In this document: positions 1-64,000 of the stretch, in pieces | How the letters are laid out: every line of letters begins with the position of its first letter | Numbering within the stretch: position 1 is the stretch's first letter | The notes under the pieces: generated by a model | Database searches by the model: none | Told to the model about the DNA's origin: nothing | Seen by the model: the letters and a program-made list of their open reading frames with translations, nothing else | NCBI GenBank assembly: GCA_020851835.1 | Contig: JADZBZ010000167.1 | Location: 13,128 to 77,127, forward strand | DNA from: Acidobacteriota bacterium | Lineage (GTDB): Bacteria > Acidobacteriota > Vicinamibacteria > Vicinamibacterales > UBA2999 | Direction: 5' to 3' | Length of the DNA: 64,000 nt | Program-made: the position numbers and the translations under genes

Positions 1-1
1 G

Positions 2-103
2 CTGCTCGTGCCGTCCCTTACGAGCAACATCTTCACGGGTGGCGGTGGCGAGAGCATCCTGTCACCGCGCGTTGCGGTCGGGCGGCTGTTCAGGGGTCGA
101 TAG
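2..103 (+). CDS. 3' end of an unidentified CDS entering from beyond the window start
   Basis: Frame 2 is open from the window edge to TAG at 101-103 with strong G/C third-position bias. It lies just upstream of a VirB8/TrbF-like gene, so it may be a T4SS component, but no diagnostic motif is visible. Confidence 0.3.
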   Translation: MLVPSLTSNIFTGGGGESILSPRVAVGRLFRGR

Positions 104-114
104 GGAGCACGCTC

Positions 115-282
115 ATGGCACATCGCCCGCACGGTCCGACGCGCACTGACCACGAGGAGACGGCCTCTCCTGAGCTGACACGACTGCTCGTCATCGCCAT
201 TCTGGTGGCAATGGCGATCGGACTCGCGTGCGGCGTCGTATGGACCGCATATCACCTGCTGAAGGGGTCCTTCGGAGCCTGA
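115..282 (+). CDS. small (55 aa) single-pass membrane protein, unassigned
   Basis: ATG 115 to TGA 280-282 (below the ORF-track size cutoff). It has a hydrophobic core LLVIAILVAMAIGLACGVVW, and its stop overlaps the GAAGGAG RBS of the next gene. Small TM proteins are common inside conjugative T4SS operons. Confidence 0.3.
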   Translation: MAHRPHGPTRTDHEETASPELTRLLVIAILVAMAIGLACGVVWTAYHLLKGSFGA

Positions 283-293
283 AGGAGCTTGTA

Positions 294-764
294 ATGCCAG
301 CGACCGTCGGCGACATCGCTCCGAAGAGCCTGGAGAGCGCGAAGCGCCAGTTCGTGGAGGTGTACGGGTCGGCTCTCGTCCTCAACACCTACCTGAAGAT
401 CGCGCTCGTCCTGGTGTCGCTGATTGCGCTCGGCCTGGTTGGCCTCAACGTCTACACCACGTCGCGCTATGCCCAGATCAAGCCACTGGTCATCCGGATC
501 GACGGTGTGGGGCGTGCGGAGGCAGTCGCCTACGATGCCACGCTCTATGCCCCCCAGCCACCAGAACTGCGTTACTTCCTGACGCAGTTCGTCGTGAAGC
601 ACTTCAGCCGGATTCGGGCGACCGTCCAGCGCGAGTACCCCGATTCGCTCCTCTTCCTGGAGCCCACGCTGGCTGACGCGACGATCGCGCAGAACGACGA
701 ACGCGGAAACAGCAGACACAAGTGTTCCGTTCATCCATGCGTTCCGTCTTGCCACGAGCCCTGA
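294..764 (+). pseudogene. truncated VirB8/TrbF-family type IV secretion protein
   Basis: ATG 294 is preceded by GAAGGAG. The N-terminal cytoplasmic segment, TM helix (LKIALVLVSLIALGLVGL) and start of the periplasmic domain (KPLVIRIDGVGRAEAV...PPELRYFLTQFV) match the TrbF/VirB8 pattern. Similarity stops after about 130-140 aa, the tail (GNSRHKCSVHPCVPSCHEP) looks non-native, and roughly 90 aa of the usual C-terminus are missing. Confidence 0.6.
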
Positions 765-769
765 AGGTG

Positions 770-1195
770 TCATCGGCGGTCTCCGTCATGGTCCGGATCG
801 AGCTCGAGGCTTTCGAGGATGGGGCACTCACCGACCGGTCCACGGCCCGGGCAGGCCGAGGCCAACCGGCTGAGCACGCGTCGCATGGCGCGAAGGGTCC
901 GAATCTTCTGGTCGATATCGGTGAGCTTCGTCCGCGCGAGCGTCTGGACGCCCGAGCAATCTCGCCTCGGATCGACGCGGATCGACAGCAGGTCCTTGAT
1001 GTCGTCCAGGGAGAATCCCAGCTCCTGCGCGCGCTTGATGAATCGCACCCGCCGCACGGCCTCCGGCGAGAATGCGCGATAGCCGGACGCGAGCCGCGGC
1101 GGCTTCGGTAACAGGCCTTCGCGCTCGTAGTACCGGATGGTCTGCGGATTCACCCGGCCCTGTTCGGCCAGCCTACCGATGGTCAGGTGTCCCAT
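770..1195 (-). CDS. merR: MerR-family Hg(II)-type transcriptional regulator (orphan)
   Basis: HTH LTIGRLAEQGRVNPQTIRYYEREGLL. Three Cys lie in the MerR metal-ligand arrangement (DCSG, then ACPGRGPVGECPILESL, i.e. C-x8-C-P). Start placed at the 2nd ATG (1195), 5 nt after GGAGGA. Confidence 0.85.
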   Translation of the reverse strand: MGHLTIGRLAEQGRVNPQTIRYYEREGLLPKPPRLASGYRAFSPEAVRRVRFIKRAQELGFSLDDIKDLLSIRVDPRRDCSGVQTLARTKLTDIDQKIRTLRAMRRVLSRLASACPGRGPVGECPILESLELDPDHDGDRR

Positions 1196-1222
1196 GAGCA
1201 TCCTCCCTCACCGTTCAGGCCC

Positions 1223-1254
1223 AGCGTAGACCCTGTACCCAGGTACGGTGTCAA
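1223..1254 (-). promoter_or_regulatory. MerR-type promoter/operator: TTGACA, 19-20 bp spacer containing dyad CCGTAC-CTGG-GTACAGG, then TACGCT
   Basis: Minus-strand reading is TTGACAccgtacctgggtacagggtcTACGCT. It is near-identical in layout to the classical mer operator TCCGTAC-N4-GTACGGA inside an over-long spacer. It points toward merR itself. Confidence 0.6.
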
Positions 1255-1330
1255 GGCCCCGTTTGCGCCCGGCTCGGCCGCCGGGCCATCGGGACGTTCC
1301 CGGCGTACCTCAGACATCGCCCCAGTTCCC

Positions 1331-1359
1331 GTAATGCCCTGCCTCCGCGCGACACTCAT
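1331..1359 (+). promoter_or_regulatory. ECF-type promoter candidate, class 1: GTAATG-N16-CACTCAT
   Basis: Read directly: ccGTAATGccctgcctccgcgcgaCACTCATac. It lies about 70 nt upstream of the NmrA-like start. Confidence 0.55.
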
Positions 1360-1427
1360 ACAGGATGCGGGCCGGCCCGAAGGGTTGGCGCGGGCTTGAA
1401 ACGGAATGCCAGAGACAAGGGGATGTG

Positions 1428-2279
1428 ATGACAGACCAGCGGACCGTGCTAATCACCGGCGCCACGGGCAGGCAGGGAGGCGCGACCTTGCGGGCCCTGC
1501 GCGGTCAGGGTTTCGCCCTGCGGGCCATGACGCGTAAACCCGCCAGTGAAGCCGCCGAGGCGGTCGCGCATCTGGGCGCCGACGTCGTCTACGGCGACCT
1601 CGATGACTCGTCCTCGCTCGAGGCCGCCCTGGCCGGCGCCTGGGGCGTCTTCGCCGTGCAGAACACCTGGGAGGCCGGTGTCGAGAAGGAAGAGGAACAG
1701 GGCAAACGCCTGGCCGCCGTCGCGCGAAAGGCCGGCGTGCAGCACTTCGTGTACAGCTCGGTCGCCTCGGCACAGCGGCACACGGGCATTCCCCACTTCG
1801 AGAACAAGTGGAGAATCGAAGAAACCGTGCGTGGGTTGAAGTTTCCGTCGCACGTCATCATTCGGCCCGTCTTCTTCATGGAGAATCTGGTGACGCCGTG
1901 GTTCCTGCGCGATGACACGCTCTCGACGGCCATGGATCCCTCCACGGTGCTGCAGATGATTGCCGCCGCCGACATCGGCCGGTACGGCGCCCGCGCCTTT
2001 GTCGATGCCGGCTCGCTCAACCGCCGCGAGATCGACATCGCCGGAGACGCGGCGACGATGCCTCGAACAGCGGAGGTGCTCGGCCGGCATTTTCACCGGC
2101 GGATCGCGTTCGTGCGTGTGCCGATCGAACAGATTCGCGCCGGCAGCGATGATTTCGCCCTGATGCTGGAATGGTTCGACCGCGAGGGCTACAGCGTGGA
2201 TATCCCTGGACTCCAGCGGGAGTTTGGCATCGCACCGACGACGCTCGACGCGTGGGCCGACCAAGTCTCCCACGGGTAG
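1428..2279 (+). CDS. NmrA-family NAD(P)-binding protein
   Basis: VLITGATGRQGGA Rossmann motif and NmrA-like core (VQHFVYSS...PHFENKWRIEE). Start set at the internal ATG MTDQRT. Confidence 0.8.
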   Translation: MTDQRTVLITGATGRQGGATLRALRGQGFALRAMTRKPASEAAEAVAHLGADVVYGDLDDSSSLEAALAGAWGVFAVQNTWEAGVEKEEEQGKRLAAVARKAGVQHFVYSSVASAQRHTGIPHFENKWRIEETVRGLKFPSHVIIRPVFFMENLVTPWFLRDDTLSTAMDPSTVLQMIAAADIGRYGARAFVDAGSLNRREIDIAGDAATMPRTAEVLGRHFHRRIAFVRVPIEQIRAGSDDFALMLEWFDREGYSVDIPGLQREFGIAPTTLDAWADQVSHG

Positions 2280-2301
2280 TCGAGATGGGGTGGAATTTGG
2301 A

Positions 2302-4584
2302 TCACTTCGACTTGAGCGATACCGGCAGCTCGAGCGTCGCCGGTGCCAAGCAGTACTGATCATTGCACGCTTGGACGCGCAGCTTCAGTGTCGCGGTCGA
2401 GGCTGGGAGCCCAGGCACGAGCGCGCGCAGTTCTATCCGTCCGGAGTACACGGCGATCCCCTGCGGCGCGAACGGCGCCCTGAAGGTTTCCGCCGGCGGG
2501 TAGTCCACATGCAGCTTCGCCCCGTCCACGAACGTCAACTCGGTGGGAATCAGATTGCGGTCGGACGCCGGGTTGGCATTGATGTGGTAACCGGGATCGA
2601 TATCGATGACCACGCGCAACTCAGCACTCTGTTTGCCAGCAGCCCGCCGGGGCAGCAGGCTGGCCGTGGCAGGCACGTGGTCGGCGGAACCCGGCAACCC
2701 GGCCGACGGCTGCCCCGCTGCCGGCTCGGCCCGATTTAGCGCGGTCTGCAACGGCGGCTGACTGAGCCAGGCGAGCAGCGCGCCCCAGTCGTAGGGCCGT
2801 GCGGCAATCTGTCCGGACAGTGGCGCCAGGGCGCGCCGACCGGCGGTCGCGTACCGCACGTGACCGCCCTCGGCGCCGAGACCCAACAACAGCGCGACGG
2901 TCGCCGACTGACCGGCGGGCTGCACCGAGTCGCCGTCTGCCGGCGGCGCCACGAGCAGGTCGCTGGCGTCGGCGGTCGTTGCCAGCGATCCGTCGGGCCG
3001 GGCAAAGCGCGTGAGCATGGCGTCGGCGACCTGTTGTGCGCGCGTGCGCCACTCGGCCTCGCCGGTGATCTCGTGCAGGGCCAGGAACGCCTGTCCCAGC
3101 AGCGCGTAGTCATCGAGAAACCCGCCGCCTCCAGCGTGATCCTGAAAGAACTGATGCCTCAGCAGGCCGGTGCTCGCATCGAACGCCTGATTCCAGGCCC
3201 ACCTCGCAGCGTCGGTGGCGGTGCGCGTCAGCGCCGGATTGTCCAGAGCCTGGCCGGCCTGAAGGAACCCCAGGATGGCCAGCGCGTTATCGCCGATGAC
3301 GATCTTCTCGTCGCGCGCCGGCTGCGGCCGGCGGCTGCGCGCCGCCAACAGCTTGTCGCGCAGCGGTGCGAGCGTCTCGACCGCAGCAGCCAGGTGATCT
3401 TTGTCGGCGAGCACCTGCGCCTTGTCGCGATCCAGCCGCAGCACGCCGCCGGGCGACGGCTTCTGGCCACCGAAGCTCTCGGGCATCGGCGTCAACATGT
3501 AGAGGGCGAGGAATCGTCGGGTATCGGCCGCGCCCAAGACCGACTGAATTTGCTCTTTGGTCCAGACGTAGCTGACCCCTTCGACGCCGTCGATCTGTGA
3601 ATCCTGGGCGCTGTAGAAACCGCCGCCCTCCGCCTGCATCTCCGTGGTGAGGTAGTGCGCCGTGCGCCGCGCCACCAGCTTGAAGAATGGTCGCCCGGTG
3701 ATGGCGTAGGCCTGCGCGTACACTGCCAGCAGTTGGGCGTTGTCGTACAGCATCTTCTCGAAGTGCGGAATAGACCAGGTTGGCTCGGTGCTGTAGCGAT
3801 GAAAGCCGCCGGCGAGTTGGTCCATCACGCCGCCTTCGGCCATCGCCTGCAGCGTGGCGGTGACCATGTTCAAGACGTTGCGGTCGTGGGTCAGCCGGGC
3901 ATCGGACAGCAGCGCCGAGAGCACCGGCTCCTCCGGAAACATGGTCGAGCCGCCCCGGAACCCGCTGTTGGTCCCGTCGAACTGCGCCGCGGCCTGCTTG
4001 ACGGCCTCGGCGAGCCACGACTCGGGCGCCAGCGGGGCGCCGCCGGCCGCGCTCGGCCGGCTTTCTGCCTGCTGCAGGGCCTGATAGACCCGCGCACTCG
4101 TCTCGGTGACTTTCGCTCGCTCGCCGGTCCAGGCGTCGTGCAGAGACGTGAGAATGGACGGAAATCCAGTCCGGCCGCCCTGGTCTGTCGGCGGGAAGTA
4201 GCTGCCCGCGAAAAACGGCTTGAGGTCCGGCGTCAGAAACACGTTATTGGGCCAACCGCCGGCGCCGGTCATGATTTGGGTGGCCAGCATGTAGACGCCG
4301 TCCACGTCGGGCCGCTCCTCGCGGTCCACTTTGATGTTGACGAACCATCGGTTCATCAACGCGGCGATGTCCGGATTGGAATAGATCTCGCGCTCGGCGA
4401 CGTGGCACCAGTAGCAGGTGGAGTACCCCACCGACAGGAAGATCGGCTTGTTCTCGCGACGGGCTTTCTCGATCGCCTCGGGTCCCCACGGGTACCAGTC
4501 CACCGGATTATGGGCGTGCATCAGCAAGTACGGATCGTGGCTGTCAATCAACCGGTTGGTATACGTGGTGCCGTCGAACGTCAC
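2302..4584 (-). CDS. DUF255 thioredoxin-domain protein (YyaL/SSP411-like) with C-terminal DsbD-N-like domain
   Basis: N-terminus [54 protein letters not shown] is the family hallmark. The (alpha/alpha)6-like middle is present, and the C-terminal ~110 aa ends in [13 protein letters not shown] start at 4584. Confidence 0.85.
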
Positions 4585-4701
4585 GCCGGACGTCTTCGGC
4601 CCATGCGCCGCGCGACTCGTTCGAGTTCCGCCCGTTCGTCGTCTGGGAACTGACCCGGCTCAGGTGCTCGCAGTGTCGTCATCGTGAACGCTCCAGGAGA
4701 A

Positions 4702-5682
4702 TCAAATATGAGTGCCGGCGTGGCCGACAACATTACCCGGGCCCGTCGAAACCTGGTCGCGAATCGCGATCTCCCTCCTGCACCACTCCTCGAGACGTTC
4801 CGGGGTGCCGAGGTCCGACCAGCCCATCGAGGCGGGCCATGTGTACACGTCGAGGCCGCTGGCTGGCGCGATCACGTCTCGGGAGAAATCCGCTCTCACC
4901 ATTCCCGCGTATTCGCTCGCGACGACCTGGGAGCGTTCCTCCACCGGCGCGGAGAACGCTCCGGACAGGCGTTCGTGGAGATCCGGCAGGTGTTGCCGGT
5001 ACAGGCCGAGGAGGGCGTCGGCGCGCGCGACGAGCACCATCGTATTCCACACGGCGCCCAACGCGAGCAGACGCTCGGCTTCCGCGCTCTGCGGTTTCTC
5101 GACGAATGTCGCCACTGGTGCGACGCGACAGAGGGTCGGCCGACCTGGCGTGCCCTCGACCCGGGTAATCCAGCCGTATCCGGCGTCGGCCGACCACGCT
5201 TCTGCCCCGAAGAGGACGATGCGGCTCTCGCCTGACCGGATCCGTTCGACGGCGTCGCGTACGCCGAGCCGAAACTGTCGGACGTCCCCGACACCGTGAT
5301 CGGACGGCGTCAGCAGGACGCAGGCATGCGGCGCGTGTTCAACGACCGTGAGCAGTCCCAGCAGCACGCCGGCCGCGGTGCCGCGGTCAGCCGGTTGATA
5401 CGCGATGAGTCCCAATCCGGCGAGGTCGCGGTGCACGTGCAGGTACCGTCGGTGCGCTTCGTCCACCACCGTGACGGTCCGCGCTGACGGCGTCAGCGCC
5501 GCGACGCGGTCGAGCGTCTGCCCCAGAAGCGTCGGCCCGCTGCGCGCGCACCAGAATTGCTTCGGCACCCCGCCGGTCACGGCCGCCAGCCGTCGGCCCG
5601 CGCCGCCGGCGAGCACGACCGCCCAGAGGGGAGCGGCTGGGTCGCGCCATGAAGCCCGTCGCTCGCTACTCATTTTACTCAT
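4702..5682 (-). CDS. nucleotidyltransferase (mannose-1-phosphate guanylyltransferase-like)
   Basis: WAVVLAGGAGRRL...PKQF motif of sugar-phosphate nucleotidyltransferases. Start set at MSKMSSE; the longer ORF upstream overlaps the anti-sigma-like gene. Confidence 0.65.
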   Translation of the reverse strand: MSKMSSERRASWRDPAAPLWAVVLAGGAGRRLAAVTGGVPKQFWCARSGPTLLGQTLDRVAALTPSARTVTVVDEAHRRYLHVHRDLAGLGLIAYQPADRGTAAGVLLGLLTVVEHAPHACVLLTPSDHGVGDVRQFRLGVRDAVERIRSGESRIVLFGAEAWSADAGYGWITRVEGTPGRPTLCRVAPVATFVEKPQSAEAERLLALGAVWNTMVLVARADALLGLYRQHLPDLHERLSGAFSAPVEERSQVVASEYAGMVRADFSRDVIAPASGLDVYTWPASMGWSDLGTPERLEEWCRREIAIRDQVSTGPGNVVGHAGTHI

Positions 5683-5905
5683 TGGCGTCAGCAAACCGCG
5701 CCAGGATCTCGTCCCGCACTCGGTCCGGAAGGGGCTCGGGTTGCGGACCGTCCATCGTCCGCATGGCGGCGCGCAGGCGCTTGAGCGTGACGCGGCACTG
5801 CCGGCACATGCCGAGGTGATAGTGGAAGCGCAGCCGGTCGAGCCATGCGAGTTCGCCGTCCACATACGCCGTGAGGAGATCGGAGTTAGTGCCGCAGCGC
5901 GCCAT
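5675..5905 (-). CDS. small soluble zf-HC2 (ZAS, HxxxCxxC) anti-sigma-like protein, no adjacent sigma
   Basis: MARCGTNSDLLTAYVDGELAWLDRLRFHYHLGMCRQCR. It has the N-terminal Cys plus H-x3-C-x2-C, is 76 aa, and has no TM segment. Confidence 0.6.
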   Translation of the reverse strand: MARCGTNSDLLTAYVDGELAWLDRLRFHYHLGMCRQCRVTLKRLRAAMRTMDGPQPEPLPDRVRDEILARFADANE

Positions 5906-5960
5906 GGCGAACCTCCAGGCCCCGTGGAATCGGTTAGCATTCACGACGAGCGTCCGCCCG

Positions 5961-5989
5961 AATGGTCTCGTCACCTGGCGGAGCATTAC
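5961..5989 (-). promoter_or_regulatory. ECF-type promoter candidate, variant: GTAATG-N16-GACCATT
   Basis: Minus-strand reading is ccGTAATGctccgccaggtgacgaGACCATT, about 55 nt upstream of the ZAS-like gene. Confidence 0.35.
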
Positions 5990-6002
5990 GGTCCATCGGG
6001 CG

Positions 6003-6977
6003 TCATCGCCGGATCACGGTCGCATCCGGAAAGAACGCCTGCCACGCAAACCAGTACGACAAAGTCAGCGGCACGCGCTCGAGTGTCGCTCCAGCCAACG
6101 TCCCGGCCGTGGCGGAGCCATCGAACGCGCTCCACTCCGAGCCGGTCTCCTTGTCGATGAGGACAGTCGGGCGCGCGCCGGACCCGTCGGCGGTCGCGGC
6201 GACGATGAAGGTCTCGCCGTCGACCGACGCGACGATCACCCCAGCGGCCGCGACGTCGTCCAGGGGCACGGCGAATGCGCGGCCGTTGAATCGGAATGCC
6301 GCGACGCGCGTCTTCGCCGGCAGGGCCCGGCGATTGACGCGCGTCCGCCCGGTGACGCCGATCTCGCCGGTACCGTGGTACGGCCGGTACACGTCGGAGG
6401 CGCCGTTCAGCCCTCCGGCTTCGATCTTCGTGAGGACCAACGTGTCAGGGTGCCTCGTTCGCCACGCCTTCCAGCGCATCATGTCGGACGGCAGGACCTT
6501 CAGCGCGGCGCCGCGCAACGGTCCCTGAATCGCCGCTCCCGCGGCCTGTGCCCACCAGGAATCGGTCTGGCGGTCGTACATGACCAGGTTGTCGCGCCAC
6601 AACATGCCCGACACGCCAAAGCTCAACGTCCGGCCCTGGACCTGGCGGGCGTACACGATGCCCGTGTAGCAGAGCGGGCACCACGTGACGGCGATGGGCA
6701 CCGATCCCAACTTGTCGTTCACGATTTCGTGGCCGTTCAGCAGCCACGTCGAATAGGCCTTCGCCGTCTGGCCGTCGAAGACGCCGATCACGAGTTCGTC
6801 ATCGGCCATGAACGAGGTCTTCGCCGCCGGCACAAACACCGGCCGGTCGATGGCCGGAATGCCGTCTTTCGGCAGGCCGCGCATGACGGGATCGCCGTCG
6901 ATGACCGCGACCTCGGACCACGGCCGCTGCGCGGCGGGCGCGGCCGCGAGCATCACGGCCAGCAGGTATCTGCCCAT
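6003..6977 (-). CDS. DUF3179 domain protein (secreted)
   Basis: Signal-like N-terminus and hallmark IAVTWCPLCYTGIVY with MLWRDNLVMYDRQTDSWW. Confidence 0.8.
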   Translation of the reverse strand: MGRYLLAVMLAAAPAAQRPWSEVAVIDGDPVMRGLPKDGIPAIDRPVFVPAAKTSFMADDELVIGVFDGQTAKAYSTWLLNGHEIVNDKLGSVPIAVTWCPLCYTGIVYARQVQGRTLSFGVSGMLWRDNLVMYDRQTDSWWAQAAGAAIQGPLRGAALKVLPSDMMRWKAWRTRHPDTLVLTKIEAGGLNGASDVYRPYHGTGEIGVTGRTRVNRRALPAKTRVAAFRFNGRAFAVPLDDVAAAGVIVASVDGETFIVAATADGSGARPTVLIDKETGSEWSAFDGSATAGTLAGATLERVPLTLSYWFAWQAFFPDATVIRR

Positions 6978-6994
6978 AGCGTCCCCCTCGATGG

Positions 6995-7023
6995 CCCAGT
7001 CTCGGCGACTGGCGCGACGTTAC
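6995..7023 (-). promoter_or_regulatory. ECF-type promoter candidate, variant: GTAACG-N16-GACTGGG
   Basis: Minus-strand reading is atGTAACGtcgcgccagtcgccgaGACTGGGccatcgagggggacgctATG, immediately upstream of the DUF3179 start. Confidence 0.45.
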
Positions 7024-7373
7024 ATGGGCCGGACGGGTCATGCGGTTCGGGCTGACCGCTTCGCCCGCAGCCCGGTAACACCCGGGCGCCTCGAATTGCC
7101 CATGCAGCGCGATGAGTGTGAGGTCGCTGGAGGGCTTCATCGAAAAGGCTCGACGTGGACTCGGTGCTGCAGGCACCATGAGATGAAAACCGAGGCGCAC
7201 GGAGTGCGCCCCGGCCGTTGGACCGTCGGCAGTGCGTCTGGCGAGAACACCGTCCGAGACGCCGATAACGTACGTGACAGATCGCATCAGAGGAACGGTC
7301 TGGACTTGGCATTGCCCCCGAGTAATGTCAGCCGCGCGCGCTGCGTGGGCGGCCCCATGGAGGGAGTGAGATA

Positions 7374-8213
7374 GTGCACGGAGTCCTGCTGGGTACGGAG
7401 CGTGCCGTGAGGCTCCTGGCCTTCGCTGGCATTCTTGCTTCGATGATGCTGTGGGAATTGGCGGCGCCACGGCGCCGCCAGACCACGGCACGTCTGCGAC
7501 GATGGCCGGGGAATCTCGGCATGGTCGTGCTCGACACCCTCCTGCTGAGGCTCCTGTTTCCGCTCGCCGGTGTCGGCGTGGCGCTCGCCATCGAGGCTCG
7601 GGGTTGGGGCCTGTTCAATGTCCTGGGAGCGTCGACGTGGCTGGCGGTGCCGGCGTCGATCGTGGCTCTCGATCTCGCGATCTATCTCCAGCATGTCCTG
7701 TTCCATGCCGTGCCCGCTCTGTGGCGGCTTCACCGCATGCATCATTCCGATATCGAGGTTGACGCGACGACTGGCGTCCGCTTCCATCCGATCGAGATCC
7801 TGCTCTCGATGCTCATCAAGCTTGGCGTCGTCGCATCAATTGGCGCGCCGGCCGTGGCCGTCCTTCTGTTTGAGATCCTCTTGAACGCGACCTCGGTGTT
7901 CAATCACGGCAACGTCCGGTGTCCTCCGGCGATCGATCGGATCGTCCGGTGGTTCGTGGTCACGCCGGACATGCATCGCGTCCATCACTCGATCGTCGCG
8001 CGCGAGACCAACAGTAATTTCGGATTCAATCTCCCCTGGTGGGATCGGCTCTTCGGAACCTATCGAGCGCAGCCGGCGGCTGGCCATCTCGGCATGATGC
8101 TCGGCATCGAGCAGTTCCGGGCGCCACGAGAGCTTCGTCTCGATCGCATGCTCCTCCAGCCGTTTCGCGACGACGATCGCACGTATCCGTTGGGCCGCCG
8201 TGAGCCGCGATGA
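7374..8213 (+). CDS. fatty acid hydroxylase / sterol desaturase family membrane protein
   Basis: Histidine boxes HVLFH, HRMHHSD and HRVHHS; multiple TM segments; GTG start after GGAGGGAG. Confidence 0.8.
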   Translation: MHGVLLGTERAVRLLAFAGILASMMLWELAAPRRRQTTARLRRWPGNLGMVVLDTLLLRLLFPLAGVGVALAIEARGWGLFNVLGASTWLAVPASIVALDLAIYLQHVLFHAVPALWRLHRMHHSDIEVDATTGVRFHPIEILLSMLIKLGVVASIGAPAVAVLLFEILLNATSVFNHGNVRCPPAIDRIVRWFVVTPDMHRVHHSIVARETNSNFGFNLPWWDRLFGTYRAQPAAGHLGMMLGIEQFRAPRELRLDRMLLQPFRDDDRTYPLGRREPR

Positions 8214-8908
8214 TCTCGATCATTGTGCCGACCCACAACGAGGCGGCCATTCTCGACGACACGCTCAGCGGCATCCTGCGACTGCAGCGCGAGGCAGGTG
8301 TCGAGCTGATCGTGACCGATGGAGGCAGCACAGATGAGACCGTGGCCATCGCGCGCCGGTACGCGCGCGTAGTCGAAGCCCCGAAGGGCAAAGGCAGCCA
8401 GCTCAACGCCGGCGCGCATGCGGCAGGGGGCGACGTGTTCTTCTTCGTCCATGCCGACACGTGGCTTCCGGAGGGCACACTACGAACCATCGAGACGGCG
8501 GTGCGTGCCGGCTACGACGGCGGCGGATTCTCGAATGCTTTCGAGTCTCACAATCGGCGCATCAAGATCGTCGGTCGCGCAATCCGGTTCCAGTTCCGTG
8601 ACAAGGAGAACGATCCCGCCAATACGTCGTTTTACGGCGACAACGGCATCTTTGCGACGCGCACCGCGTTCGAGGCCCTGGGCGGCTTCAAGCCGTTGCC
8701 GATCATGGAAGACTACGACTTCTCGCGGAGACTACGCGAGCGCTTTCGAGCGATCCGGATCGTCGATCCCAAGCTCGTCGTGTCCTCCAGACGGCAACGG
8801 CACGCGGGGCTGATCCGTACACATCTGCAGTGGTTCCTGATCAAACGGCTGTACCTGTTGGGCGTGCCGCCCCAAGTTCTGGCCCGGTGGTACGGCGACG
8901 TGCGCTGA
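8210..8908 (+). CDS. family-2 glycosyltransferase, TIGR04283-like (copy 1)
   Basis: IIVPTHNEA...TDGGSTDET...FVHADT GT-A motifs. The C-terminal LGVPPQVLARWYGDVR is shared with the paralog at 44110-44802. ATGA overlap with the hydroxylase gene. Confidence 0.75.
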   Translation: MISIIVPTHNEAAILDDTLSGILRLQREAGVELIVTDGGSTDETVAIARRYARVVEAPKGKGSQLNAGAHAAGGDVFFFVHADTWLPEGTLRTIETAVRAGYDGGGFSNAFESHNRRIKIVGRAIRFQFRDKENDPANTSFYGDNGIFATRTAFEALGGFKPLPIMEDYDFSRRLRERFRAIRIVDPKLVVSSRRQRHAGLIRTHLQWFLIKRLYLLGVPPQVLARWYGDVR

Positions 8909-9019
8909 CGTCCTCGAACGAACGTCAGGATATGCGCGCGTCAGCGCGGGGAGCATGCCTATGCCGAGGCCGTGCGGGGCCGGCAGAGTGCCTGTTGACC
9001 GGCCGCGCCGCCAAAATGC

Positions 9020-9057
9020 CAGGAGCCCGTCCGGGCGTGTCCCCGAACAGGCTCCTG
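9020..9057. terminator. hairpin between convergent genes (CAGGAGCC ... GGCTCCTG)
   Basis: An 8-bp perfect stem read directly. On the minus strand it is followed by gcaTTTTgg, so it fits an intrinsic terminator for 9074-9505 and may also stop the plus-strand GT operon. Confidence 0.5.
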
Positions 9058-9073
9058 CCGACGTGACGCGTGG

Positions 9074-9505
9074 TTACATCATGGTCTTGATGTCGTAGGG
9101 CTCGCCCTTGGCGGGGATGACCCGCATCGCAATGAACGTGGCCTTGTCCTTGGAATAGACGCCCATGATCTTGACCTTCTCGGCCATGTGCGCGGCCAGC
9201 TGGCTGGAAGGCGCGGCCAGGATGATCGTCCTGTTCGCCTGTTTGATGGCCGTCGGGATGCCGAGGTTTGCGCAGACCGTCGCGCAGTTGGGCACCTTGG
9301 CCATCTTGCCATCCATGCTGACCATGTGGTCCTGGCCGGCATTCTGTTCGGGCATGAGCCCGTAACACTTCGTGTCCACCAGGACGCCCTCGATCGTGTC
9401 CATCTTCATGGTCATGCCCATACCGGATGCGCCCTGGGCATGCGCCATAGTCCCTGCCGTAGCCATCGCGGACAGGGTTACCGCCAGCAAAAGTCCAGAC
9501 CTCAT
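9074..9505 (-). CDS. secreted Met/Cys-containing protein of unknown function
   Basis: Sec signal (LLLAVTLSAMATAGTMAHA), then GMGMTMKMD and four Cys. Good codon bias; no family recognised. Confidence 0.6.
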   Translation of the reverse strand: MRSGLLLAVTLSAMATAGTMAHAQGASGMGMTMKMDTIEGVLVDTKCYGLMPEQNAGQDHMVSMDGKMAKVPNCATVCANLGIPTAIKQANRTIILAAPSSQLAAHMAEKVKIMGVYSKDKATFIAMRVIPAKGEPYDIKTMM

Positions 9506-9630
9506 GTGTCACCTCTCGGGTTTTCTGTTGAGTACGGACTGGTCCTCGACCAATCCCCGTCCCCTTCGTCCCGCCATGGTGTCGATCCGTTACAGCCATT
9601 CCCTGAGGGCCTCGCCCACGTGCTGTGGGT

Positions 9631-10233
9631 TCAGAATCGGCAGCCCGACGTTGAGCTGGTCTGGCCGCCCCCGATGCCGGACTTCTCCAGTCGGTCGTAG
9701 GCCTTGAGCCAGGCCCGGACCCGGACGTCGGTGTCCAGCACCACGGCCTTGAGATGGACGATCTGCGGCTCGGCTTCGGCCCCGGCGACGCGTTCGAGGC
9801 AGCGCCGCGAGTCGGACAGCCTGAGCAGGCTTTGCTGCGATTCTTTCGCGTTGCTCGTGGTCGTGAGCACGCTCTGATAGTCCGCCGCCAACTGCAGGAG
9901 CGCCCGTCGGTCCGCGGAGCCGTCTTCCGACCGCTCGAGGATCCACGACTCGACATCGTCGCGAACTCCGTTGTGATTCAGGTCCGCGCCGCGGATTTCG
10001 TCCCACAGTTGCTGCATCGGGTCCTGCTGAACCTCGGCTGGCGCCTCGCTGGCGAGTGGCCAGTAACTGGTTCGGGCCAGAGCCGCCGCCAGACCCCCCG
10101 CCAGGAGCAGCAGCCCTACGCCCACCTTCAACGTGCCGGATCTCGAACGCAGTATTCGACCGGTCCAGCCGCGCATCTGAACTCCAGGCGTCGGTCGCGT
10201 CCGGGCCAGTCGGGGCCCGGCGCCGCGAAGCAC
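9631..10233 (-). CDS. hypothetical membrane-anchored/secreted protein
   Basis: ORF with coding-like bias and an N-terminal hydrophobic segment VGVGLLLLAGGLAAAL. Start uncertain (10233 or 10176). Confidence 0.45.
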   Translation of the reverse strand: MLRGAGPRLARTRPTPGVQMRGWTGRILRSRSGTLKVGVGLLLLAGGLAAALARTSYWPLASEAPAEVQQDPMQQLWDEIRGADLNHNGVRDDVESWILERSEDGSADRRALLQLAADYQSVLTTTSNAKESQQSLLRLSDSRRCLERVAGAEAEPQIVHLKAVVLDTDVRVRAWLKAYDRLEKSGIGGGQTSSTSGCRF

Positions 10234-10281
10234 GCGGTGATTGGTCTCGCTTGACGCGCGCGCGTTACACGGGTGTGTCCG

Positions 10282-12936
10282 TCAGTCAGGCTCCGCGGTT
10301 TGCTGCAGCAGTTTGGCGACGAGCGCGGTCCACCCCGTCTGATGGCTGGCGCCGAGGCCGGCGCCGGTGTCGCCGTGAAAGTACTCGGAGAACTGAATCA
10401 GATCGCGCCAGTGCGGGTCGCGCTGGAATTTCTCGATCGCGCCGAAGGCCGGACGGCGACCTTCGCCGTTTCGGAGCAGCGTCCGAGCGAGCCGGCGGGA
10501 CAGCTCCTCGGCGATCTGCCAGAGCGTCATGCGCCGGCCGGATCCGGCGGGGCACTCGACGGTCAGCTCGTCGCCGAAGTAGTAGTGGAACTTCTGAAGT
10601 GATTCGATCAGCAGGAAGTTCAAGGGAAACCACACCGGTCCGCGCCAATTGGAATTGCCGCCGAAGACCCCGGTGGTCGATTCGCTGGGCTCGTAGCGGA
10701 CCTGGTGCCTTGTTCCGTTCAACTGGAGCACGTACGGATATTCGAGGTGGGCGCGAGACAGCGCGCGAACGCCGTACGGCGACAGGAACTCGGCTTCGTC
10801 GAGCAGGACGCCCAGCACACGTTTCAGTTGGTCCCGGTTCACGACCGACAGCAGACGGCGGTCGCCTCGTCCGGGCGTCTCCATGCAGGCGACGCCGTCG
10901 ATCAGGTCCGGCCGGTGCCGGACGAACCACTCGAGGCGCCGCCGGAACGCCGGCAGCCGGTCGAGGCACTCCGGTTCGAGCGTTTCTACGGCGAACAGTG
11001 GGATCAGGCCGACCATCGATCGCAACTTGACCGGCACGTGTTCGCCGCTCGGCAGGTGCAGGACGTCGTAGAAGAAACTGTCCTCTTCATTCCAGAGATT
11101 GACGTGGTTGTCGCCGCCGCGCGCGCTCATCGCGTGGGCAATGTGGAGGAAGTGTTCCCAGAACTTGCTCGCCATGTCCTCGTAGGCCTGGTTCTCGGCG
11201 GCCAGCTCGAGGGCGATGGCGAGCATGTTCAGGCTGTACATGGCCATCCAACTCGTGCCGTCCGACTGCTCCAGGTGTCCGCCGGTCGGCAGCTCGGCGC
11301 TGCGGTCGAACACGCCGATGTTGTCCAGGCCGAGAAATCCACCCTGGAACACATTTCGGCCCTCGGCATCCTTCCGGTTGACCCACCACGTGAAGTTGAG
11401 CAGCAGTTTCTGAAACACGCGTTCGAGGAAGGCGCGGTCTCCGGAGCCGCGCCGGCGCTTCTCGATCTTGTACACACGCCACGCCGCCCACGCGTGTACC
11501 GGTGGATTCACGTCGCCCAGCGCCCATTCGTAGGCGGGCATCTGACCGTTCGGGTGCATGTACCATTCGCGCAGCATCAGCAGGAGTTGCGCCTTCGCGA
11601 ACTCGGCATCGACGAGCGCCAGCGGCACCGCGTGGAAGGCCAGATCCCATGCCGCGTACCACGGGTACTCCCACTTGTCCGGCACAGAGATGACATCCGC
11701 GTTGAACAGATGCGTCCAGTCCGCGTTGCGACCGTGCGTTCGGGCGGCCGGCGGCCGCGGCTGGATCGGGTCTCCGTCGATCCACTCCTTCACGACGTAG
11801 TGATAGAACTGCTTGGACCACAGCAGGCCCGCGAACGCCTGCCGCATGACACGCGCGCCGTCTTCGCTCTGCGATGACGGGATGATCCCCGCGTAGAACT
11901 CGTCAGCTTCCTGGCGCCGGGCCAGGAAGGTGTCGTCGAACTCCCTGGTGAACGGGCCGCCGGGCCAATGGCGCTCGTCGTGGCCGCCGAGCCGCAGCCG
12001 GACGCGCACCTGTTCGCCGGGCGCAATCAGATGTCGCGAGTGCACCGCGGCTTTCGTGCCAACCCGCTCCGGGTTGACCGCGTCGGTCCGGCCGTGCACG
12101 ACGGCGTCGTTGATACCGTCCTTCGCGAAACGCGGGCCGGCCACGCCGAAGAGGCGCGAGGCGTTGGTCTCGTTCTCTGTGAAGAGCAGCTCGCCACCAT
12201 GCTCGGCGTGCAGCCACTGGCGGCCGTACGAAACGTCGTCGAGCGCGATCGCGGCCACCGCACTTCCAGGCACCGCACGGAGGACTGGACGCGGCGACGC
12301 CGGGTCCCACGACCACGTGTTCCGGAACCAGACAGTGGGCAGCAGGTGAATCGGCGCCGCCTCGGCTCCCCGGTTGACGACGGTGATCTGGATCAGGATG
12401 TCTTCCGGATCGCTCTTCGCGTACTCGACGAAGACGTCGAAGTACCGGTTGTCATCGAAGATGCCGGTGTCGATGAGCTCGAACTCCGGATCCTGGCGGC
12501 CGCGCCGGCGGTTCTCGTCGACCAGGTGGGCGTACGGAAACTCGGCCTGCGGATATTTGTAGAGCCACTTCATGCAGGAGTGGGTTGGCGTGTTGTCAAG
12601 GTAGAAGAAGTACTCCTTGACGTCCTCGCCGTGATTGCCCTCGTTGCCCGTGAGGCCGAACAGGCGCTCCTTGAGGATCGGGTCGCGTTCGTTCCAGAGC
12701 GCCAGCCCGAAGCACACGCGCTGGTGACGGTCCGAGATTCCCGCCAGTCCGTCCTCGTTCCAGCGATAGGCGCGCGATCGCGCGTGATCGTGCGGCAGGT
12801 ACTCCCAAGCCGTGCCGTCCGGGCTGTAGTCCTCACGGACCGTACCCCACGCGCGCTCGCTCAGATACGGACCCCAGCGCTTCCAATGGCGCTGTCGCCG
12901 ATGATCCTCGTCAAGCCTCAACTGTTCGGCCGTCAT
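10282..12936 (-). CDS. GH63-family glucosidase (MGH1-like)
   Basis: N-terminus [44 protein letters not shown] and (alpha/alpha)6 catalytic region typical of bacterial GH63. Confidence 0.8.
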
Positions 12937-14906
12937 CCCCGCCTCCTGCCCGCACCGCGTCCGGCTACGTCACGCTCACCCAGGACGTCGCGGTCGAGAC
13001 GCAGTAGTTCGCCGAGCGACCACGCCTGGAACGGACAGCCGCGCGGCACGAACGGCGGCTCGGCATCGGCGATTTCCGACACGTGCCCGAGGCCGGCGGC
13101 GCCGAGATGAGCGCGTAGCGGATCGAGAAAGCGGCGTGCGATGACGCGGTTCGCTCTTGTGTCGCCGTGCACGCGGAGCCAGGCCTCGACGAACGGTCCG
13201 AGCAGCCACGGCCACACGGTGCCCTGGTGATATGCGGCGTCGCGGGTGCGCACTTCGCCTTCGTAACGGCCGACGTAGCCGGGTGAGCCCGGCGCCAGCG
13301 TCCGGAGGCCCAGGGGCGTGAGCAGATGCTGTTCGACGGTCTCGACGATGCGGCGGGCCAGGCGGCCCGGCACGACGGGAAACGGCAGGCCGCCCACCGC
13401 GAAGATCTGGTTCGGACGGAGGGAGACATCGACCACGCCCCGGTCGTGATCGACGTCAATCACGTCGTAGAGCGCCCCGGCGGACTCGTTCCAGAAGCGC
13501 GCCACGAACGCGGATCGCCCCTGCTCGTAGAGCGCCCGCCACCGGTGCGAGCGGTGCCCGGCGATGCGCAGCGCGTTGAGCCACAGCGCATTCACTTCGA
13601 CGGGCTTGCCCACTCGGGGCGTGACGACGACGTCGTCGATCCTCGCATCCATCCACGTCAGCGCCGCGCCGGGTTCTCCCGCGGCGAGCAAGCCGTCTTC
13701 GTCGCGATGGATGCCGTACCGCGTGCCGCTGTCATAGGCGACCAGCACGAGCTCGGTTGACTCGCGCAGCCGCCGGCGTGCCGCGGCCGGGAGGAGGTCG
13801 GATCGTTTGCCGGCCGCCCGTTCGAGCTCATAAGCCGCGACGATGAACCACAGCGACGCGTCAACCGCGTTGAACTCAGGCGCGGCGCCAGCGTCGGGAA
13901 ATCGGTTGGGCACCATACCCTCGGAGATCGCGCCGCTCCACTCCAGCAGGATGTCGCGCGCGTCTTCGAGGCGGCCGAGCGTCAGGGCGAGTCCGCGCAA
14001 GGCGATGAAGGTGTCGCGGCCCCAGTCCGTGAACCATGGATAGCCGGCGACGATCGTGCGTCCCAAGCCGCGCCGCACGATGTAGGCGTCAGCGGCGCGT
14101 TCGAGCGGCTGGGTGAACGCGGCACGCCGACGCGCTTCCGCGGCCAGGTAGCTCTCCGCGGCGGCCTCCACGTCGTCGTTGTTGGCGATGGCCGGATGGC
14201 CCGGCTGGGCCGAGAGCATCCACACGGAGCGCCGTCCAGGCGTCAGCGCCCAGGACAACTCGCCGGGCGAGGCCAGGTCCTCGACATGATCCAAGCCGCG
14301 CGCCCGCTCCTCGGTGTACTCGAACTGTCGATACCACAGGGGATCGTGCCGGTACGCGCCGTTGGACGTGCTGTGCACCGCTGGCACGCCGGCGTATGGC
14401 GCCCAAGTGACCGCGGCGGCTTGTGTCGTGGCTTCGAAGTCGAACAACGGGTTTTCTCGATGTAGCGCGTGGTAGTCGCGGCCGGAAAGGAGCGGTCGAA
14501 CGACCAGCCGGGCCGGTCCGGCGCCGGACTGCAGCGTCCACGCCACCAACGCAGTTGGACGGTCGTGCACGAGAACGACTTCCTGCACGATGGCGCCGGC
14601 CTCGTCGAGCGTGTAGGTCCATCGAGGCCATGGGTCGTGCGAGAACGCCACGAGCTGCGACCGCCCGTCGGGGTGGATGACGCCTGGGACGTAGCGATGC
14701 GAGGTCAGCGCGATCCGTCGGCCCCCGATCTCGACCCACGCGTCGAAGCCGTTGACCAGCATCATGCGGCCGACTGGCGGAGCAGTGGCGACGAGCAGAA
14801 GTCCGTGGTACCGGCGGGTACGGACGCCGTTGACGGTACCCGACGCGAATCCGCCGAGGCCGTCGGTCTCAAGCCACTCCCGTTCGTCGCCCGTCCAGGC
14901 GCTCAT
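12933..14906 (-). CDS. glycogen debranching enzyme family protein (GDE N-terminal plus amylo-alpha-1,6-glucosidase domains)
   Basis: [29 protein letters not shown]-terminus and [12 protein letters not shown] catalytic-domain motif. 4-nt overlap with the GH63 gene. Confidence 0.8.
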
Positions 14907-14944
14907 GATGTGTACGACAACCGCCGCCGGGGTCTCATTGCCCT

Positions 14945-14973
14945 CACAGTCTCACCAGCACGCGGTCCGTTAC
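14945..14973 (-). promoter_or_regulatory. ECF-type promoter candidate, variant: GTAACG-N16-GACTGTG
   Basis: Minus-strand reading is ggGTAACGgaccgcgtgctggtgaGACTGTG, about 40 nt upstream of the debranching-enzyme start. Confidence 0.45.
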
Positions 14974-15064
14974 CCGGTGTGCCTGTACGTTCGGACGCTC
15001 GCCAAGACTGGTGTCTCGAGGTCATCCGCCGCGAGGAGTGCGGCTGGCGGCGGTACGACCGGCG

Positions 15065-17850
<2,786 letters not shown>

Positions 17851-18043
17851 GGTGCTTGTCGATCTGACCTGATCGTCCGGTGTCAGGACGCCGGTCGGGT
17901 TCCTGGTCGCAACGGCCGTGACAACGACGGCCATCGCCGCCAGGAACACCCGCATCCGCACATTTCTGAACAGGGCCACCATCGTCTCGGACGGTCGGGC
18001 GCGAGGACCCGCTGCCAGGAGGCCCTGGAGGAATCGCATGACG

Positions 18044-18072
18044 GTGAGTGAGACAACCTGGAGGGTTGTTAC
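18044..18072 (-). promoter_or_regulatory. ECF-type promoter candidate, class 1: GTAACA-N16-CACTCAC
   Basis: Minus-strand reading is gtGTAACAaccctccaggttgtctCACTCACcgtcATG. It lies about 200 nt upstream of the MerR-type promoter of merT. Confidence 0.5.
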
Positions 18073-18144
18073 ACGACGACGGGGACACGGGGACCGTAAC
18101 GCGACGGGTCTCCCGAGAGACTGCCCTACGAGCGGAGGGCATGC

Positions 18145-20223
18145 GTGGCGACGGAACCAGGCGACTTGGATTGGCTCGCGATCAATACCATCAGAACCCT
18201 GTCGATCGACGCGGTCCAGGCCGCCCGTTCCGGCCACCCCGGCACGCCCATGGCCATGGCGCCGGTGGCGTACACCCTCTGGCAGCACGTCCTGCGTTTC
18301 GATCCGGACGATCCGATCTGGCCCAATCGCGATCGGTTCGTGCTGTCGATCGGCCACGCATCGATGCTGCTGTATTCGCTGTTGCACCTGTGCGGCGTCA
18401 GAGCGGTCAACGCCGCGTACGAGCGGCTCGGCGAGCCGTCGGTCTCGCTCGACGACCTCACGCGATTCCGGCAGCTTGACGGCAAGTGTCCCGGCCACCC
18501 CGAATACCGATGGACCTCTGGGGTCGAGACGACGACCGGCCCGCTCGGCCAAGGCGTCGCCGCCAGCGTGGGGATGGCGATCGCGAGCCGGTGGATGGGG
18601 ACGTACTTCAACCGCCCGGGCTTCGACCTCTTCGACTACGACGTGTACGCGCTGGCCGGCGACGGATGCCTGATGGAGGGGATTGCCTCAGAGGCCGGCT
18701 CCCTGGCCGGCCACCTCGGACTCGACCGGCTGTGCTGGATCTACGACAACAACCACATCACGATTGAGGGGGCCACCAGCCTGGCCTTCTCCGAGGATGT
18801 CGCCGCGCGGTTCGTCGCTTACGGCTGGCAGGTGCTTCGTGTGCCCGACGCCAACGACCTGGGCCAGTTGCGCGCCGCCTTCGCGCGGTTTCGCACCGCC
18901 GGCGATCGGCCCACGCTGATCGTCGTGGACAGTCACATCGGGTACGGTGCGCCCCACAAGCAGGACACGAGCGCGGCCCACGGGGAGCCGCTGGGCGAGG
19001 AGGAAGTTCGGCTGGCCAAGCGTCAGTACGGCTGGCCGGAGGATGCGACGTTCCTCGTGCCCGACGGCGTCCGCGAGCACTTCGCGGCCGGCATCGGGTC
19101 GCGCGGCCGCGCGGCACGCGCCGCCTGGATGGATCGTTTCGAGGTCTACCGACGCGAGCATCCCGTCCTCGCTCGCGAGCTGTACGCGATGCAGCACCGC
19201 GACCTTCCCCAAGGGTGGGACGCCGACGTGCCGGCGTTTCCGGCCGATGCGAAGGGGCTCTCGGGCAGGGACGCGTCGAGCCAGGTGCTGAATGCCATCG
19301 CGCCTCGCGTGCCCTGGCTCGTCGGCGGCTCCGCCGACCTGGCCCCATCGACCAAGACTCGACTCACGTTCGAAGGCGCCGGCGACATCGGCGCGGGCCT
19401 CTGGGACGGCCGCAATCTCCACTTCGGCGTGCGCGAGCACGCGATGGGGGCGGTTCTCAACGGCCTGTCGCTCTCCAAGGTCCGGCCGTTCGGATCCGGG
19501 TTCCTGATCTTCAGCGACTACGGCCGGCCCGCTATCCGCCTGAGCGCGTTGATGGAGATTCCGGTCATCTACGTCTTCACGCACGACTCGATTGGCGTTG
19601 GCGAAGACGGGCCGACCCACCAGCCGGTCGAGCAACTGGCGTCGCTGCGCGCCATTCCCGGACTCGTCACGTTGCGGCCCGCCGACGCCAACGAGGTTGC
19701 CGAAGCCTGGCGGCTCATCATGCAGCTTCGGCACCGGCCAGTGGCGCTCGTGCTGTCTCGCCAGGACCTTCCGACCGTGGACCGGTCCCGATACGCGCCG
19801 GCGTCCGGCCTGGCTCGTGGAGGCTACGTGCTCGCCGACAGCGCGGACGGGGCGCCCGAGGTCGTGCTGCTCGCCACGGGCAGCGAAGTGTCCCTGTGCC
19901 TCGAGGCCCATGAACACCTCGCACGCGCCGGCGTCCGATCGCGGGTCGTCAGCCTGCCGTCGTGGGAGATCTTCGAGGAACAAAGCCGGGCGTACCGAGA
20001 CGACGTGCTGCCGCCAGCCGTGACGTCGCGGGTGGCGGTCGAGCAGGCGTCCACGTTCGGCTGGGAGCGGTACGTCGGCTCGCGCGGCGCGATTGTCGGG
20101 ATGCGGACGTTCGGGGCGTCCGCTCCGCTCAGGGCGCTCCAGAAGAAGTTCGGCTTCACGCCCGATCGGATCGTCGCGGTCGCGATGGAATTGCGCGCGC
20201 GTGCACGGGAGGCTCGGGCGTGA
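18145..20223 (+). CDS. tkt: transketolase
   Basis: [30 protein letters not shown]...[16 protein letters not shown], full-length three-domain match. GTG start. Confidence 0.95.
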
Positions 20224-20699
20224 GCGCGGGCGTCAGGCGCATCGCCGTGGGGGCCGACCACGCGGGCTATGGGTTGAAGACGCAGGTGGCCGAACACGTG
20301 CGCCGGCTGAGGCACGAAGTGCTCGATCTCGGTACCCGTTATACCCAGCCAGTCGACTACCCGGACTACGCGGAGGCCGTTGGGCAGGCGGTGCTGGACG
20401 GCCGGGCCGACCGCGCAATACTCGTGTGCGGCAGCGGAGTCGGCGCGTCGGTTGCCGCCAACAAGCTGCGCGGCATCCGGGCTGGCCTCTGTCACGACGT
20501 CTACTCAGCCCATCAGGGCGTGGAGCACGACAACATGAACGTGCTCGTCCTCGGCGCGCGCGTGATCGGGCCGGCGCTCGCCGAGGACCTGGTCGCGGCA
20601 TTCCTCGCCGCCACATTTTCCGGCGAAGCCCGGCACGTCCGGCGGTTGCACAAGGTGGCCGCGCTCGAAGCTCGGGAGCCGTCTCGGAAGGACACGTGA
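20220..20699 (+). CDS. rpiB: ribose-5-phosphate isomerase B
   Basis: [14 protein letters not shown]...[16 protein letters not shown] motifs. GTGA overlap with the tkt stop. Confidence 0.9.
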
Positions 20700-20703
20700 A
20701 CGC

Positions 20704-23568
20704 ATGAACCCCATCCTCAGCCTCGCCGGCTACGGCCAGTCGGTCTGGCTTGACTACATTCGACGCCACCTCATCACGTCCGGCGAGCTCCAGCGGCTCG
20801 TCGCCGAGGACGGCCTGGCCGGCGTGACCTCGAATCCCGCGATCTTCGAAAGGGCCATCGCGGGCAGCTCCGATTATGCCGAGGCGCTGGCGCGGCACGT
20901 GCGCGCCGGCGTCTCGACCGCCAAGGGCCTGTACGAGGCGCTGGCCATCGAGGACATCCAGATGGCCGCCGACGTCCTCCATCAAGTGTTCCTGAGAACG
21001 TCCGGTCGCGATGGGTTCGTTAGCCTCGAGGTCTCGCCAGAGCTCTCGCGGGCCACCCCGGGCACCCTCGACGAGGCGCGGCGCCTCTGGCACGCGGTGG
21101 GCCGCGAGAACGTCATGATCAAAGTGCCCGCCACACCCGAGGGCATCGTGGCAATCCAACCGCTCATCGCGGAGGCCATCAACGTCAATGTCACGCTCCT
21201 GTTCAGCGTCGCGGCCTATGAACGCGTCGCGGAGGCGTACCTCGCCGGCCTCGAGGCGCGCCTCGCTGCCGGCCTCGAGATTGGGCGCGTGGCCAGCGTC
21301 GCCAGCTTCTTCGTCAGCCGGATCGACACGGCGGTCGACGCGATCCTGACGGCGAAGGGCGCCAACTCGACCGGGACACTCGACCAGATCCGGCTCGCCG
21401 GCTTACTCGGGAAAACTGCGGTCGCCAACGCCAGGCAGGCGCGGCGGTCCTACCTGCGACGTCTCGATATGCCGCGATGGCGGGCGCTCGCCGAGCGCGG
21501 CGCGATGCCGCAGCGCCTGCTCTGGGCCAGCACCGGGACGAAGAACCCCGCGTACCCCGACACGAAATACGTCGAGGAGTTGATCGGCCGGGACACGGTC
21601 AACACGATCCCGCCGGCGACCTACGACGCGTTCCGCGCCCACGGCCGGCCGCGGGCGAGTCTCGACGAGGCGCCGGAGCAGGCCGACCAAGTCATCGATC
21701 AGCTCGAGGCCGCCGGCATCTCGCTTCAGGCGGTGGGCGAACAGTTGCTCGCGTCCGGTCTCGGGCAGTTCAGCGACGCGTTTCGAACGCTGCTCGCGGC
21801 CGTCGGCGATCGATGCGCGACGCTGAACGTGCCGGCCCGCCCGACGGTGACCTTGGCCGTCGGGACCGTTGAGCAGGCGGCCATCGACGCCGAGACGGCC
21901 CGCTGGACGAAGGCCGGATCGTCGAGCCGGCTCTGGGCGGGGGACGCATCTCTCTGGACGGGCCATGACGAGGCGAGCTGGCTCGGATGGCTCACCATCG
22001 TCGACCAACAGCACGCGCAGATTGACCATCTGGAGGCCATTGCGGACGATGTCCGGTCCGCGGGGTTTTCACATGCCTTGTTGCTCGGGATGGGCGGCTC
22101 CAGTCTGGCTCCCGAAGTGTTCAGACGGACGTTCGGCCGCCGGGTAGGCTTTCCGGACCTGCACATCCTCGACTCGACGGATCCCGCGCAGATCGCGCAC
22201 GTCGAGTCGCAAATCGATCTGGCGAACACGGTGGTTATCGTATCGAGCAAATCCGGCAGCACGCTCGAGCCGAATATCCTGCTGGACTATTTCTACGATC
22301 GCGTCAGCCGCGTTGCCGGCGCGGCCGAGGCCCCGCGACGGTTCATCGCGGTGACGGATCCGGGCTCGTTGCTCGCGCGAGCCGCGACCGAGCGCGGATT
22401 TCGGCACATCGCCTGCGGCGTGCCGAGCATCGGGGGACGCTACTCGGCGCTGTCCGACTTCGGGCTGGTGCCTGCCGCCGTGATGGGAATCGATCTGCGA
22501 CGGCTGCTGGAGCGCGCGGCGCGGATGGTGGTCACCTGCGCGGCCTGCGTGCCGCCGGGCGACAACCCGGGCGTGCGGCTGGGGATCGCGCTCGGCGCAC
22601 TCGCGCGCGGCGGCCGCGACAAGCTCACGCTGGTGGTGTCGCCCGCGATCGGCGACCTGGGCGCCTGGCTCGAACAACTGATCGCCGAATCGACCGGCAA
22701 GGCCGGCCGGGGCATCGTGCCGATCGACCTCGAGCCGCTGGGCGCGCCGCATCTCTATCGCGGCGACAGAACATTCGTCTACATTCGCCTCGAGGAAGCG
22801 CCTGACGCCGCCCAGGACGTCGCGGTGGTCGCCCTCGAGCAAGCCGGGCATGCGGTGTTGCGCGTGCGGGTCGACGACGCGTACGACCTGGGACAGGAAT
22901 TCTTTCGCTGGGAGATCGCCACAGCCGTCGCGGGCGCGATCCTCGGGATCAATCCCTTCGATCAACCTGATGTCGAGGCGAGCAAGGTCGCGACCCGGCG
23001 GCTCACCGACGAGTACGACGCGTCCGGATCGCTGCCGGCGGACCCGCCCTTTTGCGTCGAGGACAGGTTCGCTCTCCATGCGGATGCCGGTAACGCGGCC
23101 GCGCTCATGGCGGCGGCCGGAGGCCGCGCGCCCGCGGTCGAGTACCTGCGCGCCCACCTCGGGCGCGTGAGGGCGGGGGACTATGTCGCGTTGCTGGCCT
23201 ACGTGCCGATGAGCGATGCGCACCGCCGTGCGCTGCAGAACATCCGCCGCCTGGTCCGCGACCGACTCGGCGCGGCGACCTGTGTCGGGTTCGGCCCGAG
23301 GTTTCTGCATTCGACAGGGCAGGTCTACAAGGGCGGTCCCAATACCGGCGTCTTCATCCAGGTGACGTGTGACGACGCGGCCGATCTGCCCGTGCCCGGT
23401 CGGCGCTACACCTTCGGAATCGTGAAGGCGGCGCAGGCGCGCGGCGATCTTCAGGTGCTGGCGGAGCGCGGCCGGCGCGCGCTGCGCGTCCATCTTGGCC
23501 CGGATGTGGCCGCGGGGCTGGCCTCGCTCGGGCGGCTGATCGAACAGGCGCTCGGAGAACCGGCATGA
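20704..23568 (+). CDS. bifunctional transaldolase / glucose-6-phosphate isomerase
   Basis: N-terminal transaldolase (GQSVWLDYIRR...GVTSNPAIFE...IKVPAT) fused to a PGI-type C-terminal half (LLLGMGGSSLAPEV...SKSGSTLEP). 954 aa. Confidence 0.9.
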   Translation: MNPILSLAGYGQSVWLDYIRRHLITSGELQRLVAEDGLAGVTSNPAIFERAIAGSSDYAEALARHVRAGVSTAKGLYEALAIEDIQMAADVLHQVFLRTSGRDGFVSLEVSPELSRATPGTLDEARRLWHAVGRENVMIKVPATPEGIVAIQPLIAEAINVNVTLLFSVAAYERVAEAYLAGLEARLAAGLEIGRVASVASFFVSRIDTAVDAILTAKGANSTGTLDQIRLAGLLGKTAVANARQARRSYLRRLDMPRWRALAERGAMPQRLLWASTGTKNPAYPDTKYVEELIGRDTVNTIPPATYDAFRAHGRPRASLDEAPEQADQVIDQLEAAGISLQAVGEQLLASGLGQFSDAFRTLLAAVGDRCATLNVPARPTVTLAVGTVEQAAIDAETARWTKAGSSSRLWAGDASLWTGHDEASWLGWLTIVDQQHAQIDHLEAIADDVRSAGFSHALLLGMGGSSLAPEVFRRTFGRRVGFPDLHILDSTDPAQIAHVESQIDLANTVVIVSSKSGSTLEPNILLDYFYDRVSRVAGAAEAPRRFIAVTDPGSLLARAATERGFRHIACGVPSIGGRYSALSDFGLVPAAVMGIDLRRLLERAARMVVTCAACVPPGDNPGVRLGIALGALARGGRDKLTLVVSPAIGDLGAWLEQLIAESTGKAGRGIVPIDLEPLGAPHLYRGDRTFVYIRLEEAPDAAQDVAVVALEQAGHAVLRVRVDDAYDLGQEFFRWEIATAVAGAILGINPFDQPDVEASKVATRRLTDEYDASGSLPADPPFCVEDRFALHADAGNAAALMAAAGGRAPAVEYLRAHLGRVRAGDYVALLAYVPMSDAHRRALQNIRRLVRDRLGAATCVGFGPRFLHSTGQVYKGGPNTGVFIQVTCDDAADLPVPGRRYTFGIVKAAQARGDLQVLAERGRRALRVHLGPDVAAGLASLGRLIEQALGEPA

Positions 23569-24596
23569 TGCCCGCGGGGCCGACGGGCCGAATGACCCTG
23601 AGCCGCCACATTCTGGAGTGCCAGCGCCGGCAGCCGGACGCGACCGGAGAACTCGCCGTACTGCTCACGCAGTTGGCGTTCGCCGGAAAGGTCTTCGCGC
23701 ACGAGCTCCGGCGCGCGGCGCTCGTCGGCGATCTGGGCGCCACGGGCGCCACCAACGTGCAGGGCGAGGCGACCAGGAAGCTCGACGTGTTCGGCAACCA
23801 GACGATCATCGAGGCGTTTGCGCACGCCGAGATCGTGGCGGCGATCGTGTCCGAGGAGGAAGACGAGCCTCGCCAGATCGCGAGTGGAGCGAAGGCCTCG
23901 TACCTCCTGTGCGTGGATCCACTCGACGGGTCGTCGAATAGCGACACCAACGGCGTCGTCGGTACGATCTTCGGCGTGTACCGGAGCGGCCAACCGAGCG
24001 AGGCGCGCGGGGTCCGGTCCGGCCTGCCCGGTACGGGCCGCGAGCAGGTGGCCGCCGGCTACATCATGTACGGTCCCAGCACGGTCTTCGTCTACACCAC
24101 CGGAGACGGCGTCAACGGGTTCACGCTCGACGGTGACATCGGCGAGTTCCTGTTGACCCACCCTGACATCAGGTGTCCGGCGGAGGGACGCTACTACGCC
24201 GTGAATCTTGCCGCAGCGCGGGAGTGGCCCGCGGCCACGCAGGCGTATCTCGACAGCCTGGGCGATCCGACCGGCCGGTCCCGCGGCTATTCGCAGCGCT
24301 ACTCCGGCGCCCTGGTCGCCGATGTGCACCGCGCCCTGCTCGAGGGCGGGACGTACTTCTACCCGCCGGATCGCGGACATCCCGACGGCAAGCTCCGCCT
24401 GCTCTACGAGTGCGCGCCGCTCGCCTTCGTCGTCGAGCAGGCCGGAGGACGCGCCACGACCGGCGAGACGTGCGTCCTCGACGTGCGGATCGAGACGATC
24501 CACCAGCGCGCGCCCCTGGCGATCGGCAGCCGCGTGGAGATCGAGCGGTACGAGCAGTTCTTGAACACCAGATGTGATTGCGCGACACGGTCCTGA
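23565..24596 (+). CDS. fbp: class 1 fructose-1,6-bisphosphatase (copy 1)
   Basis: NVQGEATRKLDVF...VDPLDGSSN...YSGALVADVHR...GKLRLLYECAPLAF. ATGA overlap with the tal/pgi stop. Confidence 0.9.
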   Translation: MMPAGPTGRMTLSRHILECQRRQPDATGELAVLLTQLAFAGKVFAHELRRAALVGDLGATGATNVQGEATRKLDVFGNQTIIEAFAHAEIVAAIVSEEEDEPRQIASGAKASYLLCVDPLDGSSNSDTNGVVGTIFGVYRSGQPSEARGVRSGLPGTGREQVAAGYIMYGPSTVFVYTTGDGVNGFTLDGDIGEFLLTHPDIRCPAEGRYYAVNLAAAREWPAATQAYLDSLGDPTGRSRGYSQRYSGALVADVHRALLEGGTYFYPPDRGHPDGKLRLLYECAPLAFVVEQAGGRATTGETCVLDVRIETIHQRAPLAIGSRVEIERYEQFLNTRCDCATRS

Positions 24597-24632
24597 CCGG
24601 AGGGGACACCTCGCCATGGGAGACACGAAACG

Positions 24633-25613
24633 ATGCAGCTAGGGATGATCGGACTCGGCCGGATGGGCGGCAACATGGTGCGCCGCCTGATGCAGGGCGG
24701 CCACGCACTCGTCGTGCACGACCTCAATGCGGGCGCCGTGACCGCCCTGGTGGGTGAGGGCGCGACGGGCGTTGCGTCGCTCGACGATTTCGTCCACGCC
24801 CTCGCGCGACCTCGAATCGCCTGGATCATGGTGCCCGCCGGCGAGGCGACCGACGCGATGGTCGGCGCGCTGGCCGATCGGTTCGAGGCTGACGACGTCA
24901 TCGTTGACGGCGGCAATTCCCACTACAAGGACGACGTGCGCCGGGCGGGACACCTCGCCCAGCGTGGCATCCACTACGTCGACGTCGGCACGAGCGGCGG
25001 GGTCTGGGGGCTCGCGCGCGGCTACTCGCTCATGATCGGCGGCTCGGCGGGCATCGTGGGGCGTCTGGACCCGATCTTCCGCACGCTGGCCCCGGGCGAT
25101 GATGGCGTGGCCGAGGTGGGCCTGAAGAGCGGCACCGCGCGGAACGGGTACCTGCACTGCGGGCCCGCCGGCGCCGGGCACTTCGTCAAGATGGTGCACA
25201 ACGGGATCGAGTATGGCCTCATGCAGGCCTACGCGGAGGGCCTGGGTCTGCTCCGCGGCGCCGCCGCCCTGCCGCTGCCAGGCGGGTACCGCTATGAGTT
25301 CGCGCTCGAGCAGATCGCCGAGGTGTGGCGGCACGGAAGCGTGATCGGATCCTGGCTGCTCGACCTGACCGCCGCGGCGCTCGCCGAGGATCCCGGTCTG
25401 TCCGGCTACACTGGCGACGTCCAGGATTCCGGAGAGGGGCGCTGGACCATCGAAGCCGCGCTGGAAGAAGGGGTACCGGTGGACGTCCTCGCCACGTCGC
25501 TGTTCGCGCGTTTCCGCTCCCGCCAGGACCACACGTTCGCCGACAAGGTACTGTCGGCGATGCGCTTCAAGTTCGGCGGCCACGTGGAGCCCGCCGGGAG
25601 CAAACGGCCATGA
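24633..25613 (+). CDS. gnd: 6-phosphogluconate dehydrogenase, decarboxylating (short form)
   Basis: [44 protein letters not shown]. Confidence 0.9.
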
Positions 25614-27142
25614 CGCCGAAGACGCCCGCACCGTGCATGGTCGTGATTTTCGGCGCGACCGGGGATCTGGCCAAGCGAAAGCTCTTGCCCGCCCTTTACA
25701 ACCTCGCGAACCGCCAGCGGCTGCCGGAGGAGTTCACCGTCGTTGGCGCCGGCCGGGAACCGATCACGCACGACGCCTACCGCGAGAAGGTTCGTCGCGA
25801 CCTCGCCGAGTTCGGGCCGCCCGTGGCCGACCCCGCGCTCGCCGCGTGGTTCCATGCGCGCGTGTTCTCCGCGTTCGAAACGCCGGACGACCTCGAGACC
25901 TACGCATCGCTGGCCCGCCGGCTGAACCCATCCGACGCTGGATCGGCGGCAGCCAACGTCGTCTTCTATCTTGCCGTGCCCCCGAGCGCGGTGGCGGACA
26001 TCGTCGGCCGTCTCGGCGACCTCGGTCTGCTCGAGGAGCATGAGGGTGCCTGGCGGCGAGTGATCGTGGAGAAGCCATTCGGCTACGATCTGGCGTCGGC
26101 CCGCGCCCTCAACCAGCGGCTGCTCGCGCACCTCGCCGAGCGACAGATTTACCGCATCGATCACTACCTCGGCAAGGAGACGGTCCAAAACCTGATGGCC
26201 TTCCGGTTCGCGAACGGCATCTTCGAACCGGTCTGGAACCGGCGCTACATCGATCACGTGCAAATCACGGTCGCCGAAACGGTCGGCGTGGAAGATCGTG
26301 GGGGCTACTACGACCGGGCCGGGGCGTTGCGGGACATGGTGCAGAACCATCTGTTCCAACTCCTGGCGCTGACGGCGATGGAGCCGCCGAATTCATTCCA
26401 GGCCGACGCGGTGCGCGACGAGCGTGTGAAAGTGCTGAACGCCATTCATCTGTGCACGCCCGAGGAAGTGATGATGAGCGTGGTGCGAGGTCAGTACGCG
26501 GCCGGCGACGGCCTGCCCGGCTACCGCCAGGAGCGGGATGTCGCGCGAGATTCCACGACGGAGACCTTCATCGCACTGAAACTGCTCGTCGAGAACTGGC
26601 GGTGGGCGGACGTGCCGTTCTATCTGCGGACCGGCAAGCGGCTGCCGGCGCGCGTCTCAGAGGTGTCCGTGCAATTCCGTGGCGCACCGCTGCGGCTCTT
26701 TCGCGGACAGGCCGTCGGCGATGTCGAGCCCAACGTGCTCGTGATGCGCATCCAGCCCGACGAAGGCATCGCGCTGCGCCTGCAGGCGAAGGTTCCAGGT
26801 GAGCAGTTCCGCCTCGGCGCCGTGGACATGGACTTCGACTACGCCGACTACTTCGAGAGCCGGCCGAACACCGGGTACGAGACGCTCCTTCACGACTGCC
26901 TGATGGGCGACCAGACGCTGTTCCATCGCGCCGACATGGTCGAGGCCGGATGGACCGTGGTGGCGCCGATCCTCGACATCCTCCAGGCGGCGCCATCGGC
27001 GCTCCTGCACCCGTACCCCGCGCATGCGTGGGGCCCCGCCGCGGCCGACCGGCTCCTGGCGAACGATGGCCGGCAGTGGCGGACGGTCGCCCACCACTCG
27101 TCGCGTGGCCGCCACGATCGGTCCGCTTCGCAGGGCGTGTGA
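25610..27142 (+). CDS. zwf: glucose-6-phosphate dehydrogenase
   Basis: [35 protein letters not shown] motifs. ATGA overlap with gnd. The longer track ORF (25325) is an artefact. Confidence 0.95.
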
Positions 27143-27197
27143 ATCGCACCGCTTGACGACGGTCAACACGCCTGTCCTTTGTGAACCATCCACGCGT

Positions 27198-27226
27198 GTA
27201 ACGGTTCGCGCTCGCCACGGACTAGC
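27198..27226 (+). promoter_or_regulatory. ECF-type promoter candidate, variant: GTAACG-N16-GACTAGC
   Basis: Read directly: gtGTAACGgttcgcgctcgccacgGACTAGC, about 95 nt upstream of the DUF302 gene. Confidence 0.4.
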
Positions 27227-27319
27227 CATCAGAAGCGCGGGATGCTTCGCTCGCTCGGGAAATGGGTTCCCGTGGCGCGCGGTCCAGCGCTTCGCCAGTT
27301 ATCACAGGAGAACCGAAAC

Positions 27320-27796
27320 ATGTCGATCAAGACCCTCGTCGCTGCGTGTGCTGCCGTCCTCATGATCACCGCGTCCTCGTCCGCGCTCCGCGCGGCGGAC
27401 GATACCTTCGACGGAAAGCGCGTGACCGTCGCGTCCGCCAAGTCCTACGAACAGGTCGTGGATGCCGTGAAATCGCTCGTGGCGAAGAACGGCATGATGG
27501 TGATGGCGGAGGTCGACCAGGGCAAGATGCTGTCCATGACGGGGCTCAGCCTCAAGGCGACGCTCCTGCTCGTCGGCAGTCCCACCGTGGGCAAGCAGAT
27601 CTTCGAGCAGAACCACGCAGTCGGCCTGTACGTCCCGCTCCGGGTGTTCGTCTACGCGGATGCCAACGGCAAGGCCTTCGTGGAGTACGACCTGCCGTCC
27701 GCGGTCCTGGCGCAGTTCAAGAACGGGCAAATTGACATGGTGGCGAAGATGCTCGACGAGAAGCTCGCCGGCCTCGCCACCATGGCGGCCAAGTAG
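27320..27796 (+). CDS. DUF302 domain protein with signal peptide
   Basis: ATG 27320 after AGGAGAA. Signal LVAACAAVLMITASSSALRA and DUF302 core (MVMAEVDQGKML...LLLVGSPTVGKQI...YVPLRVFVY). Confidence 0.75.
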   Translation: MSIKTLVAACAAVLMITASSSALRAADDTFDGKRVTVASAKSYEQVVDAVKSLVAKNGMMVMAEVDQGKMLSMTGLSLKATLLLVGSPTVGKQIFEQNHAVGLYVPLRVFVYADANGKAFVEYDLPSAVLAQFKNGQIDMVAKMLDEKLAGLATMAAK

Positions 27797-27853
27797 AGGA
27801 CCTCCCAACGGGAGGCGACGCGTCCTCCCCGTCTTTCGATTCTGGAGTTCCTC

Positions 27854-28492
27854 ATGCCTGACGCCAAAGGAAGACTCATCGTGATTCGCCTCCTGTTCCT
27901 GGCGTTTGCGTCGGCGGCACCGGTGGCGTTTCCTTTGTCTCAGATGGGTTACGGCACACTGAACGAACTCGCCTGGCGTCTGATTTTGCCGGGTGCCGCG
28001 GCCCTCGCCGTCGGCGTCATCGTCCTCCAGCGTCGTGGCCGGGCGCTCGCGGCGGCCCTGCTCCGTGGCGCCGGGGCGGGAGCGCTGGCGACGCTGGCGC
28101 TGGAGGCCGTGCGGTACCCGGGATTCCGCCTGGGCTTCATGCCAGGAAATCTTCCGCAACTGATGGGGGTTCTGCTCCTCGACCGGTTTGCGCGCGGTCC
28201 ATCAGGCTGGTCCGACGTCACGGGCTTTGCCTATCATTTCTGGATGGGCGCCAGCTTCGGCGTGATCTTCGTGCTGCTGGCGATGGGCCGGTCTCGATGG
28301 TGGGCCGTGCCGTACGGGCTCGCCGTCGGTCTCGGATTCCTCGTCAGTCCTGTCGTGCAGGCGCTGGGCGTCGGCATCTTCGGCCGCGACTTCGGCTGGC
28401 ACTTTGCGGCGACGGTGCTGACGGCGCACTTGGCGTTTGGCGCCGCCTTGGCCCTGCTGCTGCCACGAACCCCCGTGGCGGAACGCCCGTGA
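27854..28492 (+). CDS. polytopic membrane protein, unassigned
   Basis: Five to six hydrophobic segments with good codon bias. The stop overlaps the GTG start of the next gene. Confidence 0.55.
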   Translation: MPDAKGRLIVIRLLFLAFASAAPVAFPLSQMGYGTLNELAWRLILPGAAALAVGVIVLQRRGRALAAALLRGAGAGALATLALEAVRYPGFRLGFMPGNLPQLMGVLLLDRFARGPSGWSDVTGFAYHFWMGASFGVIFVLLAMGRSRWWAVPYGLAVGLGFLVSPVVQALGVGIFGRDFGWHFAATVLTAHLAFGAALALLLPRTPVAERP

Positions 28493-29229
28493 GCGGACCC
28501 GACGCTCGATTCCTGACCGATGACGGCACGCGCGTGCCCGCCGTGACCTCGGACCAGATGCGCGAGATCGATCGCCTGGCGGTCGACACGACCGGCCCGA
28601 ACCTGTTTCAGATGATGGAGAACGCCGGCCGGTCGCTCGCCCTCCAGGCGATCGACCTCCTCGGCGCGGAGTGGCGTGGGGCGGGTGTCGTCGTGCTGGC
28701 CGGCGCTGGAGGCAACGGCGGCGGCGGCGTCTGTGCCGCGCGCCATCTCGCCAACCACGGCGTGGCCGTGCGCCTCGTGCTCGCCGATCCGGATCGACTG
28801 ACCGGCGTGGCGGCCCAACAGCGACGCGTCTTCGCGTCGACGCCTGGCCGGGAGGTACGGGCGGACGCGCTGGCTGGTGGTGGCCGGCCGGACGTCGTGA
28901 TCGACGCGCTCGTCGGCTACGGCCTCCGCGAGGCTCCACGTGGCGCGACCGCGGATCTGATCGACTGGGCGAACGCGAGCGGTGCGCCGATCCTCGCCCT
29001 CGATGTGCCGTCGGGTCTGGACGCGACGACGGGCGAGGCGCCGGGATTGGCCGTCGCGGCGCGAATGACGCTGACCCTGGCCCTTCCCAAAACCGGATGT
29101 GTGTCACCAGAAGTGGGCGAGCTCTGGCTGGCCGACCTTGGCATTCCCGTTAGCGTCTACAACGCCGCCGGCATTCCGTACGTCGATCCGTTCGGGGCGC
29201 GGTATCGCGTCCGCCTGCAGGTGCGGTGA
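28489..29229 (+). CDS. nnrE: NAD(P)H-hydrate epimerase (YjeF N-terminal domain only)
   Basis: VVVLAGAGGNGGGGVCAARHLANHG...DALVGYGL...LDVPSGLD motifs. GTG start at 28489. Confidence 0.75.
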   Translation: MSGPDARFLTDDGTRVPAVTSDQMREIDRLAVDTTGPNLFQMMENAGRSLALQAIDLLGAEWRGAGVVVLAGAGGNGGGGVCAARHLANHGVAVRLVLADPDRLTGVAAQQRRVFASTPGREVRADALAGGGRPDVVIDALVGYGLREAPRGATADLIDWANASGAPILALDVPSGLDATTGEAPGLAVAARMTLTLALPKTGCVSPEVGELWLADLGIPVSVYNAAGIPYVDPFGARYRVRLQVR

Positions 29230-29245
29230 CGAGGGGCCGCGGCTG

Positions 29246-31129
29246 ATGACGTCCGACGTCCCGCGCACGGCCCACCAGCAGGCGATCGGCGACTATGCCG
29301 TCATCGGCAATTGCCGGACCGCCGCGCTCGTCGGGCTGGACGGATCGATCGACTGGCTGTGCGTGCCTCGCTTCGACAGCCCGTCCATCTTCGGCGCGCT
29401 TCTCGATGCTTCCCGTGGCGGGCGCTGTCTCGTGCGCGTCGCCGGTACGAACGCCTCCACACGGCGCTATCTCGCGAACACCAATGTGCTCGAGACGACC
29501 TTCGTCTCCCAAAGCGGAACCGTGCGGCTGACGGATCTGATGCCGGTGACCGATGAAACACACCAGCGCACCCGGCTGGCGCCTGACGGCGAGCTGCTGC
29601 GCACGATCGAGTGCATCGCCGGCGACGTCGATGTCGACGTGCTGTGTGAGCCGCGGCCCGATTACGGGCGCTCCGCCGTCCGGATCGACGATCGTGGTCC
29701 GCTCGGGTTCGTCGCCGAAGCGCAGGGGCAACTCGTCGTCATCCGAGCGGACGCTCCGCTGACGCGTGACGCCGACGGCCGTGGGCTGCGGGGGCGGCTG
29801 CGATTGCGCCAAGGCGAGCGACGGTATGTTTCCCTGTCATGGACCGCCGCGCACCCGGCGGTGCTGCCCGTGCTCGGCGCGGAAGCGGCCGCGAGGGTCG
29901 CCGAGTCGGTGGCCTGGTGGCGGCACTGGGCCGATCGCTGCCGATACGAGGGGCCGTATCGATCCGAAGTCGTGCGGAGCGCGCTCGCACTCAAGCTCAT
30001 GTCGTACGCGCCGTCAGGGGCCATCGTCGCCGCGCCCACGACGTCCCTGCCGGAACAGATTGGCGGGCCTCGCAACTGGGACTACCGGTATTGCTGGTTG
30101 CGCGATGCCTCGATGACGCTGCGGGGCCTGTCGGGGCTTGGGTATGCGGACGAGGGCTGCGCGTTTCTGTCCTGGCTGCTGCACGCGACGCGGCTCACAT
30201 GGCCCGAGCTGCAGATTCTCTACGACGTCTTTGGGGAAACGCACCTTCCCGAGCTGGAGTTGGATCATCTCGACGGTTACGCCGCCTCTCGGCCGGTACG
30301 TATCGGCAACGACGCCACCGGACAATTGCAGCTCGACGTGTACGGGGAAGTGCTCGACGCCGTGTGGCGATTCGTCAGGATGGGCGGCCGGCTCGACCGC
30401 GCGACCGCGCGGATGCTCGTCGGCCTCGGCGGAACCGTAGTGCGTCGCTGGCGGGAGCCCGACGAAGGGATTTGGGAAATTCGCTCCGGCCGCCGGCATC
30501 ATACGTTCTCGAAAGCCATGTGCTGGGTGGCGCTCGACCGGCTGCTCGCCCTCCACGCCGGCGGTCACGTCCGGGGGGCCGTCGGACATTTCGAGCGCGA
30601 GCGCGAAGCGATTCGTGCCGAAATCGAAACACGCGGGTACAACGCGGCACTCGACAGCTACGTCGCCACCTTTGACGGCGGCGACGTCGACGCCAGCCTG
30701 TTGCTCCTCGGGTTGTACCGTTACGCGGACCCGCAGTCCGCTCGCATGCGGAGCACGTTCTCGCGCGTTCACGAGCGGCTTGGGCGGAACGCCATGATGT
30801 ACCGGTACCTCGATACCGACGATGGGCTGCCGCCTGGGGAGGGAGCCTTCGGCATCGCCGGTTTCTGGGCCGTGGAGTGCCGGGCGCTTGGTGGCGACGT
30901 CGCCGGGGCCCGGCGCGATTTCGAGGCCCTGTGCGGCCGGGCGAACGACGTGGGCCTCTTCGCCGAGGAATACGATCCGGACACTGGCGCCGCCCTCGGC
31001 AACTTTCCACAGGCCTTCACGCATGTCGGCCTGATCAACGCGGCGCTCACACTTGCGGCCTGTGAGCCAGGCCGGGAAGCGGCCGCCGGCTCCACCCGCC
31101 GGCAACAGATGATCACAGAGACGCTATGA
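29246..31129 (+). CDS. GH15 glycoside hydrolase (glucoamylase/trehalase family)
   Basis: IGDYAVIGNCRTAALVGLDGSIDWLCVPRFDSPSIFGALLD and WDYRYCWLRDAS motifs. Confidence 0.85.
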   Translation: MTSDVPRTAHQQAIGDYAVIGNCRTAALVGLDGSIDWLCVPRFDSPSIFGALLDASRGGRCLVRVAGTNASTRRYLANTNVLETTFVSQSGTVRLTDLMPVTDETHQRTRLAPDGELLRTIECIAGDVDVDVLCEPRPDYGRSAVRIDDRGPLGFVAEAQGQLVVIRADAPLTRDADGRGLRGRLRLRQGERRYVSLSWTAAHPAVLPVLGAEAAARVAESVAWWRHWADRCRYEGPYRSEVVRSALALKLMSYAPSGAIVAAPTTSLPEQIGGPRNWDYRYCWLRDASMTLRGLSGLGYADEGCAFLSWLLHATRLTWPELQILYDVFGETHLPELELDHLDGYAASRPVRIGNDATGQLQLDVYGEVLDAVWRFVRMGGRLDRATARMLVGLGGTVVRRWREPDEGIWEIRSGRRHHTFSKAMCWVALDRLLALHAGGHVRGAVGHFEREREAIRAEIETRGYNAALDSYVATFDGGDVDASLLLLGLYRYADPQSARMRSTFSRVHERLGRNAMMYRYLDTDDGLPPGEGAFGIAGFWAVECRALGGDVAGARRDFEALCGRANDVGLFAEEYDPDTGAALGNFPQAFTHVGLINAALTLAACEPGREAAAGSTRRQQMITETL

Positions 31130-31608
31130 ACATCGGAAGCCTCGCGCTCTGGGGGTTCGTCGCGACGATCGTCCTGACGACGCTGATGGCGGCCAGCCGC
31201 GCCCTCGGCTACTCGCGCATGGGCATGCCGTTCATCCTGGGGACGATGCTGACACCGAACCGGGATCGCGCCATGGCCGTGGGATTCGTCGTGCACGTGA
31301 TAAACGGTTGGTTTCTCGCGGTGCCGTACGCCCTCGCGTTCGAGAGCCTCGGGCGGGCCACGTGGTGGCTGGGTGCCGCCGCGGGGCTGCTGCACGGTCT
31401 ATTCGTCCTGCTGGTGGGCCTGTCGATCGTGCCTGGGCTGCACCCCCGCATGGCGAGCGAGCATCACGGTCCGGAGCCCACGCGACAGCTTCAACCGCCG
31501 GGGTTCCTGGGGCTCCATTACGGTCGAGGCACCCCGCTCGTCACGCTGGCGGCGCACGTCGTGTACGGCGCCATTCTGGGCGGACTGTATCGTCTCGCCG
31601 GGCAATAG
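31126..31608 (+). CDS. small 4-TM membrane protein (paralog of 53688-54131)
   Basis: Shares the pattern H-x2-NG ... G-x-LHG ... H-x2-YG-x2-LGG with the protein at 53688-54131. ATGA overlap with the GH15 gene. Confidence 0.55.
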   Translation: MNIGSLALWGFVATIVLTTLMAASRALGYSRMGMPFILGTMLTPNRDRAMAVGFVVHVINGWFLAVPYALAFESLGRATWWLGAAAGLLHGLFVLLVGLSIVPGLHPRMASEHHGPEPTRQLQPPGFLGLHYGRGTPLVTLAAHVVYGAILGGLYRLAGQ

Positions 31609-31621
31609 TCATGCTGCCCGT

Positions 31622-31650
31622 GTAATGCCCGAGCGGGATCCACCACTCAT
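31622..31650 (+). promoter_or_regulatory. ECF-type promoter candidate, class 1: GTAATG-N16-CACTCAT
   Basis: Read directly: cgTGTAATGcccgagcgggatccacCACTCATat, about 85 nt upstream of the dehalogenase start. Confidence 0.55.
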
Positions 31651-31733
31651 ATCCCAGACGGCCGTCGTGGGGGCAGACCCCGGTCAGCCGCCAGACCGGA
31701 GGCCACGTAGCTGCGGTCCAGGGAGGACACCCC

Positions 31734-32765
31734 TTGCCCTACACGCGCAAAGAATTCCTGCTGACCCTCGGTATGCTTCCTGTGGTTCCGAGTCTGCGAC
31801 CTTCGACGCGGGCCCAGGCGCCAGCGCGTGGCGCGGCCCCAGCGATCTCCGCGGCATTTCCGTATGAGTCCAAGTACGTCGAGGTGCTCGGCTCGCGGCT
31901 GCACTACGTCGACGAAGGGCAGGGGGATCCGATGCTGTTCATTCACGGGAACCCCACGTCGTCCTACTTGTGGCGCAATGTCATTCCGTATGTGACGGGC
32001 GAATCCCGTGCGATCGCTATCGACCTCATCGGAATGGGGAAGTCCGGCAAGCCGGACATCGACTACAAGTACCAGGATCACAAGCGCTATGTCGACGCCT
32101 TCATCGACGCGCTCGGCCTTCGGAACCTGACGTTCGTGATTCACGACTGGGGCACAGTCCTGGGTTTCGATTACGCGCGGCATCATGAGGGCAACGTCGT
32201 CGGGATCGCGTTCATGGAAGCGCTGGTCCCGCCCCGGCTCCCGAATCCCAACGCGCCCGCCCCCAATTCCGTGTTCGGGCGGTTCAGAACGCCTGGCGTC
32301 GGAGAAAAGATGATTCTCGAAGACAACTACTTCGTGGAGACCATGCTCCCCGGTGGCGTGATCCGCACGCTGAGCCAGGAAGAGATGGACTACTATCGCG
32401 CGCCCTACCCGACGCCCGCCTCACGAAAGCCCACGCTGATGTGGCCGAGAGAACTGCCGATGGGCGGCGAGCCCGCGCGCAACGTCGAAGTGGTCACGGC
32501 CGTCGGCGAATGGATGAAGATGACCGAGATTCCCATGCTGCACCTGTGGGGCCGGTCCGGGCCAGGTAATCCCGACGGCATCGCGTCTGAGATGGTCAAG
32601 CGGGTCAGGAACATTCAGTCCACTTTCGTCGGCATGGCGCGCCACTACCTGCAAGAGGACCAGCCGGAGACCATCGGCCGTGCCCTGGCCGACTGGCGTC
32701 GTCGGGTTCGGACGGGCCGGGCGGCGGTAGTCGCGCCCCGGGGGTCGCATGACGCAGCGGTTTGA
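31734..32765 (+). CDS. haloalkane dehalogenase family alpha/beta hydrolase with N-terminal signal-like extension
   Basis: HGNPTSSYLWRNV and VIHDWG (nucleophile Asp) hallmarks. TTG start after GGGAGGA. There is a ~45-aa N-terminal extension (TRKEFLLTLGMLPVV...TRAQA). Confidence 0.8.
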   Translation: MPYTRKEFLLTLGMLPVVPSLRPSTRAQAPARGAAPAISAAFPYESKYVEVLGSRLHYVDEGQGDPMLFIHGNPTSSYLWRNVIPYVTGESRAIAIDLIGMGKSGKPDIDYKYQDHKRYVDAFIDALGLRNLTFVIHDWGTVLGFDYARHHEGNVVGIAFMEALVPPRLPNPNAPAPNSVFGRFRTPGVGEKMILEDNYFVETMLPGGVIRTLSQEEMDYYRAPYPTPASRKPTLMWPRELPMGGEPARNVEVVTAVGEWMKMTEIPMLHLWGRSGPGNPDGIASEMVKRVRNIQSTFVGMARHYLQEDQPETIGRALADWRRRVRTGRAAVVAPRGSHDAAV

Positions 32766-34104
32766 TCTGATCGTCGTCGGTTCTGGCTCGGCGGCGGGGG
32801 CCGTCGCGTCGCGCTGCCGGGCGGCAGGGTGGACCGTGGCCATGATCGACAAACACCCGTTCGGCGGGACATGCGCCCTCCGCGGCTGCGATCCCAAGAA
32901 GGTGCTGGTCGGTGCGGCGGCGGCGATCGACGCCGCGCACGCGCTGTCCGGAAAGGGCGTCCGGCCCGACGGGCTGGCGATCGACTGGACGGCGCTGCTG
33001 CAGTTCAAGCGGACGTTCACGGATCCGGTGCCAGAGGCGCGGCAGGCGAGTCTGGCGCGGGCCGGCATCGAGACGTTTCATGGCGTCGCTCGCTTCGTCG
33101 GGCCCGTCCATCTGGCCATCGACGACGTCCGGCTGGAAGCGACGCGCGCGGTCGTGATTGCGGCCGGGGCCGCGCCTGCCGACCTCGGGTTTCCTGGAAG
33201 CGAGCGTCTTCTGACGAGCGACGGTTTCCTGGAACTGCCGTCATTGGCGTCGTCGATCGCGTTCGTCGGCGGCGGCTATATTTCATTCGAATTCGCGCAC
33301 ATCGCGGCGAGGGCTGGCGCCCGGGTGATCATTCTCCACCGGGGCAGCCGCCCACTCGCGCAGTTCGACGCCGGCCTGGTTGAGCGCCTGGTCCATCGGA
33401 CGCGCGCCCTGGGTATCGATGTCCGCCTCGACGCCGAGGTCCAGGCCGTCGAGGCGGTTGGAGGCTCGTGGCGTGTCTCGATTCGCGGTCCGCGCGGTGC
33501 GGCCATCGTCGAGGTCGACCTGGTCGTGCACGGCGCGGGACGCGTCCCCGACGTTCGTGATCTGCAATTGGACGCCGCGGGCGTGCAATCGTTGCGCGAG
33601 GGCGTCCAGGTCAACGAGTACCTGCAGAGCGTCTCGAATCCCAGGGTGTACGCCGCTGGCGACTGCGCGGCCACCGGCGGCCCCCCATTGACGCCGGTGG
33701 CGGGCTACGAGGGACGCATCGTGGCCGAGAACCTACTCGGCGGGAACCACGTCACACCGGATTACACGGCCATCCCAAGCGTCGTCTTCACGATGCCTCC
33801 GCTGGCTCGAGTCGGTCTGAGCGAAGACGAAGCCCGCGCGGCCGGCCTACGGTTCACGGCGCGCCACGAGGACACCTCGGGTTGGTACTCCTCGCGGCGC
33901 GTCGGAGAAGCGACGTCGGCGTTCAACGTGCTGGTCGAAGAAGGCACGGGGCGACTGCTCGGCGCCCACCTGCTCGGTCCGCACGCCGACGAGACGATCA
34001 ATCTCTTCGCGCTCGCAATGCGTGCCGGCGTGACAGCGGACCGGTTCAAGGAGATGCGCTGGGCGTACCCGACCCACGCGTCTGACACGGCGTACATGGT
34101 GTGA
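32749..34104 (+). CDS. FAD-dependent pyridine nucleotide-disulfide oxidoreductase (glutathione/dihydrolipoamide reductase family)
   Basis: DLIVVGSGSAAGA, redox-active GGTCALRGCDPKK, and C-terminal dimerisation domain with YPTHASD. Confidence 0.8.
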   Translation: MTQRFDLIVVGSGSAAGAVASRCRAAGWTVAMIDKHPFGGTCALRGCDPKKVLVGAAAAIDAAHALSGKGVRPDGLAIDWTALLQFKRTFTDPVPEARQASLARAGIETFHGVARFVGPVHLAIDDVRLEATRAVVIAAGAAPADLGFPGSERLLTSDGFLELPSLASSIAFVGGGYISFEFAHIAARAGARVIILHRGSRPLAQFDAGLVERLVHRTRALGIDVRLDAEVQAVEAVGGSWRVSIRGPRGAAIVEVDLVVHGAGRVPDVRDLQLDAAGVQSLREGVQVNEYLQSVSNPRVYAAGDCAATGGPPLTPVAGYEGRIVAENLLGGNHVTPDYTAIPSVVFTMPPLARVGLSEDEARAAGLRFTARHEDTSGWYSSRRVGEATSAFNVLVEEGTGRLLGAHLLGPHADETINLFALAMRAGVTADRFKEMRWAYPTHASDTAYMV

Positions 34105-34116
34105 AATGCGATGAAA

Positions 34117-34389
34117 CTAACGGTCCTGCCGGCGGCTGCCATCCGGAGCCGTGCGTGCCGCGCGAAAGATCGACCGCGCGTCCTCCTCGGCGTCGGCAGG
34201 CCGCCGAGACGTCCGCCCCGATCGCCCCAGCCGGCGCACCAGCGCCACGGCCTGCCGCATCTGCAGAAGGTAGCGGCTGCAGTGCCGGCACATCAGCAGA
34301 TGGGCCCGTATCGCCAGCCGCTGCCGCCACGAGAGATCGCCATTGATGTAATCCGACGCCAGACGTGCGACGTCCCGACAACGCAGCAT
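34117..34389 (-). CDS. soluble ZAS (zf-HC2) anti-sigma factor 1
   Basis: MLRCRDVARLASDYINGDLSWRQRLAIRAHLLMCRHC has the N-terminal Cys plus H-x3-C-x2-C. 90 aa, no TM segment, directly downstream of ECF sigma 1. Confidence 0.7.
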   Translation of the reverse strand: MLRCRDVARLASDYINGDLSWRQRLAIRAHLLMCRHCSRYLLQMRQAVALVRRLGRSGRTSRRPADAEEDARSIFRAARTAPDGSRRQDR

Positions 34390-34393
34390 GATT

Positions 34394-34999
34394 TCACGAC
34401 TCCAGCCGGGCGGCCAGTGCCGCCCGTAGCTTCGTACGGCCCCGGTGCAGAAGCACCCGCTGATTCGTCTCGCTGATGCCGAGGATATTACAGACCTCAT
34501 CGGCGTCGAGGTCTTCCAGGTCTCGAAGGGACACTACCGTGCGTTGGCTGGACGGGAGGCCGGACAGCGCCTCGTGCACCAGGTCCAGGAGTTCCGTTGA
34601 CAGGAGCAGGCGCTCGGGCGTGACCTTCCATTCTCGGGGCGGCACACGCCACCCGCCGGCCGGGTCGAACGCGTCTCCGTCGGGTGCCGGGTCCCCCTCG
34701 TCGGCCATCGGGACGTAGCGGGCCTCCTTGACGGCCCGGCTCTTCGCCCGGTTGGCCAGGACCCGGAACAGCCAGGTCTTGAACGTGGACCGTCCCTCGA
34801 ACTTCTCGATGCCGCGCAGAAAACCCATCCAGGTGTCCTGCACGACGTCCTCGGCGAGCGCGGCGTCGCGCACGTAATTGCGCGCCAGACGGAGCAGGGA
34901 GCGCTGGTACCGCGCCATGAGGGGGATGAAGGCGTCCTCGTCGCCCGCCAGGACCTGGGCCACGAGCGCTTCGTCTGATTCGATTAGGGACGCGGTCAT
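34394..34999 (-). CDS. ECF (group 4) sigma-70 factor 1
   Basis: Region 2 AEDVVQDTWMGFLRGIEKFEGRSTFKTWLFRVLANRA and region 4 LPSSQRTVVSLRDLEDLDADEVCNILGISETNQRVLLHRGR. The sigma2-sigma4 linker is long. Confidence 0.85.
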   Translation of the reverse strand: MTASLIESDEALVAQVLAGDEDAFIPLMARYQRSLLRLARNYVRDAALAEDVVQDTWMGFLRGIEKFEGRSTFKTWLFRVLANRAKSRAVKEARYVPMADEGDPAPDGDAFDPAGGWRVPPREWKVTPERLLLSTELLDLVHEALSGLPSSQRTVVSLRDLEDLDADEVCNILGISETNQRVLLHRGRTKLRAALAARLES

Positions 35000-35071
35000 G
35001 ACCCGGACTGCCGGTTGCCGCAAGGTCGGAAGAAGGTCGAATCGTCTGTGCGACGAACCGCTCGCATGCAG

Positions 35072-35100
35072 GTGAGTGTCTCGGCAGGCCAAAGGCTTAC
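35072..35100 (-). promoter_or_regulatory. ECF-type promoter candidate, class 1: GTAAGC-N16-CACTCAC
   Basis: Minus-strand reading is ttGTAAGCctttggcctgccgagaCACTCACct, about 75 nt upstream of ECF sigma 1 (autoregulation pattern). Confidence 0.6.
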
Positions 35101-35179
35101 AAAGTGGTCGGCCTTGGCGGCGGCCCGCGCCGCCTCCGGGTGCGCGCCCACGGCGCGCGCACCCGGCCACGCCGGTTCG

Positions 35180-35797
35180 CTACTGGGGGAAATTGAGCAC
35201 GACGCCCCCGGTGATCCGGTGGCCGTACCGGTTCTCGATGCCGAAAAACCCCGGCGCGTCGTTCTTCGAGGCCACCGCGACGAAGCGATAGTCGGCGCGC
35301 ACCCCCCAGCGACGGTTCACGTCGAACTTGACACCGCCGCCCACATTGCCGGCAAAGAGCGTGGTGTTGTCCGTGACCCCCAGATCAGCCCGGTCGAAGA
35401 GCGTCAAGCCGCCCGCTCCGCCAGTGACGTAGGGGACGCCCCGGCGGTCCCGTCCGCCCGGATAGACGACCACGTTGCCGCCGTACGACGCCATGTGCGG
35501 CGGTTTGGCGTCGCGGCTGCCCGTCGGAAAGTCGAGCGCCTGATCGATCCCGATGTTGCCACCCACCTCACCCTCGACGCCGACGTAGCGATTGACGTTG
35601 AACGTGACGGACCCGACCAGGGTGTATGTGGCGAATGATGGCGCGCCGCTGTCACCTTGCGTGAAGTATGTCGTCCCACCGGGGAAAATACCGATCTCGA
35701 CCCGCGGCGTCTCAGTGGACTGAGCGTAGGCCGCGCCGCCAACGAGCATGAACGCGACGGCCAACGCCACCGCGATTGTTCCTCTCACCGTACTCAT
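35180..35797 (-). CDS. outer-membrane beta-barrel protein (OmpW/porin-like, 8-stranded size class)
   Basis: Signal peptide ...GGAAYA-QS, alternating amphipathic strands, and aromatic C-terminus (VVLNFPQ). Confidence 0.7.
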   Translation of the reverse strand: MSTVRGTIAVALAVAFMLVGGAAYAQSTETPRVEIGIFPGGTTYFTQGDSGAPSFATYTLVGSVTFNVNRYVGVEGEVGGNIGIDQALDFPTGSRDAKPPHMASYGGNVVVYPGGRDRRGVPYVTGGAGGLTLFDRADLGVTDNTTLFAGNVGGGVKFDVNRRWGVRADYRFVAVASKNDAPGFFGIENRYGHRITGGVVLNFPQ

Positions 35798-35847
35798 GAT
35801 TCGTCTCCTCTTTTCTTGATGCTCAGCACCCCGCTGACATCTGCCAG

Positions 35848-35876
35848 GTGAGTCCCATGAGGCTCAGGTTCGTTAC
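35848..35876 (-). promoter_or_regulatory. ECF-type promoter candidate, variant: GTAACG-N16-GACTCAC
   Basis: Minus-strand reading is ccGTAACGaacctgagcctcatggGACTCACct, about 50 nt upstream of the OMP start. Confidence 0.45.
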
Positions 35877-35977
35877 GGCCAGTCGGCTCTGTAACGTCGC
35901 ACGCGGCCGACGGACTACTCAACGATCGCGGCGCGCTGTTCGCCGCCGCTGACACTGGCAAGAGGAGATCACTGACC

Positions 35978-36532
35978 ATGCATTTAACAATCCACACGTT
36001 GGAGTCGGCGCCTGATGAGGCCAAGGACCTGTTGAAGGCGGCCCACGATCGATTCGGATTCCTGCCCAACCTGCTCGGCGAGCTGGCGGGATCGCCGCCC
36101 GCGCTCGAGGCCTACTTGACGCTCGGCCGTTTGCTGGAAGAGACGTCATTGACGCGCCAGGAGCAGCAGGTCGTGCTGGCCGCCGCGAGCGTGGCGAACA
36201 ACTGCAAGTACTGCGTGGCGGCGCACACCGCGGGTCTGAAAGCCGCGGGCCTGGCTGAAGATCAGATCGAGGCGCTTCGCAGCGGGCGCGCGCTCGCCGA
36301 CCCCAGCCTGGAAGCGGTACGGTCTCTGACGGCGGCCGTGGTCGGAAGTCGTGGATGGGTGGGCGAGACCGAGCTGCGGAGTTTTCTGGACGCAGGTCAC
36401 ACGAAGGAGCAGGTCCTCGAGGTGCTGCTCGGGGTCGCCATGAAGACGCTGAGCAACTACACGAACCATGTGGCCCACACGCCGCTCGACGCGGCGCTCG
36501 AGGCGTTCGCCTGGGAAGCCGTGCGGGCCTGA
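35978..36532 (+). CDS. carboxymuconolactone decarboxylase (AhpD-like) family protein
   Basis: AAASVANNCKYCVAAHT (CxxC...H AhpD-type motif) in a two-repeat CMD fold. Confidence 0.8.
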   Translation: MHLTIHTLESAPDEAKDLLKAAHDRFGFLPNLLGELAGSPPALEAYLTLGRLLEETSLTRQEQQVVLAAASVANNCKYCVAAHTAGLKAAGLAEDQIEALRSGRALADPSLEAVRSLTAAVVGSRGWVGETELRSFLDAGHTKEQVLEVLLGVAMKTLSNYTNHVAHTPLDAALEAFAWEAVRA

Positions 36533-36596
36533 CGGGCGTGCGCCTTGACCCTCGAACGCTTGCTCGGCGACAGGCTGCCCGCACCGGCCGCGGCCA

Positions 36597-37616
36597 ATGA
36601 CAACGATCCCGAGGGCCCGGCTATCGGACGGCGGCGCGATGACGCTGTCGCGACACATCCTGGAGTCGCAGCGGCAGGCGCCGCGCGCGCGCGGCGAGCT
36701 CTCGGTCCTGCTCCTGCAGCTCGCGTTCGCCGGCAAGATCTTCTCGCACGCACTCCGCCGGTCCGCACTCGATGGCCGTCTCGGACCGACCGGCGACCGC
36801 AACGTCCAGGGCGAGGCCACGAAGCAACTCGACGTGTTCGGCAACAACACGATCGTCGAGGCGTTCGCCCGGAGCGAGCTGGTGGCCGCGATCGTGTCGG
36901 AGGAACTGGACGAGCCGCGCGAGATCGCGTGCGGCGAGCGGGCGAGCTACGTGCTGTGCGTGGATCCGCTGGACGGCTCGTCCAACAGCGACGTCAATGG
37001 CGTGGTCGCGACGATCTTCGGCGTCTATCGGCCGCCCCGCGAGAATGGCGCCGAGGCCAGCCTGGCGCGCGTGCGGTCAGGCCGCGACCAGGTCGCCGCC
37101 GGCTACATCATGTACGGTCCGAGCACGATCTTCGTCTACACGACAGGCAGCGGCGTGCACGGCTTCACCCTCGATCACGATATCGGGGAATTCCTGCTGA
37201 CCCATCCACAGATGGAGTGCCCGCCGCACGGCCCCTACTACGCCGCGAACCTGGCAAACCTGCAGGACTGGGACGCGGGCGCGCAGGAGTACGTCCGGCA
37301 TCTGGCGGCGGGCCTCGATCGCACTTACTCGCTCCGCTACTCGGGCGCGCTGGTGGCCGATGTCCACCGCAGCCTGCTCGAAGGAGGGATTTATCTGTAT
37401 CCCGCGGATCGGCAGCATCCCTCCGGCAAACTCCGCCTCGCCTACGAGTGCGCGCCGCTGGCGTTCGTCCTGGAGCAGGCGGGCGGCGCCGCCAGCACCG
37501 GAACGTCGGCGGTGCTCGACGCGCCGTTTGAGTCCATCCATCAGCGTGTCCCGTTCGCGGGGGGCAGCCGCGACGAGGTCGCGATGCTGGAGCGGTTCAC
37601 CCGTGATCGCCGCTGA
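36597..37616 (+). CDS. fbp: class 1 fructose-1,6-bisphosphatase (copy 2)
   Basis: Same motif set as copy 1 (NVQGEATKQLDVF, VDPLDGSSN, GKLRLAYECAPLAF), roughly two-thirds identical by eye. Start could be the internal MTLSRH. Confidence 0.9.
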   Translation: MTTIPRARLSDGGAMTLSRHILESQRQAPRARGELSVLLLQLAFAGKIFSHALRRSALDGRLGPTGDRNVQGEATKQLDVFGNNTIVEAFARSELVAAIVSEELDEPREIACGERASYVLCVDPLDGSSNSDVNGVVATIFGVYRPPRENGAEASLARVRSGRDQVAAGYIMYGPSTIFVYTTGSGVHGFTLDHDIGEFLLTHPQMECPPHGPYYAANLANLQDWDAGAQEYVRHLAAGLDRTYSLRYSGALVADVHRSLLEGGIYLYPADRQHPSGKLRLAYECAPLAFVLEQAGGAASTGTSAVLDAPFESIHQRVPFAGGSRDEVAMLERFTRDRR

Positions 37617-38346
37617 CCTGCGCGTGTTCGCGGACGCCGGCGCGGTGGCCAGCGCCGCGGCGCGCGAGGTCGCGCGCGTGCTTGGGGCGGCCGTGCGACG
37701 CCATGGGTCGGCGTCAATGGCGCTGGCGGGCGGCCAGACGCCGCGCGGGCTCTATCGGTGCCTCGCGCTCGATCACCGCGACGACACGCTCTGGGATCGC
37801 GTGGATGTCTATTGGGGCGACGAGCGCGACGTCCTGCACGATGACCACCGCAGCAACTACCGAATGGCGCGCGAATCGCTGCTCGACCACGTGGCGGTGC
37901 GGCCCGAACGCGTGCATCCGATGCCCATGTCGCCCGGTGACCCTGACCGGACGGCGGCAGAATACGAACGCACCCTGCGCGCGCGGTTCGATGGCGAGTG
38001 GCCGCGGTTCGACGTGGTGCTGCTGGGCATTGGCGACGACGGGCACACGGCGTCGCTCTTTCCTCGATCGGCGGCGCTGGACGAAACCACACGCTGGGTC
38101 GTCGCGACGACTGCGCCGACCGAACCGCGCGGCCGGGTGAGCCTCGCGCTCCCGGCCCTCACCCACGCCGCGGCGATCTTCGTGGTGGACGCCGGACGCT
38201 CGAAGGCCGAGGCGCTGCGCTGTGCCCTGATCACCCGTCCAGATCCCAGCTGTCCCGCTTCTTTCATCCGAACCGCGCACGCCCCTGTCCTCTGGTGGGT
38301 CGATGCCGAGGCGGCCGCGCTTCTCGGCCCGGAGAATCTCCGATGA
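37603..38346 (+). CDS. pgl: 6-phosphogluconolactonase
   Basis: LAGGQTPRGLY...VYWGDERDV...LLGIGDDGHTASLFP. GTG start overlapping the fbp2 3' end. Confidence 0.9.
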   Translation: MIAADLRVFADAGAVASAAAREVARVLGAAVRRHGSASMALAGGQTPRGLYRCLALDHRDDTLWDRVDVYWGDERDVLHDDHRSNYRMARESLLDHVAVRPERVHPMPMSPGDPDRTAAEYERTLRARFDGEWPRFDVVLLGIGDDGHTASLFPRSAALDETTRWVVATTAPTEPRGRVSLALPALTHAAAIFVVDAGRSKAEALRCALITRPDPSCPASFIRTAHAPVLWWVDAEAAALLGPENLR

Positions 38347-39119
38347 CGCGCACACCGTCAGTCTCCCGCAGTCGGCGCGCACGGGCTCGCGCCGTCCCGC
38401 GCACACTGGCCATCGACGTCGGCGGCACGGGGTTGAAGGCGGCCATCCTCGATCCGGTCGGCAGGCTCGTGGGCGACCGCGTGCGCGTGCCGACTCCCGC
38501 GCGATGTCCGCCGGCGGTTCTGGTACGCGCCGTACGCGATTTGGTGGCACCGCTGGGCCCGTACGACCGCGTCTCGGTGGGCTTTCCTGGAGTCGTTCGG
38601 GACGGTGTGGTGCGGACCGCGCCGAACTTCGGCAGCGCGCGGTGGCAAGGGTTCGACCTGGCGCGCGCGCTCACCCGCGCGTTGAAGCGACCCGTCCGCG
38701 TGCTCAACGATGCGGAGGTGCAGGGGCTCGCCGTGATCTCCGGAAAGGGCGTCGAGCTGGTCGTCACGCTGGGCACCGGCGTCGGCAGCGCGCTGTTCCG
38801 CGACGGGATACTGATGCCGCATTTCGAGCTGTCACAGCATCCCGTGCACGGCCACCGCACCTACGACGAATACCTGGGCGACCGGGCTCGCAAACGAGTG
38901 GGGAGGCGCAAGTGGACGCGCCGCGTCCGCAGGGTCATTCGCATTCTGGAGACCGTCTTCAACTACGACCGGCTGCACATTGGAGGCGGCAACGCGGCGC
39001 GTATCGACTTTCGACCGGGCCGTCGCGTACGTTTGGTCGACAATGCGGCGGGCCTGCTGGGAGGAGTGGCGCTGTGGCGCTCTCACCCCACCGCGCAGGC
39101 GTGGCGGGGACCCCGTTGA
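38343..39119 (+). CDS. ROK-family glucokinase (polyphosphate/ATP glucokinase-like)
   Basis: LAIDVGGTGLKAA, VGFPGVV, LNDAEVQG, TLGTGVGSAL motifs. ATGA overlap with pgl. Confidence 0.75.
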   Translation: MTRTPSVSRSRRARARAVPRTLAIDVGGTGLKAAILDPVGRLVGDRVRVPTPARCPPAVLVRAVRDLVAPLGPYDRVSVGFPGVVRDGVVRTAPNFGSARWQGFDLARALTRALKRPVRVLNDAEVQGLAVISGKGVELVVTLGTGVGSALFRDGILMPHFELSQHPVHGHRTYDEYLGDRARKRVGRRKWTRRVRRVIRILETVFNYDRLHIGGGNAARIDFRPGRRVRLVDNAAGLLGGVALWRSHPTAQAWRGPR

Positions 39120-39176
39120 GGCGCCTCCGATGCCTCACCGCCGGCCGCCGGCGAGCGGCCGCCTCCTTTACGCCCC

Positions 39177-39205
39177 GTAATATGCCGGGCGCTGCACGCA
39201 CTCAT
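39177..39205 (+). promoter_or_regulatory. ECF-type promoter candidate, class 1: GTAATA-N16-CACTCAT
   Basis: Read directly: ccGTAATAtgccgggcgctgcacgCACTCATtc, about 100 nt upstream of arsM. Confidence 0.5.
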
Positions 39206-39302
39206 TCTTAGGTCGAGGTGTGAACGGCTCGTCTGGGCGGAGCCGGGCATCGCGCGCGATTGCCGGCTGCCTCAACTGGACGCGCCTTTGGAGGAGAGAA
39301 AC

Positions 39303-40481
39303 ATGACCGTGTTGACAGACCGCGAGCTCGACGTCGACGAGGCCGTGCACAGCAGGTATTCCGACGCCGCTCTGGCCCGGGCACCTGAGCTCTGCTGTCC
39401 GGTGTCCTACGATTCCGGCCTGCTCGCCGCGATCCCTGAGGACGTGCTGGCGCGGGACTACGGGTGCGGGGATCCGACGCGCCACCTGCGGCCCGGTGAA
39501 ACGGTGCTCGACCTCGGCTCGGGCTCCGGCAAGGTGTGTTTTATCGCGAGTCAACTCGTCGGACCCGCCGGACGCGTGCTCGGCGTGGACGTGAACGACG
39601 ACATGCTGGCGCTCGCCAGGCGCAGCGCGCCGCTTGTCGCTCAACACACCGGCTACGCCAATGTCACCTTCGGCAAGGCTCGCATCCAGGACCTCGCCCT
39701 TGATCTGGATTGTCTCGGGACGTACCTCGCCGCTCGTCCGGTCCGGTCTTCCGCGGATCTCGATCGTCTCGATGCGGAACTCAGACGCCTTCGCGCGGAG
39801 TCGCCGTTGGTGGCCGACGGGTCGGTCGACGTGGTGCTCTCGAACTGCGTGCTGAACCTGGTCCGGCCGGAAGACAAGTCGCGACTGTTTGCCGAAGTAT
39901 TTCGTGTCCTCAGGAGAGGGGGGCGCGCCGTGATCTCGGACATCGTGTCCGACGAAGACGTCCCGTCCCACATGCAGCAGGACTCGGACTTGTGGACCGG
40001 TTGCATCTCGGGCGCGTTTCGCGAGGACTGCTTCCTCGAGGCTTTCGAGACCGCCGGCTTTCATGGCATCGCCGTCGCGGCAAGGTCGGAGGTGCCGTGG
40101 CGCACGGTCAAGGGCATCGAGTTCCGCAGCGTCACGGTCATCGCTCACAAAGGCAAGCAGGGTCCGTGCCTGGATCACAAGCAGTCCGTCATCTATCGCG
40201 GACCGTTCCGTGAGGTCACCGACGATGACGGCCACGTGCTGCGGCGAGGCGTGCGAACGGCGGTCTGCGCCAAGACGTTCAACATCTTCGCGCGCGAGCC
40301 GTACCGGTCGCATGTGGACCTGGTCGAGCCGCGGGTTCCTGTCGCGGCCGAGGATGCTCGGTCGTTTCCGTGTGCGAAGGGCGCCCTGATTCGCGATCCC
40401 CGCGAGACCAAGGGCGAGGGGTACGACGTGACGACGGCACCGAGCGGTGCGACGTGCTCGCCAGACGGGGGGTGCTGCTGA
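39303..40481 (+). CDS. arsM: arsenite S-adenosylmethionine methyltransferase
   Basis: ATG after GGAGGAG. The four catalytic-type Cys contexts of ArsM are visible (ELCCPVSYD, DYGCGDP, LSNCVLNLV, LWTGCISGA), with SAM motif VLDLGSGSG, the ArsM C-terminal domain and terminal GGCC. Confidence 0.8.
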   Translation: MTVLTDRELDVDEAVHSRYSDAALARAPELCCPVSYDSGLLAAIPEDVLARDYGCGDPTRHLRPGETVLDLGSGSGKVCFIASQLVGPAGRVLGVDVNDDMLALARRSAPLVAQHTGYANVTFGKARIQDLALDLDCLGTYLAARPVRSSADLDRLDAELRRLRAESPLVADGSVDVVLSNCVLNLVRPEDKSRLFAEVFRVLRRGGRAVISDIVSDEDVPSHMQQDSDLWTGCISGAFREDCFLEAFETAGFHGIAVAARSEVPWRTVKGIEFRSVTVIAHKGKQGPCLDHKQSVIYRGPFREVTDDDGHVLRRGVRTAVCAKTFNIFAREPYRSHVDLVEPRVPVAAEDARSFPCAKGALIRDPRETKGEGYDVTTAPSGATCSPDGGCC

Positions 40482-41503
40482 TGTCCCGGACGGCTGCTCT
40501 TCAGACCGCGACGGCTCCGGAGGCCGTCGGCACGCCGGGCTTCGCACGAACGCTCACGGGGGCGGGCCTCGCGCCCCTCACGCGTGGCCACGTCACGACG
40601 CTGCAGGTCAACGTCGGCCGGTTGTGCAACCTGGCGTGTCATCACTGCCACGTCGAGGCCGGGCCGCGCGAGACCGACGTCATGCCGGCGCCCGTGGCGG
40701 CGCGCATCGTGGACCTGCTGGATCTGAACCCCGGCATCGAGATCCTGGATCTCACCGGGGGCGCCCCGGAAATGAACCCGAGCTTCCGCCATCTCGTTCG
40801 TGAAGCGCGGCGGCGGCAGCGGCGGGTCATCGACCGCTGCAATCTCACCATCCTGCTCGATCCCCGCTTCGACGACTTGCCGGAATTCTTCGCCGCTCAG
40901 CAGGTCCACGTGGTCGCCAGCCTGCCGTGCTACACGGCGGAAAACGTCGACAGCCAGCGGGGGCGCGGGGTGTTCCATGAGAGCGTCGAGGCTTTGAGGC
41001 GGTTGAACGCCCTGGGATATGGTCGCCCGGACTCCGATCTCCGATTGGACCTGGTCTACAACCCGCTCGGGCCGTCCCTGCCGCCGCCACAGTCGGCTCT
41101 GGAGGCGACGTACCGCGAGGAACTCGGCCGCCTGTTCGGCATCGAGTTCCACCAACTGCTGACAATCACGAACATGCCGATCCGCCGGTTCGCCTGGACC
41201 CTCGAGCGGAGCGGCCAGACGGAGGCGTACATGAGCCTGCTCGTCAATCATTTCAATCCCGCCACGGTGGCGGGCCTGATGTGCCGGACTTTGGTGAGCG
41301 TCGGCTTCGACGGACGCCTGTACGACTGCGATTTCAACCAGATGCTGGGGCTGCCGATCGGCGGCGCGGCACAAGCGGCGCCGCGAACGGTGTGGGACGT
41401 CGACGCTCTCGATGTCCTGACGGGACGCGCGATCGCGACCGGCCGCCATTGCTTCGGGTGCACGGCCGGCGCGGGGTCGAGTTGCTCCGGAGCGCTCCTG
41501 TGA
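40481..41503 (+). CDS. arsS: arsenosugar-biosynthesis radical SAM protein ArsS (TIGR04167-type rSAM/Cys-rich domain)
   Basis: LQVNVGRLCNLACHHCHVEAGP (CxxxCxxC) and C-terminal Cys-rich tail HCFGCTAGAGSSCSG. 1-nt overlap (TGATG) with arsM. Confidence 0.8.
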   Translation: MSRTAALQTATAPEAVGTPGFARTLTGAGLAPLTRGHVTTLQVNVGRLCNLACHHCHVEAGPRETDVMPAPVAARIVDLLDLNPGIEILDLTGGAPEMNPSFRHLVREARRRQRRVIDRCNLTILLDPRFDDLPEFFAAQQVHVVASLPCYTAENVDSQRGRGVFHESVEALRRLNALGYGRPDSDLRLDLVYNPLGPSLPPPQSALEATYREELGRLFGIEFHQLLTITNMPIRRFAWTLERSGQTEAYMSLLVNHFNPATVAGLMCRTLVSVGFDGRLYDCDFNQMLGLPIGGAAQAAPRTVWDVDALDVLTGRAIATGRHCFGCTAGAGSSCSGALL

Positions 41504-42657
41504 TCGTGGCGATTGTGCTCATCGGGATCGCGGGCCTGCTGGCCTACGCGAACGGCGCGAACGACGTCTCGAAGGGGATCGCCACGCTTGTGGGCAGCGG
41601 CGTCACCGACTACCGACGGGCCATGGCGTGGGGCGCGATGTGGACCGGCGCCGGGGCGGTGCTGGCCACGTTTGTGACGGGTGCCATGCTGGCGACTTTC
41701 GGGAGCGGTCTGCTGACGTCCGGTGCGGCGCCGACCGTGCCCATGGCCGTGGCGTCGATCGGCGGCGCCTCGGCGTGCGTGCTCCTGGCCACGCGGTTCG
41801 GGTTGCCGGTCTCGACCACGCACGCCATCGTGGGCGCGATCGTGGGCGCCGCGCTTGCCGCCTACGGATCGACGCACATCGCCTGGTCCGTCCTCGGCGC
41901 GCGCGTCGCGCTGCCGCTGGCTGCCAGCCCGATTGTCGCGATGAGCGCTTCGTGGCTGATCTTGCGGGGCGTCGGGCGCGTGATGGGACCCGCGACGTCG
42001 TCGGCCGATTGCGTGTGCATGACGGCGAACGTGCAGCCGGCGGCCGTGATCGCTCCGGCCGCCGTCCTCTCGTACGCGACGCCCGCGATGGACGTGGCCG
42101 TGTCGTACGGTCACGCCGACGATTGCGCCCAGGCGCATCCGGCGGCGTGGCGGCTGACGGGCGATCATCTCCATTGGTTGTCCAGCGGCGCCGTGAGCTT
42201 CGCGCGCGGATTGAACGACACGCCGAAGATCGTCGCGCTCGTGCTGGCCGTGGCGGCGTTGATGCCGGCCCGGAGAATCGCACCCTGGCATCTGTTCGGG
42301 GTGGTCGCGTTCGCCATGGTCGCCGGCAGCCTGCTGGCGGGGCGGCGCGTGACGAAGTTCCTGGCGGAGGACGTGACGTCGATGACCCACCGCGATGGTC
42401 TGACGGCCAACGTCGTGACCGCGGCGCTCGTGGTCGCCGGCGCCGTGCACGGTCTGCCCATGTCCACGACGCACGTGGCCTCCGGGGGCATCATCGGTGC
42501 AGGCGTCGATCGGGGTTCGATCGTCTGGGATACCGCCAGGAAGATGGCGCTCGCGTGGGTGATAACCGTCCCGGCGGCCGCCCTGCTCGCCGTCGTCATC
42601 TACGCGTTGACCACGGCCACCGGCGCGCACTGGCTGGCGCTCGGAGCCAGAGGGTGA
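41500..42657 (+). CDS. PiT-family inorganic phosphate (or arsenate) transporter
   Basis: AYANGANDVSKGIATLVG and GLPVSTTHAIVGAIVG repeats of PHO4/PiT. GTGA overlap with arsS. Confidence 0.8.
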   Translation: MIVAIVLIGIAGLLAYANGANDVSKGIATLVGSGVTDYRRAMAWGAMWTGAGAVLATFVTGAMLATFGSGLLTSGAAPTVPMAVASIGGASACVLLATRFGLPVSTTHAIVGAIVGAALAAYGSTHIAWSVLGARVALPLAASPIVAMSASWLILRGVGRVMGPATSSADCVCMTANVQPAAVIAPAAVLSYATPAMDVAVSYGHADDCAQAHPAAWRLTGDHLHWLSSGAVSFARGLNDTPKIVALVLAVAALMPARRIAPWHLFGVVAFAMVAGSLLAGRRVTKFLAEDVTSMTHRDGLTANVVTAALVVAGAVHGLPMSTTHVASGGIIGAGVDRGSIVWDTARKMALAWVITVPAAALLAVVIYALTTATGAHWLALGARG

Positions 42658-43382
42658 GACGGTGGATCAAGGCGGCTGCCCTTGTGGCCTTGGCGTCCCT
42701 GGCCGTCGAGGCCGCCATCGCGTTTCCCATCGGTCGCCACGTGGATCAGATTGTCGAGTGGATTCGCGCGGCGGGTCCGGCTGGGGTCCTGGCGTATGCC
42801 GGGATCTATGTGCTGGCCGCCGTGCTGATGTTGCCGGGGTCGGCATTGACCGCCGCGGCCGGACTCGCGTACGGGCCGTGGTGGGGCGTGGCGCTCGTCT
42901 CGCCGGTCAGCGTGGCCGCCGCCACGCTGTCGTTCGTCCTGGGACGCACCCTCGCGCGGCCGTGGGTAGCGAGGCGCATCGAGGCCGATCCCAGATTTCG
43001 CGCGATCGATGCCGCAGTCGCTCGGCAGGGGTTCAAGATCGTGCTGCTGCTCCGGCTCTCTCCGGTCTTTCCGTTCAATGTGCTCAATTACGCGCTGGGC
43101 CTGACGGGCGTCCGGCTGCGCCATTACGTGCTGGCGTCCTTCCTTGGCATGCTGCCTGGCACGTTTCTCTACGTCTATCTCGGGTCCCTCGTGCGTGACG
43201 TCGCCGGGCTCGCGGCCGGCGGCGACGGCGCGGGCGTCGCCCGGCACGTCGCGTCGGCCGTCGGTTTCCTGGCGACCGTCGCCGTTACGATCTACATCGC
43301 CCGCATCGCGCGGCGGGCCCTCGACGAGGAGTTGTCTCGGCCTGCGCCGCGCGTGAGCCGGCCGGTCGGAGAAGGGCGGTGA
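42654..43382 (+). CDS. TVP38/TMEM64 (DedA-related, SNARE-associated) membrane protein
   Basis: LPGSALTAAAGLAYGPWWG...LLLRLSPVFPFNVLNYALGLT motif. GTGA overlap with the PiT gene. Confidence 0.8.
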   Translation: MRRWIKAAALVALASLAVEAAIAFPIGRHVDQIVEWIRAAGPAGVLAYAGIYVLAAVLMLPGSALTAAAGLAYGPWWGVALVSPVSVAAATLSFVLGRTLARPWVARRIEADPRFRAIDAAVARQGFKIVLLLRLSPVFPFNVLNYALGLTGVRLRHYVLASFLGMLPGTFLYVYLGSLVRDVAGLAAGGDGAGVARHVASAVGFLATVAVTIYIARIARRALDEELSRPAPRVSRPVGEGR

Positions 43383-44113
43383 CCAAGGCCAGGCGGGCGC
43401 ACGTGACGTGGGAGCCGGACGAGTGGCCCGATCGCACGGCGACGTCGCGCATCGCGCTGTGCGTGTTCGCAAAGCCTCCGCGTGCGGGACACGCGAAGAC
43501 GCGGCTTGCGACGGCGATAGGCGACGGGCTGGCCGCGGAATTGGCGCGGGCGTTCGTCCTGGACACATGGGCGCTCGTTAGTGGCATGCCCTGGGCGGAT
43601 CCGATCCTGGCCACGACCGACGCCGCCGATCCCGTTTGGGCTGCGCTGCCTGGGACGCGCGTGTGGCCTCAAGGGGACGGCGACCTCGGCGATCGCATGG
43701 AACGCGTGCTGCGCCAGGCGCTCGCGAGCTATCCCGCGGCGATCATTGTCGGTACCGACATTCCCGGACTTCCTGTCGAGCACCTCGACGCCGCGCGAGT
43801 CGGTCTCTCGGCGGCCGACGCCGTGATTGGCCCCTGCGAGGACGGCGGCTTCTACCTTGTGGGGAGCCGGCGGTGCCCACCCGGGCTGTTCGATCAGATT
43901 CCGTGGGGTACCGATCTGGCGTACGCGCGAACGGAGGAACGGCTTCGGAACGTCGGGCTTTCCTTGATCCGGACGCCGTCGTGGTTCGACGTCGACCGTC
44001 CCGAGGATCTGAACCGCCTTCGCGCACTGGGGGATTCGCTGCGCAAGAGGGCGCCCGCAACAGCACGAGTGCTTGAACGAGTGACCGCCGGCGTTCGCGG
44101 TGAGGCGTCATGA
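43379..44113 (+). CDS. TIGR04282 / DUF2064 glycosyltransferase-like protein
   Basis: LCVFAKPPRAGHAKTRL...IIVGTDIPGL...GPCEDGGFYLVG...IPWGT pattern of DUF2064. GTGA overlap upstream and ATGA overlap downstream. Confidence 0.75.
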   Translation: MTKARRAHVTWEPDEWPDRTATSRIALCVFAKPPRAGHAKTRLATAIGDGLAAELARAFVLDTWALVSGMPWADPILATTDAADPVWAALPGTRVWPQGDGDLGDRMERVLRQALASYPAAIIVGTDIPGLPVEHLDAARVGLSAADAVIGPCEDGGFYLVGSRRCPPGLFDQIPWGTDLAYARTEERLRNVGLSLIRTPSWFDVDRPEDLNRLRALGDSLRKRAPATARVLERVTAGVRGEAS

Positions 44114-44802
44114 CGGATCGGCTGTCGGTGGTGATCCCGGTCCTCAATGAAGCGGGCCGCATCGGCGGTCAACTCGCTCGACTTGCAACCTTGCCCGGGA
44201 TTCACGACATCGTCGTGGCCGATGGCGGCAGCACCGATGGGACCGTCGAGATCGTTCGGGCCGCTGGGACAGGGCGCTTGGTCCATGCCCCGGCTGGCCG
44301 CGGACCACAGATGAACGTGGGGGCGCGAGCGGCGACGGGGACCGTGCTGATCTTCCTGCACGCCGACGTCGAGCTTCCGGCCGACGCCGAGAATCTTGTG
44401 GCGGCCGCTTTGTCCGATCCGGCCATCGTCGGCGGCGCCTTCCGCGTCAGGACCGTCTCGGACGGATTCAGGGGCTGGCCGGAGAAGTGGTTATGGCTCG
44501 CCGACCTCCGGTCCCGCTACGCGCGGCTGCCGTACGGCGACCAGGCCGTCTTCGTGCGGCGAGAGGTGTTCGACAGGCTGGGTGGATTCGCGCCGCTGCC
44601 GTTGTTCGAAGACGTCGAGTTCGCTCGGCGCCTGCGGCGGGCCGGGCGCCTCCGAATCCTGCCGGCGGCAGTTCGAGTGTCGGGGCGGCGATTCATGGTG
44701 CGCCCCTACGCATCCGGCGTACTGATGAATCTCCTGCCGGCGCTGTTCCGGCTCGGCGTGCCGGCGACTACGCTCGCTCGTCTCTACGGGCAGGTGCGAT
44801 GA
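44110..44802 (+). CDS. family-2 glycosyltransferase, TIGR04283-like (copy 2)
   Basis: SVVIPVLNEA...ADGGSTDGT...FLHADV, and a C-terminal LGVPATTLARLYGQVR shared with 8210-8908. Confidence 0.75.
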   Translation: MTDRLSVVIPVLNEAGRIGGQLARLATLPGIHDIVVADGGSTDGTVEIVRAAGTGRLVHAPAGRGPQMNVGARAATGTVLIFLHADVELPADAENLVAAALSDPAIVGGAFRVRTVSDGFRGWPEKWLWLADLRSRYARLPYGDQAVFVRREVFDRLGGFAPLPLFEDVEFARRLRRAGRLRILPAAVRVSGRRFMVRPYASGVLMNLLPALFRLGVPATTLARLYGQVR

Positions 44803-44831
44803 AGCGAACGCGGTCTTGGTGAGGTGAACAC

Positions 44832-45437
44832 GTGTCCATTCGACCATTCATGGCCCTCATCGCGATCCCTGGACTGCTGGCAGGCTGCGCGCGCGATCCT
44901 GGCCGGGACGTCCAGCCGATCTCCCTCACGGGAAACGATGTCACTGGCGCGGGATCGTCGTCCGAGATCCTTCCACTCGACCAGGTCCGGAAGAGCCAAG
45001 CCGCGGCGGTGGCCCAGCGCGTCGCGAACACGCAGATTACCGTGACTTACAGCCGTCCCCTGGCTCGCGGGCGGGCATTGTTCGGCCAGCTCGTGCCGTA
45101 CGACCAGGTCTGGAACCCTGGCGCCGATCAGGCCACGGCCGTGCAGTTCAGCCGGGACGTCCAGGTTGCCGGCCACTTACTCGTAGCCGGGAAGTACAGC
45201 CTCTGGATGATTCCGCGCGCCGGGCGCTGGACGGTCATTTTCAATCGGGCCGCCGACGTGTACCACACGCCCTATCCCGGGCAGGCGCAGGACGCGCTGC
45301 GGCTCGACGTCGAACCGGGCGACGGTCCCGAGACGGACGTCCTCACCTTCGACTTTCCACTGGTCGACGGCAAGGAGGCAGTGTTGCGGCTGCACTGGGG
45401 GACGGTCACCGTGTCCGTTCCCGTCGTCGTGCCGTAG
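44832..45437 (+). CDS. DUF2911 lipoprotein
   Basis: Lipobox LLAGC and DUF2911 core ITVTYSRPLARGRALFGQLVPYDQVWNPGADQAT...GKYSLWMIP. Confidence 0.75.
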   Translation: MSIRPFMALIAIPGLLAGCARDPGRDVQPISLTGNDVTGAGSSSEILPLDQVRKSQAAAVAQRVANTQITVTYSRPLARGRALFGQLVPYDQVWNPGADQATAVQFSRDVQVAGHLLVAGKYSLWMIPRAGRWTVIFNRAADVYHTPYPGQAQDALRLDVEPGDGPETDVLTFDFPLVDGKEAVLRLHWGTVTVSVPVVVP

Positions 45438-45505
45438 CGGCCCAGACGCGGCTTGCGCGGGGACCGCACGTCGCGACGCTGGCGGTTGATTCGTCGGCGA
45501 ACGCT

Positions 45506-45534
45506 GTAATGTTTCGATCGACGCGGCCACTCAC
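45506..45534 (+). promoter_or_regulatory. ECF-type promoter candidate, class 1: GTAATG-N16-CACTCAC
   Basis: Read directly: ctGTAATGtttcgatcgacgcggcCACTCACac, about 70 nt upstream of the thioredoxin-family gene. Confidence 0.55.
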
Positions 45535-45601
45535 ACCACGATGCTCCGGCCATCGGCCGGGGCCGCTCAGCGGCCCGAAAGACCCAGAGGAGACACACAT
45601 C

Positions 45602-46018
45602 ATGCTGATCCGCAGCTTCAAGGCCTCCGTGCTCATGGCCGCGTTACTTGTGGCGGGGCACACCGCCGTGTTTGCCCAGGCCACGGACAACAATCCGAAA
45701 CCGTTCTCGCGCGAGGCCTTCGATGCGGCCACGGCGGCAGGCAAGACGGTCATGGTGGCGTTTCACGCGCCCTGGTGCCCGGTGTGCAAGGCCCAGGAGC
45801 CGAAGATTGAAGCGCTGCTGAACACCGAGTACAAGAACGTCGTGGCCTTCAACGTGGACTACGACACCAACGTGCCGCTGCGGAAGGAAATGCACGTCCT
45901 CAAGCAGGCGACGCTCATCATGTTTCGCGGTGACAAGGAAATCGCGCGCCTGAGCTTTCAGAGTGACGACGCCTCGATCCGGCAGTTCTTTGCCCACGCG
46001 AAGACCACCGGCCGGTAG
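45602..46018 (+). CDS. secreted thioredoxin-family protein (WCPVC)
   Basis: Signal peptide, then VAFHAPWCPVCKAQ. ATG after AGAGGAG. Confidence 0.8.
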   Translation: MLIRSFKASVLMAALLVAGHTAVFAQATDNNPKPFSREAFDAATAAGKTVMVAFHAPWCPVCKAQEPKIEALLNTEYKNVVAFNVDYDTNVPLRKEMHVLKQATLIMFRGDKEIARLSFQSDDASIRQFFAHAKTTGR

Positions 46019-46021
46019 CCC

Positions 46022-46732
46022 GTGCTCCGATTGGCCCTCAGTTTCGCCGCAGGCCTGCTGACGGCGTTGTCCCCGTGCGTGCTGCCCGCCCTGCCGATCG
46101 TGGTCGGCAGCGCGGCGGCCAGCCGCCGCCATGGGCCGCTGGCGCTCGCGGCCGGCCTCGTCGTGGCGTTCACCCTCGTCGGCCTGGCCATCGCGTCCGC
46201 CGGTACGTTCTTGGGCATTTCTGAGGACGCGGTTCGGGCAGGCGCCGCCCTCATGCTCGTCGCGGCGGGTATCGTCCTCTTCAGCCATCGTCTGCAGGAT
46301 GCGCTGAGCCGACGTCTATCGCCGATCGCGTCCGCGGCCGCGCGCGCCACGACGCGGGTCGGCGACGGCCTCGCCGGACAGTTTGCCGTGGGGGCGATGC
46401 TCGGGGCCGTTTGGAGTCCGTGTGTCGGGCCGACGCTCGGCGCGGCCATCGGCCTCGCGGCGTCCGGCCATTCCGCGGGATGGGCCGCGGCGCTGATGTT
46501 GGCCTTCGGTCTGGGTTCGGCGGCTCCGCTGCTGGCGATTGCCTATTTCTCGAGACGCATGATCGCGAGGCGCGGTCGGTTGATCTCCCTGGCTGAACGT
46601 GGCAAGCCGCTGTTCGGCGGAGCGCTCGTGCTGATGGGAGCGCTGGTGTTCCTGGGTGTGGACAAGGTGATTGAAGCCGCCGTGCTGGCGAGGCTGCCGC
46701 AATGGTGGATCGACCTCCTTGCGAGCGTGTAG
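46022..46732 (+). CDS. ccdA: cytochrome c biogenesis CcdA / DsbD-core thiol-disulfide transporter
   Basis: FAAGLLTALSPCVLPALP and GAVWSPCVGPTLGAA, the two conserved membrane Cys motifs. Confidence 0.85.
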   Translation: MLRLALSFAAGLLTALSPCVLPALPIVVGSAAASRRHGPLALAAGLVVAFTLVGLAIASAGTFLGISEDAVRAGAALMLVAAGIVLFSHRLQDALSRRLSPIASAAARATTRVGDGLAGQFAVGAMLGAVWSPCVGPTLGAAIGLAASGHSAGWAAALMLAFGLGSAAPLLAIAYFSRRMIARRGRLISLAERGKPLFGGALVLMGALVFLGVDKVIEAAVLARLPQWWIDLLASV

Positions 46733-46735
46733 GTC

Positions 46736-47908
46736 TTGTCGGCGGCTGCCACGGGCGCGCATTCATCCCGGACGTCAGACGTGACTCGCGACATCGTGCT
46801 GCTCGGTCTCGGCCACACCAACGCCGAAATCGTCCGCCGATGGCGCCGGAGGCCGTTTCGCGACGCCCGGCTCGTCTGCGTATCGGATAGCGCTTCTGCC
46901 GCGTACTCGGGCATGCTGCCGGCGGTTCTGGCTGGGCAGTGTCCGCCCGAACGGATGCGGATCGATCTCGCGCGCCTCTGCAAGGCGGCCGGCGCGGAGT
47001 TGGTCGTCGGATGCGCAATCGGGCTTGACGTCGCGCGGCGCCAACTCATCATGGACGGCTCCGCACCGGTCCGGTTCGACGTGCTGTCCATCGGTGTGGG
47101 GTCGGTCCCGACCGTGGCCGGCGTCGTCGTTGCCGACGCCAGGCCCTATATTCCGGTCAAACCCATGCGCACTCTGCTGTCCCGGCTCATCGCACGATTC
47201 GATCGGGTCGTGGATTCGTTCCGGCCGCAGACCGTCCGCGTTTCGATTGTCGGCGGAGGCGCCGGCGGGGTGGAACTGGCGCTGTGCATCGCGCCCTTCA
47301 TTCAGGCCACCTACCCGCGGCTGTCGGACGTCGGCGTGACGATCGTGACAGCCGACGGCGATCTTTTGCCCGGCGGCCTCCCGCGGACGCGTGAGCGCCT
47401 CGCTCGGATTCTGCGCGCGCGCCGCGTCCAGGTGGAGCGAAATGCTCGCGTGGTCAGGATCGACTCGGAGGGCGTGTCGCTCGAAGATGGCCGGACCCTT
47501 CAGAGCGACGCGGTCATATGGGCGACCGGTGCGGCTCCCCCACCTGTGCTCTCGACCTTTGGCCTTCCGGTGGACGACGCCGGATTCTTGCGCACGCGCA
47601 GTACTCTGCAGGTAGTGACCGGGGATCCGGTTTTCGCCGTGGGTGACACGGGCAGCATTGACGGCGCGGTGATGCCCAAGGCCGGTGTGTATGCGGTCCG
47701 GCAGGGGCCGCTGTTGTGGGAGAACCTCCGGCGCGCGCTCGATGGCCGGCCGCTGCGGCCGTTCGTGCCCCAGCCCGGGTTTCTCCGACTGCTCAACACC
47801 GGGGACGGACGAGCCCTGGGAGACTGGCGCGGGTGGTCCTTCGAGGGGACCTGGGTTCGGGTCTGGAAGGACATGATCGACCGCCGTTTCGTCGCGAGAT
47901 ATCAGTGA
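46736..47908 (+). CDS. FAD-dependent pyridine nucleotide-disulfide oxidoreductase, TIGR03169-like (family often fused N-terminally to SelD)
   Basis: NDH-2-like two-Rossmann layout (IVLLGLGHTNAE, VSIVGGGAGGVE, VFAVGDT). Confidence 0.65.
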   Translation: MSAAATGAHSSRTSDVTRDIVLLGLGHTNAEIVRRWRRRPFRDARLVCVSDSASAAYSGMLPAVLAGQCPPERMRIDLARLCKAAGAELVVGCAIGLDVARRQLIMDGSAPVRFDVLSIGVGSVPTVAGVVVADARPYIPVKPMRTLLSRLIARFDRVVDSFRPQTVRVSIVGGGAGGVELALCIAPFIQATYPRLSDVGVTIVTADGDLLPGGLPRTRERLARILRARRVQVERNARVVRIDSEGVSLEDGRTLQSDAVIWATGAAPPPVLSTFGLPVDDAGFLRTRSTLQVVTGDPVFAVGDTGSIDGAVMPKAGVYAVRQGPLLWENLRRALDGRPLRPFVPQPGFLRLLNTGDGRALGDWRGWSFEGTWVRVWKDMIDRRFVARYQ

Positions 47909-47952
47909 TGCAAGTGGGCCTGCCGCCCATGTCGTCCGTGTCGGGCGACCAT

Positions 47953-49305
47953 TCAGGGCTGGTCTCTCAGCCGCGCGTACACGGCATCCCGTACGCCGCC
48001 CGCGTTGACCTGGCACATCGGGACCATCTCGCCGTCGACGGGCACGCGGAGCACGCACGCTGACAGCCGTTCCTGTCCCGTTGCGGTGCCCAGTTCCGCC
48101 GGGCTCATGAAATGGTGCGAGACCACGGCGAAGCTGTCGATTCTCACGCGGCCTCGCGCAAGGTTCCACGCCAGACGCGAGCCGCTGGTCTCGAGGGCGG
48201 CGAGCCGACCGACCACCCAGCGACGCAGGGGGCCGAGCGTCCACGCCGGGTCCGTCAGCAGAATTCCCATCGCCCGACACGCGCGTTCCAGGGGCCTGTC
48301 GTCGCGGAAGTTGAGGCCACCCAGGCCGCGGTTCAGGAACGCGCGCATCATGTCAACGTCCGTTTCGTCGTCGCGCAGGATCGGAAAGACGCGCGGATCG
48401 CTTCCCGCGCGCTCATAGACGCCGAGGAGCTCGAGCCGCGTGCAGTCGGGATGGCCGAACGTGATCGCACGCGGCCCGCGGCGAACGAGACCGAAGCGCG
48501 CCAGGACCGGCTCGATCCGGTCCCACAGCTCCTGGACCGTCACGGCCTGCAGGCCCTTCTCCGTCCGGCCCACGCGCGCGACCGGCTGGAACGATAACAT
48601 CCCGAAGACATCGCGATTCCGCAGGCACCACTCGACGACAGGCGGCACGTCGTCGAGGTTGTCGCGCGTGATCGTCAACGTCGTGGCGGCACGAAGCGAC
48701 AGGCCCGTGGCGGTCCGCGCGGATCGAATCATGGCCGCGCACTCCTCGCGGAGCGGCGTCAACATGGTTTCGTCCGCCGGTCGCTTGTAGCCGAGTCGGC
48801 CGCGCTGCGTCGTGTCGATGTGGATCGACACCTCCGTCAGACCGGCCTCCGCCATCAGCCGCTCGAGCAGGCCGGGCCGGCGGCGGAACGTGTCGCCGTG
48901 AGTCATTACCATCGGGATGAGACCAATCCGGCGAGCGTGGCGGATATTCGCCGCGAGATCCTCAGTGGGCAGGAGCGTGACTTCGCCGTCCGTGATCTGC
49001 ACGTTGCCTTTCGGTCCGAGCCACGCCCGGAGCCGATCGAGCTGCTGGAATACTTGTTCGCGGCTGGCAGGCGGGATGCGGTTGGCTTCCTCTCCCAGGT
49101 AGCAACCCGTACAAGCGAAGTCGCAGCGAGGCTGGATCCCGATGGTCGCGCCACATCCGGTGGCCTGCTGTCCGAAGCCCTGTCCCGGCGTGCGCCACCG
49201 CGGGTCGAGCGAGGCCCACTGCTCGCGCAGCAGCCGTCTCTTTTCGTCCGGCACCGGCGACCTGAGGAGACGCAGCGCATCGATCAGCCGTGGCTTGCCG
49301 CTCAT
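47953..49305 (-). CDS. radical SAM protein, unassigned subfamily (~450 aa)
   Basis: IQPRCDFACTGCY (CxxxCxxC) near the N-terminus and a large C-terminal extension ending ...MVPMCQVNAGGVRD. Start set at MSGKPRL (49305), ATGA-overlapping the upstream gene. Confidence 0.7.
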   Translation of the reverse strand: MSGKPRLIDALRLLRSPVPDEKRRLLREQWASLDPRWRTPGQGFGQQATGCGATIGIQPRCDFACTGCYLGEEANRIPPASREQVFQQLDRLRAWLGPKGNVQITDGEVTLLPTEDLAANIRHARRIGLIPMVMTHGDTFRRRPGLLERLMAEAGLTEVSIHIDTTQRGRLGYKRPADETMLTPLREECAAMIRSARTATGLSLRAATTLTITRDNLDDVPPVVEWCLRNRDVFGMLSFQPVARVGRTEKGLQAVTVQELWDRIEPVLARFGLVRRGPRAITFGHPDCTRLELLGVYERAGSDPRVFPILRDDETDVDMMRAFLNRGLGGLNFRDDRPLERACRAMGILLTDPAWTLGPLRRWVVGRLAALETSGSRLAWNLARGRVRIDSFAVVSHHFMSPAELGTATGQERLSACVLRVPVDGEMVPMCQVNAGGVRDAVYARLRDQP

Positions 49306-49877
49306 CGCGGCGCCCCGCTCCGACGCACCGTCAGCAGCGTCCCAATCGACGGCCGATCGGCCGGTCCCGATCCGCGGTGAAGCAGTCTGACGATGCCCGA
49401 CGGATCCACGAGAACGTCTCCGCCGAGTTGATAGATGTCGTTGGCCAGGGCCGACGCTCGAGGCGTGCGCCCTCGGAACAGCTCCTTGATATATGCCCAA
49501 CAGGTGCGCGGCCCCCAGACATTCCACCGCGTGCCGAGAAACATGCCGCAGGCGGCATACAGCGTCCGCGTCTCATCGATGACAACCGGCCAGTCGAAGC
49601 CCATTTCGCGCACCCACGCGTCCGCGACCGGGCCTCCCATGAACGACACCACGACAATCTGGACATCGAGGTCTTGAAAGATCCGCTCGGAATCTTTCAG
49701 ATCGAGGAGGTGTCGGCGGCACGGCAGGCACCCCAGGTGCCGATGGAACACGAGCAGCAGCCAATGTCCGCGATAATCCTCGAGGCGACGCACCTGGCTT
49801 TGGGCGTCCGGAAGCTCGAACGGCGGGGCCTGACCTCCAACGACGGCGTGTGGCGGCTCCGGCGTCACCGCCGCCAC
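49302..49877 (-). CDS. peroxiredoxin-like (PRX_like2 / AhpC-TSA family) protein
   Basis: APPFELPD...WLLLVFHRHLGCLPCRRH thioredoxin-fold CxxC motif. GTG start. Confidence 0.7.
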   Translation of the reverse strand: MAAVTPEPPHAVVGGQAPPFELPDAQSQVRRLEDYRGHWLLLVFHRHLGCLPCRRHLLDLKDSERIFQDLDVQIVVVSFMGGPVADAWVREMGFDWPVVIDETRTLYAACGMFLGTRWNVWGPRTCWAYIKELFRGRTPRASALANDIYQLGGDVLVDPSGIVRLLHRGSGPADRPSIGTLLTVRRSGAPR

Positions 49878-51403
49878 CGGAGCACCGCCCGAAGCACCGC
49901 ACGAAGGCGAGGCGTCAACCGCGAGCGATTCCAGGCATCCCCGAGTCGTTTCCAGGCCTCGGATTGTGTCGGATACGGATGGATCGTCAGCCCGATTGAG
50001 CCCATGCGAACGCCGGCTCGCATGGCGACGACCATCTCGCCGATCAGCTCGCCCGCATGGCCCGCGACCATCGTCGCGCCCAGGATCGCGCCCGTGCGCC
50101 GATCGACGTGCACCCGCGCGAATCCCTCGGCGTCGTCATCCAGGATGGCGCGGTCATTCTCGGACAGCTCCACCGTCAAGGTGCTCACCGCGTCGCCCCG
50201 TTGCTCCGCATCCCCCGCGGACAGGCCCACGTGCGCCACTTCGGGATCGGTGTACGTCGCCCACGGCACGACCAGCGCGCTGGCTCTCTTGCGGCCGAAG
50301 AACAGGGCATTCTGCAAGACGATGCGCGCCATGGCGTCGGCCGCATGCGTGAACTTGTGGCGCGAACAGATATCCCCAGCGGCGTACACCCGGCGATTGG
50401 TGGTGCGCAGAAAATCGTCCACGATGACGCCGGCCGCGTGCCAGGCAACGCCGCCGGCGGCCAGATCTAGATCCTCGACGTTCGGGCTCCGCCCGACCGC
50501 GACGAGAATCTCGTCGCCTGCGACCTCGCCCTGCGCCCCGCTGGCCTCATACACCAGCACGCGCGGCTGATCGCCGGCACGCCGCTCGGCACGCAGAATC
50601 GTCGCGTGCCGTATCAGCGTGACCCCTTCGCGAAGGAGCGTCCGCTCCACGATGGCGGACGCGTCGGCGTCGTCGCGAGGCAGCAGACCGCCCCCGCGGA
50701 GAATCAAGGTAACCGCGCTGCCAAGGCGACGGAACGTCTGAGCCAGTTCGCAGCCAATCGGACCGGCGCCGATCACGAGCAGGTGGCGGGGTCGTTCGGT
50801 CAGCGAGAAGATCGTCTCATTCGAGTAGAAGCCCGTCTCGGCCAACCCCGGAACGTCAGGGACGGTCGGCCGCGCGCCCGTGGCGATCACGGCCCGGCTG
50901 AATTTCAGCGTCTGGTCGCCCACGGCCACCGCATCACCCTGAATGAAGCGAGCGTCGCCGAGGTACACGTCGACACCGAGGCTGGCCAGTCGCCCGACGG
51001 AGTCGTTTTTCGCGATCCCGGCACGCAATCGTCGCATGCGGGCCATGACCGCCGCGAAATCGACCGGATCGGGAGCGGGCGCGGCACCGATCCCGAACCG
51101 GCCGGCACTCCGCACGCCCGCCGCCGCCCGCGCCGCGCTGATTAGCGCTTTCGACGGAACGCACCCGAAGTTGAGGCAGTCGCCGCCCGTGAGATGACGC
51201 TCGACGATGGCAACCTTCGCGCCAAGGGAGGCGGCGCCGACCGCCGAGACCAAGCCGGCCGTGCCGGCGCCCAGGACGACGAGGTTGTAGCGCCCGGTCG
51301 GTGTGGGATTGACCCAGTCCGCGGGGTGCGCGTATCCCACGAGCGTTCGGTTGTGCTCGTCATCGGGAGCCACGAGCGACTGAGAAGGCGATGGGGGCGT
51401 CAT
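49865..51403 (-). CDS. MerA-like FAD-dependent disulfide oxidoreductase (no metal-binding N-domain, no C-terminal CC)
   Basis: YNLVVLGAGTAGLVSA, redox GGDCLNFGCVPSK, and a dimerisation domain ending HPYPTQSEA. Confidence 0.8.
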   Translation of the reverse strand: MTPPSPSQSLVAPDDEHNRTLVGYAHPADWVNPTPTGRYNLVVLGAGTAGLVSAVGAASLGAKVAIVERHLTGGDCLNFGCVPSKALISAARAAAGVRSAGRFGIGAAPAPDPVDFAAVMARMRRLRAGIAKNDSVGRLASLGVDVYLGDARFIQGDAVAVGDQTLKFSRAVIATGARPTVPDVPGLAETGFYSNETIFSLTERPRHLLVIGAGPIGCELAQTFRRLGSAVTLILRGGGLLPRDDADASAIVERTLLREGVTLIRHATILRAERRAGDQPRVLVYEASGAQGEVAGDEILVAVGRSPNVEDLDLAAGGVAWHAAGVIVDDFLRTTNRRVYAAGDICSRHKFTHAADAMARIVLQNALFFGRKRASALVVPWATYTDPEVAHVGLSAGDAEQRGDAVSTLTVELSENDRAILDDDAEGFARVHVDRRTGAILGATMVAGHAGELIGEMVVAMRAGVRMGSIGLTIHPYPTQSEAWKRLGDAWNRSRLTPRLRAVLRAVLRWRR

Positions 51404-51418
51404 TGGCCTGTACTGGGT

Positions 51419-52261
51419 TCAGTCATCATCGTGGGATCGGCCCTCGATATGGGTCCCACCTGGGTAAATGACGTTACGGCTCGCTCCGTCGTTCAAGAAG
51501 CGCGCAATCGCTTCCGCTGTCGAGTCCGGATGTTCCAGTAGCATCAAGTGCCCACCCGGCAGCATCGCGTTGTGCACGTTGGGCTGTATGATCGCCCGCC
51601 GCGAGAGCTCGGCGTCGCCACATCCCGTCAGATTGAGAATCGGCACGTTCCCGATCGCCCTGACCAGGGCAGCGCCTGGAACGCCCAGGAGGACGCGGTC
51701 GAAGGTCTCCGCGATCGCGCGCCAGCGATGCGCCGTGTAGTCGTCGAAGACCTCGTCGGGGACGTACGCCGGCTTGGCGAAATAAAATGCCCGAATAACC
51801 TGCGCGCCCCTCAGGACGACACACGCCAGATGCGCCATGCGGCGATGGTTGAGCAGAACGGCGCCCCAACCGAAACGGTCGTGCAGCAGTTGGCGCCTGA
51901 TGTCATCACGGTTCTCGCCAAGAGGCGTGTTGATTAAGACGATCCACGACACACGATCTCTGTGGTGAACCGCCCACGCAAGGGCCAGCACGCCACCGAG
52001 CGAATGGCCGACAAGGGCGAGCGGCCCTGACGGGAAGCGCCGTTCGATCGTGCCGGTGATGAAGTTCAGCTGGTCGCCGACGTCGTAGCGGCTTTCGACG
52101 TCCTTGTTCTCGCCGAAGCCGGGCAGATCGAAGGAGAGTGTGTCCGCGCTCGTCGGCGGCCGCCGCAGGCGACCCTCGAGTCCGGCAAAGAGACGCTTTG
52201 AGCCCGTGAGCCCGTGGATCAGCACGATCTGTGACGGAGACATAGCTTGAGAGTTGTCCAT
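51419..52261 (-). CDS. alpha/beta hydrolase
   Basis: IVLIHGLTGS and nucleophile elbow LVGHSLGG. Confidence 0.75.
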   Translation of the reverse strand: MDNSQAMSPSQIVLIHGLTGSKRLFAGLEGRLRRPPTSADTLSFDLPGFGENKDVESRYDVGDQLNFITGTIERRFPSGPLALVGHSLGGVLALAWAVHHRDRVSWIVLINTPLGENRDDIRRQLLHDRFGWGAVLLNHRRMAHLACVVLRGAQVIRAFYFAKPAYVPDEVFDDYTAHRWRAIAETFDRVLLGVPGAALVRAIGNVPILNLTGCGDAELSRRAIIQPNVHNAMLPGGHLMLLEHPDSTAEAIARFLNDGASRNVIYPGGTHIEGRSHDDD

Positions 52262-52325
52262 CGAGCGTGTCTCCGATGTCTCGGACTAATGGCGCCCGCT
52301 CGCGTGGCCGGCGCGGTCATTGAGG

Positions 52326-52772
52326 CTAGGACCCGAGGACCTTGGCGGTTTCCGGCGCGGCGCCGACTGCTGGCTCGTCGGGCCAGCGGTCCACCGCCTT
52401 CGGTCGCGCAGGCGAAACGCTTCCCAGCGCCTCACGGACTGCCTGTGCCGAGATACGGAAGTGCGACGCATGCCAGAGCGCGGCTCCGCGGTGGAGGATC
52501 AGAGCCTGTGGCGACTCGTGCCGGACGCGCAGGATCCTGGCGATGGCGTGGGAGACGGGCCTGTGCGGGTGGACCAGCACCATGAAGACGTCGGTCTCGA
52601 GCGACGGGTCACCCCGCAACTCCGCGATCTCCTCCAGCGCCAGGGCACTGACGCCGCACGTCGAGCTGTGCTTGAAGATGACGACCGGCCGCGTGAAGGA
52701 CCGCTTGAGGGCGCTGTCAAGAGCGGCCAGGTCTGGCAGCAACGGTGGCGCCTCAATGGTGCCGTGCATCAT
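52326..52772 (-). CDS. YtxJ-like (DUF2847) monothiol thioredoxin-fold protein
   Basis: PVVIFKHSSTCGVSALA, the T/S-C-x-x-S monothiol motif typical of YtxJ. Start at MMHG; 4-nt overlap with the DUF547 stop. Confidence 0.6.
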   Translation of the reverse strand: MMHGTIEAPPLLPDLAALDSALKRSFTRPVVIFKHSSTCGVSALALEEIAELRGDPSLETDVFMVLVHPHRPVSHAIARILRVRHESPQALILHRGAALWHASHFRISAQAVREALGSVSPARPKAVDRWPDEPAVGAAPETAKVLGS

Positions 52773-53668
52773 TCTCTCCCGTTCAGCGACCAGTCGTACT
52801 CCAGGTAGGCGATCCGCGGCGGCGTGCCCGCCAACGCGCCGGCCATCGCTGGAGGCGCGTACCGGGCGACAAATTGCGGGACGGTCCCCGCGGCGCGCTC
52901 GAAGTCCTCCCGGTACCACCTGAAGATCGAGGACAGGCGCAGTGTTCGTGACGCTGCGTCCCACTGGTTCTTCGACGTGTCCGCCAGAAATCGCCGTGCC
53001 GCGTCGTCGAGCTCGGCGTCGAGCACGTCCGCGCGGTAGGCCTCGGACCGAAGCGCCGGACAGCCCTTTGATGCACAGACGAGCGCAAAGTGCACGCGCG
53101 GGTCCGCGAACTGGGTGCGTAGCACGTCATTCTCGATCGTGTTCAACGAGATCTTCTTGCCGTCGGCGCCAAGCGGGATGAAGCTCTTACGGAACGCGGC
53201 GTACGGCAGAAACCCGATCGAGCGAATGCTCTTCAGCGGGTAGTGATCGAGGACCAGGCGAACCGTAAACGCGTTGTAGGCATTGATCCAGTACGCCATC
53301 CGCTCCGGCCGAGTCCAGCCCCGCTCGTCCGGGACTGCCGCAGCGAGAGCGTCAAGATAGACATCCAGAGCGGGTTGTCCGCGCTGGAGGAGACCCTCGT
53401 AGTCGACGCCGCCGCTCGAATCGTATGTGGCGAGAATCGCCGTCCAGGCGCGATGCTCGTGATCGAAGGGCTCAACCTGCGCGGTCGTCGGTGGTTGTGC
53501 AGCGCTCTGCGCGCCGCTGAACGAGCGCGCATCACGCGATGGCGTGGCCATGGCGATCGATACCAAGCCGAGAAGGACCGCAGCGAAGCCGTATCGGACG
53601 GCCGGTGGGGCTTCCCGGAGGGCTGCGCGGCAGTCCGCGCACCCTCGGCCGATGTCGTGGTCACCCAT
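52769..53668 (-). CDS. DUF547 domain protein (membrane-anchored/secreted)
   Basis: YWINAYNAFTVRLVLDHYP...HFALVCASKGCPAL...YDWSLN hallmark blocks. Start uncertain (53668 or 53725). Confidence 0.8.
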   Translation of the reverse strand: MGDHDIGRGCADCRAALREAPPAVRYGFAAVLLGLVSIAMATPSRDARSFSGAQSAAQPPTTAQVEPFDHEHRAWTAILATYDSSGGVDYEGLLQRGQPALDVYLDALAAAVPDERGWTRPERMAYWINAYNAFTVRLVLDHYPLKSIRSIGFLPYAAFRKSFIPLGADGKKISLNTIENDVLRTQFADPRVHFALVCASKGCPALRSEAYRADVLDAELDDAARRFLADTSKNQWDAASRTLRLSSIFRWYREDFERAAGTVPQFVARYAPPAMAGALAGTPPRIAYLEYDWSLNGRE

Positions 53669-53687
53669 ATCGACAGCCCGTGGCCGC

Positions 53688-54131
53688 TCAGGCGTGCGCC
53701 ACGCGCACCTCGACGCCCCCCGCAATGGCGCCCAGCAGGCCGCCGTAGATCAAATGTCCGACGAGCGATCCCATGGCCGCCATGGCGCCGCCCATCTGGC
53801 TGCTGAACAGGCCGGCACCCATCATCGGCATCACGACCACCTGCGCCATGAGCCAAAGCCCCACGCCCCAGATGGTGCCCTTGACCGCCGGCGAACCCGG
53901 CAGCACGCCATACAGCCCGAAGGCGAAGATCGCCGGGAAGATCAGCGAGCCGTTGACGAAGTGCATCACCATGCCGGCCGACCAACTGTTGCCCAGCATC
54001 GATCCGAGCATGGCCGCGATGTCCATGTGAAGGCCCATCATGGGGGCCACGAGGTACATCATGGCCGTCATTGCCAGCGTGCCGAGGAAGCCGCCGAGGA
54101 TCGCGCGTGAGAAGTGTGGATGTGTCTGCAT
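53688..54131 (-). CDS. small 4-TM membrane protein (paralog of 31126-31608)
   Basis: Met-rich TM protein sharing HFVNG / GHLIYGGLLG blocks with 31126-31608. Confidence 0.55.
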   Translation of the reverse strand: MQTHPHFSRAILGGFLGTLAMTAMMYLVAPMMGLHMDIAAMLGSMLGNSWSAGMVMHFVNGSLIFPAIFAFGLYGVLPGSPAVKGTIWGVGLWLMAQVVVMPMMGAGLFSSQMGGAMAAMGSLVGHLIYGGLLGAIAGGVEVRVAHA

Positions 54132-54199
54132 GGTATCTCGCTCCGGTCAGGTGTCGCCCGCGCGCCGCCGTGCGGCGTCCCACGCGCTGGCTCTACAAC

Positions 54200-54228
54200 G
54201 TGTGTGAGCGGTAGGCGGCCGGCATTAC
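54200..54228 (-). promoter_or_regulatory. ECF-type promoter candidate, class 1 (one mismatch): GTAATG-N16-CACACAC
   Basis: Minus-strand reading is ctGTAATGccggccgcctaccgctCACACACgt, about 70 nt upstream of 54131 and just downstream of the DoxX stop. Confidence 0.4.
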
Positions 54229-54239
54229 AGCGGATGCCG

Positions 54240-54707
54240 TCAGCCGCTCGTCCGAGTACGGGGTGCGGCTGACCCGCGCAGGAATCGGCGGGCGATCAGG
54301 TGATCGAGCGACACCGCGCCCGGCCCACGGATCAACAGAAACAGCAGAATCGAGGCCCACACCAAGTGCTCGTTCCAGGCGTTGGGATACACAAAGGTCT
54401 GGATTACTGCGATCATGCCGAGGAGCGGCAGCGTGGCGATTCGTGTCGCCAGGCCCACGAACAGGAAGATCGGGAACGTCAGTTCCTGCGTCATCGCGAT
54501 CCGAGCGGCGACGGCCGGATCCAGTAGTGGCACCTTGTACTCGTCGCGGAACAGGAGCAGCGTCATCTGCCAGGAGTGATACTTGATCAGGCCGGCGTTG
54601 AAGAACACCGCGCCGACGGCGATGCGCATCGACAGTTGGATGAGCGAGAGCGGAAAGCGCTCGAGCCGACGACGACCTGCCATGACGAGTCTAGCGATGG
54701 ATCTCAC
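54240..54707 (-). CDS. DoxX-family membrane protein (bufferin-cluster associated)
   Basis: RIAVGAVFFNAGLIKY...LPLLGMIAVIQ DoxX pattern. Start may be the internal ATG at 54683. Confidence 0.8.
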   Translation of the reverse strand: MRSIARLVMAGRRRLERFPLSLIQLSMRIAVGAVFFNAGLIKYHSWQMTLLLFRDEYKVPLLDPAVAARIAMTQELTFPIFLFVGLATRIATLPLLGMIAVIQTFVYPNAWNEHLVWASILLFLLIRGPGAVSLDHLIARRFLRGSAAPRTRTSG

Positions 54708-55488
54708 AAGTGTCCTCCGAAGCGGCGGTGAGGATTGACGTGACCAGGTCGTCGGTAAACAGGGCGGTGAGCGCGCGACCGGGGTCGAAGGAGTCGTCCC
54801 GATCGAGCGCGCAATCGGCAGCTTCGCCCAGTGGAATCGCCGCGTGGACGCCCTGCCGAAACAGGAACTCCGATTCGGACAGACGCGCGAAGTCGAACTG
54901 TCCGCGCGCGCCCCGCACCTGCAGCCAGATGTGCTCCGGCTCGAGCACCAGGTGCTCCGGCGCGGTGTCGGTCAGATACAGCCGCATCAGGTTGTCGATC
55001 GGCCACGCCGCCTTGAGATAGTCCAGGCCTGGTTGGAGTCGGAGCCGGACTGCCGTCATCGCGTCCGCCTCCAGCGCGGCGAAGACATCGAACGTCACAG
55101 CCGGCGTCTCGACCTCGATGCTGACCTTCCCCAACTGCCAGTCCAGCGCAGCGAAGTCACCGGCGTACGGCACGTGCGCCAGCTCCGACCAGCCGGAAAG
55201 CCAGGGAGGAAACGTCTCGCCGTACTCTGCCAGGCATGGCGCCGTTGGAGGGCATGCCTTGATGAAGATGCGGGCCGCCTCGATGAGCAAAGGCGAGCCC
55301 AGCAGCCAAGCCGTAGCCGGAAAGCGCCGGAGCAGTCCCTTGACCAGACTGGTCTCGTAGTGGCGATGATGGATCGCGAGCCGTCGCCAGCCATCTCCTT
55401 GGCCAGCCACCAGAGACACGTTCTCGAGGGCGTCGCGGCCGAGGACGATGGCGTCGCGCACGCGTTGCTGCAGCTCAGCGAGCGACAT
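54691..55488 (-). CDS. bufC: DUF2063 protein (BufC-type partner of the DUF692 enzyme)
   Basis: LAELQQRVRDAIV...LAIHHRHYETSLVKGLLRRFPATAWLLG, the DUF2063 N-terminal pattern. It overlaps the DUF692 gene 3' end. Confidence 0.75.
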   Translation of the reverse strand: MSLAELQQRVRDAIVLGRDALENVSLVAGQGDGWRRLAIHHRHYETSLVKGLLRRFPATAWLLGSPLLIEAARIFIKACPPTAPCLAEYGETFPPWLSGWSELAHVPYAGDFAALDWQLGKVSIEVETPAVTFDVFAALEADAMTAVRLRLQPGLDYLKAAWPIDNLMRLYLTDTAPEHLVLEPEHIWLQVRGARGQFDFARLSESEFLFRQGVHAAIPLGEAADCALDRDDSFDPGRALTALFTDDLVTSILTAASEDTCEIHR

Positions 55489-56341
55489 GGGGTGCCCCTT
55501 GGGCCGCCTGTCGGGCCAACACGCTCGCCAGGGTGGCCTCGTCAAGCAGATCGGCGAAGCTGGGCAGGTCGTCGTCCCACTCGATCAGCGTGGGCTTGGG
55601 ACCAAAGCGCCGCAGCGCGTAGGTGTAGAGACGCCACGCCTCGTCGGCAATGGCCGTGTCGTGGGTATCGACCAACACGCGGGTTCCAGCGTCAGGATCG
55701 TCTTCGCTCTGAAATCCGCCCAAGTGCAGTTCCCCGATGGCCTCCGCCGGCAGGCCGTCTAGGTAGGCCCGGGCGTCGTACCCGAGGTTCTCGGAGCTGA
55801 CGTAGACGTTGCTCACGTCGCACAGCAGCCGGCAGCCCGTCCGCCGGACCAGCTCGCCCAGGAACTCGACCTCGGTCATGGTGGATGTGCCGAACCCGAA
55901 ATAGCTCGACGGGTTCTCGACCAGAAAAGGCCGGCCGAGGCCGTCCTGGACTTGGTGCAAGTGCATCGCTAGGAGGTCCAGCGTTTCGTCGTCGTACGGC
56001 AACGGCAGGAGGTCGTTGAGGTACTCGCCTCTGTGGGTCGACCAGGCGAGATGCCCCGAGACGAGCACCGGATTCACGAGATCGATGAGTTCCCGGATTC
56101 GGGCGACGTGCGCCCAGTCCACGCCGCTGGCGCTGCCGATCGACACGCCGACGGTGTGAACGGAAATCGGATAGTCCCCGGCGAGCTGCAGCAGCAACTC
56201 GAAGGCGTGTGGATTCGCCAGGAAGTTTTCCGGATGGATTTCCAGCCAGCCGGCTGGCGGGCGGGTGGCCACCACTTCCGAGAGATGCGGAAGCCGTAGT
56301 CCGACTCCTGCGCGTGAGAGCATCTGGTGAGTTCGGGACAT
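55475..56341 (-). CDS. bufB: DUF692 / MNIO-family multinuclear non-heme iron oxidase (BufB-type)
   Basis: GVGLRLPHLSEVV...WLEIHPENF...VSGHLAW...FLVENPSSY...IGELHLGG, the DUF692 TIM-barrel blocks. Start at MSRTHQ. Confidence 0.85.
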   Translation of the reverse strand: MSRTHQMLSRAGVGLRLPHLSEVVATRPPAGWLEIHPENFLANPHAFELLLQLAGDYPISVHTVGVSIGSASGVDWAHVARIRELIDLVNPVLVSGHLAWSTHRGEYLNDLLPLPYDDETLDLLAMHLHQVQDGLGRPFLVENPSSYFGFGTSTMTEVEFLGELVRRTGCRLLCDVSNVYVSSENLGYDARAYLDGLPAEAIGELHLGGFQSEDDPDAGTRVLVDTHDTAIADEAWRLYTYALRRFGPKPTLIEWDDDLPSFADLLDEATLASVLARQAAQGAPHVAR

Positions 56342-56375
56342 GGTGGCCACCCTTTCGACGGAGGAACGCCGCGTC

Positions 56376-56642
56376 TTACTTGGGGCTCGTGCTGCCGCCG
56401 ACGATCCGAGTGCAGTAGCCCGCCGGAACGTAAATCCAGGCTTTCGGATCGCTGTTCCTCTTCGATGTGCCGCCGCACGAGTTGTTGCCCTCCGAGGCGC
56501 AGTCGTTCTGGCCGGCCTTGGCGATGCCGTAACACTTCTCGGCCTTGAAGCTCGGCATCTCCGCCGGCTTTTGCGCCCACAGGATGCTCGGCGCGGCCGC
56601 GGCCGCAGCGAACGCCGACGCGATGACAAAACGCTTGTTCAT
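56376..56642 (-). CDS. bufA: DUF2282 bufferin-type RiPP precursor (BufA1-like)
   Basis: 88 aa. Sec signal MNKRFVIASAFAAAAAAPSILWA, then a core with four Cys: EKCYGIAKAGQNDCASEGNNSCGGTS...YVPAGYCTRI. Confidence 0.85.
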   Translation of the reverse strand: MNKRFVIASAFAAAAAAPSILWAQKPAEMPSFKAEKCYGIAKAGQNDCASEGNNSCGGTSKRNSDPKAWIYVPAGYCTRIVGGSTSPK

Positions 56643-56702
56643 ACGTGCCTCCCCATTTGGCCGGCGATCCGGGCTTATCCCGAAGAACTCGGCCACATCC
56701 GT

Positions 56703-56731
56703 GTGAGTGCAGGCCGCGGGGCGGACATTAC
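56703..56731 (-). promoter_or_regulatory. ECF-type promoter candidate, class 1: GTAATG-N16-CACTCAC
   Basis: Minus-strand reading is ctGTAATGtccgccccgcggcctgCACTCACac, about 60 nt upstream of bufA. Confidence 0.6.
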
Positions 56732-56752
56732 AGGCCCGGGAGGACCACGGCT

Positions 56753-56781
56753 GTAAGGTTTGCCGGTCAACCGGCACTCAC
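56753..56781 (+). promoter_or_regulatory. ECF-type promoter candidate, class 1: GTAAGG-N16-CACTCAC
   Basis: Read directly: ctGTAAGGtttgccggtcaaccggCACTCACta, about 85 nt upstream of trx-sigma2. It is back-to-back with the bufA promoter, 21 bp between the -35 elements. Confidence 0.6.
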
Positions 56782-56867
56782 TAGCTGTGGCCAACGCGGG
56801 CCGGCGGCCGAACGGAACGAACCCGTGGGCGGCCCGCGCGAGCTTAAAGGACATCAGGAGAGGTGTG

Positions 56868-57242
56868 ATGCAGTCTTCTTCCTCCGTGGCCGCAGCCGCG
56901 GCCGAGACGTTTGATGACGTGGTCCTGGGCGGCGACCGGCCTGTTGTCGTAGACTTCTGGGCGCCTTGGTGCGGCCCGTGCCGGCGCTTCGCGCCGATCT
57001 TTGAGGCCCTGGCTGCGGAATTGCGCGATCGCCTCGACTTCGTCAGCGTCAACGTGGAGGCAGAGCCCGCTCTTGGCGACCGGCTGCAGATCTTCAGTAT
57101 TCCGACCCTGAAACTCTTTCGCGCGGGGCGCGAGGTCGCGAGCCAGGTCGGCGCGGGCACGAAGGATCAGACGAGAGCGACCCTCGAGCAGTGGCTCGCT
57201 GCGCGGCCCCAGGACGAGCCCGCGCCAGTCAGCCGGCCCTGA
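56868..57242 (+). CDS. trxA: thioredoxin (WCGPC)
   Basis: [18 protein letters not shown]...IPTLKLF. ATG after AGGAGAGG. Confidence 0.85.
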
Positions 57243-57310
57243 TGTGGTCGGTCGGAACGCCGCTCTTGCCCACGACAGTTCGATCGGCGGCCGAGCTTCC
57301 TCTCTATGAT

Positions 57311-57889
57311 ATGGGTGTGACGGATCCGCTGGCTCGGCTGCGGCGCCGCGAACCGGCGACGCTCCACGAGATCGTGCATCAGAACACGCGGCGTTTGTTC
57401 CGGGCGGCCCAAGGCATGGGCTTCTCCTCGGCCGAGGCGGACGATCTCGTCCAGGATGTCTTCGTGACGTTCCTGGAGACGCTCGATCGCTTCGAGGGCC
57501 GATCGCAGGTCAGTACGTGGCTGTTCGGTATCCTGCACCACAAGGTACAGGAGCGGCGCCGGTCGCGGGCGCGCGACGACCTGCACGATCCGGTCGACGA
57601 GCTCTTTGAGTCGAAATTCGACGCGAAGGGGAAGTGGATCGCGCCCCTGCCGTCGCCGGACCGTGTGGCCTCCTCGGCACAGGCGGCCGGCGCGATCGCG
57701 GACTGCCTCCAGGGTTTGCCGCCCCTGCACCGTGAGGTGTTCCACCTCCGTGAAGTTGAGGAACTGTCCGCGGCGGACGTCAGTAATATCATCGGCCGCA
57801 CCGTCACTCACGTAGGAGTGCTGTTCCATCGCGCGCGCCTTCGACTGCGCGAGTGCCTGGACGGCAAAGGCTGGAGTCCACCGCGATGA
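57311..57889 (+). CDS. ECF (group 4) sigma-70 factor 2
   Basis: Region 2 ADDLVQDVFVTFLETLDRFEGRSQVSTWLFGILHHKV and region 4 LPPLHREVFHLREVEELSAADVSNIIGRTVTHVGVLFHRAR. The linker architecture is like sigma 1. Confidence 0.85.
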   Translation: MGVTDPLARLRRREPATLHEIVHQNTRRLFRAAQGMGFSSAEADDLVQDVFVTFLETLDRFEGRSQVSTWLFGILHHKVQERRRSRARDDLHDPVDELFESKFDAKGKWIAPLPSPDRVASSAQAAGAIADCLQGLPPLHREVFHLREVEELSAADVSNIIGRTVTHVGVLFHRARLRLRECLDGKGWSPPR

Positions 57890-58125
57890 TGTCGTGTAAA
57901 CAGGTGTCCACGCTGATGTCCACGGGAGGGCTCGCCGACGCGCCGCTCAGGCAGCGCCTCGCCGTGCGTCTGCACCTGATGATGTGCGACAAGTGTTCGA
58001 CGTTCAAACGCTGGCTGGAACTGATGGGCGTGGCCGCGCGCGCGGAGAGCCACGCCCACGAAGACGAGGCGCCCGCGGACCTCGAAGCGCGCACGCTGCG
58101 GCGCCTCGAGCGGTCGCAGCTGTAA
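57886..58125 (+). CDS. soluble ZAS (zf-HC2) anti-sigma factor 2
   Basis: MMSCKQVSTLMSTGGLADAPLRQRLAVRLHLMMCDKC has the N-terminal Cys plus H-x3-C-x2-C. 79 aa, no TM segment, ATGA overlap with the sigma 2 stop. Confidence 0.7.
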   Translation: MMSCKQVSTLMSTGGLADAPLRQRLAVRLHLMMCDKCSTFKRWLELMGVAARAESHAHEDEAPADLEARTLRRLERSQL

Positions 58126-58140
58126 CGAGGTGTGCGGCGT

Positions 58141-58557
58141 ATGGGCCAGATTGACAAGGACCTCGGAACGCCACACGATAGGTCGGTGCGGTTGCAGCAC
58201 ACGATCGCGGCCCTCTTCCTAATCGCTGGCCTCGTCACCTCGAGCCTGGCGACGTGCGTCGCTGGGTCGATGGATTTGCCAGCGGCGCAGATGGCCTGCT
58301 GTCGCGCCGGCCACATGATGTGCGGCGAGAACGGGACCGCCGCGGATTGCTGCAAGAGCAGCCCACGCGTGGAGATGCCGTTCACGACCGTTGCGAAGGT
58401 CGTCTTGCACCAGCCGTGGCGTGCCTCGTCGGACGCACTGATTCCATTCGCCTCAATCGCCGCGCGTCCGGTCAGCCCCCTGGGCCGGCTCGACGGTCCG
58501 TCGCCGCCAAGTGTGCGGCGGTCCACTTACCTCCTGCTCTCCGTTCTTCGCGTCTAG
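58141..58557 (+). CDS. membrane-anchored Cys/Met/His-rich protein, unassigned
   Basis: ATG 58141 after GAGGTG. One TM (IAALFLIAGLVTSSLATCVAG), then AAQMACCRAGHMMCGENGTAADCCKSS. Lies between the anti-sigma 2 gene and the cusCBA-like genes. Confidence 0.5.
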   Translation: MGQIDKDLGTPHDRSVRLQHTIAALFLIAGLVTSSLATCVAGSMDLPAAQMACCRAGHMMCGENGTAADCCKSSPRVEMPFTTVAKVVLHQPWRASSDALIPFASIAARPVSPLGRLDGPSPPSVRRSTYLLLSVLRV

Positions 58558-58739
58558 ATCCCACCCGATTCGAGCGCGCGACCTCGGTGCACCGCCACGC
58601 ACGACCGTGTCGGTGTTGCCCGCGGCTGCGTAAGCGATCGGCCGCGCCGAGCGACCCCGCGGTGACCACCCGCGCGGTCCATCTGCCACGGCCATGTTCC
58701 CCGGACCTCGGGGGCGCGACAACAGCGGAGGAAACAGGA

Positions 58740-60110
58740 ATGACGTGCAGAAGAATCCGGTGTCTCTTCACGATCGACCAGGGGCTGCGACCTCCGCGAG
58801 GGTGGCGGAGGCGCGCCGCGACTGCCGCGACGGCGGCGGTTCTCGCAGTCGCGATGGCTCACGGGCTGACGGTCGAGGCAGCCCCCGGACAGAGTCCGCC
58901 GCGCGTCGAACAGGCGAACCCTGCGGTGGCATCGACGCCGCTCTCAACGCTGGTGGACGAGCTCATGCGCCAGAATCCGGACGTCCTGGCCGCCCGGAGC
59001 GCCGCGACCGCGGCGTCCTACGTGGCGCCGCAGGTATCGAGCCTGCCGGACCCGCGCGTGACGGTTCAGCAGATGAACGTCGGCAACCCGCTGCCCTTCG
59101 CGGGATATACCAGCAATAACTTCGCGTACCTCGCGGTGGGCATCTCCCAGGCGCTGCCGTATCCCGGCAAGCGCGCGCTGCGGGCGGACGTGGCGCGGGG
59201 CGACGCGGACGTTGCGACGGCGCGCATCGACGTCGTGTCGCGCGATCAGATCGAAGAGTTGAAGAAGACGTACGCGCGCCTGGCGTATTCACAGGCCGCC
59301 CTCGCCAACCTCGAACGCGACAATGCCCTCCTCCAGCAAGTGGAGCAGCAGGCGCACGCGCGGTACGCGAGCGGTCAGGGCAATCAGCAGGACGTCCTGC
59401 GCGCCCAACTGGAACGCACGACGATCCTGCGTGAGATGTCCTTGAACCGGCAGGCCAGCGGCGAAGCGCAGGCCGAGGTGAAGCGCCTCGTCCGGCGCGC
59501 GCAGGACTCGCCGGACATCGTGACCGAGGCGCTGGCGGCCACCTTCCTGCGGCAGACGCGCGCCGAACTGCTCGACGCGGTCCGCGCCGGGAACCCGGAC
59601 GTCCGCGAACAGTCGGCGGCCGTGACGCGCAATCAGACCGCCGTCGCACTGGCCGAGAAGGAGTTCCGCCCGGATTTTGGCGTCGCGTTCATGTATCAGA
59701 ACACGGGGCCGGCGTTTCCCGACTACTACATGGCCACGTTCGACGTCACGTTCCACCGCCACGCGCCCCGCGACGCCGCGCTGGCCCAGGCGCGTGTGAA
59801 CGTCGACCGCGCGGATCAGCAGCGGGATGCCGCGCTGCAGACCGCACTTGCGGACGCGCAGCGGCAGTACGTCATCGCGAAGACCGCGGAAGAACAGCTC
59901 CTGATCTACCGCGACGGACTGATCCCGCAGGCGCAGGCGACCATCCAGGCGGGACTCGCCGCGTATCAGGCGAACCGTGAAGACTTCCAGACGCTCCTCG
60001 CGTCGTTCGTGGACGTCCTGACCCTTGACCTGCAATACCAACAGACGCTGCTCGATCACGAAACGGCGCTGGCGCGCCTCGAACGACTCACAGGAGTGGC
60101 CCTGCGATGA
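58740..60110 (+). CDS. cusC: TolC-family outer membrane efflux protein
   Basis: ATG after GGAGGAAACAGGA. Signal-like N-terminus and two OEP repeats (LSTLVDELMRQNPDVLAA ... LLDAVRAGNPDV). Confidence 0.8.
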   Translation: MTCRRIRCLFTIDQGLRPPRGWRRRAATAATAAVLAVAMAHGLTVEAAPGQSPPRVEQANPAVASTPLSTLVDELMRQNPDVLAARSAATAASYVAPQVSSLPDPRVTVQQMNVGNPLPFAGYTSNNFAYLAVGISQALPYPGKRALRADVARGDADVATARIDVVSRDQIEELKKTYARLAYSQAALANLERDNALLQQVEQQAHARYASGQGNQQDVLRAQLERTTILREMSLNRQASGEAQAEVKRLVRRAQDSPDIVTEALAATFLRQTRAELLDAVRAGNPDVREQSAAVTRNQTAVALAEKEFRPDFGVAFMYQNTGPAFPDYYMATFDVTFHRHAPRDAALAQARVNVDRADQQRDAALQTALADAQRQYVIAKTAEEQLLIYRDGLIPQAQATIQAGLAAYQANREDFQTLLASFVDVLTLDLQYQQTLLDHETALARLERLTGVALR

Positions 60111-61756
60111 GTGCCGCCGACACGAACCACCCCACCTCCACGCAACACCCCTCCGATGGGCCGGCGACCGGCCAGTGGCATCGGCGCGCGTTCGCGATTG
60201 CGCTCGCGGGCTTCGTCGTCATGGCGGTCGTCGCCGCCGGCCTCGCGTGGCGGCTGTACACCAGCGGCGCTACGAGGCAGACTGCGGCGGACACGCCGCC
60301 GGCGGCCACCGTGGCCGACGCTGGTGCGTCACCGGAATCCACGATCGGCGCAACCGGACCAGGGCCGGCGTCGCAGCCGGCGCTGCAGCCGATTCAACTG
60401 TCGCCGCAGCGGCTGATGAGCATCGGCGTGCAGACCGGGGAGGTCGTCGTCAAGCCGGTCTCGCGGGAGATTCGGTCAGTGGGCAACGTCGTCGTCGACG
60501 AACGGCGGCTCTCGACCGTGCAGGTGCGGTTCGCGGGCTGGATCCATCAGGTGTACGTGGACGCGACCTACGACTACGTGAAACAGGGGCAACCGCTGTT
60601 CACGATCTACAGCCCGGACCTCGTGACCACGGAGCGCGAATATCTCGTCGCGAAGAAGAACCGCGACGCCGTGGCGTCGAGCGCGGTGCCCGGCGTCGCC
60701 GAAGGCGCCCAGGCCATCCTCGATGCCTCGGTGGCGCGACTGCGACAATGGAATCTGCCGCCGCGAGAGATCGAGCGCCTGCAATCGACCGGTGAAGTCC
60801 GCGCCGACCTCGAGATCGACGCACCCGCGACCGGGTACGTCACCGAGCGTCACGCGCTGCCGAACATGTACGTCCAGCCCCAGACGCCGCTGTATACCGT
60901 GGCTGACCTGTCGTCCGTCTGGGTCGTCGGCGAGTTCTTTCAGAGCGACATCGGGCAGTTCATGCGCGGCCAGCCCGCCACGATCACGACCGACGCGTAT
61001 CCCGGGCACGATTTTCGCGGCCGCGTCGACCAGGTGTACCCGCAAATCGACATGACGACCCGGACAGGCAAGGTTCGCTTCGTGTTTCCGAACGCGGATC
61101 TGAAGCTGACGCCGGGCATGTTCGTGACGGTGATGGCGAGCATTCCGATCGGCCGCGAACCCGTCGTGGCCGCGTCCGCGGTGCTGCACTCGGGCGCGCG
61201 GGACATCGCCTTCATCGATCACGGCGGGGGCTACCTCGAGCCCCGCGAGGTCGAGGTTGGACCACGCGTGGGTGATGAGGTCGTCGTGCGCAAGGGGCTG
61301 CGGGCGGGCGAACGGGTGGTGACGTCCGCCAACTTCCTGGTCGACTCGGAGAGCCAGCTGCAGGCCGCCCTCGGATCGTTTGCCCCGCCACCGCCTGGCG
61401 CCGGCGCGGCGGCGGCGATGAACGCTCCAGCGGCCGCCGCGACGCTGACGCTCACGACTGATCCCTCGCCTCCGCGGAAGGGCATGAACGCCCTTCGCGT
61501 GCAGGTCAAGGATGGGTCGGGCGCGCCGCTTGCGGGCGCCCAAGTCAGCGTGACGTTCTTCATGCCGGCGATGCCCGCGATGGGGATGGCGGCCATGCGC
61601 GCCGCCGCCGATCTGACCGAGCGCGGCGCGGGGACCTATGTCGGACAGCTCACGCTGGCGTCGGGCGGCACGTGGCAGGTCACCGTCGTCGCGCAGGAGG
61701 ACGGCCGCCCGGTGGCGCGGCAGCAGCTCTCGCTCACGGCCACGGGAGGGATGTAG
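60107..61756 (+). CDS. cusB: RND periplasmic adaptor (CusB-type) with C-terminal YtkA/FixH-like Met-rich domain
   Basis: HlyD-type barrel/lipoyl blocks (VQVRFAGWIHQVYVD...GQPLFTIYSPDL...). Extra ~110-aa C-terminal domain with FFMPAMPAMGMAAM. ATGA overlap with the OMF gene. Confidence 0.8.
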   Translation: MSAADTNHPTSTQHPSDGPATGQWHRRAFAIALAGFVVMAVVAAGLAWRLYTSGATRQTAADTPPAATVADAGASPESTIGATGPGPASQPALQPIQLSPQRLMSIGVQTGEVVVKPVSREIRSVGNVVVDERRLSTVQVRFAGWIHQVYVDATYDYVKQGQPLFTIYSPDLVTTEREYLVAKKNRDAVASSAVPGVAEGAQAILDASVARLRQWNLPPREIERLQSTGEVRADLEIDAPATGYVTERHALPNMYVQPQTPLYTVADLSSVWVVGEFFQSDIGQFMRGQPATITTDAYPGHDFRGRVDQVYPQIDMTTRTGKVRFVFPNADLKLTPGMFVTVMASIPIGREPVVAASAVLHSGARDIAFIDHGGGYLEPREVEVGPRVGDEVVVRKGLRAGERVVTSANFLVDSESQLQAALGSFAPPPPGAGAAAAMNAPAAAATLTLTTDPSPPRKGMNALRVQVKDGSGAPLAGAQVSVTFFMPAMPAMGMAAMRAAADLTERGAGTYVGQLTLASGGTWQVTVVAQEDGRPVARQQLSLTATGGM

Positions 61757-61758
61757 CC

Positions 61759-64000
61759 GTGCTCGCTCGGGTCATCGACTGGTGCGCGCGCAACCGCTTC
61801 CTGTTGTTCACCTTTACGCTGCTGCTGGTCCTGGCCGGCATCTATTCGCTCCGGCGAGTCCCGCTCGATGCGCTCCCCGACATCTCCGACGTCGAGGTCA
61901 TCATCCATACGCCCTGGGCCGGCGAGCCGCCCGACGTCATCGAGGACCAGGTGACGTACCCGATCGTGACGACCCTGCTCGCGGCGCCGCACGTCAAGGC
62001 GGTGCGTGCCCAGACGATGTTCGGCGACTCGTTCGTGTTCGTGATCTTTCAGGACGGGACCGATCTGTACTGGGCGCGCTCGCGGGCGCTCGAGTACATG
62101 CAGCAGATGGAAGGCCGGTTGCCGTCCGGCGTGCACCCGGTGATCGGTCCCGACGCGACCGGCGCGGGCTGGGTCTATGAGTACCTCGTGGTGGACCGCA
62201 GCCACACCCACAGCCTCGCCGACCTACGCAGTCTGCAGGACTGGTTCCTGCGATACCAGTTGGCGACCGTACCCGGCGTCGCCGAGATCGCCACCATCGG
62301 CGGCATGGTACGGCAGTACCAAGTGAATCTTGACCCCGACAAGCTGCGGGCGTACGGCATTCCACTGTCAACGGTCATCGCACGCGTGCGGGACAGCACG
62401 AACGAAGTCGGCGGCCGTCTTCTGGAGCTGGGCGGCGCGGAATACATGGTGCGCGGACTCGGCTATCTGAAGTCGTTGAACGACCTCGAAGACGTGCCGC
62501 TCGCGACGACCAGGACCGGCGTGCCGGTGCTGGTGAGGGATGTCGGCGACGTGTCGTTCGGGCCGGACATCCGCCGCGGCGTCGCGGAGTGGAACGGCGA
62601 CGGGGAGGCCGTCGGCGGCATCGTCGTGATGCGGTACGGCATGAACGCACTGGACGTGATCAACGGGATCAAGCAGAAGCTCACGGAGATCCGGCCGTCG
62701 CTGCCGCCGGGCGTGGAGGTCGTCGCCGGCTACGATCGGTCCGGGCTCATCCGCGACTCGATCGGCACGTTACAGCGCGATCTTCTCGAAGAAGCGGCGA
62801 TTGTCAGCCTCGTCATCATCATCTTTCTGTTCCATGTCCGGTCGGCGCTCATCCCGATCCTGACGCTGCCGATTGCGGTGCTGGCGTCGTTCATCCCGAT
62901 GTACGACCTCGGCGTCAGCTCCAACATCATGTCGCTCGGCGGCCTGGCCCTTGCCATCGGTGTGTTGGTCGACGCGGGCATCGTGATGGTGGAGAACGGC
63001 TACCGGCATCTCTCGGAGCGCCAGGCGATCGCCCCCGTCACGGAGTCCGAGCGCCACCACATCCTCATCGACGCCGCGAAGCAGGTCGGACCGGCCCTGT
63101 TCTTCTCGCTCGTGATCATCGTCGTGTCCTTTCTACCGGTGTTCTTGCTTGAAGCGCAGGAAGGACGGATGTTCAAGCCGCTGGCTTGGACCAAGACCCT
63201 AGCGGTCAGCTTCTCGTCGCTGCTGTCGATCACGCTCGTGCCCGTGTTGATGCTGATCTTCATCCGCGGACGGCTGAAGCCGGAGTCCCGGAACCCGGTG
63301 TCGCGATTCACACAGTGGCTCTATCTACCGATCCTGCGGCTCTGCCTGAGACACCGGCTGATCACGGTCGCGCTCAGCCTCGTCGTCCTGATCGGCACAA
63401 TTCCGTTGGCGGGACGTATCGGCAGTCAGTTCATGCCGCCGCTCTTCGAGGGCTCCTCGCTGTACATGCCCACCGCGCTGCCGGGCATCTCGATCACCCA
63501 GGCGTCGGGCCTGCTCCAGGCGCAGGACCGCATCATTCGGACGTTTCCGGAAGTCGCGAGCGTCTTCGGCAGCATCGGACGCTCAGATAGTGCGACGGAC
63601 AACGCCCCGCTGTCGATGTACGACACGACCGTCATGCTCAAACCGCGCGACGAGTGGCGGCCGGGAATGACCTACGAGACGCTCGTGGCCGAGATGGACG
63701 CCAAGCTCCAGATCCCCGGCTTGACGAACACCTGGACGATGCCCGTCCAGAACCGGCTGGACATGGAGTTGACCGGTATCAAGACGCCGGTGGGCCTGAA
63801 GGTCCAGGGGCCGACCGTTGCCGGCATCCAGCAGGTCGGCGCGCACGTGCAGCAGATCCTCTCGACGCTGCCGGACGTCCGGTCGATATTCGCCGAGCGG
63901 GTGGCCGAGGGCTTCTATGTCAACGTCGAGGTGCATCGGCCCGAGGCGGCGCGCTACGGCCTGACAGTGGCAGACGTGCAGCGCGCGGTGACCTCGGGCA
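61759..64000 (+). CDS. cusA: CusA-type heavy-metal efflux RND pump (5' ~747 codons; runs off the window end)
   Basis: GTG start. Collinear with E. coli CusA from memory (DALPDISDV, GPDATGAGWVYEY, LADLRSLQDWFL). The three Met of the CusA Cu(I)/Ag(I) triad contexts are visible (SLYMPT, APLSMYDTT, RLDMELTG). Absent from the ORF track because there is no stop in the window. Confidence 0.9.
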   Translation, partial: MLARVIDWCARNRFLLFTFTLLLVLAGIYSLRRVPLDALPDISDVEVIIHTPWAGEPPDVIEDQVTYPIVTTLLAAPHVKAVRAQTMFGDSFVFVIFQDGTDLYWARSRALEYMQQMEGRLPSGVHPVIGPDATGAGWVYEYLVVDRSHTHSLADLRSLQDWFLRYQLATVPGVAEIATIGGMVRQYQVNLDPDKLRAYGIPLSTVIARVRDSTNEVGGRLLELGGAEYMVRGLGYLKSLNDLEDVPLATTRTGVPVLVRDVGDVSFGPDIRRGVAEWNGDGEAVGGIVVMRYGMNALDVINGIKQKLTEIRPSLPPGVEVVAGYDRSGLIRDSIGTLQRDLLEEAAIVSLVIIIFLFHVRSALIPILTLPIAVLASFIPMYDLGVSSNIMSLGGLALAIGVLVDAGIVMVENGYRHLSERQAIAPVTESERHHILIDAAKQVGPALFFSLVIIVVSFLPVFLLEAQEGRMFKPLAWTKTLAVSFSSLLSITLVPVLMLIFIRGRLKPESRNPVSRFTQWLYLPILRLCLRHRLITVALSLVVLIGTIPLAGRIGSQFMPPLFEGSSLYMPTALPGISITQASGLLQAQDRIIRTFPEVASVFGSIGRSDSATDNAPLSMYDTTVMLKPRDEWRPGMTYETLVAEMDAKLQIPGLTNTWTMPVQNRLDMELTGIKTPVGLKVQGPTVAGIQQVGAHVQQILSTLPDVRSIFAERVAEGFYVNVEVHRPEAARYGLTVADVQRAVTSG

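Follow-up and report, generated by a model that had tools for sequence, protein, structure and literature searches.

What is the bipartite sequence GTAA(B)N-N16-CAC(W)CA(Y) doing in a 64,000-nt stretch of an Acidobacteriota genome (hereafter the window), and which, if either, of the two ECF sigma factors encoded there reads it? A first-pass annotation had listed nine copies, at positions and on strands at which we found every one. Scanning both strands of the window revealed 11 exact matches against 0.01 expected by chance (mean of dinucleotide-preserving shuffles, of which 0 of 100 held more than one match), and the annotation's own rough estimate had been well under one. Matches occurred solely with its 16-nt spacer, and spacers of 12–15 and 17–21 nt gave none in the window. 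GTAA-N18-CAC occurs exactly 11 times in the window, each time as one of the 11 copies, and 10 of the 14 CACTCA hexamers on both strands lie exactly 18 nt past a GTAA. We also found a twelfth copy with one mismatch, intergenic and in front of an outer-membrane-protein gene. A weight matrix built from other genomes only recovered exactly these 12 sites, with scores of 15–33, against 0.2 matches above a score of 12 in shuffled windows. The motif is real, and its extended consensus is c-T-GTAA-(G/T)-(A/G)-(T/A) ... CACTCAC with a fixed 16-nt gap.

Although 92.5% of the window is coding, 9 of the 11 exact copies are intergenic (P = 3.6 × 10−9), and each of the 12 faces a gene start 50–226 nt downstream (Table 1). 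The annotation was thus right that every copy points at a downstream gene; its statement that all are intergenic is true of the nine it listed, but the two it missed overlap coding sequence, one at the end of an NTP-transferase gene and one inside the gene for sigma 2, where it had spotted none. Pfam and NCBIfam searches agree with its gene labels. The copies upstream of bufA and of the sigma 2 operon lie back to back.

Table 1. Motif copies and sigma/anti-sigma genes in the window.
Feature	Coordinates	Strand	Genes or protein	Matrix score
Motif GTAATG-N16-CACTCAT	1331..1359	+	68 nt before likely start (ATG 1428) of NmrA-like gene; in-frame ATG at 1365, 5 nt past motif	20.1
Motif (missed in first pass)	4708..4736	-	In last 35 nt of NTP-transferase gene (4702-5940); 123 nt before DUF255/Thioredox_DsbH + DsbD_N gene (2302-4584)	24.6
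Motif GTAACA-N16-CACTCAC	18044..18072	-	226 nt before merT ORF (merTPFA, 15065-17817)	24.3
Motif	31622..31650	+	83 nt before haloalkane dehalogenase gene (31734-32765), then pyridine-nucleotide disulfide oxidoreductase gene (32749-34104)	16.7
Motif GTAAGC-N16-CACTCAC	35072..35100	-	72 nt before ECF sigma 1	21.6
Motif, one mismatch, GTAACG-N16-GACTCAC	35848..35876	-	50 nt before OMP beta-barrel gene (35180-35797)	15.0
Motif	39177..39205	+	97 nt before arsM-arsS-PHO4-VTT-DUF2064-GT2-DUF2911 operon (39303-45437)	23.0
Motif	45506..45534	+	67 nt before thioredoxin (ATG 45602)-ccdA-oxidoreductase operon	26.8
Motif GTAATG-N16-CACACAC	54200..54228	-	68 nt before DUF6789-DUF547-BrxC-hydrolase-disulfide reductase string, possibly with radical-SAM	19.2
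Motif	56703..56731	-	61 nt before bufA (56376-56641), then bufB, bufC, doxX	27.4
Motif GTAAGG-N16-CACTCAC	56753..56781	+	87 nt before thioredoxin (56869)-sigma 2-anti-sigma 2 operon	33.0
Motif (missed in first pass)	57783..57811	+	In sigma 2 coding sequence, region 4	32.3
ECF sigma 1	34394..34999	-	201 aa; identical to P0121; independent gene calls agree	
Anti-sigma 1	34117..34389	-	90 aa, soluble; zf-HC2 domain; C4/H30/C34/C37	
ECF sigma 2	57311..57889	+	192 aa; 99% identical to P0001	
Anti-sigma 2	57886..58125	+	79 aa, soluble; CHCC type (C4, H30, C34, C37)	

Scanning related genomes, as the annotation had suggested, gave strong support to its view of an ECF-type promoter tied to the sigma genes of the window. 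Strict matches numbered 97, against 3.5 expected, in 0.89 Mb around 61 sigma-2 orthologs from other genomes of Acidobacteriota and relatives. The control set of 99 loci (0.70 Mb) yielded none, either at 19 loci of unrelated ECF sigmas (0.27 Mb) or, for strict matches, at 80 loci of distant sigma-1 relatives (0.43 Mb); the motif is specific to the sigma-2 family. About 90% of the ortholog loci carry it, and 6 of the 61 have no copy near the sigma gene, which counts against the promoter reading. A same-strand copy lies just upstream of the sigma gene in 14 of 58 orthologs and a divergent copy within 400 nt in 39 of 58. The target genes are conserved: elsewhere the motif precedes sigma 2 (with the thioredoxin–sigma layout of the window also in L007, L009, L013 and L070), anti-sigma 2, bufA/bufB (8 other loci), DUF6789 and DUF547-PyrRedox (disulfide reductase) genes (many loci), arsM (L034 and L162), trx-ccdA (an orthologous copy of the trx-ccdA-oxidoreductase site in L161), DUF302, BrxC and merT. 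Three sigma-1 orthologs have their start codon 5 nt past CACTCA(C/A), and several long ORFs elsewhere begin 5–7 nt past the motif, a spacing that would fit leaderless mRNAs starting where the −10 element predicts.

The proposal that Hg, As and Cu functions are co-controlled draws support from the copies preceding arsM, bufA/bufB and merT in other genomes. Its least secure part is ECF control of mer, because that operon also has a MerR-type promoter with a 19-bp spacer by merT. It is quite possible, though we doubt it, that mer is run essentially by a MerR-type regulator and that the copy at 18044–18072 drives only the 64-codon ORF that begins 5 nt after it, or has no bearing on mercury. TTGAAC-19 nt-TAACGT, with the dyad CTGTAG-gaa-CTACAaG, adjoins merT at 17848–17818, a MerR-family gene is present at 770–1201, and the distance from the ECF copy to merT is the longest of the 12. 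Yet that gene, the sole MerR-family member found in the window, lies about 16 kb away and is not adjacent to mer; a search for a terminator-like site between the motif and merT found none; and in a second genome (L003) the motif is followed by a small metal-binding ORF (zf_CopZ) and then merT.

Whereas the annotation had assigned the promoters to one or both ECF sigmas, most of the evidence favours sigma 2 as the probable cognate factor, and sigma 1 seems to be a conserved target. Sigma-2 orthologs with as little as 37–45% identity are still accompanied by the motif, in lineages without sigma 1 within 10 kb. We consider it unlikely that sigma 1 reads the motif instead of sigma 2, or that both do so interchangeably, with sigma 2 a mere member of the regulon. 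Such a reading would accord with the kinship of the two proteins, which are paralogs (35% identity) sharing an FEGRS..TWLF segment, with the sigma-1-like genes that L037 and L038 carry inside bufferin operons driven by the motif, and with motif copies before sigma 1 in the window and, in three other genomes (L161, L162 and L164), directly ahead of its close orthologs. However, the motif is upstream of 0 of the 77 distant sigma-1 relatives (46–57% identity) that have enough upstream sequence, those relatives' loci are the ones devoid of strict matches, and the two sigmas have different predicted recognition helices (RTVTHVGV in sigma 2, ISETNQRV in sigma 1). The motif before sigma 1 and its close orthologs also counts against recognition by sigma 2 only.

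The copy inside sigma 2 spans the codons AGT AAT ATC ... GTC ACT CAC, lies 74 nt before anti-sigma 2 and is probably an internal promoter. Improbably, it could instead be a by-product of the conserved amino acids of the region-4 helix-turn-helix: the T-H residues and the N/K position are conserved across the sigma protein family, and coding constraints give sigma 1 a motif-like sequence at the corresponding position. Against this, the Thr codon is the rare ACT in 15 of 17 genes, compared with a 5.8% ACT background in the rest of these genes (P = 3 × 10−17), and orthologs carry an internal copy only (34), a proximal-upstream copy only (13) or both (1; Fisher P = 4 × 10−6), although related-genome loci are phylogenetically non-independent and such P values overstate the evidence. 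The two positions are nearly mutually exclusive, and where a promoter sits just before the sigma gene, the ortholog no longer has the internal copy and its codons there are common ones. Moreover, every −35 codon has the form xGT, whichever of four amino acids (S, C, G, R) it encodes, and the orthologs place the copy at a constant 72–76 nt from the anti-sigma start. The second sigma-E promoter that precedes rseA in E. coli (PMC1312014) likewise speaks against a mere by-product. Codon-level selection on the internal copy is demonstrated, and on this codon evidence the copy is held by selection at synonymous sites.

It is very improbable that the motif serves a conventional repressor or activator as its operator, or is a dispersed repeat: a conserved regulator elsewhere in the genome could also co-occur with the island, the scan having covered individual loci, and GTGAGTG, the reverse complement of CACTCAC, faintly resembles TGTAATG, but the motif is strictly directional, with one copy per direction at divergent gene pairs (56703 and 56753), its architecture is −35/−10-like with leaderless-looking cases, its occurrence closely follows one sigma family, its spacer is constant in length and not in sequence, and no conservation was seen beyond the two boxes, which argues against a mobile repeat. 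Commonly cited ECF −10 elements are of the CGTC, CGAA or GTT types, and CACTCAC is unlike them, which counts against the promoter reading. On balance, the motif very probably serves as promoter for a stress sigma factor whose gene lies in the window, and it is likely the −35/−10 promoter of the sigma-2 ECF family in a stress regulon gated by a zinc anti-sigma factor. We infer the transcription starts, the identity of the binding sigma factor and the inducing signal from sequence.

Judged by their residues, the two anti-sigmas belong to the small, soluble zinc anti-sigma factors and show an RsrA-type Cys-His-Cys-Cys ligand pattern, which makes a thiol-reactive trigger plausible. All 60 anti-sigma orthologs (76–101 aa) retain C...H-x3-C-x2-C, with a spacing that matches RsrA C11/H37/C41/C44, and no transmembrane segment was detected among them. 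Given these invariant CHCC residues and the gene content, thiol-reactive metal(loid) stress is a plausible signal. Sigma 2 would be kept inactive by the cytoplasmic zinc anti-sigma factor encoded next door until oxidants, electrophiles or soft metals and metalloids (Hg, As(III), Cu) attack the zinc-thiolate site of the latter and sigma 2 is let go. Sigma 2–RNA polymerase would then fire about 12 promoters in the 64-kb island. Predicted targets are two thioredoxin operons, the DUF255 thioredoxin gene, several disulfide reductases, the DUF6789-DUF547-BrxC string, the bufferin copper-peptide operon, the arsM-arsS operon, the outer-membrane-protein gene, the dehalogenase–reductase pair, the NmrA-like gene and the mer leader. 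The sigma 1/anti-sigma 1 pair as a further target would form a cascade, and the copy within sigma 2 would re-express the anti-sigma factor as negative feedback.

The closest parallels are Streptomyces coelicolor SigR–RsrA and mycobacterial SigH–RshA, which share the small soluble zinc anti-sigma (CHCC, C-x25-H-x3-C-x2-C). As with SigR–RsrA, the sigma gene adjoins its anti-sigma gene, thioredoxins and disulfide reductases abound in the predicted regulon, and a predicted autoregulatory promoter precedes the sigma operon. The promoter here, TGTAAK-N16-CACTCAC, differs from the GGAAT-N18-GTT of SigR–RsrA. Further differences are the phylum, Acidobacteriota; a window sigma only remotely similar to SigH (E = 1 × 10−5) and better matched by CnrH and SigW; the addition of bufferin, arsM-arsS, mer leader and DUF6789/DUF547 genes to the predicted regulon; and, in most family members, a predicted sigma-dependent promoter inside the sigma gene. 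Caulobacter SigF–NrsF likewise has an ECF sigma encoded beside, and controlling (here by prediction), a bufferin operon (DUF2282-MbnB-DUF2063-DoxX; PMC11626156), a GTAA −35 core with a 16-nt spacer (GTAACC-N16-CGAA; PMC3511200) and anti-sigma cysteines implicated in metal sensing, as they may be here. By contrast, NrsF has six transmembrane segments whereas the anti-sigmas here are cytoplasmic zinc proteins of 79–90 aa, the −10 element is CACTCAC rather than CGAA, and the predicted regulon is much larger. In E. coli rpoE-rseABC, sigma-E-dependent promoters precede both the operon and the anti-sigma gene rseA (PMC1312014), the same two-promoter layout as that predicted for the trx-sigma 2-anti-sigma 2 unit. 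Unlike rpoE-rseABC, 34 of 58 orthologs have only the predicted internal promoter to act on the sigma/anti-sigma pair, and the anti-sigma is of cytoplasmic redox type rather than a membrane protein degraded by proteolysis.

As to the novelty suggested in the first pass, the literature searched gave no description of this regulon, but ECF control of bufferin operons (Caulobacter SigF; PMC11626156) and a thiol regulon under a zinc anti-sigma (SigR–RsrA; PMC4960319) were already known. An ECF sigma/zinc-anti-sigma regulon is a known kind of system, here in a soil bacterium of a little-studied phylum, the Acidobacteriota, in which one circuit would join thiol-repair, copper, arsenic and possibly mercury genes.

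Scanning the whole window (67.7% G+C) with GTAAB-N17-CACWCAY returned 11 exact matches, compared with a mean of 0.01 in dinucleotide-preserving shuffles. The first-pass annotation had listed nine copies; all nine were found where it had placed them, but its count was too low, because two copies, one in an NTP-transferase gene and one in the gene for ECF sigma 2, had been missed. All 11 matches have a 16-nt spacer, and nine other spacings (12–15 and 17–21 nt) gave none. The core GTAA-N18-CAC also occurs 11 times in the window, at the same 11 sites, and of the 14 CACTCA hexamers, 10 follow a GTAA at a distance of 18 nt. When the pattern was relaxed or one mismatch was allowed, one credible site was added, upstream of an outer-membrane beta-barrel gene, along with one weak two-mismatch sequence, which could reflect a weak internal promoter or simply chance; no further sites in the window were found. 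The copies show no relationship to one another in spacer or flanking sequence, which rules out a dispersed repeat or mobile element as the source of the motif. An Rfam scan of the whole window gave no RNA family matches.

The same geometry is present in 106 unique sites from the window and related loci, with the extended consensus c-T-GTAA-(G/T)-(A/G)-(T/A)...CACTCA-C; beyond the search pattern, T occupies position −1 in 73% of these sites and C follows CACTCA in 79%. ECF sigma promoters have an AAC-containing −35 element and a CGT- or GTC-type −10 element. Here the −35 is TGTAA(G/T/C), in which AA is invariant and the next base is C in only ~13% of sites, and the −10, CACTCAC, is atypical for ECF promoters. 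An ATG 5–7 nt past the motif was considered as a general feature and rejected: since it is present at only 13 of 108 sites, this spacing is the trait of a subset, probably leaderless, and not part of the motif.

Pfam and NCBIfam upheld the gene labels of the first-pass annotation, and independent gene calls on identical contigs match the gene map of the window. The genes are a MerR-family regulator, an NmrA-like protein, a DUF255 thioredoxin with a DsbD_N domain and merT-merP-merF-merA; a haloalkane dehalogenase with a disulfide oxidoreductase, ECF sigma 1 with its zf-HC2 anti-sigma, and an OMP beta-barrel protein; arsM-arsS-PHO4-VTT-DUF2064-GT2-DUF2911 and thioredoxin-ccdA-oxidoreductase; DUF6789-DUF547-BrxC-hydrolase-disulfide reductase with a radical-SAM gene, and bufA-bufB-bufC-doxX; and thioredoxin-ECF sigma 2-small ORF, with an RND efflux system after it. 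Although 92.5% of the window is coding, 9 of the 11 exact copies are intergenic (P = 3.6e-9), and all 12 copies, the one-mismatch site included, are co-oriented with a start codon 50–226 nt downstream, an arrangement also seen in related loci. The earlier statement that every copy is intergenic therefore stands for the nine copies then listed and fails for the two that were missed, which lie in coding sequence; by position, both of these are promoter-like.

Coordinates of motif copies, genes and neighbouring features in the window
Feature	Coordinates	Strand	Remarks
Motif copy in NTP-transferase gene	4708-4736	-	in last 35 nt of the gene; 123 nt upstream of DUF255 thioredoxin gene
Internal motif copy in sigma 2	57783-57811	+	74 nt upstream of next gene
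Upstream autoregulatory-type motif copy	56753-56781	+	before trx-sigma 2
Motif copy of bufA	56703-56731		divergent from sigma-2 operon
One-mismatch copy GTAACG-N16-GACTCAC	35848-35876	-	50 nt upstream of outer-membrane beta-barrel gene
Two-mismatch sequence GTAACG-N16-GACCCA	51450-51477	-	3′ end of alpha/beta-hydrolase gene, just upstream of disulfide reductase gene 49865-51403
ECF sigma 2	57311-57889	+	192 aa
Anti-sigma 2	57886-58125	+	
ECF sigma 1	34394-34999	-	201 aa
Anti-sigma 1	34117-34389	-	
Upstream ORF of sigma 1	34999-35067	-	23 codons; ATG at 35067, TGA overlapping sigma 1 ATG (ATGA)
Motif-like sequence in sigma 1	34463-34491	-	perfect CTGTAATAT −35, then ACGAATC
MerR-type promoter candidate	17848-17818	-	TTGAAC, 19-nt spacer with dyad CTGTAG-gaa-CTACAaG, TAACGT; adjoins merT ATG at 17817
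Second merT ATG	17811		position expected for leaderless start
MerR-family gene	770-1201		
Arsenic cluster	39303-45437	+	arsM-arsS (arsenosugar-type radical SAM)-PHO4 transporter-VTT/DedA-DUF2064-GT2-DUF2911
Cys-rich ORF and RND genes	58132-64000	+	141-aa Cys-rich ORF, outer-membrane factor, CusB-like adaptor with YtkA domain, CusA-like RND pump
Pentose-phosphate/gluconeogenesis block	18145-27142	+	transketolase, transaldolase-PGI fusion, FBPase, 6-phosphogluconate dehydrogenase, G6PD

For comparison across genomes, species-representative genomes were scanned with a sigma-2 alignment, which yielded 80 loci, and matches to the strict pattern GTAA-N18-CAC.CA were counted against the expectation from base composition. 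The 61 loci with sigma-2 orthologs (37–68% identity; 0.89 Mb) contained 97 strict matches (3.5 expected); 19 loci with unrelated ECF sigmas (0.27 Mb; 1.1 expected) and 80 loci with distant sigma-1 relatives (0.43 Mb; 1.4 expected) contained none. The motif tracks the sigma-2 orthologs over wide divergence, with at least one copy in ~90% of their loci. When trained on 89 sites of other genomes, a weight matrix recovered exactly the 12 sites of the window, with scores of 15–33; it also gave a weak match of 10.8 inside sigma 1, and shuffled windows gave 0.2 matches above 12. This specificity for the sigma-2 family, together with the geometry, direction and conserved targets of the motif, lends computational support to its original interpretation as an ECF promoter.

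Among the 77 distant sigma-1 relatives with enough upstream sequence, none has the motif upstream and no separate conserved bipartite motif was clear. Close sigma-1 orthologs do carry a copy, and in three genomes (L161, L162 and L164) it ends 5 nt before the start codon; two of the three also have a sigma-2-type gene no more than 10 kb away. The simplest reading of these sequences is that sigma 2 is the cognate factor and sigma 1 a conserved target, which would place the two in a cascade, although recognition of the motif might be shared by both. The start codons 5 nt past the motif in the three genomes (at 9967-10003) suggest leaderless mRNAs. At the equivalent position in the window, an ATG opens the short upstream ORF, and the overlap of this ORF with sigma 1 suggests translational coupling.

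Sigma 1 and sigma 2, which are 35% identical to each other, are 99–100% identical to proteins of an 'Acidobacteria bacterium' MAG, and their relatives are labelled Vicinamibacterales or Acidobacteriota. For assignment to a numbered ECF group, NCBIfam gave the two sigmas matches below threshold only. Encoded directly after the sigmas are anti-sigma proteins of 79 and 90 aa with no membrane segment predicted by eye, which have Cys4, His30, Cys34 and Cys37 in common. Anti-sigma 1 scores above the 50-bit cutoff of the NCBIfam anti-sigma family NF052368 (59.5 bits) and anti-sigma 2 just below it (49.3 bits); against the NCBIfam RsrA model, anti-sigma 1 gives a weak match of 22 bits (cutoff 62.5). 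All four CHCC residues are kept across 59 anti-sigmas reconstructed from related loci (76–101 aa), except at one locus (L033), where the start codon chosen for the reconstruction truncates the N terminus. Searches of PDB sequences, with sigma 2 and its anti-sigma as queries, returned only remote ECF and RsiW matches and no informative close relative.

The motif copy inside sigma 2 falls in the region-4 helix-turn-helix, where its codons read AGT-AAT-ATC ... GTC-ACT-CAC (S-N-I ... V-T-H). Of the 17 orthologs with the T-H sequence, 15 spell its Thr with ACT, compared with 5.8% at the remaining Thr positions of these genes (P = 3e-17), and the GT of GTAA always comes from an xGT codon, whichever amino acid (S, C, G or R) it encodes. 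The distance from the internal copy to the anti-sigma start is constant, at 72–76 nt. Across the 58 scorable sigma-2 ortholog loci, a proximal upstream copy is present in 14 and an internal copy in 35, and the two are split (Fisher P = 4e-6): 34 loci have the internal copy only, 13 the proximal upstream copy only, one has both and ten have neither. In the window and at four other loci (L007, L009, L013 and L070), a thioredoxin gene is inserted upstream of the sigma gene; the window has both a distal upstream copy and the internal copy. The codon bias, the fixed distance and the upstream/internal split argue for a functional internal promoter driving the anti-sigma gene. A comparable second sigma-E promoter lies upstream of rseA in E. 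coli rpoE-rseA (PMC1312014). On a fuller reading, about as likely as not, the DNA encoding the sigma's own −35-reading helix (region 4) would be a promoter for that sigma, kept by synonymous-site selection and driving the anti-sigma. It would be the sole sigma-dependent input to the pair in most lineages (34/58 loci), giving pure negative feedback, and would have been exchanged repeatedly for a conventional upstream autoregulatory promoter (13/58 loci). If this reading is true, protein-sequence and promoter evolution would be coupled in a manner not described for ECF sigmas.

At the site in sigma 1 that corresponds by homology to the internal promoter of sigma 2, there is a motif-like sequence. 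In the sigma-1 family (including L083, L102 and L161–L164), the Cys codon is TGT, once CGT for Arg, in all seven genes in which the next codon is AAx; the other genes have TGC in 40 of 44 cases. This codon usage hints at DNA-level selection for GTAA within sigma-1 genes as well. Downstream of sigma 2, the Cys-rich ORF begins 6 nt past the anti-sigma 2 stop codon, and this ORF and the genes that follow may belong to the sigma 2 operon transcript or to one begun at the internal promoter. A CusB-like gene is likewise found downstream of the anti-sigma gene at a locus in another genome (L001).

In other genomes, the motif precedes sigma-2 orthologs in 18 cases and, via the internal copy, anti-sigma genes in 18. 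It also precedes bufA or bufB at eight other loci, DUF6789 membrane proteins in seven cases (with weaker DUF6789/DUF1440-like relatives in distant lineages), DUF547-disulfide reductase in five, DUF302 in five and GT2-DUF547-reductase in three. Further targets are a VTT-domain protein ahead of a reductase, an AhpC/DsbD_N protein, arsM (L034) and, via a zf_CopZ ORF, merT (L003). Close relatives of the island (L161–L165) contain the same gene sets, with the motif upstream of trx-ccdA, arsM, BrxC and sigma 1. Its occurrence upstream of the same genes in relatives supports regulon membership for most of the operons first proposed; no conserved counterparts of the NmrA, dehalogenase, DUF255 and OMP sites were found in the related loci.

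The gene order of the seven-gene arsenic cluster is kept in L161, L162 and L166, and the cluster looks like an organoarsenical (arsenosugar/arsenolipid-type) pathway under stress-sigma rather than ArsR control. Directly downstream of divergent motif copies at three loci (L002, L017 and L025) are secreted small proteins of ~120–133 aa with conserved Cys (for example, ...DAACGLSHDKM...DCTLMCVKAGS...), which could form a periplasmic family, so far uncharacterised, with a metal- or thiol-related role; the single representative searched, from L002, matched no Pfam family. The pentose-phosphate/gluconeogenesis block lies mid-island and is divergent from the mer leader. It could be an NADPH source for the island's many disulfide reductases; upstream of the block, no motif copy was found.

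Mercury is the weakest link of the regulon. The motif is separated from merT by 226 nt containing a 64-codon ORF, and a MerR-type promoter candidate can be read directly next to the merT start codon; a second in-window merT ATG is also present. A scan of the mer leader for sigma-70 promoters and terminators, which excludes 19-nt spacers, found nothing, including no terminator-like site between the motif and merT. No merR was found adjacent to or divergent from the operon, whose upstream neighbour is transketolase, and the sole MerR-family gene found in the window is ~16 kb away. The same arrangement of motif, small metal-binding ORF and merT is seen at L003. This repeat and the lack of a terminator-like site make dual (MerR and ECF) control plausible, and the mer operon may be under classical MerR control besides the upstream ECF-type copy.

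As supported computationally, the system is a predicted ECF sigma/zinc-anti-sigma stress regulon, a familiar type, with an undescribed promoter consensus and a conserved internal-promoter architecture. The literature searched, with incomplete coverage, contained no description of the motif or regulon, of Acidobacteria or Vicinamibacter sigma regulons, or of ECF control of mer. The promoter consensus of SigR, in the actinobacterial SigR/SigH clade, is GGAAT-N18-GTT. The window system would work much as SigR-RsrA does: its anti-sigmas share their CHCC ligand spacing with RsrA, and a thiol-redox regulon is predicted here too; however, the host here is acidobacterial, SigH is a remote match to sigma 2 (E = 1e-5) and the promoter is not of the SigR form. 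Because sigma, promoter and phylum all differ, the window system is not a member of the SigR-RsrA clade (ECF12). The zinc ligands of RsrA are Cys11, His37, Cys41 and Cys44, and the N-terminal Cys confers the oxidation response on the class (PMC4960319). Caulobacter SigF is linked to bufferins (PMC11626156) and has the promoter GTAACC-N16-CGAA (PMC3511200). It shares with the window system the GTAA −35 core and the 16-nt spacer, as well as a bufferin operon beside the sigma, here by position only. By contrast, the −10 is CACTCAC here and CGAA in Caulobacter, and the zinc anti-sigmas (79–90 aa) differ from NrsF (DUF1109), a multi-pass membrane anti-sigma. A domain search found no NrsF domain next to either sigma, only zf-HC2/antisigmaE matches.

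Taken together, the motif is directional, bipartite, fixed in geometry, specific to one sigma family and located at promoter positions, with a conserved target set and a CHCC anti-sigma. In the mechanism that we propose, thiol-reactive agents would attack the zinc-thiolate anti-sigma and release sigma 2, and sigma 2–RNA polymerase would start transcription ~6–8 nt after CACTCA, exactly where leaderless-looking genes have their start codons. The induced genes would restore thiol redox balance and handle Cu, As and possibly Hg, and the internal promoter would restore anti-sigma excess. The conserved internal promoter offers a clean natural case for the evolution of feedback architecture, and the compact sigma/anti-sigma/promoter triple could serve synthetic biology.

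Soils are rich in Acidobacteriota, Vicinamibacteria among them, yet the genetics of these bacteria has hardly been studied. For one of their stress circuits, the analysis provides a promoter consensus together with a regulon map that can be tested, and for DUF6789, DUF547, DUF302, DUF3179 and DUF2911 it suggests a role in thiol or metal stress. Thiol, Cu, As and Hg functions are classically under separate metal sensors of the MerR, ArsR and CsoR types. If the proposed regulon is true, one thiol-sensing switch would govern cytoplasmic and periplasmic thiol repair and copper-binding bufferin peptides, and the same switch would cover arsenic methylation, an arsenosugar-type radical-SAM pathway and possibly mercury detoxification.

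Follow-up and report, generated by a model that had tools for sequence, protein, structure and literature searches.

A proposed organoarsenical operon of an uncultured Acidobacterium and its counterparts in environmental bacteria

A tightly packed operon is proposed here to turn arsenic into adenosyl- or sugar-type organoarsenicals, in a gene order which appears to be shared by dozens of environmental bacteria. We consider it likely that the region is a single operon of an uncultured soil Acidobacterium and represents, in this genome, a conserved organoarsenical (arsenosugar-type) pathway of wide distribution.

The gene chain and its relatives

Inspection of ORFs and junctions in the window, i.e. 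the whole 64,000-nucleotide stretch of DNA analysed, revealed six co-oriented genes at 39303-44802 (+ strand) forming an overlapping start/stop chain, and the junctions TGATG, GTGA, GTGA, GTGA and ATGA, in order along the chain, match the original prediction exactly. These genes encode a long-type, ArsM-like As(III) SAM methyltransferase (39303-40481), the radical SAM enzyme ArsS (40481-41503), a PiT-family anion transporter of a CxC...C subfamily (41500-42657), a VTT/DedA (TVP38-like) membrane protein (42654-43382), a TIGR04282 (DUF2064) GT-A/nucleotidyl-transferase-like protein (43379-44113) and a TIGR04283 family-2 glycosyltransferase (44110-44802). The families expected of the last five were all matched, namely TIGR04167 (434 bits), PF01384/PHO4 (207 bits), PF09335/VTT (102 bits), TIGR04282 (164 bits) and TIGR04283 (207 bits). 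The predicted DUF2911 lipoprotein (44832-45437, + strand; PF11138, 140 bits; lipobox LLAGC) was likewise found after a 29-nt gap, and its co-oriented gene is probably co-transcribed with the chain. DUF2911 is not a conserved partner of the cassette, as none of 160 related loci had it close to ArsS or PiT.

Two non-random samples were used for comparison, 80 metagenomic loci retrieved for their PiT similarity (PiT set) and 49 ArsS-centred genome loci (ArsS set); neighbours were detected by tblastn with the window proteins, so the counts are lower bounds. The commonest order in the PiT set was (DUF547)-ArsM-ArsS-PiT-DedA-(MerA-like FAD oxidoreductase)-TIGR04282-TIGR04283. ArsS lay within 3 kb upstream of PiT in 35 of the 53 loci with enough flank and DedA downstream of PiT in 40 of 60, usually with the FAD oxidoreductase next, which marks PiT and DedA as genuine functional partners of the cassette, not chance neighbours; 34 of 42 PiT-set loci had at least one partner. 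PiT-ArsS linkage was also present in genomes of Thermoanaerobaculia, Nitrospirae, Methylophilaceae, Omnitrophota and Planctomycetota. The arrangement is not unusual, since a widespread clade has it as its most frequent architecture; recurrence of the order, PiT and DedA included, in dozens of environmental bacteria points to a widespread putative pathway and no one-off. In the ArsS-centred sample PiT was a minority partner (4/49 loci) and tblastn detected no partner at all in 16/49, so that the extended cassette is clade-restricted. It is already known that NCBI names ArsS and the two transferases, the core genes being labelled 'arsenosugar biosynthesis'.

To call the cassette complete, as was done originally, is an overstatement, because DUF547 and a MerA-like FAD oxidoreductase join the cassettes of relatives and are found here elsewhere in the window, while some relatives add MTA phosphorylase, ArsC or TIGR04169, all absent from the window. 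The MerA-like FAD-containing disulfide oxidoreductase (49865-51403, - strand; NF004991, 723 bits, cut-off 620) lies in most relatives inside the cassette, directly after DedA; it was detected in 47 of 80 PiT-set loci, came downstream of PiT in 39 of the 60 whose flank sufficed, and lay close to ArsS in 12 of the 49 genome loci. The DUF547 gene (52769-53566, - strand; PF04784) is often the first cassette gene of relatives, typically directly upstream of ArsM (11 PiT-set and 4 ArsS-set loci). A detached module (7374-8908, + strand) pairs a gene of the fatty-acid hydroxylase family (7374-8213; PF04116, and weakly OlsE) with a second TIGR04283 gene (8210-8908; 196 bits, cut-off 182), the two overlapping by 4 nt; hydroxylase homologues adjoin ArsS in 7 genome loci and also occur in 5 PiT-set loci. 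The dispersal of DUF547, the FAD oxidoreductase, the hydroxylase and the second TIGR04283 gene elsewhere in the window is new here. A radical SAM protein (47953-49305, - strand) with weak Tes/TrsS-like similarity (NF045702, 59 bits; NF045646, 52 bits), both scores being far under cut-off (59 bits vs 450), may tentatively be linked to the arsenic system; a 53%-identical homologue adjoins TIGR04283 and DUF547 in locus L003. Homologues (41-54% identity) of an AhpD/CMD-family protein (35978-36532, + strand; PF02627; TIGR01926 sub-threshold, 60 bits vs 81.8) adjoin the cassette in 5 loci, L083 and L084 among them.

Proteins of the cassette

The ArsM start ATG is preceded by GGAGGAG, with an alternative TTG at 39288. 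The protein has an insertion of 30 residues, and its Cys-rich C-terminal domain ends, as predicted, in GGCC. Its C55 (YGCGD), C182 (SNCVLNL) and C234 (TGCISGA) align with Cys72, Cys174 and Cys224 of CmArsM (structures 4FR0/4FS8), and of these three residues and the C31/C32 pair four are conserved in 49/49 ArsS-linked homologues and one in 48/49. In the profile search ArsM scored below every NCBIfam equivalog cut-off, the best model being the arsinothricin-type ArsM NF040538 (329 bits vs 500). Assignment to the cyanobacterial arsenosugar type was rejected, as NF038099 gave just 122 bits against a cut-off of 400. Since the nearest type, that of arsinothricin, has an organoarsenical as substrate, ArsM and ArsS might act in a different order.

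The call of an ArsS-type radical SAM enzyme with both Cys motifs was upheld, TIGR04167 lying well above its cut-off of 300, with PF04055 and PF12345/DUF3641 also matched and both CNLACHHC and CFGCTAGAGSSC seen; it is the Cys form, not a selenoprotein. An identical protein, already named ArsS, exists in NCBI from a MAG labelled 'Acidobacteria bacterium', and the family occurs in at least 596 species genomes, mostly non-phototrophic. The notion of a non-photosynthetic host with an ArsM-ArsS core holds. ArsS adenosylates DMAs(III) to DDMAA (PMC13598754), and in Synechocystis arsM and ArsS are co-transcribed (bioRxiv 10.1101/2022.09.23.509062).

The AlphaFold2 model of PiT (pLDDT 89.6) superposes on TmPiT 6L85 with a TM-score of 0.76, and the family signatures GANDVSKG and PVSTTH/PMSTTH are kept. 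Its CxC...C motif (C171, C173, C209) falls within a central non-membrane insert; alignment A2 shows no exchange at any of the three cysteines, 74 of 86 sequences have all three, and this conserved motif of the subfamily appears to be new here. TIGR04282 and TIGR04283 exceed their cut-offs of 134 and 182. The solved structure nearest to the former is 3CGX, a 'putative nucleotide-diphospho-sugar transferase'; those nearest to the latter are the GT2 entry 6YV7 and glucosyl-3-phosphoglycerate synthase, and it also matches weakly polyprenyl-phosphate glycosyltransferases such as AglJ and PpgS. Roles assigned below to the transferases are drawn from neighbourhood and fold.

Proposed pathway and alternatives

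We propose that ArsM, judging by its conserved As-binding cysteines, would methylate As(III) to DMAs(III), to which ArsS, by chemistry established for the Synechocystis enzyme and extended here by HMM membership, would add a 5'-deoxyadenosyl radical, giving 5'-deoxy-5'-dimethylarsinoyl-adenosine (DDMAA). Adenine would then probably be lost by phosphorolysis through an MTA-phosphorylase-type enzyme, encoded in the cassettes of relatives and not in the window. The two GT-A-fold transferases may pass the arsenoribosyl unit onward, TIGR04282 as an activating, nucleotidyl-transferase-like enzyme and TIGR04283 by glycosylating a lipid or a small C3 compound. Oxyanions (arsenate/phosphate) would most likely be the cargo of the CxC...C PiT, whose Cys insert could bind trivalent arsenic, and DedA may act together with the MerA-like flavoprotein.

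A family scan of about 55 window ORFs (with some large ORFs for pentose-phosphate enzymes and glycosidases assigned by eye only) matched no ArsR, ArsB, Acr3 or ArsC, and tblastn of the window with two ArsC types from relatives found none, in agreement with the original prediction. As the window holds no adenine-removing enzyme, arsenate reductase or arsenite efflux pump, the pathway drawn needs genes elsewhere in the genome. In relatives an MTA phosphorylase (TIGR01694, 321 bits, cut-off 275) directly follows ArsS or separates it from PiT; the family spans 12 loci and is sometimes fused to a thioredoxin-type ArsC, which supports arsenic as the substrate and suggests a route of adenine removal. 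Glutaredoxin-type ArsC occurs in 4 loci of relatives and TIGR04169 in 8.

The end product might instead be a membrane arsenolipid, not a soluble arsenosugar, with TIGR04283 acting on a lipid or polyprenyl-phosphate acceptor, DedA serving as scramblase or flippase, and the hydroxylase and Tes-like radical SAM protein tailoring the lipid. This we hold to be unlikely. COG0398/TVP38-type DedA proteins are indeed proposed phospholipid scramblases (PMC10127716), a fatty-acid hydroxylase lies beside ArsS or TIGR04283 in 12 loci and is joined by overlap to the second TIGR04283 gene here, Tes/TrsS-like radical SAM genes recur (5 loci, with the window gene and L003), and the AglJ/PpgS matches point the same way. 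However, the closest solved relatives of TIGR04283, such as glucosyl-3-phosphoglycerate synthase, transfer sugars to small soluble molecules, the lipid-related genes of the window stand outside the chain, one of them with the low Tes-like score given above, and this DedA subfamily has no known substrate. There is only a small chance that the system ends at methylation and adenosylation as a detoxification, no arsenosugar being made, PiT being an ordinary phosphate importer that out-competes arsenate or restores phosphate, and DedA and the transferases having general envelope functions. The signatures and TmPiT fold of PiT and the lack of an adenine-removing enzyme in the window would fit, as would the Synechocystis arsS mutants, which show no arsenic sensitivity (bioRxiv 10.1101/2022.09.23.509062); but the ArsS-PiT-DedA-(FAD oxidoreductase)-TIGR04282-TIGR04283 order kept over dozens of loci in several phyla, the PiT subfamily's own CxC...C insert, and the MTA phosphorylase and ArsC inserted by relatives into the same chain argue for a dedicated multi-step pathway. 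That selenium or another metalloid takes the place of arsenic is very improbable. The window also holds TIGR03169, the 'N-terminal to SelD' oxidoreductase (340 bits vs cut-off 310), and a SelL-related redox protein (157 bits vs 120), and selenoproteins are frequent among ArsS- and ArsM-family members (PMC13188914); yet selenoprotein status concerns a catalytic residue and says nothing on substrate, and neither neighbour recurs near ArsS or PiT in 160 loci. Moreover, ArsM shows no variation at its three As(III)-binding cysteines, ArsS has been characterised biochemically on DMAs(III) (PMC13598754), and thioredoxin- and glutaredoxin-type ArsC are fused or adjacent to cassette genes in relatives.

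Promoter motif and ECF sigma factors

The organoarsenical operon appears to be transcribed from an ECF-type promoter, GTAAT-N16-CACTCA. The predicted promoter-like motif GTAATA-N16-CACTCAT was confirmed at 39177-39205 (+ strand), some 98 nt before the ATG of arsM and within a 183-nt intergenic gap, and a search of 38900-45700 found no sigma-70-like site. Likely regulators would be an ECF sigma factor (34394-35092) and a zf-HC2 anti-sigma factor with an HxxxCxxC motif (34117-34389), both on the - strand and recognised by Pfam matches; this candidate pair and promoter would place the operon in a thiol/metal-stress regulon and not an ArsR regulon. The sigma gene has GTAAGC-N16-CACTCA at its own start. 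Its homologues, found in 22-26 related loci, accompany the cassette elsewhere more often than any other additional gene, and in 10 of the 27 loci whose flank is long enough they lie within 3.5 kb upstream of it. Among the closest relatives, L083 and L084 for example, the sigma gene is the next one upstream of the DUF547/ArsM operon and points away from it, and GTAAC-N16-GAC-like sites occur in intergenic regions of relatives with an ECF sigma beside the cassette. Stress-sigma control as predicted is therefore plausible, given these neighbours and a motif family with 12 window matches (up to 2 mismatches) against 0.52 expected; conservation of the exact motif upstream of arsM did not hold, with just 1 of 48 relatives having it. 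The enriched motif and the ECF sigma beside relatives' operons, together with their MTA phosphorylase, in some fused to ArsC, appear to be new here.

Most motif sites lie just upstream of a co-oriented gene or overlap its provisional start; among the genes preceded are merT-merP-merA, thioredoxin genes and both ECF sigma genes of the window, these two being indistinguishable as the cognate factor. The motif also stands ahead of a bufferin-like DUF2282-MbnB-DUF2063-DoxX operon, and in Caulobacter the sigmaF site is GTAACC-N16-CGAA and the sigmaF regulon is a DUF2282 operon (PMC3511200).

The ArsM-ArsS gene chain and its products

Seven genes of one orientation occupy positions 39303-45437, as read from the ORF table and the junction strings. 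The first encodes an ArsM-like protein (39303-40481, +) and is followed by arsS (40481-41503, +; TIGR04167), a PiT transporter gene (41500-42657, +; PF01384, 207 bits), a DedA/VTT membrane protein gene (42654-43382, +; PF09335, 102 bits) and the genes for the two putative transferases TIGR04282 (43379-44113, +) and TIGR04283 (44110-44802, +). These six were originally predicted to be chained by overlaps, and the junctions TGATG, GTGA, GTGA, GTGA and ATGA were seen exactly as claimed. The family assignments stood up as well: ArsS, TIGR04282 (164 bits, cut-off 134) and TIGR04283 (207 bits, cut-off 182) each scored above the NCBIfam curated cut-off, with both transferases lying in the same overlapping chain as ArsS, and the PiT and VTT domains were far over their Pfam thresholds. 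The seventh gene, for a DUF2911 lipoprotein (44832-45437, +; 140 bits, again far over the Pfam threshold), starts after a gap of 29 nt from the chain. The lengths of the PiT protein (385 aa in NCBI) and of DedA (242 aa in the Logan assembly) agree with independent calls. For the whole locus, functions beyond family membership are ones that we infer.

ArsS scored 434.2 bits on TIGR04167 (cut-off 300), in a match spanning positions 2-303 of the 303-position model, and carries the radical SAM motif CNLACHHC (CX3CX2C) together with the DUF3641 Cys-rich C-terminal domain (PF12345, 177 bits). Its cysteines C268, C283, C324, C327 and C335 were invariant in an alignment with 22 homologues, and NCBI lists the identical protein, from a contig of 120,898 bp, under the name 'MAG: arsenosugar biosynthesis radical SAM protein ArsS [Acidobacteria bacterium]', which makes the source an uncultured Acidobacterium. 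Adenosylation of DMAs(III) to 5'-deoxy-5'-dimethylarsinoyl-adenosine (DDMAA; PMC13598754) is known solely for the Synechocystis ArsS. The ArsM-like protein, in the NCBIfam HMM scan, scored above no curated ArsM equivalog cut-off. Its best model was the arsinothricin-pathway ArsM NF040538 (329 bits, cut-off 500); NF008823 gave 190 bits (cut-off 263) and the cyanobacterial arsenosugar ArsM model NF038099 gave 122 bits (cut-off 400). The NF040538 match ran as one unbroken stretch across a 30-residue insertion. In a HMMER alignment with CmArsM (4FR0/4KW7), C55, C182 and C234 fall on Cys72, Cys174 and Cys224, and an N-terminal C31/C32 pair sits just upstream of the aligned block. All of these cysteines are kept in 48-49 of 49 ArsS-linked homologues, which also have the 30-residue insertion and several C-terminal cysteines in common. 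Judging from the sequence, we read the window ArsM as a genuine arsenic methyltransferase, apparently of a 'long' clade that partners C-As-forming radical SAM enzymes. Its step may precede that of ArsS, the order found in Synechocystis, or it may take an organoarsenical as substrate, like the arsinothricin ArsM.

The arsM-arsS pair of Synechocystis sp. PCC 6803 shares with the window the TIGR04167 radical SAM enzyme (above cut-off), its DUF3641 Cys-rich C-terminal domain and the translational coupling of arsS to an As(III) methyltransferase gene. The two differ in that the window ArsM is long-type and nearest the arsinothricin model, that its operon adds PiT, DedA and both transferases, and that the host is a non-phototrophic Acidobacterium with predicted ECF sigma control. 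The arsinothricin cluster arsQML of Burkholderia gladioli is represented by the closest curated ArsM model, NF040538, and likewise combines a methyltransferase, a C-As-bond-forming radical SAM enzyme and a permease in one operon (PMC8552651). However, the window has ArsS (5'-deoxyadenosyl transfer) where B. gladioli has the non-canonical ArsL (3-amino-3-carboxypropyl transfer), its ArsM is below the family cut-off, its permease is of the PiT family and glycosyltransferase-like genes are present.

The PiT protein scored 206.8 bits against PF01384 (gathering score 33.7), and its AlphaFold2 model (pLDDT 89.6) matched the Thermotoga Na/phosphate transporter TmPiT (6L85) with a TM-score of 0.76 and a probability of 1.00 in Foldseek. 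It retains GANDVSKG and both (P/M)STTH motifs, sharing the fold and both repeat signatures with TmPiT, E. coli PitA and B. subtilis CysP. It lies outside the substrate-defined equivalogs (PitA, 45 bits against a cut-off of 800; CysP, 60 bits against 400), and it differs from these transporters in its synteny with ArsS and in a CxC...C beta-hairpin insert, its identity to TmPiT being only 21-22%. This central insert, modelled as a beta-hairpin plus a short helix, bears C171, C173 and C209, which were invariant in 25 homologues and present all three in 74 of 86 sequences, including distant ArsS-linked PiTs from Thermoanaerobaculia, Nitrospirae, Omnitrophota and Planctomycetota. As(III) is classically bound by three thiols, and a putative sensing or gating role for the triad is attractive; as a transporter lead, this PiT subfamily is one whose three cysteines may bind arsenic.

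Orthologues of DedA (VTT domain, 102 bits) in related loci are usually followed by a MerA-like FAD oxidoreductase (flavoprotein), and DedA with a pyridine nucleotide-disulfide oxidoreductase is the commonest fusion within COG0398 (PMC10127716). The relatives thus hold the same domain pair as these fusions, whereas in the window it is split between DedA (42654-43382, +) and the flavoprotein (49865-51403, -). A link of the pair to ArsS/ArsM is not described in the COG0398 paper (PMC10127716), and the cassette would give this enigmatic DedA-flavoprotein pair a first functional context. Purely as hypotheses, the flavoprotein might keep arsenicals trivalent for ArsS and DedA might act in lipid or metalloid translocation.

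Conservation of the cassette and its scattered partners

Conservation was analyzed in 160 related loci. For the ArsS-centred sample one genome per GTDB species was scanned with an ArsS alignment, which gave at least 596 confirmed loci; the best 80 of these were kept and their neighbours determined by tblastn with the window proteins. The 80 belong to Myxococcota, Acidobacteriota, Planctomycetota, Binatia, Nitrospirota, Proteobacteria, Bacteroidota and others, and all 80 come from lineages without known phototrophy. In the 49 loci whose flanks both measure 4 kb or more, ArsM was found near ArsS in 19, the MerA-like FAD oxidoreductase in 12, TIGR04282 in nine, DedA in eight, TIGR04283 in five (and in two more that best match the second TIGR04283 copy of the window), a fatty-acid hydroxylase in five, PiT in four and DUF547 in two, and 16 had none of these partners. 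The PiT-centred sample came from a metagenome scan with a PiT alignment and holds 80 loci of 46-58% identity; the same scan with the single PiT protein as query returned no relative. The commonest order in these 80 loci was (DUF547)-ArsM-ArsS-PiT-DedA-FADox-TIGR04282-TIGR04283, FADox being the flavoprotein. Counting only loci with enough flank, ArsS lay at most 3 kb upstream of PiT in 35 of 53, and of 60 such loci 40 had DedA downstream of it and 39 the flavoprotein; 34 of 42 had one partner or more. In the protein database, too, many of the best PiT matches and the best ArsS matches agree in the length of their longest contig. The gene order of the window, with no flavoprotein in the chain, is common to four loci (L083, L084, L109 and L161). 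Both samples are non-random, being the best tblastn hits among pattern matches, mostly from short-contig MAGs, and the numbers of neighbours are minimum values, since a neighbour had to be a homologue of a window protein at E ≤ 1e-8. From the counts in the two samples it follows that PiT and DedA genuinely belong to a conserved operon, one that is common in metagenomes from soil and sediment.

Several families of the cassette were also found elsewhere in the window. The flavoprotein (49865-51403, -; NF004991, 723 bits against 620) and DUF547 (52769-53566, -; PF04784) belong to a six-gene redox operon at 47953-53566 (-). Its other genes encode a monothiol protein (YtxJ/BrxC), an alpha/beta hydrolase, a redox protein related to SelL and a radical SAM protein of weak similarity to Tes/TrsS. 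Within this operon, recurrence with ArsS elsewhere was limited to DUF547 and the flavoprotein, with a single case for the radical SAM gene. At 6003-8908, 31 kb from the chain, a DUF3179 gene (6003-6977, -; homologues in 5-7 loci) is followed on the plus strand by two overlapping genes (7374-8908), one for a fatty-acid hydroxylase and the other for a second TIGR04283 protein (196 bits against 182). All three families recur beside ArsS/PiT cassettes elsewhere, which suggests that these genes are a detached module of the cassette system. An AhpD/CMD-like gene (35978-36532, +) has homologues adjoining the cassette in five loci. Between the lipoprotein gene and the redox operon lies a further operon (45509-47908, +), which encodes a secreted thioredoxin, a membrane protein resembling DsbD and an oxidoreductase of the TIGR03169 family ('N-terminal to SelD'). 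The operon has its own copy, at 45506-45533, of the promoter-like motif that precedes arsM, and it is not conserved near ArsS/PiT in other genomes. DUF2911, this Trx-DsbD-TIGR03169 operon, the SelL-related protein, the alpha/beta hydrolase and YtxJ were rejected as conserved parts of the cassette because, bar a single TIGR03169 match, their families did not recur near ArsS/PiT in the 160 loci.

A promoter-like motif and ECF sigma factors

The ECF-type motif GTAATA-N16-CACTCAT, which had been predicted ahead of the chain, is present at 39177-39205 within the 183-nt gap that follows a ROK-family gene. Allowing up to two mismatches, GTAATA-N16-CACTCA has 12 matches in the window, against 0.52 expected and with none of 100 shuffles reaching 12; most sites read GTAATG. 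Eleven of the 12 lie upstream of, or overlap the provisional start of, a co-oriented gene, and the twelfth (37214) is probably spurious. Besides arsM, the motif precedes the ECF sigma gene at 35092, merT-merP-merA, the Trx-DsbD-TIGR03169 operon, a bufferin-type operon (DUF2282-MbnB-DUF2063-DoxX), the thioredoxin operon with the second ECF sigma gene, the genes for a thioredoxin-domain protein (DUF255), a membrane protein (DUF6789), an NmrA-like protein and an alpha/beta hydrolase, and a 90-aa ORF (57853-58125, no Pfam match) just 3' of the second ECF sigma gene. The high frequency of the motif had first raised the suspicion of a housekeeping promoter. This reading was rejected, since the targets are metal- and thiol-stress genes and both ECF sigma genes, and the site resembles that of Caulobacter sigmaF. 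Neither a sigma-70-type promoter nor an intrinsic terminator was found in 38900-45700.

The heavy-metal sigmaF of Caulobacter crescentus binds GTAACC-N16-CGAA and controls an operon of the DUF2282 type (PMC3511200). The window shares with its regulon the GTAA(C/T) -35 element, the 16-nt spacer and, as a target, a DUF2282-DUF692(MbnB)-DUF2063-DoxX operon beside an ECF sigma gene (PMC3511200). It differs in the -10 element (CACTCA against CGAA), in the anti-sigma factor encoded with the cassette-linked sigma, which is a soluble zf-HC2 protein (HxxxCxxC) here and DUF1109/NrsF in Caulobacter, and in a predicted regulon that, unlike that of sigmaF, also takes in mer, thioredoxin and arsM-arsS operons. 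The layout at 54240-58125 mirrors the Caulobacter sigmaF locus: the bufferin-type RiPP operon (DUF2282, MbnB/DUF692, DUF2063 and DoxX; 56777 down to 54240, -) is divergent from the thioredoxin-ECF sigma operon (56760-57889), with copies of the motif facing either way at 56704-56780 and another copy at 57783.

Homologues of the window's other ECF sigma factor (34394-35092), encoded as a pair with a zf-HC2 anti-sigma factor (34117-35092, -), lie beside the cassette in related loci and are its most frequent extra neighbour (22-26 loci). They lie at most 3.5 kb upstream of the cassette in 10 of the 27 loci with enough flank and are divergently adjacent to it in L083, L084, L146 and others, often with a zf-HC2 anti-sigma gene. 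The exact motif of the window, on the other hand, was found upstream of arsM in only one of 48 relatives and was not enriched across the loci, which argues that it is lineage-specific; by eye, GTAAC-N16-GAC-like sites were noticed in four relatives. As predicted, a search of the window found no ArsR, ArsB, Acr3 or ArsC. Control by a stress sigma factor in place of ArsR, also part of the original prediction, is supported by inference from the motif and the sigma synteny, with either of the two ECF sigma factors as the possible regulator. On the same grounds the motif targets would form a thiol- and metal-stress regulon that includes arsM-arsS, which suggests ArsR-independent ECF sigma control of an arsenic biotransformation.

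Other motif-preceded and metal-related genes were noticed in the window. The mercury operon at 15065-18072 (-) comprises merT (17377-17817), merP (17026-17376) and merA (15065-16810), with GTAACA-N16-CACTCA at 18045-18072, about 230 nt upstream. An ORF at 16949-17401 (+), called on GC3, was discarded as a shadow ORF of merP, the real genes being merP and merT on the minus strand. A MerR-family regulator gene (770-1201, -) is divergent from the motif-preceded NmrA-like gene. The motif-preceded gene at 2302-4584 (-) encodes a 760-aa DUF255 thioredoxin-domain protein with a DsbD_N-like C-terminus; blastp against it placed homologues near the cassette in two loci, and the all-vs-all cluster represented by L095_1703_4078 (DUF255) covers four. 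The metal-stress character of the window is reinforced by a Cus/Czc-type RND efflux system at 58854-64000 (+), which continues past the window end; its genes encode an outer-membrane factor, a CusB-like adaptor that includes a YtkA/FixH-like domain, and a pump of the AcrB family.

A proposed route beyond DDMAA

Arsenosugars and arsenolipids are major arsenic species in the environment and in the diet, and to our knowledge only their first two biosynthetic enzymes, ArsM and ArsS, have been identified. Relatives of the locus offer clues to later steps. When the unassigned neighbour ORFs of all loci were clustered, the most recurrent extra family after the ECF sigma factor was an MTA phosphorylase (12 loci), which matches TIGR01694 with 321 bits against a cut-off of 275. 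In six ArsS-set genomes (proteobacterial, Bdellovibrionaceae and one unclassified) it is encoded directly 3' of or near ArsS. In three loci (L090, L106 and L108) its gene immediately precedes the PiT gene, and comes after arsS where the contig includes arsS. L106 encodes a complete fusion of a thioredoxin-type ArsC with MTA phosphorylase, and the LMW-ArsC motif is also present in the ORFs of L090 (347 aa) and L108 (265 aa, truncated where the contig ends); we know of no description of this domain combination. Glutaredoxin-type ArsC (four loci) and TIGR04169, the 'arsenosugar biosynthesis-associated peroxidase-like protein' (eight loci), were further recurrent neighbours. The window itself lacks MTA phosphorylase (best tblastn E = 0.057), ArsC and TIGR04169; a candidate enzyme for removing adenine from DDMAA thus accompanies the cassette in relatives and is lacking from the window.

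Since DDMAA, like MTA, is a 5'-substituted adenosine, its phosphorolysis is an economical inference: MTA phosphorylase would convert DDMAA to adenine and arsenoribose-1-phosphate. With such a product TIGR04282 would fit as the activating enzyme and TIGR04283 as the glycosyltransferase acting on the arsenoribosyl unit, roles suggested by fold-level relatives. Relatives of TIGR04282 include CofC and 3CGX, the latter a 'putative nucleotide-diphospho-sugar transferase' of no known function; TIGR04283 is a GT2 protein whose nearest solved relatives include glucosyl-3-phosphoglycerate synthase (GpgS). In the full scheme arsenate would be taken up by PiT, with the tri-cysteine insert sensing trivalent arsenic, and be reduced; methylation by ArsM and adenosylation by ArsS would follow, MTA phosphorylase would release arsenoribose-1-phosphate from DDMAA, TIGR04282 would activate the sugar phosphate with a nucleotide, TIGR04283 would transfer it onto a glycerol or lipid acceptor and DedA would flip the product across the membrane. 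A thiol-stress ECF sigma/zinc anti-sigma switch, sensing As(III) directly, would replace ArsR. That PiT, DedA/flavoprotein, MTA phosphorylase and TIGR04282/TIGR04283 together make up the missing post-DDMAA part of arsenosugar or arsenolipid synthesis, under such a switch, is a long shot when taken as a whole.

The ArsM-ArsS core and its link to TIGR04282/TIGR04283 are already known, even in NCBI product names. From the NCBIfam/TIGRFAM 'arsenosugar biosynthesis' set the window holds TIGR04167, TIGR04282 and TIGR04283 above cut-off and lacks TIGR04169; PiT, DedA, the MerA-like oxidoreductase, DUF547, the fatty-acid hydroxylase, MTA phosphorylase/ArsC and the ECF sigma factor lie outside the named set. 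A literature search found no paper tying arsenosugar genes to PiT, DedA/TVP38 or DUF547, and none linking the MerA-like oxidoreductase, fatty-acid hydroxylase, MTA phosphorylase/ArsC or ECF sigma factor to arsenosugars. We would class the locus as an arsenosugar-type operon that heterotrophic soil bacteria carry in extended form, under predicted ECF control. Besides algae and cyanobacteria, common heterotrophs of soil and sediment (Acidobacteriota, Myxococcota, Planctomycetota, Binatia and Nitrospirota) may therefore make complex organoarsenicals. The value of the locus is mainly that of a parts list: with about 40 syntenic relatives it yields a testable set of genes for the later steps of the pathway, namely MTA phosphorylase, TIGR04282, TIGR04283, the FAD oxidoreductase and DUF547.

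Genes of sugar metabolism were also noticed in the window, mostly by eye, Pfam being used for 6-phosphogluconolactonase and the ROK kinase only. A pentose-phosphate/gluconeogenesis cluster at 18145-27142 encodes transketolase, RpiB, a transaldolase-PGI fusion, FBPase, a 6PGDH-like protein and G6PD, and a second FBPase paralogue, 6-phosphogluconolactonase and the ROK kinase are encoded directly upstream of arsM (36597-39119).

Follow-up and report, generated by a model that had tools for sequence, protein, structure and literature searches.

A conserved DUF547-radical SAM protein pair within a seven-gene string convergent with an ArsM/ArsS gene block in an acidobacterial genome

The analysed window, a 64,000-nucleotide stretch of an acidobacterial contig, carries a string of seven tightly packed, co-directional ORFs on the minus strand (47953-54131). 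All seven lie at the coordinates given in an earlier note on this DNA, and profile searches matched each of them to the family assigned there.

47953-49305, minus strand: radical SAM (rSAM) enzyme, 450 aa, CDFACTGC; assigned by model to the Tes/GDGT-MAS fold clade
49302-49877, minus strand: SelL-related CxxC redoxin (PRX_like2/AhpC-TSA_2), 191 aa, CLPC; NF040769
49865-51403, minus strand: pyridine-nucleotide disulfide reductase (NAD(P)H/FAD) of subfamily NF004991, CLNFGC
51419-52261, minus strand: alpha/beta hydrolase, 280 aa, GHSLGG; PF00561 and PF12697
52326-52772, minus strand: YtxJ/BrxC-type monothiol Trx-fold redoxin, ~148 aa (ATG at 52772); TIGR04019, PF11009
52769-53668 (or to 53725), minus strand: DUF547 protein with N-terminal hydrophobic signal/anchor; PF04784, 97 bits
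53688-54131, minus strand: DUF6789, a membrane protein of 147 aa rich in Met, opening the string; PF20587, 49.1 bits
54202-54229, minus strand: bipartite promoter-like motif TGTAATG-N14-CTCACAC, ~70 nt 5' of the DUF6789 ATG

The ORF coordinates bear out the junctions noted previously, namely, overlaps of 4 or 13 nt or gaps of at most 64 nt. The DUF547 and YtxJ genes share an ATGA (4-nt overlap), gaps of 64 and 15 nt separate YtxJ from the hydrolase and the hydrolase from the FAD reductase, respectively, and overlaps of 13 and 4 nt join the reductase to the SelL-like gene and the latter to the rSAM gene; DUF6789 and DUF547 are either separated by 19 nt or overlap by 38 nt, according to which start codon is chosen.

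The promoter-like element reported previously as GTAATG-N16-CACACAC (54200-54228) is indeed present; a search of this region yielded no sigma-70-like site. In its extended form, TGTAATG-N14-18-CTCAYAY, the motif occurs in four copies in the window against zero expected, all four located 60-80 nt 5' of an operon; the other three precede the Trx-CcdA-TIGR03169, bufferin and hydrolase/FAD-reductase operons.

31621-31652, plus strand: motif copy
45505-45536, plus strand: motif copy
56701-56732, minus strand: motif copy

Judging from the translations, the window also encodes two ECF sigma factors, both with a short HxxxCxxC (ZAS-type) anti-sigma partner, and a thiol or metal stress signal is therefore indicated. 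Transcription of the string would start at the shared motif, probably read by one of these two sigma factors. We propose, from these sequence features, that the string could constitute a single stress-regulated operon around a conserved two-protein module. Alternatively, the string may receive read-through from the bufferin operon and from DoxX, a gene on its 5' side that stops at 54240, given that these lie on the same strand at a distance of 108 nt.

The module became apparent from a scan of 160 loci, including 80 species-level genome loci and 80 metagenome loci, the latter representing more distant rSAM members (38-75% GC). DUF547 is encoded within the rSAM flanks at 70 of the 80 genome loci and, at 57 of the 80, directly 5' of the rSAM gene on the same strand (median gap 20 nt). 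It adjoins the rSAM gene in at least 56 of the 80 metagenome loci, where the stop codon of one gene often overlaps the start codon of the other, and the two proteins are fused in P0154, P0269 and P0204. DUF547 is thus an obligate partner of the rSAM enzyme, be it adjacent, overlapping or fused. Because 125 of 139 DUF547 partners carry an N-terminal hydrophobic signal sequence, the protein is predicted to be exported. The earlier note had overlooked both the partnership and the export. The DUF547 protein of the string carries the motif HFALVCASKGCP; its C-x4-C-P pattern is invariant, being present in 172 of 172 partners, and the fold has no match in the PDB. In the source lineage, the genes for four cytoplasmic proteins, the reductase, SelL-like redoxin, YtxJ and hydrolase, have been inserted between the two members of this conserved core, the DUF547 protein with its export signal and the rSAM enzyme.

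The rSAM enzyme, which carries the CX3CX2C motif at C61/C65/C68 and in Pfam matches only PF04055, could not be placed in a named subfamily in the earlier note. Its AlphaFold2 model (pLDDT 92.7) has a single full-length fold match, GDGT-MAS/Tes, the archaeal tetraether lipid synthase: the top Foldseek match is 7TOL (E 1.7e-14, TM 0.59/0.54 over 446 columns), followed by a match with a TM of only 0.36. At the sequence level, 7TOL is likewise the sole PDB match, covering also the C-terminal HFM...C...C region. Besides the fold, the rSAM enzyme retains the SAM cluster, the Tes-type SAM-binding loop (FQP...GR) and an auxiliary Fe-S site at the C-terminus, but it has neither the N-terminal cluster domain nor the rubredoxin-like domain of Tes. 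Residues C51, C288, C417, C431, H397, H398 and M400 are conserved in 160-162 of 162 members. Scoring 59 bits where the cutoff is 450, and without these two domains, the protein is not Tes itself; ArsS and TrsS were rejected as well. By its modelled structure, this cytoplasmic enzyme belongs to the Tes/GDGT-MAS clade, distinct from Tes.

The remaining genes differ in how closely they accompany this pair. The FAD reductase (NF004991, 722.7 bits vs cutoff 620) is not MerA (372.6 vs cutoff 454) and has neither an NmerA domain nor a C-terminal Cys pair. It is found beside the DUF547-rSAM pair in six distinct clusters of rSAM sequences, and with DUF547, with or without VTT or rSAM, in L006, L008, L060, L069, L081, L086, L088, L105, L118, L125, L130, L136, L137, L173 and L174. 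Two of these, L086 and L174, encode DUF547 and the reductase without a Tes-like rSAM, so that the association of the reductase with DUF547 is no looser than that with rSAM. The SelL-like gene (NF040769, 156.9 bits vs cutoff 120) is restricted, among the 160 loci, to the relatives L088 (62% identity) and L173, where it occupies the same position in the order DUF547-FAD reductase-SelL-like-rSAM (~75% identity). The hydrolase recurs only in L006, whereas YtxJ (TIGR04019, 93.9 bits vs cutoff 77.25; motif SSTCG) as a module gene and DUF6789 beside rSAM were each found at none of the 160 loci; L088 has a nearby YtxJ copy (57% identity) on the opposite strand. None of YtxJ, the hydrolase and DUF6789 is a conserved partner, nor is the order of the seven genes conserved. 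By eye, the ORF at 31126-31608 resembles DUF6789. Of the thiol-dependent rSAM pathway envisaged in the earlier note, the tight co-directional unit, the recurring promoter motif and the linkage of the reductase and SelL-like redoxin to rSAM hold, but the seven-gene order does not.

The string is convergent with a plus-strand block in the order ArsM, ArsS, PiT, VTT, TIGR04282, TIGR04283, DUF2911, Trx, CcdA and TIGR03169; as previously noted, the two are adjacent, with the stop codons of the string and of TIGR03169 44 nt apart.

39288-40481, plus strand: ArsM
~40577-41503, plus strand: ArsS, TIGR04167
~41500-42657, plus strand: PHO4/PiT transporter
~42654-43382, plus strand: VTT/DedA protein
43379-44113, plus strand: TIGR04282
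44110-44802, plus strand: TIGR04283 GT2
45505-47908, plus strand: Trx-CcdA-TIGR03169 operon with the shared promoter motif
~45602-46018, plus strand: exported thioredoxin
46022-46732, plus strand: CcdA/DsbD-type membrane electron transporter
46736-47908, plus strand: TIGR03169 FAD oxidoreductase

The ArsM-to-TIGR04283 part (39288-44802) appears to be functionally linked to the string. The FAD reductase, VTT/DedA, TIGR04282/TIGR04283, ArsS, ArsM or PiT genes lie near rSAM in six separate rSAM clades. For instance, L081 carries FAD reductase-DUF547-rSAM-MauE-PiT-ArsS::ArsM on one strand; in L069, DUF547-rSAM is convergent with PNP_UDP_1, TIGR04283, FAD reductase, PiT and ArsM; in L073, ArsS-DUF547 is divergent from GT2-rSAM; and L130 has the arrangement ArsS..VTT-FAD reductase-DUF547-DUF547-rSAM-GT2. 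ArsS/ArsM genes are also present in L136 and L137, TIGR03169 adjoins rSAM in L060 and L105, and L086 (Ca. Binatia) encodes DUF547-ArsM-ArsS-PiT-FAD reductase-TIGR04282-TIGR04283. Furthermore, GT2-rSAM fusions are found in the same rSAM family (P0132) and in a sister subfamily (P0259), the GT2 half of the latter being a true TIGR04283 (230 bits vs cutoff 182). Because ArsS, ArsM, PiT, TIGR04282 and TIGR04283 recur by DUF547-rSAM in other arrangements and lineages, the metalloid link goes beyond mere adjacency. Thus, the suggested metalloid role stands as a genomic link, supported by L069, L073, L081, L130, L136, L137 and the P0259 fusion, but not as a defined chemistry.

Our preferred reading, with a confidence of about 0.4, makes the module an accessory branch of the neighbouring ArsM/ArsS/PiT/VTT/TIGR04282/TIGR04283 (‘arsenosugar’) organoarsenical system, under thiol-stress control and with its own reductase chain. 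The rSAM enzyme would act by radical chemistry on an intermediate that a TIGR04283-type glycosyltransferase makes or uses, and the reductase would pass electrons to the redoxins, which would maintain thiol and trivalent-metalloid intermediates in the reduced state. The product, or a carrier of it, would then cross the membrane, with VTT/DedA and CcdA-Trx as candidate membrane components, and be handled outside by DUF547. One point against this scheme is topological: with DUF547 predicted to be extracytoplasmic and the reductase and redoxins cytoplasmic, it would be awkward to relay electrons directly to DUF547. Substrate, reaction and electron path are as we infer them, and the module may serve detoxification or biosynthesis, acting on arsenic or on another substrate.

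Several observations weigh against the organoarsenical reading. No ars, VTT or FAD reductase genes were found in the flanks at 73 of the 80 genome loci and 64 of the 80 metagenome loci, many of the latter being short contigs, and in Thermoanaerobaculia, the module is accompanied only by a GpgS-like GT2 and an IU-nucleoside hydrolase. L090 and L117 hold DUF547-rSAM-TIGR04283 within carotenoid clusters, which argues for a substrate class broader than arsenicals. The ‘arsenosugar’ label of TIGR04282/TIGR04283 itself derives from gene association, not from assay. The inconstancy of YtxJ, the hydrolase and DUF6789, and the nearby same-strand bufferin/DoxX genes, count on the same side.

The searchable literature yielded no paper combining DUF547 with ‘radical SAM’ and, in line with the earlier note, no description of a system of such composition. 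The DUF547-rSAM pair is an unstudied one that recurs, in many bacteria, with a dedicated disulfide reductase and with arsenic-methylation/arsenosugar genes as neighbours.

The seven-gene redox and radical SAM string is real, but its core is more interesting than its seven-gene form. Seven co-directional ORFs span positions 47953-54131 of the minus strand, and the families they encode (DUF6789, DUF547, YtxJ/BrxC, an alpha/beta hydrolase, an FAD disulfide reductase, a SelL-like redoxin and a 450-aa radical SAM enzyme, hereafter rSAM, at 47953-49305) agree with the naming in the earlier note. The motifs quoted there (STCG, GHSLGG, CLNFGC, CLPC and CDFACTGC) are all present in the translations, and the junctions are as tight as described, with a 4-nt ATGA overlap, a 64-nt gap, a 15-nt gap, a 13-nt overlap and a second 4-nt overlap. 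The string also converges, as stated, on the plus-strand TIGR03169 gene, the stop codons being 44 nt apart. The window, which has a GC content of ~67%, comes from an acidobacterial MAG. No intrinsic terminator in 47700-54400 scored above shuffles, the 86-nt convergent gap between rSAM and TIGR03169 folds no better than shuffled sequences (z -0.53), and a search of the whole window against Rfam gave no match.

Several of the companion genes fall into defined families. The YtxJ/BrxC redoxin passes TIGR04019 (93.9 versus a cutoff of 77.25), belongs to PF11009 and has a monothiol active site with the motif SSTCG, and the SelL-like protein, with its CxxC motif CLPC, passes NF040769, the model for SelL-related redox proteins (156.9 versus 120). 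The FAD disulfide reductase (FADred) passes NF004991 over its full length (722.7 versus 620). It resembles MerA, RclA and glutathione-reductase-type enzymes in its Pyr_redox_2 and dimerisation domains and its CxxxxC redox centre, but scores under the cutoffs for MerA, RclA, glutathione reductase and lipoamide dehydrogenase alike. Assignment to MerA was rejected given the TIGR02053 score (372.6 versus 454) and the missing HMA/NmerA domain; the C-terminus, ...RAVLRAVLRWRR, contains no Cys and hence lacks the MerA-type C-terminal Cys pair. Unlike the MerA group, FADred represents NF004991, an uncharacterised subfamily that accompanies VTT/DedA and DUF547 here.

When one genome was scanned for each GTDB species, 232 rSAM relatives were confirmed; the best 80 loci, which were analysed further, are all from Acidobacteriota (Thermoanaerobaculia, Holophagales and Vicinamibacterales). 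Neighbours in the 80 genome loci were counted with a tblastn panel and by independent ORF clustering, which agreed (L-numbers below denote related loci, P-numbers related rSAM proteins).

Genes near rSAM in the 80 genome loci
DUF547: 70/80, directly upstream on the same strand in 57, median gap 20 nt
GpgS-like GT2: 51/80 by the tblastn panel, 41 by ORF clustering, upstream of DUF547
IU-nucleoside hydrolase: 38/80, mostly convergent, downstream
FAD reductase: 5/80, position variable
Alpha/beta hydrolase: 1/80 (L006)
YtxJ, SelL-like and DUF6789: 0/80

The seven-gene order, which the earlier note had treated as one system, is thus not kept in relatives, whereas the DUF547-rSAM core is. An ORF of ~140 aa upstream of DUF547 in relatives was considered as a counterpart of DUF6789 and rejected, given that BLASTP detected no similarity; the ORF belongs to a GT2 gene that was called in two pieces, of which it is the C-terminal one. 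Among the closest relatives, with rSAM identities of ~73-76%, L004 and L007 carry DUF547-rSAM alone, L006 has the order hydrolase-DUF547-FADred-rSAM, L088 has VTT-DUF547-FADred-SelL-like-rSAM with a divergent BrxC/YtxJ gene, two redoxins and DsbD, and L173 has DUF547-FADred-AhpC_TSA_2-rSAM::Lon_C. The C-terminal fusion of rSAM to Lon_C/Lon_lid yields a 692-aa protein, found in L173 (11014-13092) and in P0048, which are close relatives. Genes for FBPase, 6-phosphogluconolactonase and glucokinase flank the region both in the window (36597-39119, plus strand) and in L088 (12821-15355; relative L088/L089), showing that, at the site between these sugar genes and the string, the ars block has been either gained by insertion or lost. 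Another arrangement is seen in one acidobacterial MAG (L002/L010, 12341-17182), where the genes after IU-nucleoside hydrolase, rSAM and DUF547 encode two B12-binding radical SAM enzymes and an asparagine synthase-like protein.

The string might not be a unit at all, but a DUF547-rSAM pair packed together with unrelated redox and hydrolase genes. Consistent with this, YtxJ and DUF6789 are found in 0/160 scanned loci, L006 alone has the hydrolase, the SelL-like gene is confined to the relatives L088 and L173, and the pair stands alone in L004 and L007. We nevertheless regard such chance packing as quite improbable in view of the 4- and 13-nt gene overlaps and the lack of any internal promoter or terminator in our searches of the string; furthermore, FADred and SelL-like genes separate DUF547 from rSAM in L088 and L173 as well, and six rSAM clades have the reductase together with the pair.

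Metagenomes were scanned as well, with distant family members (39-47% identical to P0136) as seeds. In the resulting loci, of 38-75% GC, DUF547 adjoins rSAM in at least 56 of the 80 loci, 62 of the 80 having at least 1 kb of upstream sequence, and the stop and start codons of the two genes often overlap. A TIGR04283-like GT2 lies directly downstream in seven of these loci; the other neighbours include FAD reductase (8 loci), VTT (8), TIGR04282 (7), MauE (6), ArsS (3) and ArsM (2).

The window DUF547 protein passes PF04784 (97.2 bits versus a Pfam gathering threshold of 27). It has the conserved motif H-F-A-x-x-C-x4-C-P, of which 172/172 partner copies retain C-x4-C-P. An N-terminal hydrophobic signal sequence was recognized in 125 of 139 DUF547 partners, with a lipobox in 39 of the 125, indicating that DUF547 works outside the cytoplasm. 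The AlphaFold model (pLDDT 86.9) found no match in the PDB with Foldseek (best E 0.85, TM < 0.25), so that the fold gives no mechanistic lead. Although the family is widespread in bacteria and plants, the searchable literature yielded no function for it, only passing mentions, mostly in plant papers, and no paper in which DUF547 and 'radical SAM' occur together. Homologues of the window type, 55-68% identical, are encoded in other phyla. For instance, in the Ca. Binatia cluster L086 the order is DUF547-ArsM-ArsS-PiT-FADred-TIGR04282-TIGR04283, without the Tes-like rSAM, and in L174 DUF547 adjoins the reductase alone. DUF547 is thus the hub, pairing with the reductase as well as with rSAM.

The earlier note had left rSAM outside all named subfamilies. 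It can be placed by its fold, which matches that of Tes/GDGT-MAS, although the protein fails the Tes, TrsS, ArsS, SPASM and B12 tests. In Pfam, only PF04055 is hit. The top NCBIfam match is Tes (NF045702), with 59.5 bits versus a cutoff of 450 and over residues 53-265 only, followed by TrsS (NF045646), with 52.1 bits versus 490 and over the core only. There was no hit to the ArsS model TIGR04167 (cutoff 300) at E <= 0.01, and neither SPASM (PF13186) nor B12-binding (PF02310) domains were found in rSAM. It resembles ArsS in being a radical SAM enzyme beside a GT2, but lacks the SPASM/DUF3641-type Cys-rich tail of the latter. The AlphaFold model, built from a 61-sequence alignment, is of high confidence (pLDDT 92.7, pTM 0.92). 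In a Foldseek search against the PDB, its first and sole full-length match was GDGT-MAS (7TOL/7TOM; E 1.7e-14, TM 0.59/0.54, 446 columns, 18-19% identity), with DesII, MoaA, NifB and others as runners-up at TM ~0.3-0.4, and a profile search of PDB sequences returned 7TOL as the only match.

Beyond the radical SAM core, the profile alignment with 7TOL pairs the FQP...GR loop of rSAM with that of Tes, which binds 5'-dAH (PMC9433317). It also pairs S396-H397-H398-F399-M400 with C-M-H-F-M of Tes, thus aligning the HFM motifs, and C417 and C431 with the Cys residues of 'RCC' and 'PFC'. Nearly invariant in 162 family members are C51, CX3CX2C, H285, C288, H397, H398, M400, C417, M430 and C431; further invariant residues (R141, R142, H136, D138, H162, D164, R170, R334 and D336) are mostly charged or polar. 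From these alignments, we read rSAM as having a SAM cluster and one candidate auxiliary Fe-S site equivalent to the catalytic [Fe4S4]C of Tes. The position of the labile Met439 of Tes would be occupied by an invariant His, if a 20-residue tag offset is assumed in the alignment.

Tes has four domains, including a rubredoxin-like Fe site (C9X2C12X20C33X2H36) and an N-terminal [Fe4S4] cluster bound by C73/C77/C80 and His (PMC9433317). Alignments of rSAM start only at about position 88 of the Tes profile and position 104 of the PDB chain, and ahead of CX3CX2C rSAM has just ~50 residues with one Cys (C51), so that both the rubredoxin-like and the N-terminal [Fe4S4] domains are missing. For comparison, homologues of Tes from Acidobacteria share 32-42% identity with the archaeal enzyme (PMC8941075; bioRxiv 10.1101/2022.04.07.487437). 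Given the two missing domains and the identity of only 18-19%, we conclude that rSAM is not Tes. That it is nonetheless a bacterial Tes orthologue making membrane-spanning brGDGT-type lipids, as could be argued from its top NCBIfam, structural and PDB-sequence matches, from the acidobacterial host and from the JGI label 'tetraether lipid synthase' on the sister-family protein P0496, appears very improbable; besides the low Tes score and the absent domains, the Tes system of PMC9433317 includes neither a counterpart of DUF547, the obligate exported partner, nor GT2 fusions.

Some of the DUF547-linked sister rSAMs (P0427, P0468, P0496 and P0508) bear the JGI name '7,8-dihydro-6-hydroxymethylpterin dimethyltransferase' or 'tetraether lipid synthase', both probably carried over from MJ0619/Tes. 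Such names could contaminate surveys of Tes homologues, and brGDGT surveys of acidobacterial Tes homologues need to leave out the family of the window rSAM. Members of the sister subfamily (P0259, P0269 and P0232) align more extensively with TrsS than does the window rSAM, nearly over the full length and with 96-100 bits in the case of P0259. The searchable literature gave no function for TrsS, which appears there as a table entry (PMC13188914), and the Haft preprint does not discuss the family of the window rSAM. A Tes fold that occurs without two of the four metal domains and apparently outside lipid-tail coupling is of direct interest for radical SAM enzymology.

An all-against-all search of representative rSAM proteins brought up gene fusions of two kinds. 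In P0154, P0269 and P0204, rSAM is fused to DUF547, the DUF547 half of which retains a hydrophobic, lipobox-like segment as a linker. The partner is a GT2 in P0132, which shares 45% identity with the window rSAM, and in P0259 of the sister subfamily, where it passes TIGR04283 (230 versus 182). DUF547 and rSAM form a conserved, translationally coupled and sometimes fused pair that combines a cytoplasmic Tes-fold rSAM with an exported DUF547. The sister subfamily (KSB1, Chlorobi and Thermoanaerobaculia) adjoins DUF547 too, in L090, L091 and L092. In L090 (8146-19726), from a KSB1 MAG, DUF547 and a TIGR04283::rSAM fusion head a carotenoid cluster with genes for lycopene cyclase, two CrtI, CrtB, an acyltransferase, a GT, a CruF-like protein and a desaturase, and L117 (280-5543), a metagenome contig of 70% GC, has the order CrtI-CrtB-DUF547-rSAM-TIGR04283. 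These carotenoid contexts argue against a strictly arsenic-specific role.

They speak for a general modification of envelope lipids or glycolipids that has no specific tie to arsenic. The substrate of rSAM would then be either a lipid or isoprenoid tail or a lipid-linked sugar produced by the GT2, and DUF547 would finish or bind the product outside. The pair would then serve in ars clusters, in carotenoid clusters and as a stand-alone module, as part of an oxidative or thiol-stress response of the envelope. The full-length fold match is indeed to an enzyme that forms C-C bonds between lipid tails, DUF547 is exported and in some copies has a lipobox, and the GT2 half of P0132 is nearest to polyprenyl-phosphate sugar synthases (AglJ, 86.9 bits; PpgS, 58.8 bits). 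Envelope-related neighbours point the same way: an MMPL transporter downstream in nine loci, Omp85 in L060 and L091, VTT/DedA in at least ten loci and a GT-C (GT87/MptA) gene after TIGR04283 in L086. Yet the predominantly charged and polar invariant residues of rSAM would suit a polar substrate no less than a lipid, the Thermoanaerobaculia GT2 are nearest to the soluble GpgS/MpgS enzymes with small-molecule acceptors, two carotenoid contexts stand against ~23 with ars, VTT or FADred genes, and the string itself has no lipid-synthesis genes. We consider this explanation possible but doubtful.

Nucleosidases add a further theme. IU_nuc_hydro genes are found beside rSAM in 38/80 genome loci, mostly convergent, and in four metagenome loci; in L010 the gene lies upstream on the same strand, an independent arrangement, and in L069 its place is taken by a nucleosidase of PNP_UDP_1, the family to which HpnG belongs. 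Together with the GT2, adjacent or fused (51/80 genome loci), this makes up an rSAM, nucleosidase and glycosyltransferase triad in many relatives, which we take to mirror both the proposed arsenosugar steps and the HpnH/HpnG/HpnI pathway of hopanoid side chains. By this analogy, rSAM might transfer a 5'-deoxyadenosyl group as do ArsS, HpnH or MqnE: the adenosyl radical would be added to a metalloid, chalcogen or olefin, the nucleosidase would remove adenine, and the GT2 would couple the ribose derivative to an acceptor. The triad is incomplete in the window, which encodes no IU-nucleoside hydrolase or PNP_UDP_1 protein, and DUF547 has no counterpart in the Hpn system. Moreover, the clusters concerned also encode ArsS itself (window, L081, L130 and L136), so that an isofunctional enzyme would be redundant; the nucleosidase could merely salvage 5'-deoxyadenosine, an inhibitory by-product; and Tes, the nearest structural relative, abstracts hydrogen without adenosyl addition. 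An adenosyl-transferring rSAM therefore seems unlikely.

A further recurrent neighbourhood is that of arsenic methylation. In the window, the plus-strand block that faces the string begins as follows and continues with an exported thioredoxin, CcdA and TIGR03169, its PiT gene encoding a PHO4/PiT transporter and its VTT gene a VTT/DedA protein:

39288-45437, plus strand, ArsM-ArsS-PiT-VTT-TIGR04282-TIGR04283-DUF2911

ArsM, ArsS, TIGR04282 and TIGR04283 are encoded together at 39288-44802, and all but ArsM pass their cutoffs. ArsS (~40577-41503) scores 433.7 bits with TIGR04167; for ArsM the arsinothricin-type model is best (329 versus a cutoff of 500), and the arsenosugar-type model gives 122 versus 400. 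The ORF at 41628-43382 was rejected as a single 584-aa protein, having no NCBIfam hit; it represents PiT and VTT in different frames.

This 'arsenosugar' set shares the neighbourhood of rSAM in the window and in at least eight other loci, and one of its members, TIGR04283, is fused to a sister rSAM in P0259, although most members of the window rSAM family are not beside ars genes. The order is ArsS..VTT-FADred-DUF547-DUF547-rSAM-GT2 in L130 and DUF547-VTT-FADred-DUF547-MauE-rSAM in L137 and L125 (43-46% GC), followed in L137 by ArsS-like and ArsM genes. L081 has FADred-DUF547-rSAM-MauE-PiT-ArsS::ArsM on one strand, and in L069 DUF547-rSAM is convergent with the nucleosidase gene, a true TIGR04283 (212 bits), FADred, PiT and ArsM. 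The ArsS::ArsM fusion of L081 (13838-16426) is an 862-aa protein with PqqD-like, radical SAM, SPASM and methyltransferase domains. Loci positive for such markers (FADred, VTT, TIGR04282/TIGR04283, ArsS/ArsM and the like) fall into six separate rSAM sequence clusters, indicating that the association is recurrent and goes beyond the synteny of one lineage. The recurrent companions of the pair are thus a GT2 (TIGR04283 or GpgS-like), VTT/DedA with the NF004991 reductase, ArsS, ArsM and PiT.

We tentatively interpret the DUF547-rSAM module as an accessory branch of the ArsM/ArsS system, with a probability of about 40%. A pathway for selenium or another chalcogen, in which, for instance, derivatives of selenide or tellurite would be reduced and then alkylated by radical chemistry, could be proposed instead, since TIGR03169 (an oxidoreductase of the N-terminal-to-SelD type) and a SelL-related redoxin are neighbours and the selenoprotein TrsS is among the nearest named rSAM families. 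In addition, selenoproteins occur in the ArsS family, and selenite uptake has been associated with DedA/VTT proteins. This appears improbable, given that no SelD, SelA/B or SenA/B/C-type gene was detected among the genes scanned in the window (31-58 kb) and in the loci examined, that the explicit recurrent neighbours are ArsM, ArsS and the phosphate/arsenate-type transporter PiT, and that the family names denote homology rather than assays.

The string is further connected to other operons of the window by a promoter-like motif. The element proposed in the earlier note, GTAATG-N16-CACACAC, is indeed present upstream of the string (54200-54228), and no sigma-70-like promoter in 47700-54400 scored above shuffles. 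A longer form, TGTAATG-N14-18-CTCAYAY, occurs four times in the 64 kb versus 0 in 100 shuffles, each copy 60-80 nt upstream of a likely start codon:

31621-31652, before the haloalkane-dehalogenase-like hydrolase and a second FAD disulfide reductase
45505-45536, before the Trx-CcdA-TIGR03169 operon
54202-54229, before the seven-gene string
56701-56732, before the bufferin operon

The motif was found in 0/172 related loci; it is thus specific to the window genome, and conservation cannot serve to validate it. Read-through into the string from the DoxX gene 108 nt upstream is also conceivable. The window encodes two ECF sigma factors, each followed by a short anti-sigma ORF of the HxxxCxxC (ZAS) type (34117-35170, minus strand, and 57191-58125, plus strand; motifs HLLMCRHC and HLMMCDKC). 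Similar ECF/zf-HC2 pairs adjoin DUF547 clusters in L086 and L092. The combination of ECF and ZAS anti-sigma pairs with one motif before four operons rich in thiol-redox genes recalls SigR-RsrA-type regulons, and we infer that the four operons make up one thiol/metal stress regulon. Unlike in the SigR case, the motif, which we take to differ from the SigR consensus, is absent from related loci and would be assigned to its sigma factor by inference.

The operon directly upstream of the string, under the same promoter motif, is a complete copper-RiPP operon of the bufferin type (54240-56777, minus strand):

~56376-56642, minus strand, BufA-like precursor with a signal peptide
within the operon, minus strand, MNIO maturase BufB (NF050167, 328.7 versus 310)
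within the operon, minus strand, gene in the BufC/DUF2063 position, no NCBIfam family match
within the operon, minus strand, DoxX/HvfX-like protein

This adjacency raised the possibility that rSAM is a RiPP maturase, which we rejected: BufB, BufC or DoxX are near rSAM in 0/80 genome loci, and rSAM has no SPASM domain. The region around the 31621 motif copy, which lies between the first and second genes listed below, looks like a possible smaller second copy of the theme of the string (31126-34104, plus strand):

31126-31608, plus strand, DUF6789 look-alike membrane protein, the resemblance being judged by eye
31734-32765, plus strand, secreted haloalkane-dehalogenase-like alpha/beta hydrolase, overlapping the next gene
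32749-34104, plus strand, FAD disulfide reductase of 451 aa, 30% identical to that of the string

If the module is an accessory branch of the ArsM/ArsS system, rSAM would modify an intermediate made or used by the GT2, while the reductase, the SelL-like redoxin and YtxJ would hold thiol and trivalent-metalloid intermediates reduced in the cytoplasm, and CcdA-Trx of the same candidate regulon would do likewise outside the membrane. The product or its carrier would then cross the membrane to DUF547. This scheme does not account for the topology, with a cytoplasmic reductase and DUF547 outside. Decidedly unlikely, in our estimate, is the more far-reaching proposal that the Tes-fold rSAM and the exported DUF547 constitute a trans-membrane two-component pathway to new metalloid-containing lipids or glycoconjugates, in which, for example, a C-As (or C-S/C-Se) bond would be formed on a lipid or lipid-linked sugar with the help of the auxiliary cluster.

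As the earlier note surmised, we found no described system of such composition: the individual families are known, but the searchable literature describes neither the module of DUF547 and a Tes-fold rSAM, nor its fusions, nor its connections with the ArsS system and the VTT-reductase pair. To our knowledge, organoarsenical biosynthesis beyond ArsS has yet to be worked out, as has the origin of arsenolipids. Among the unexplained companions of ArsM/ArsS in this analysis, the DUF547-rSAM module with the VTT-reductase pair is the most consistent, and the module supplies concrete candidate genes for arsenic biochemistry. In this uncultured acidobacterium, the motif joins the string, the periplasmic Trx-CcdA system and the operon for a copper-binding RiPP, bufferin, into one candidate thiol/metal stress regulon. 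An obligate, sometimes fused rSAM partner is the first testable handle on DUF547, and the metalloid-lipid pathway, if true, would provide the missing step from arsenosugars to arsenolipids and the first biochemical function for this family.
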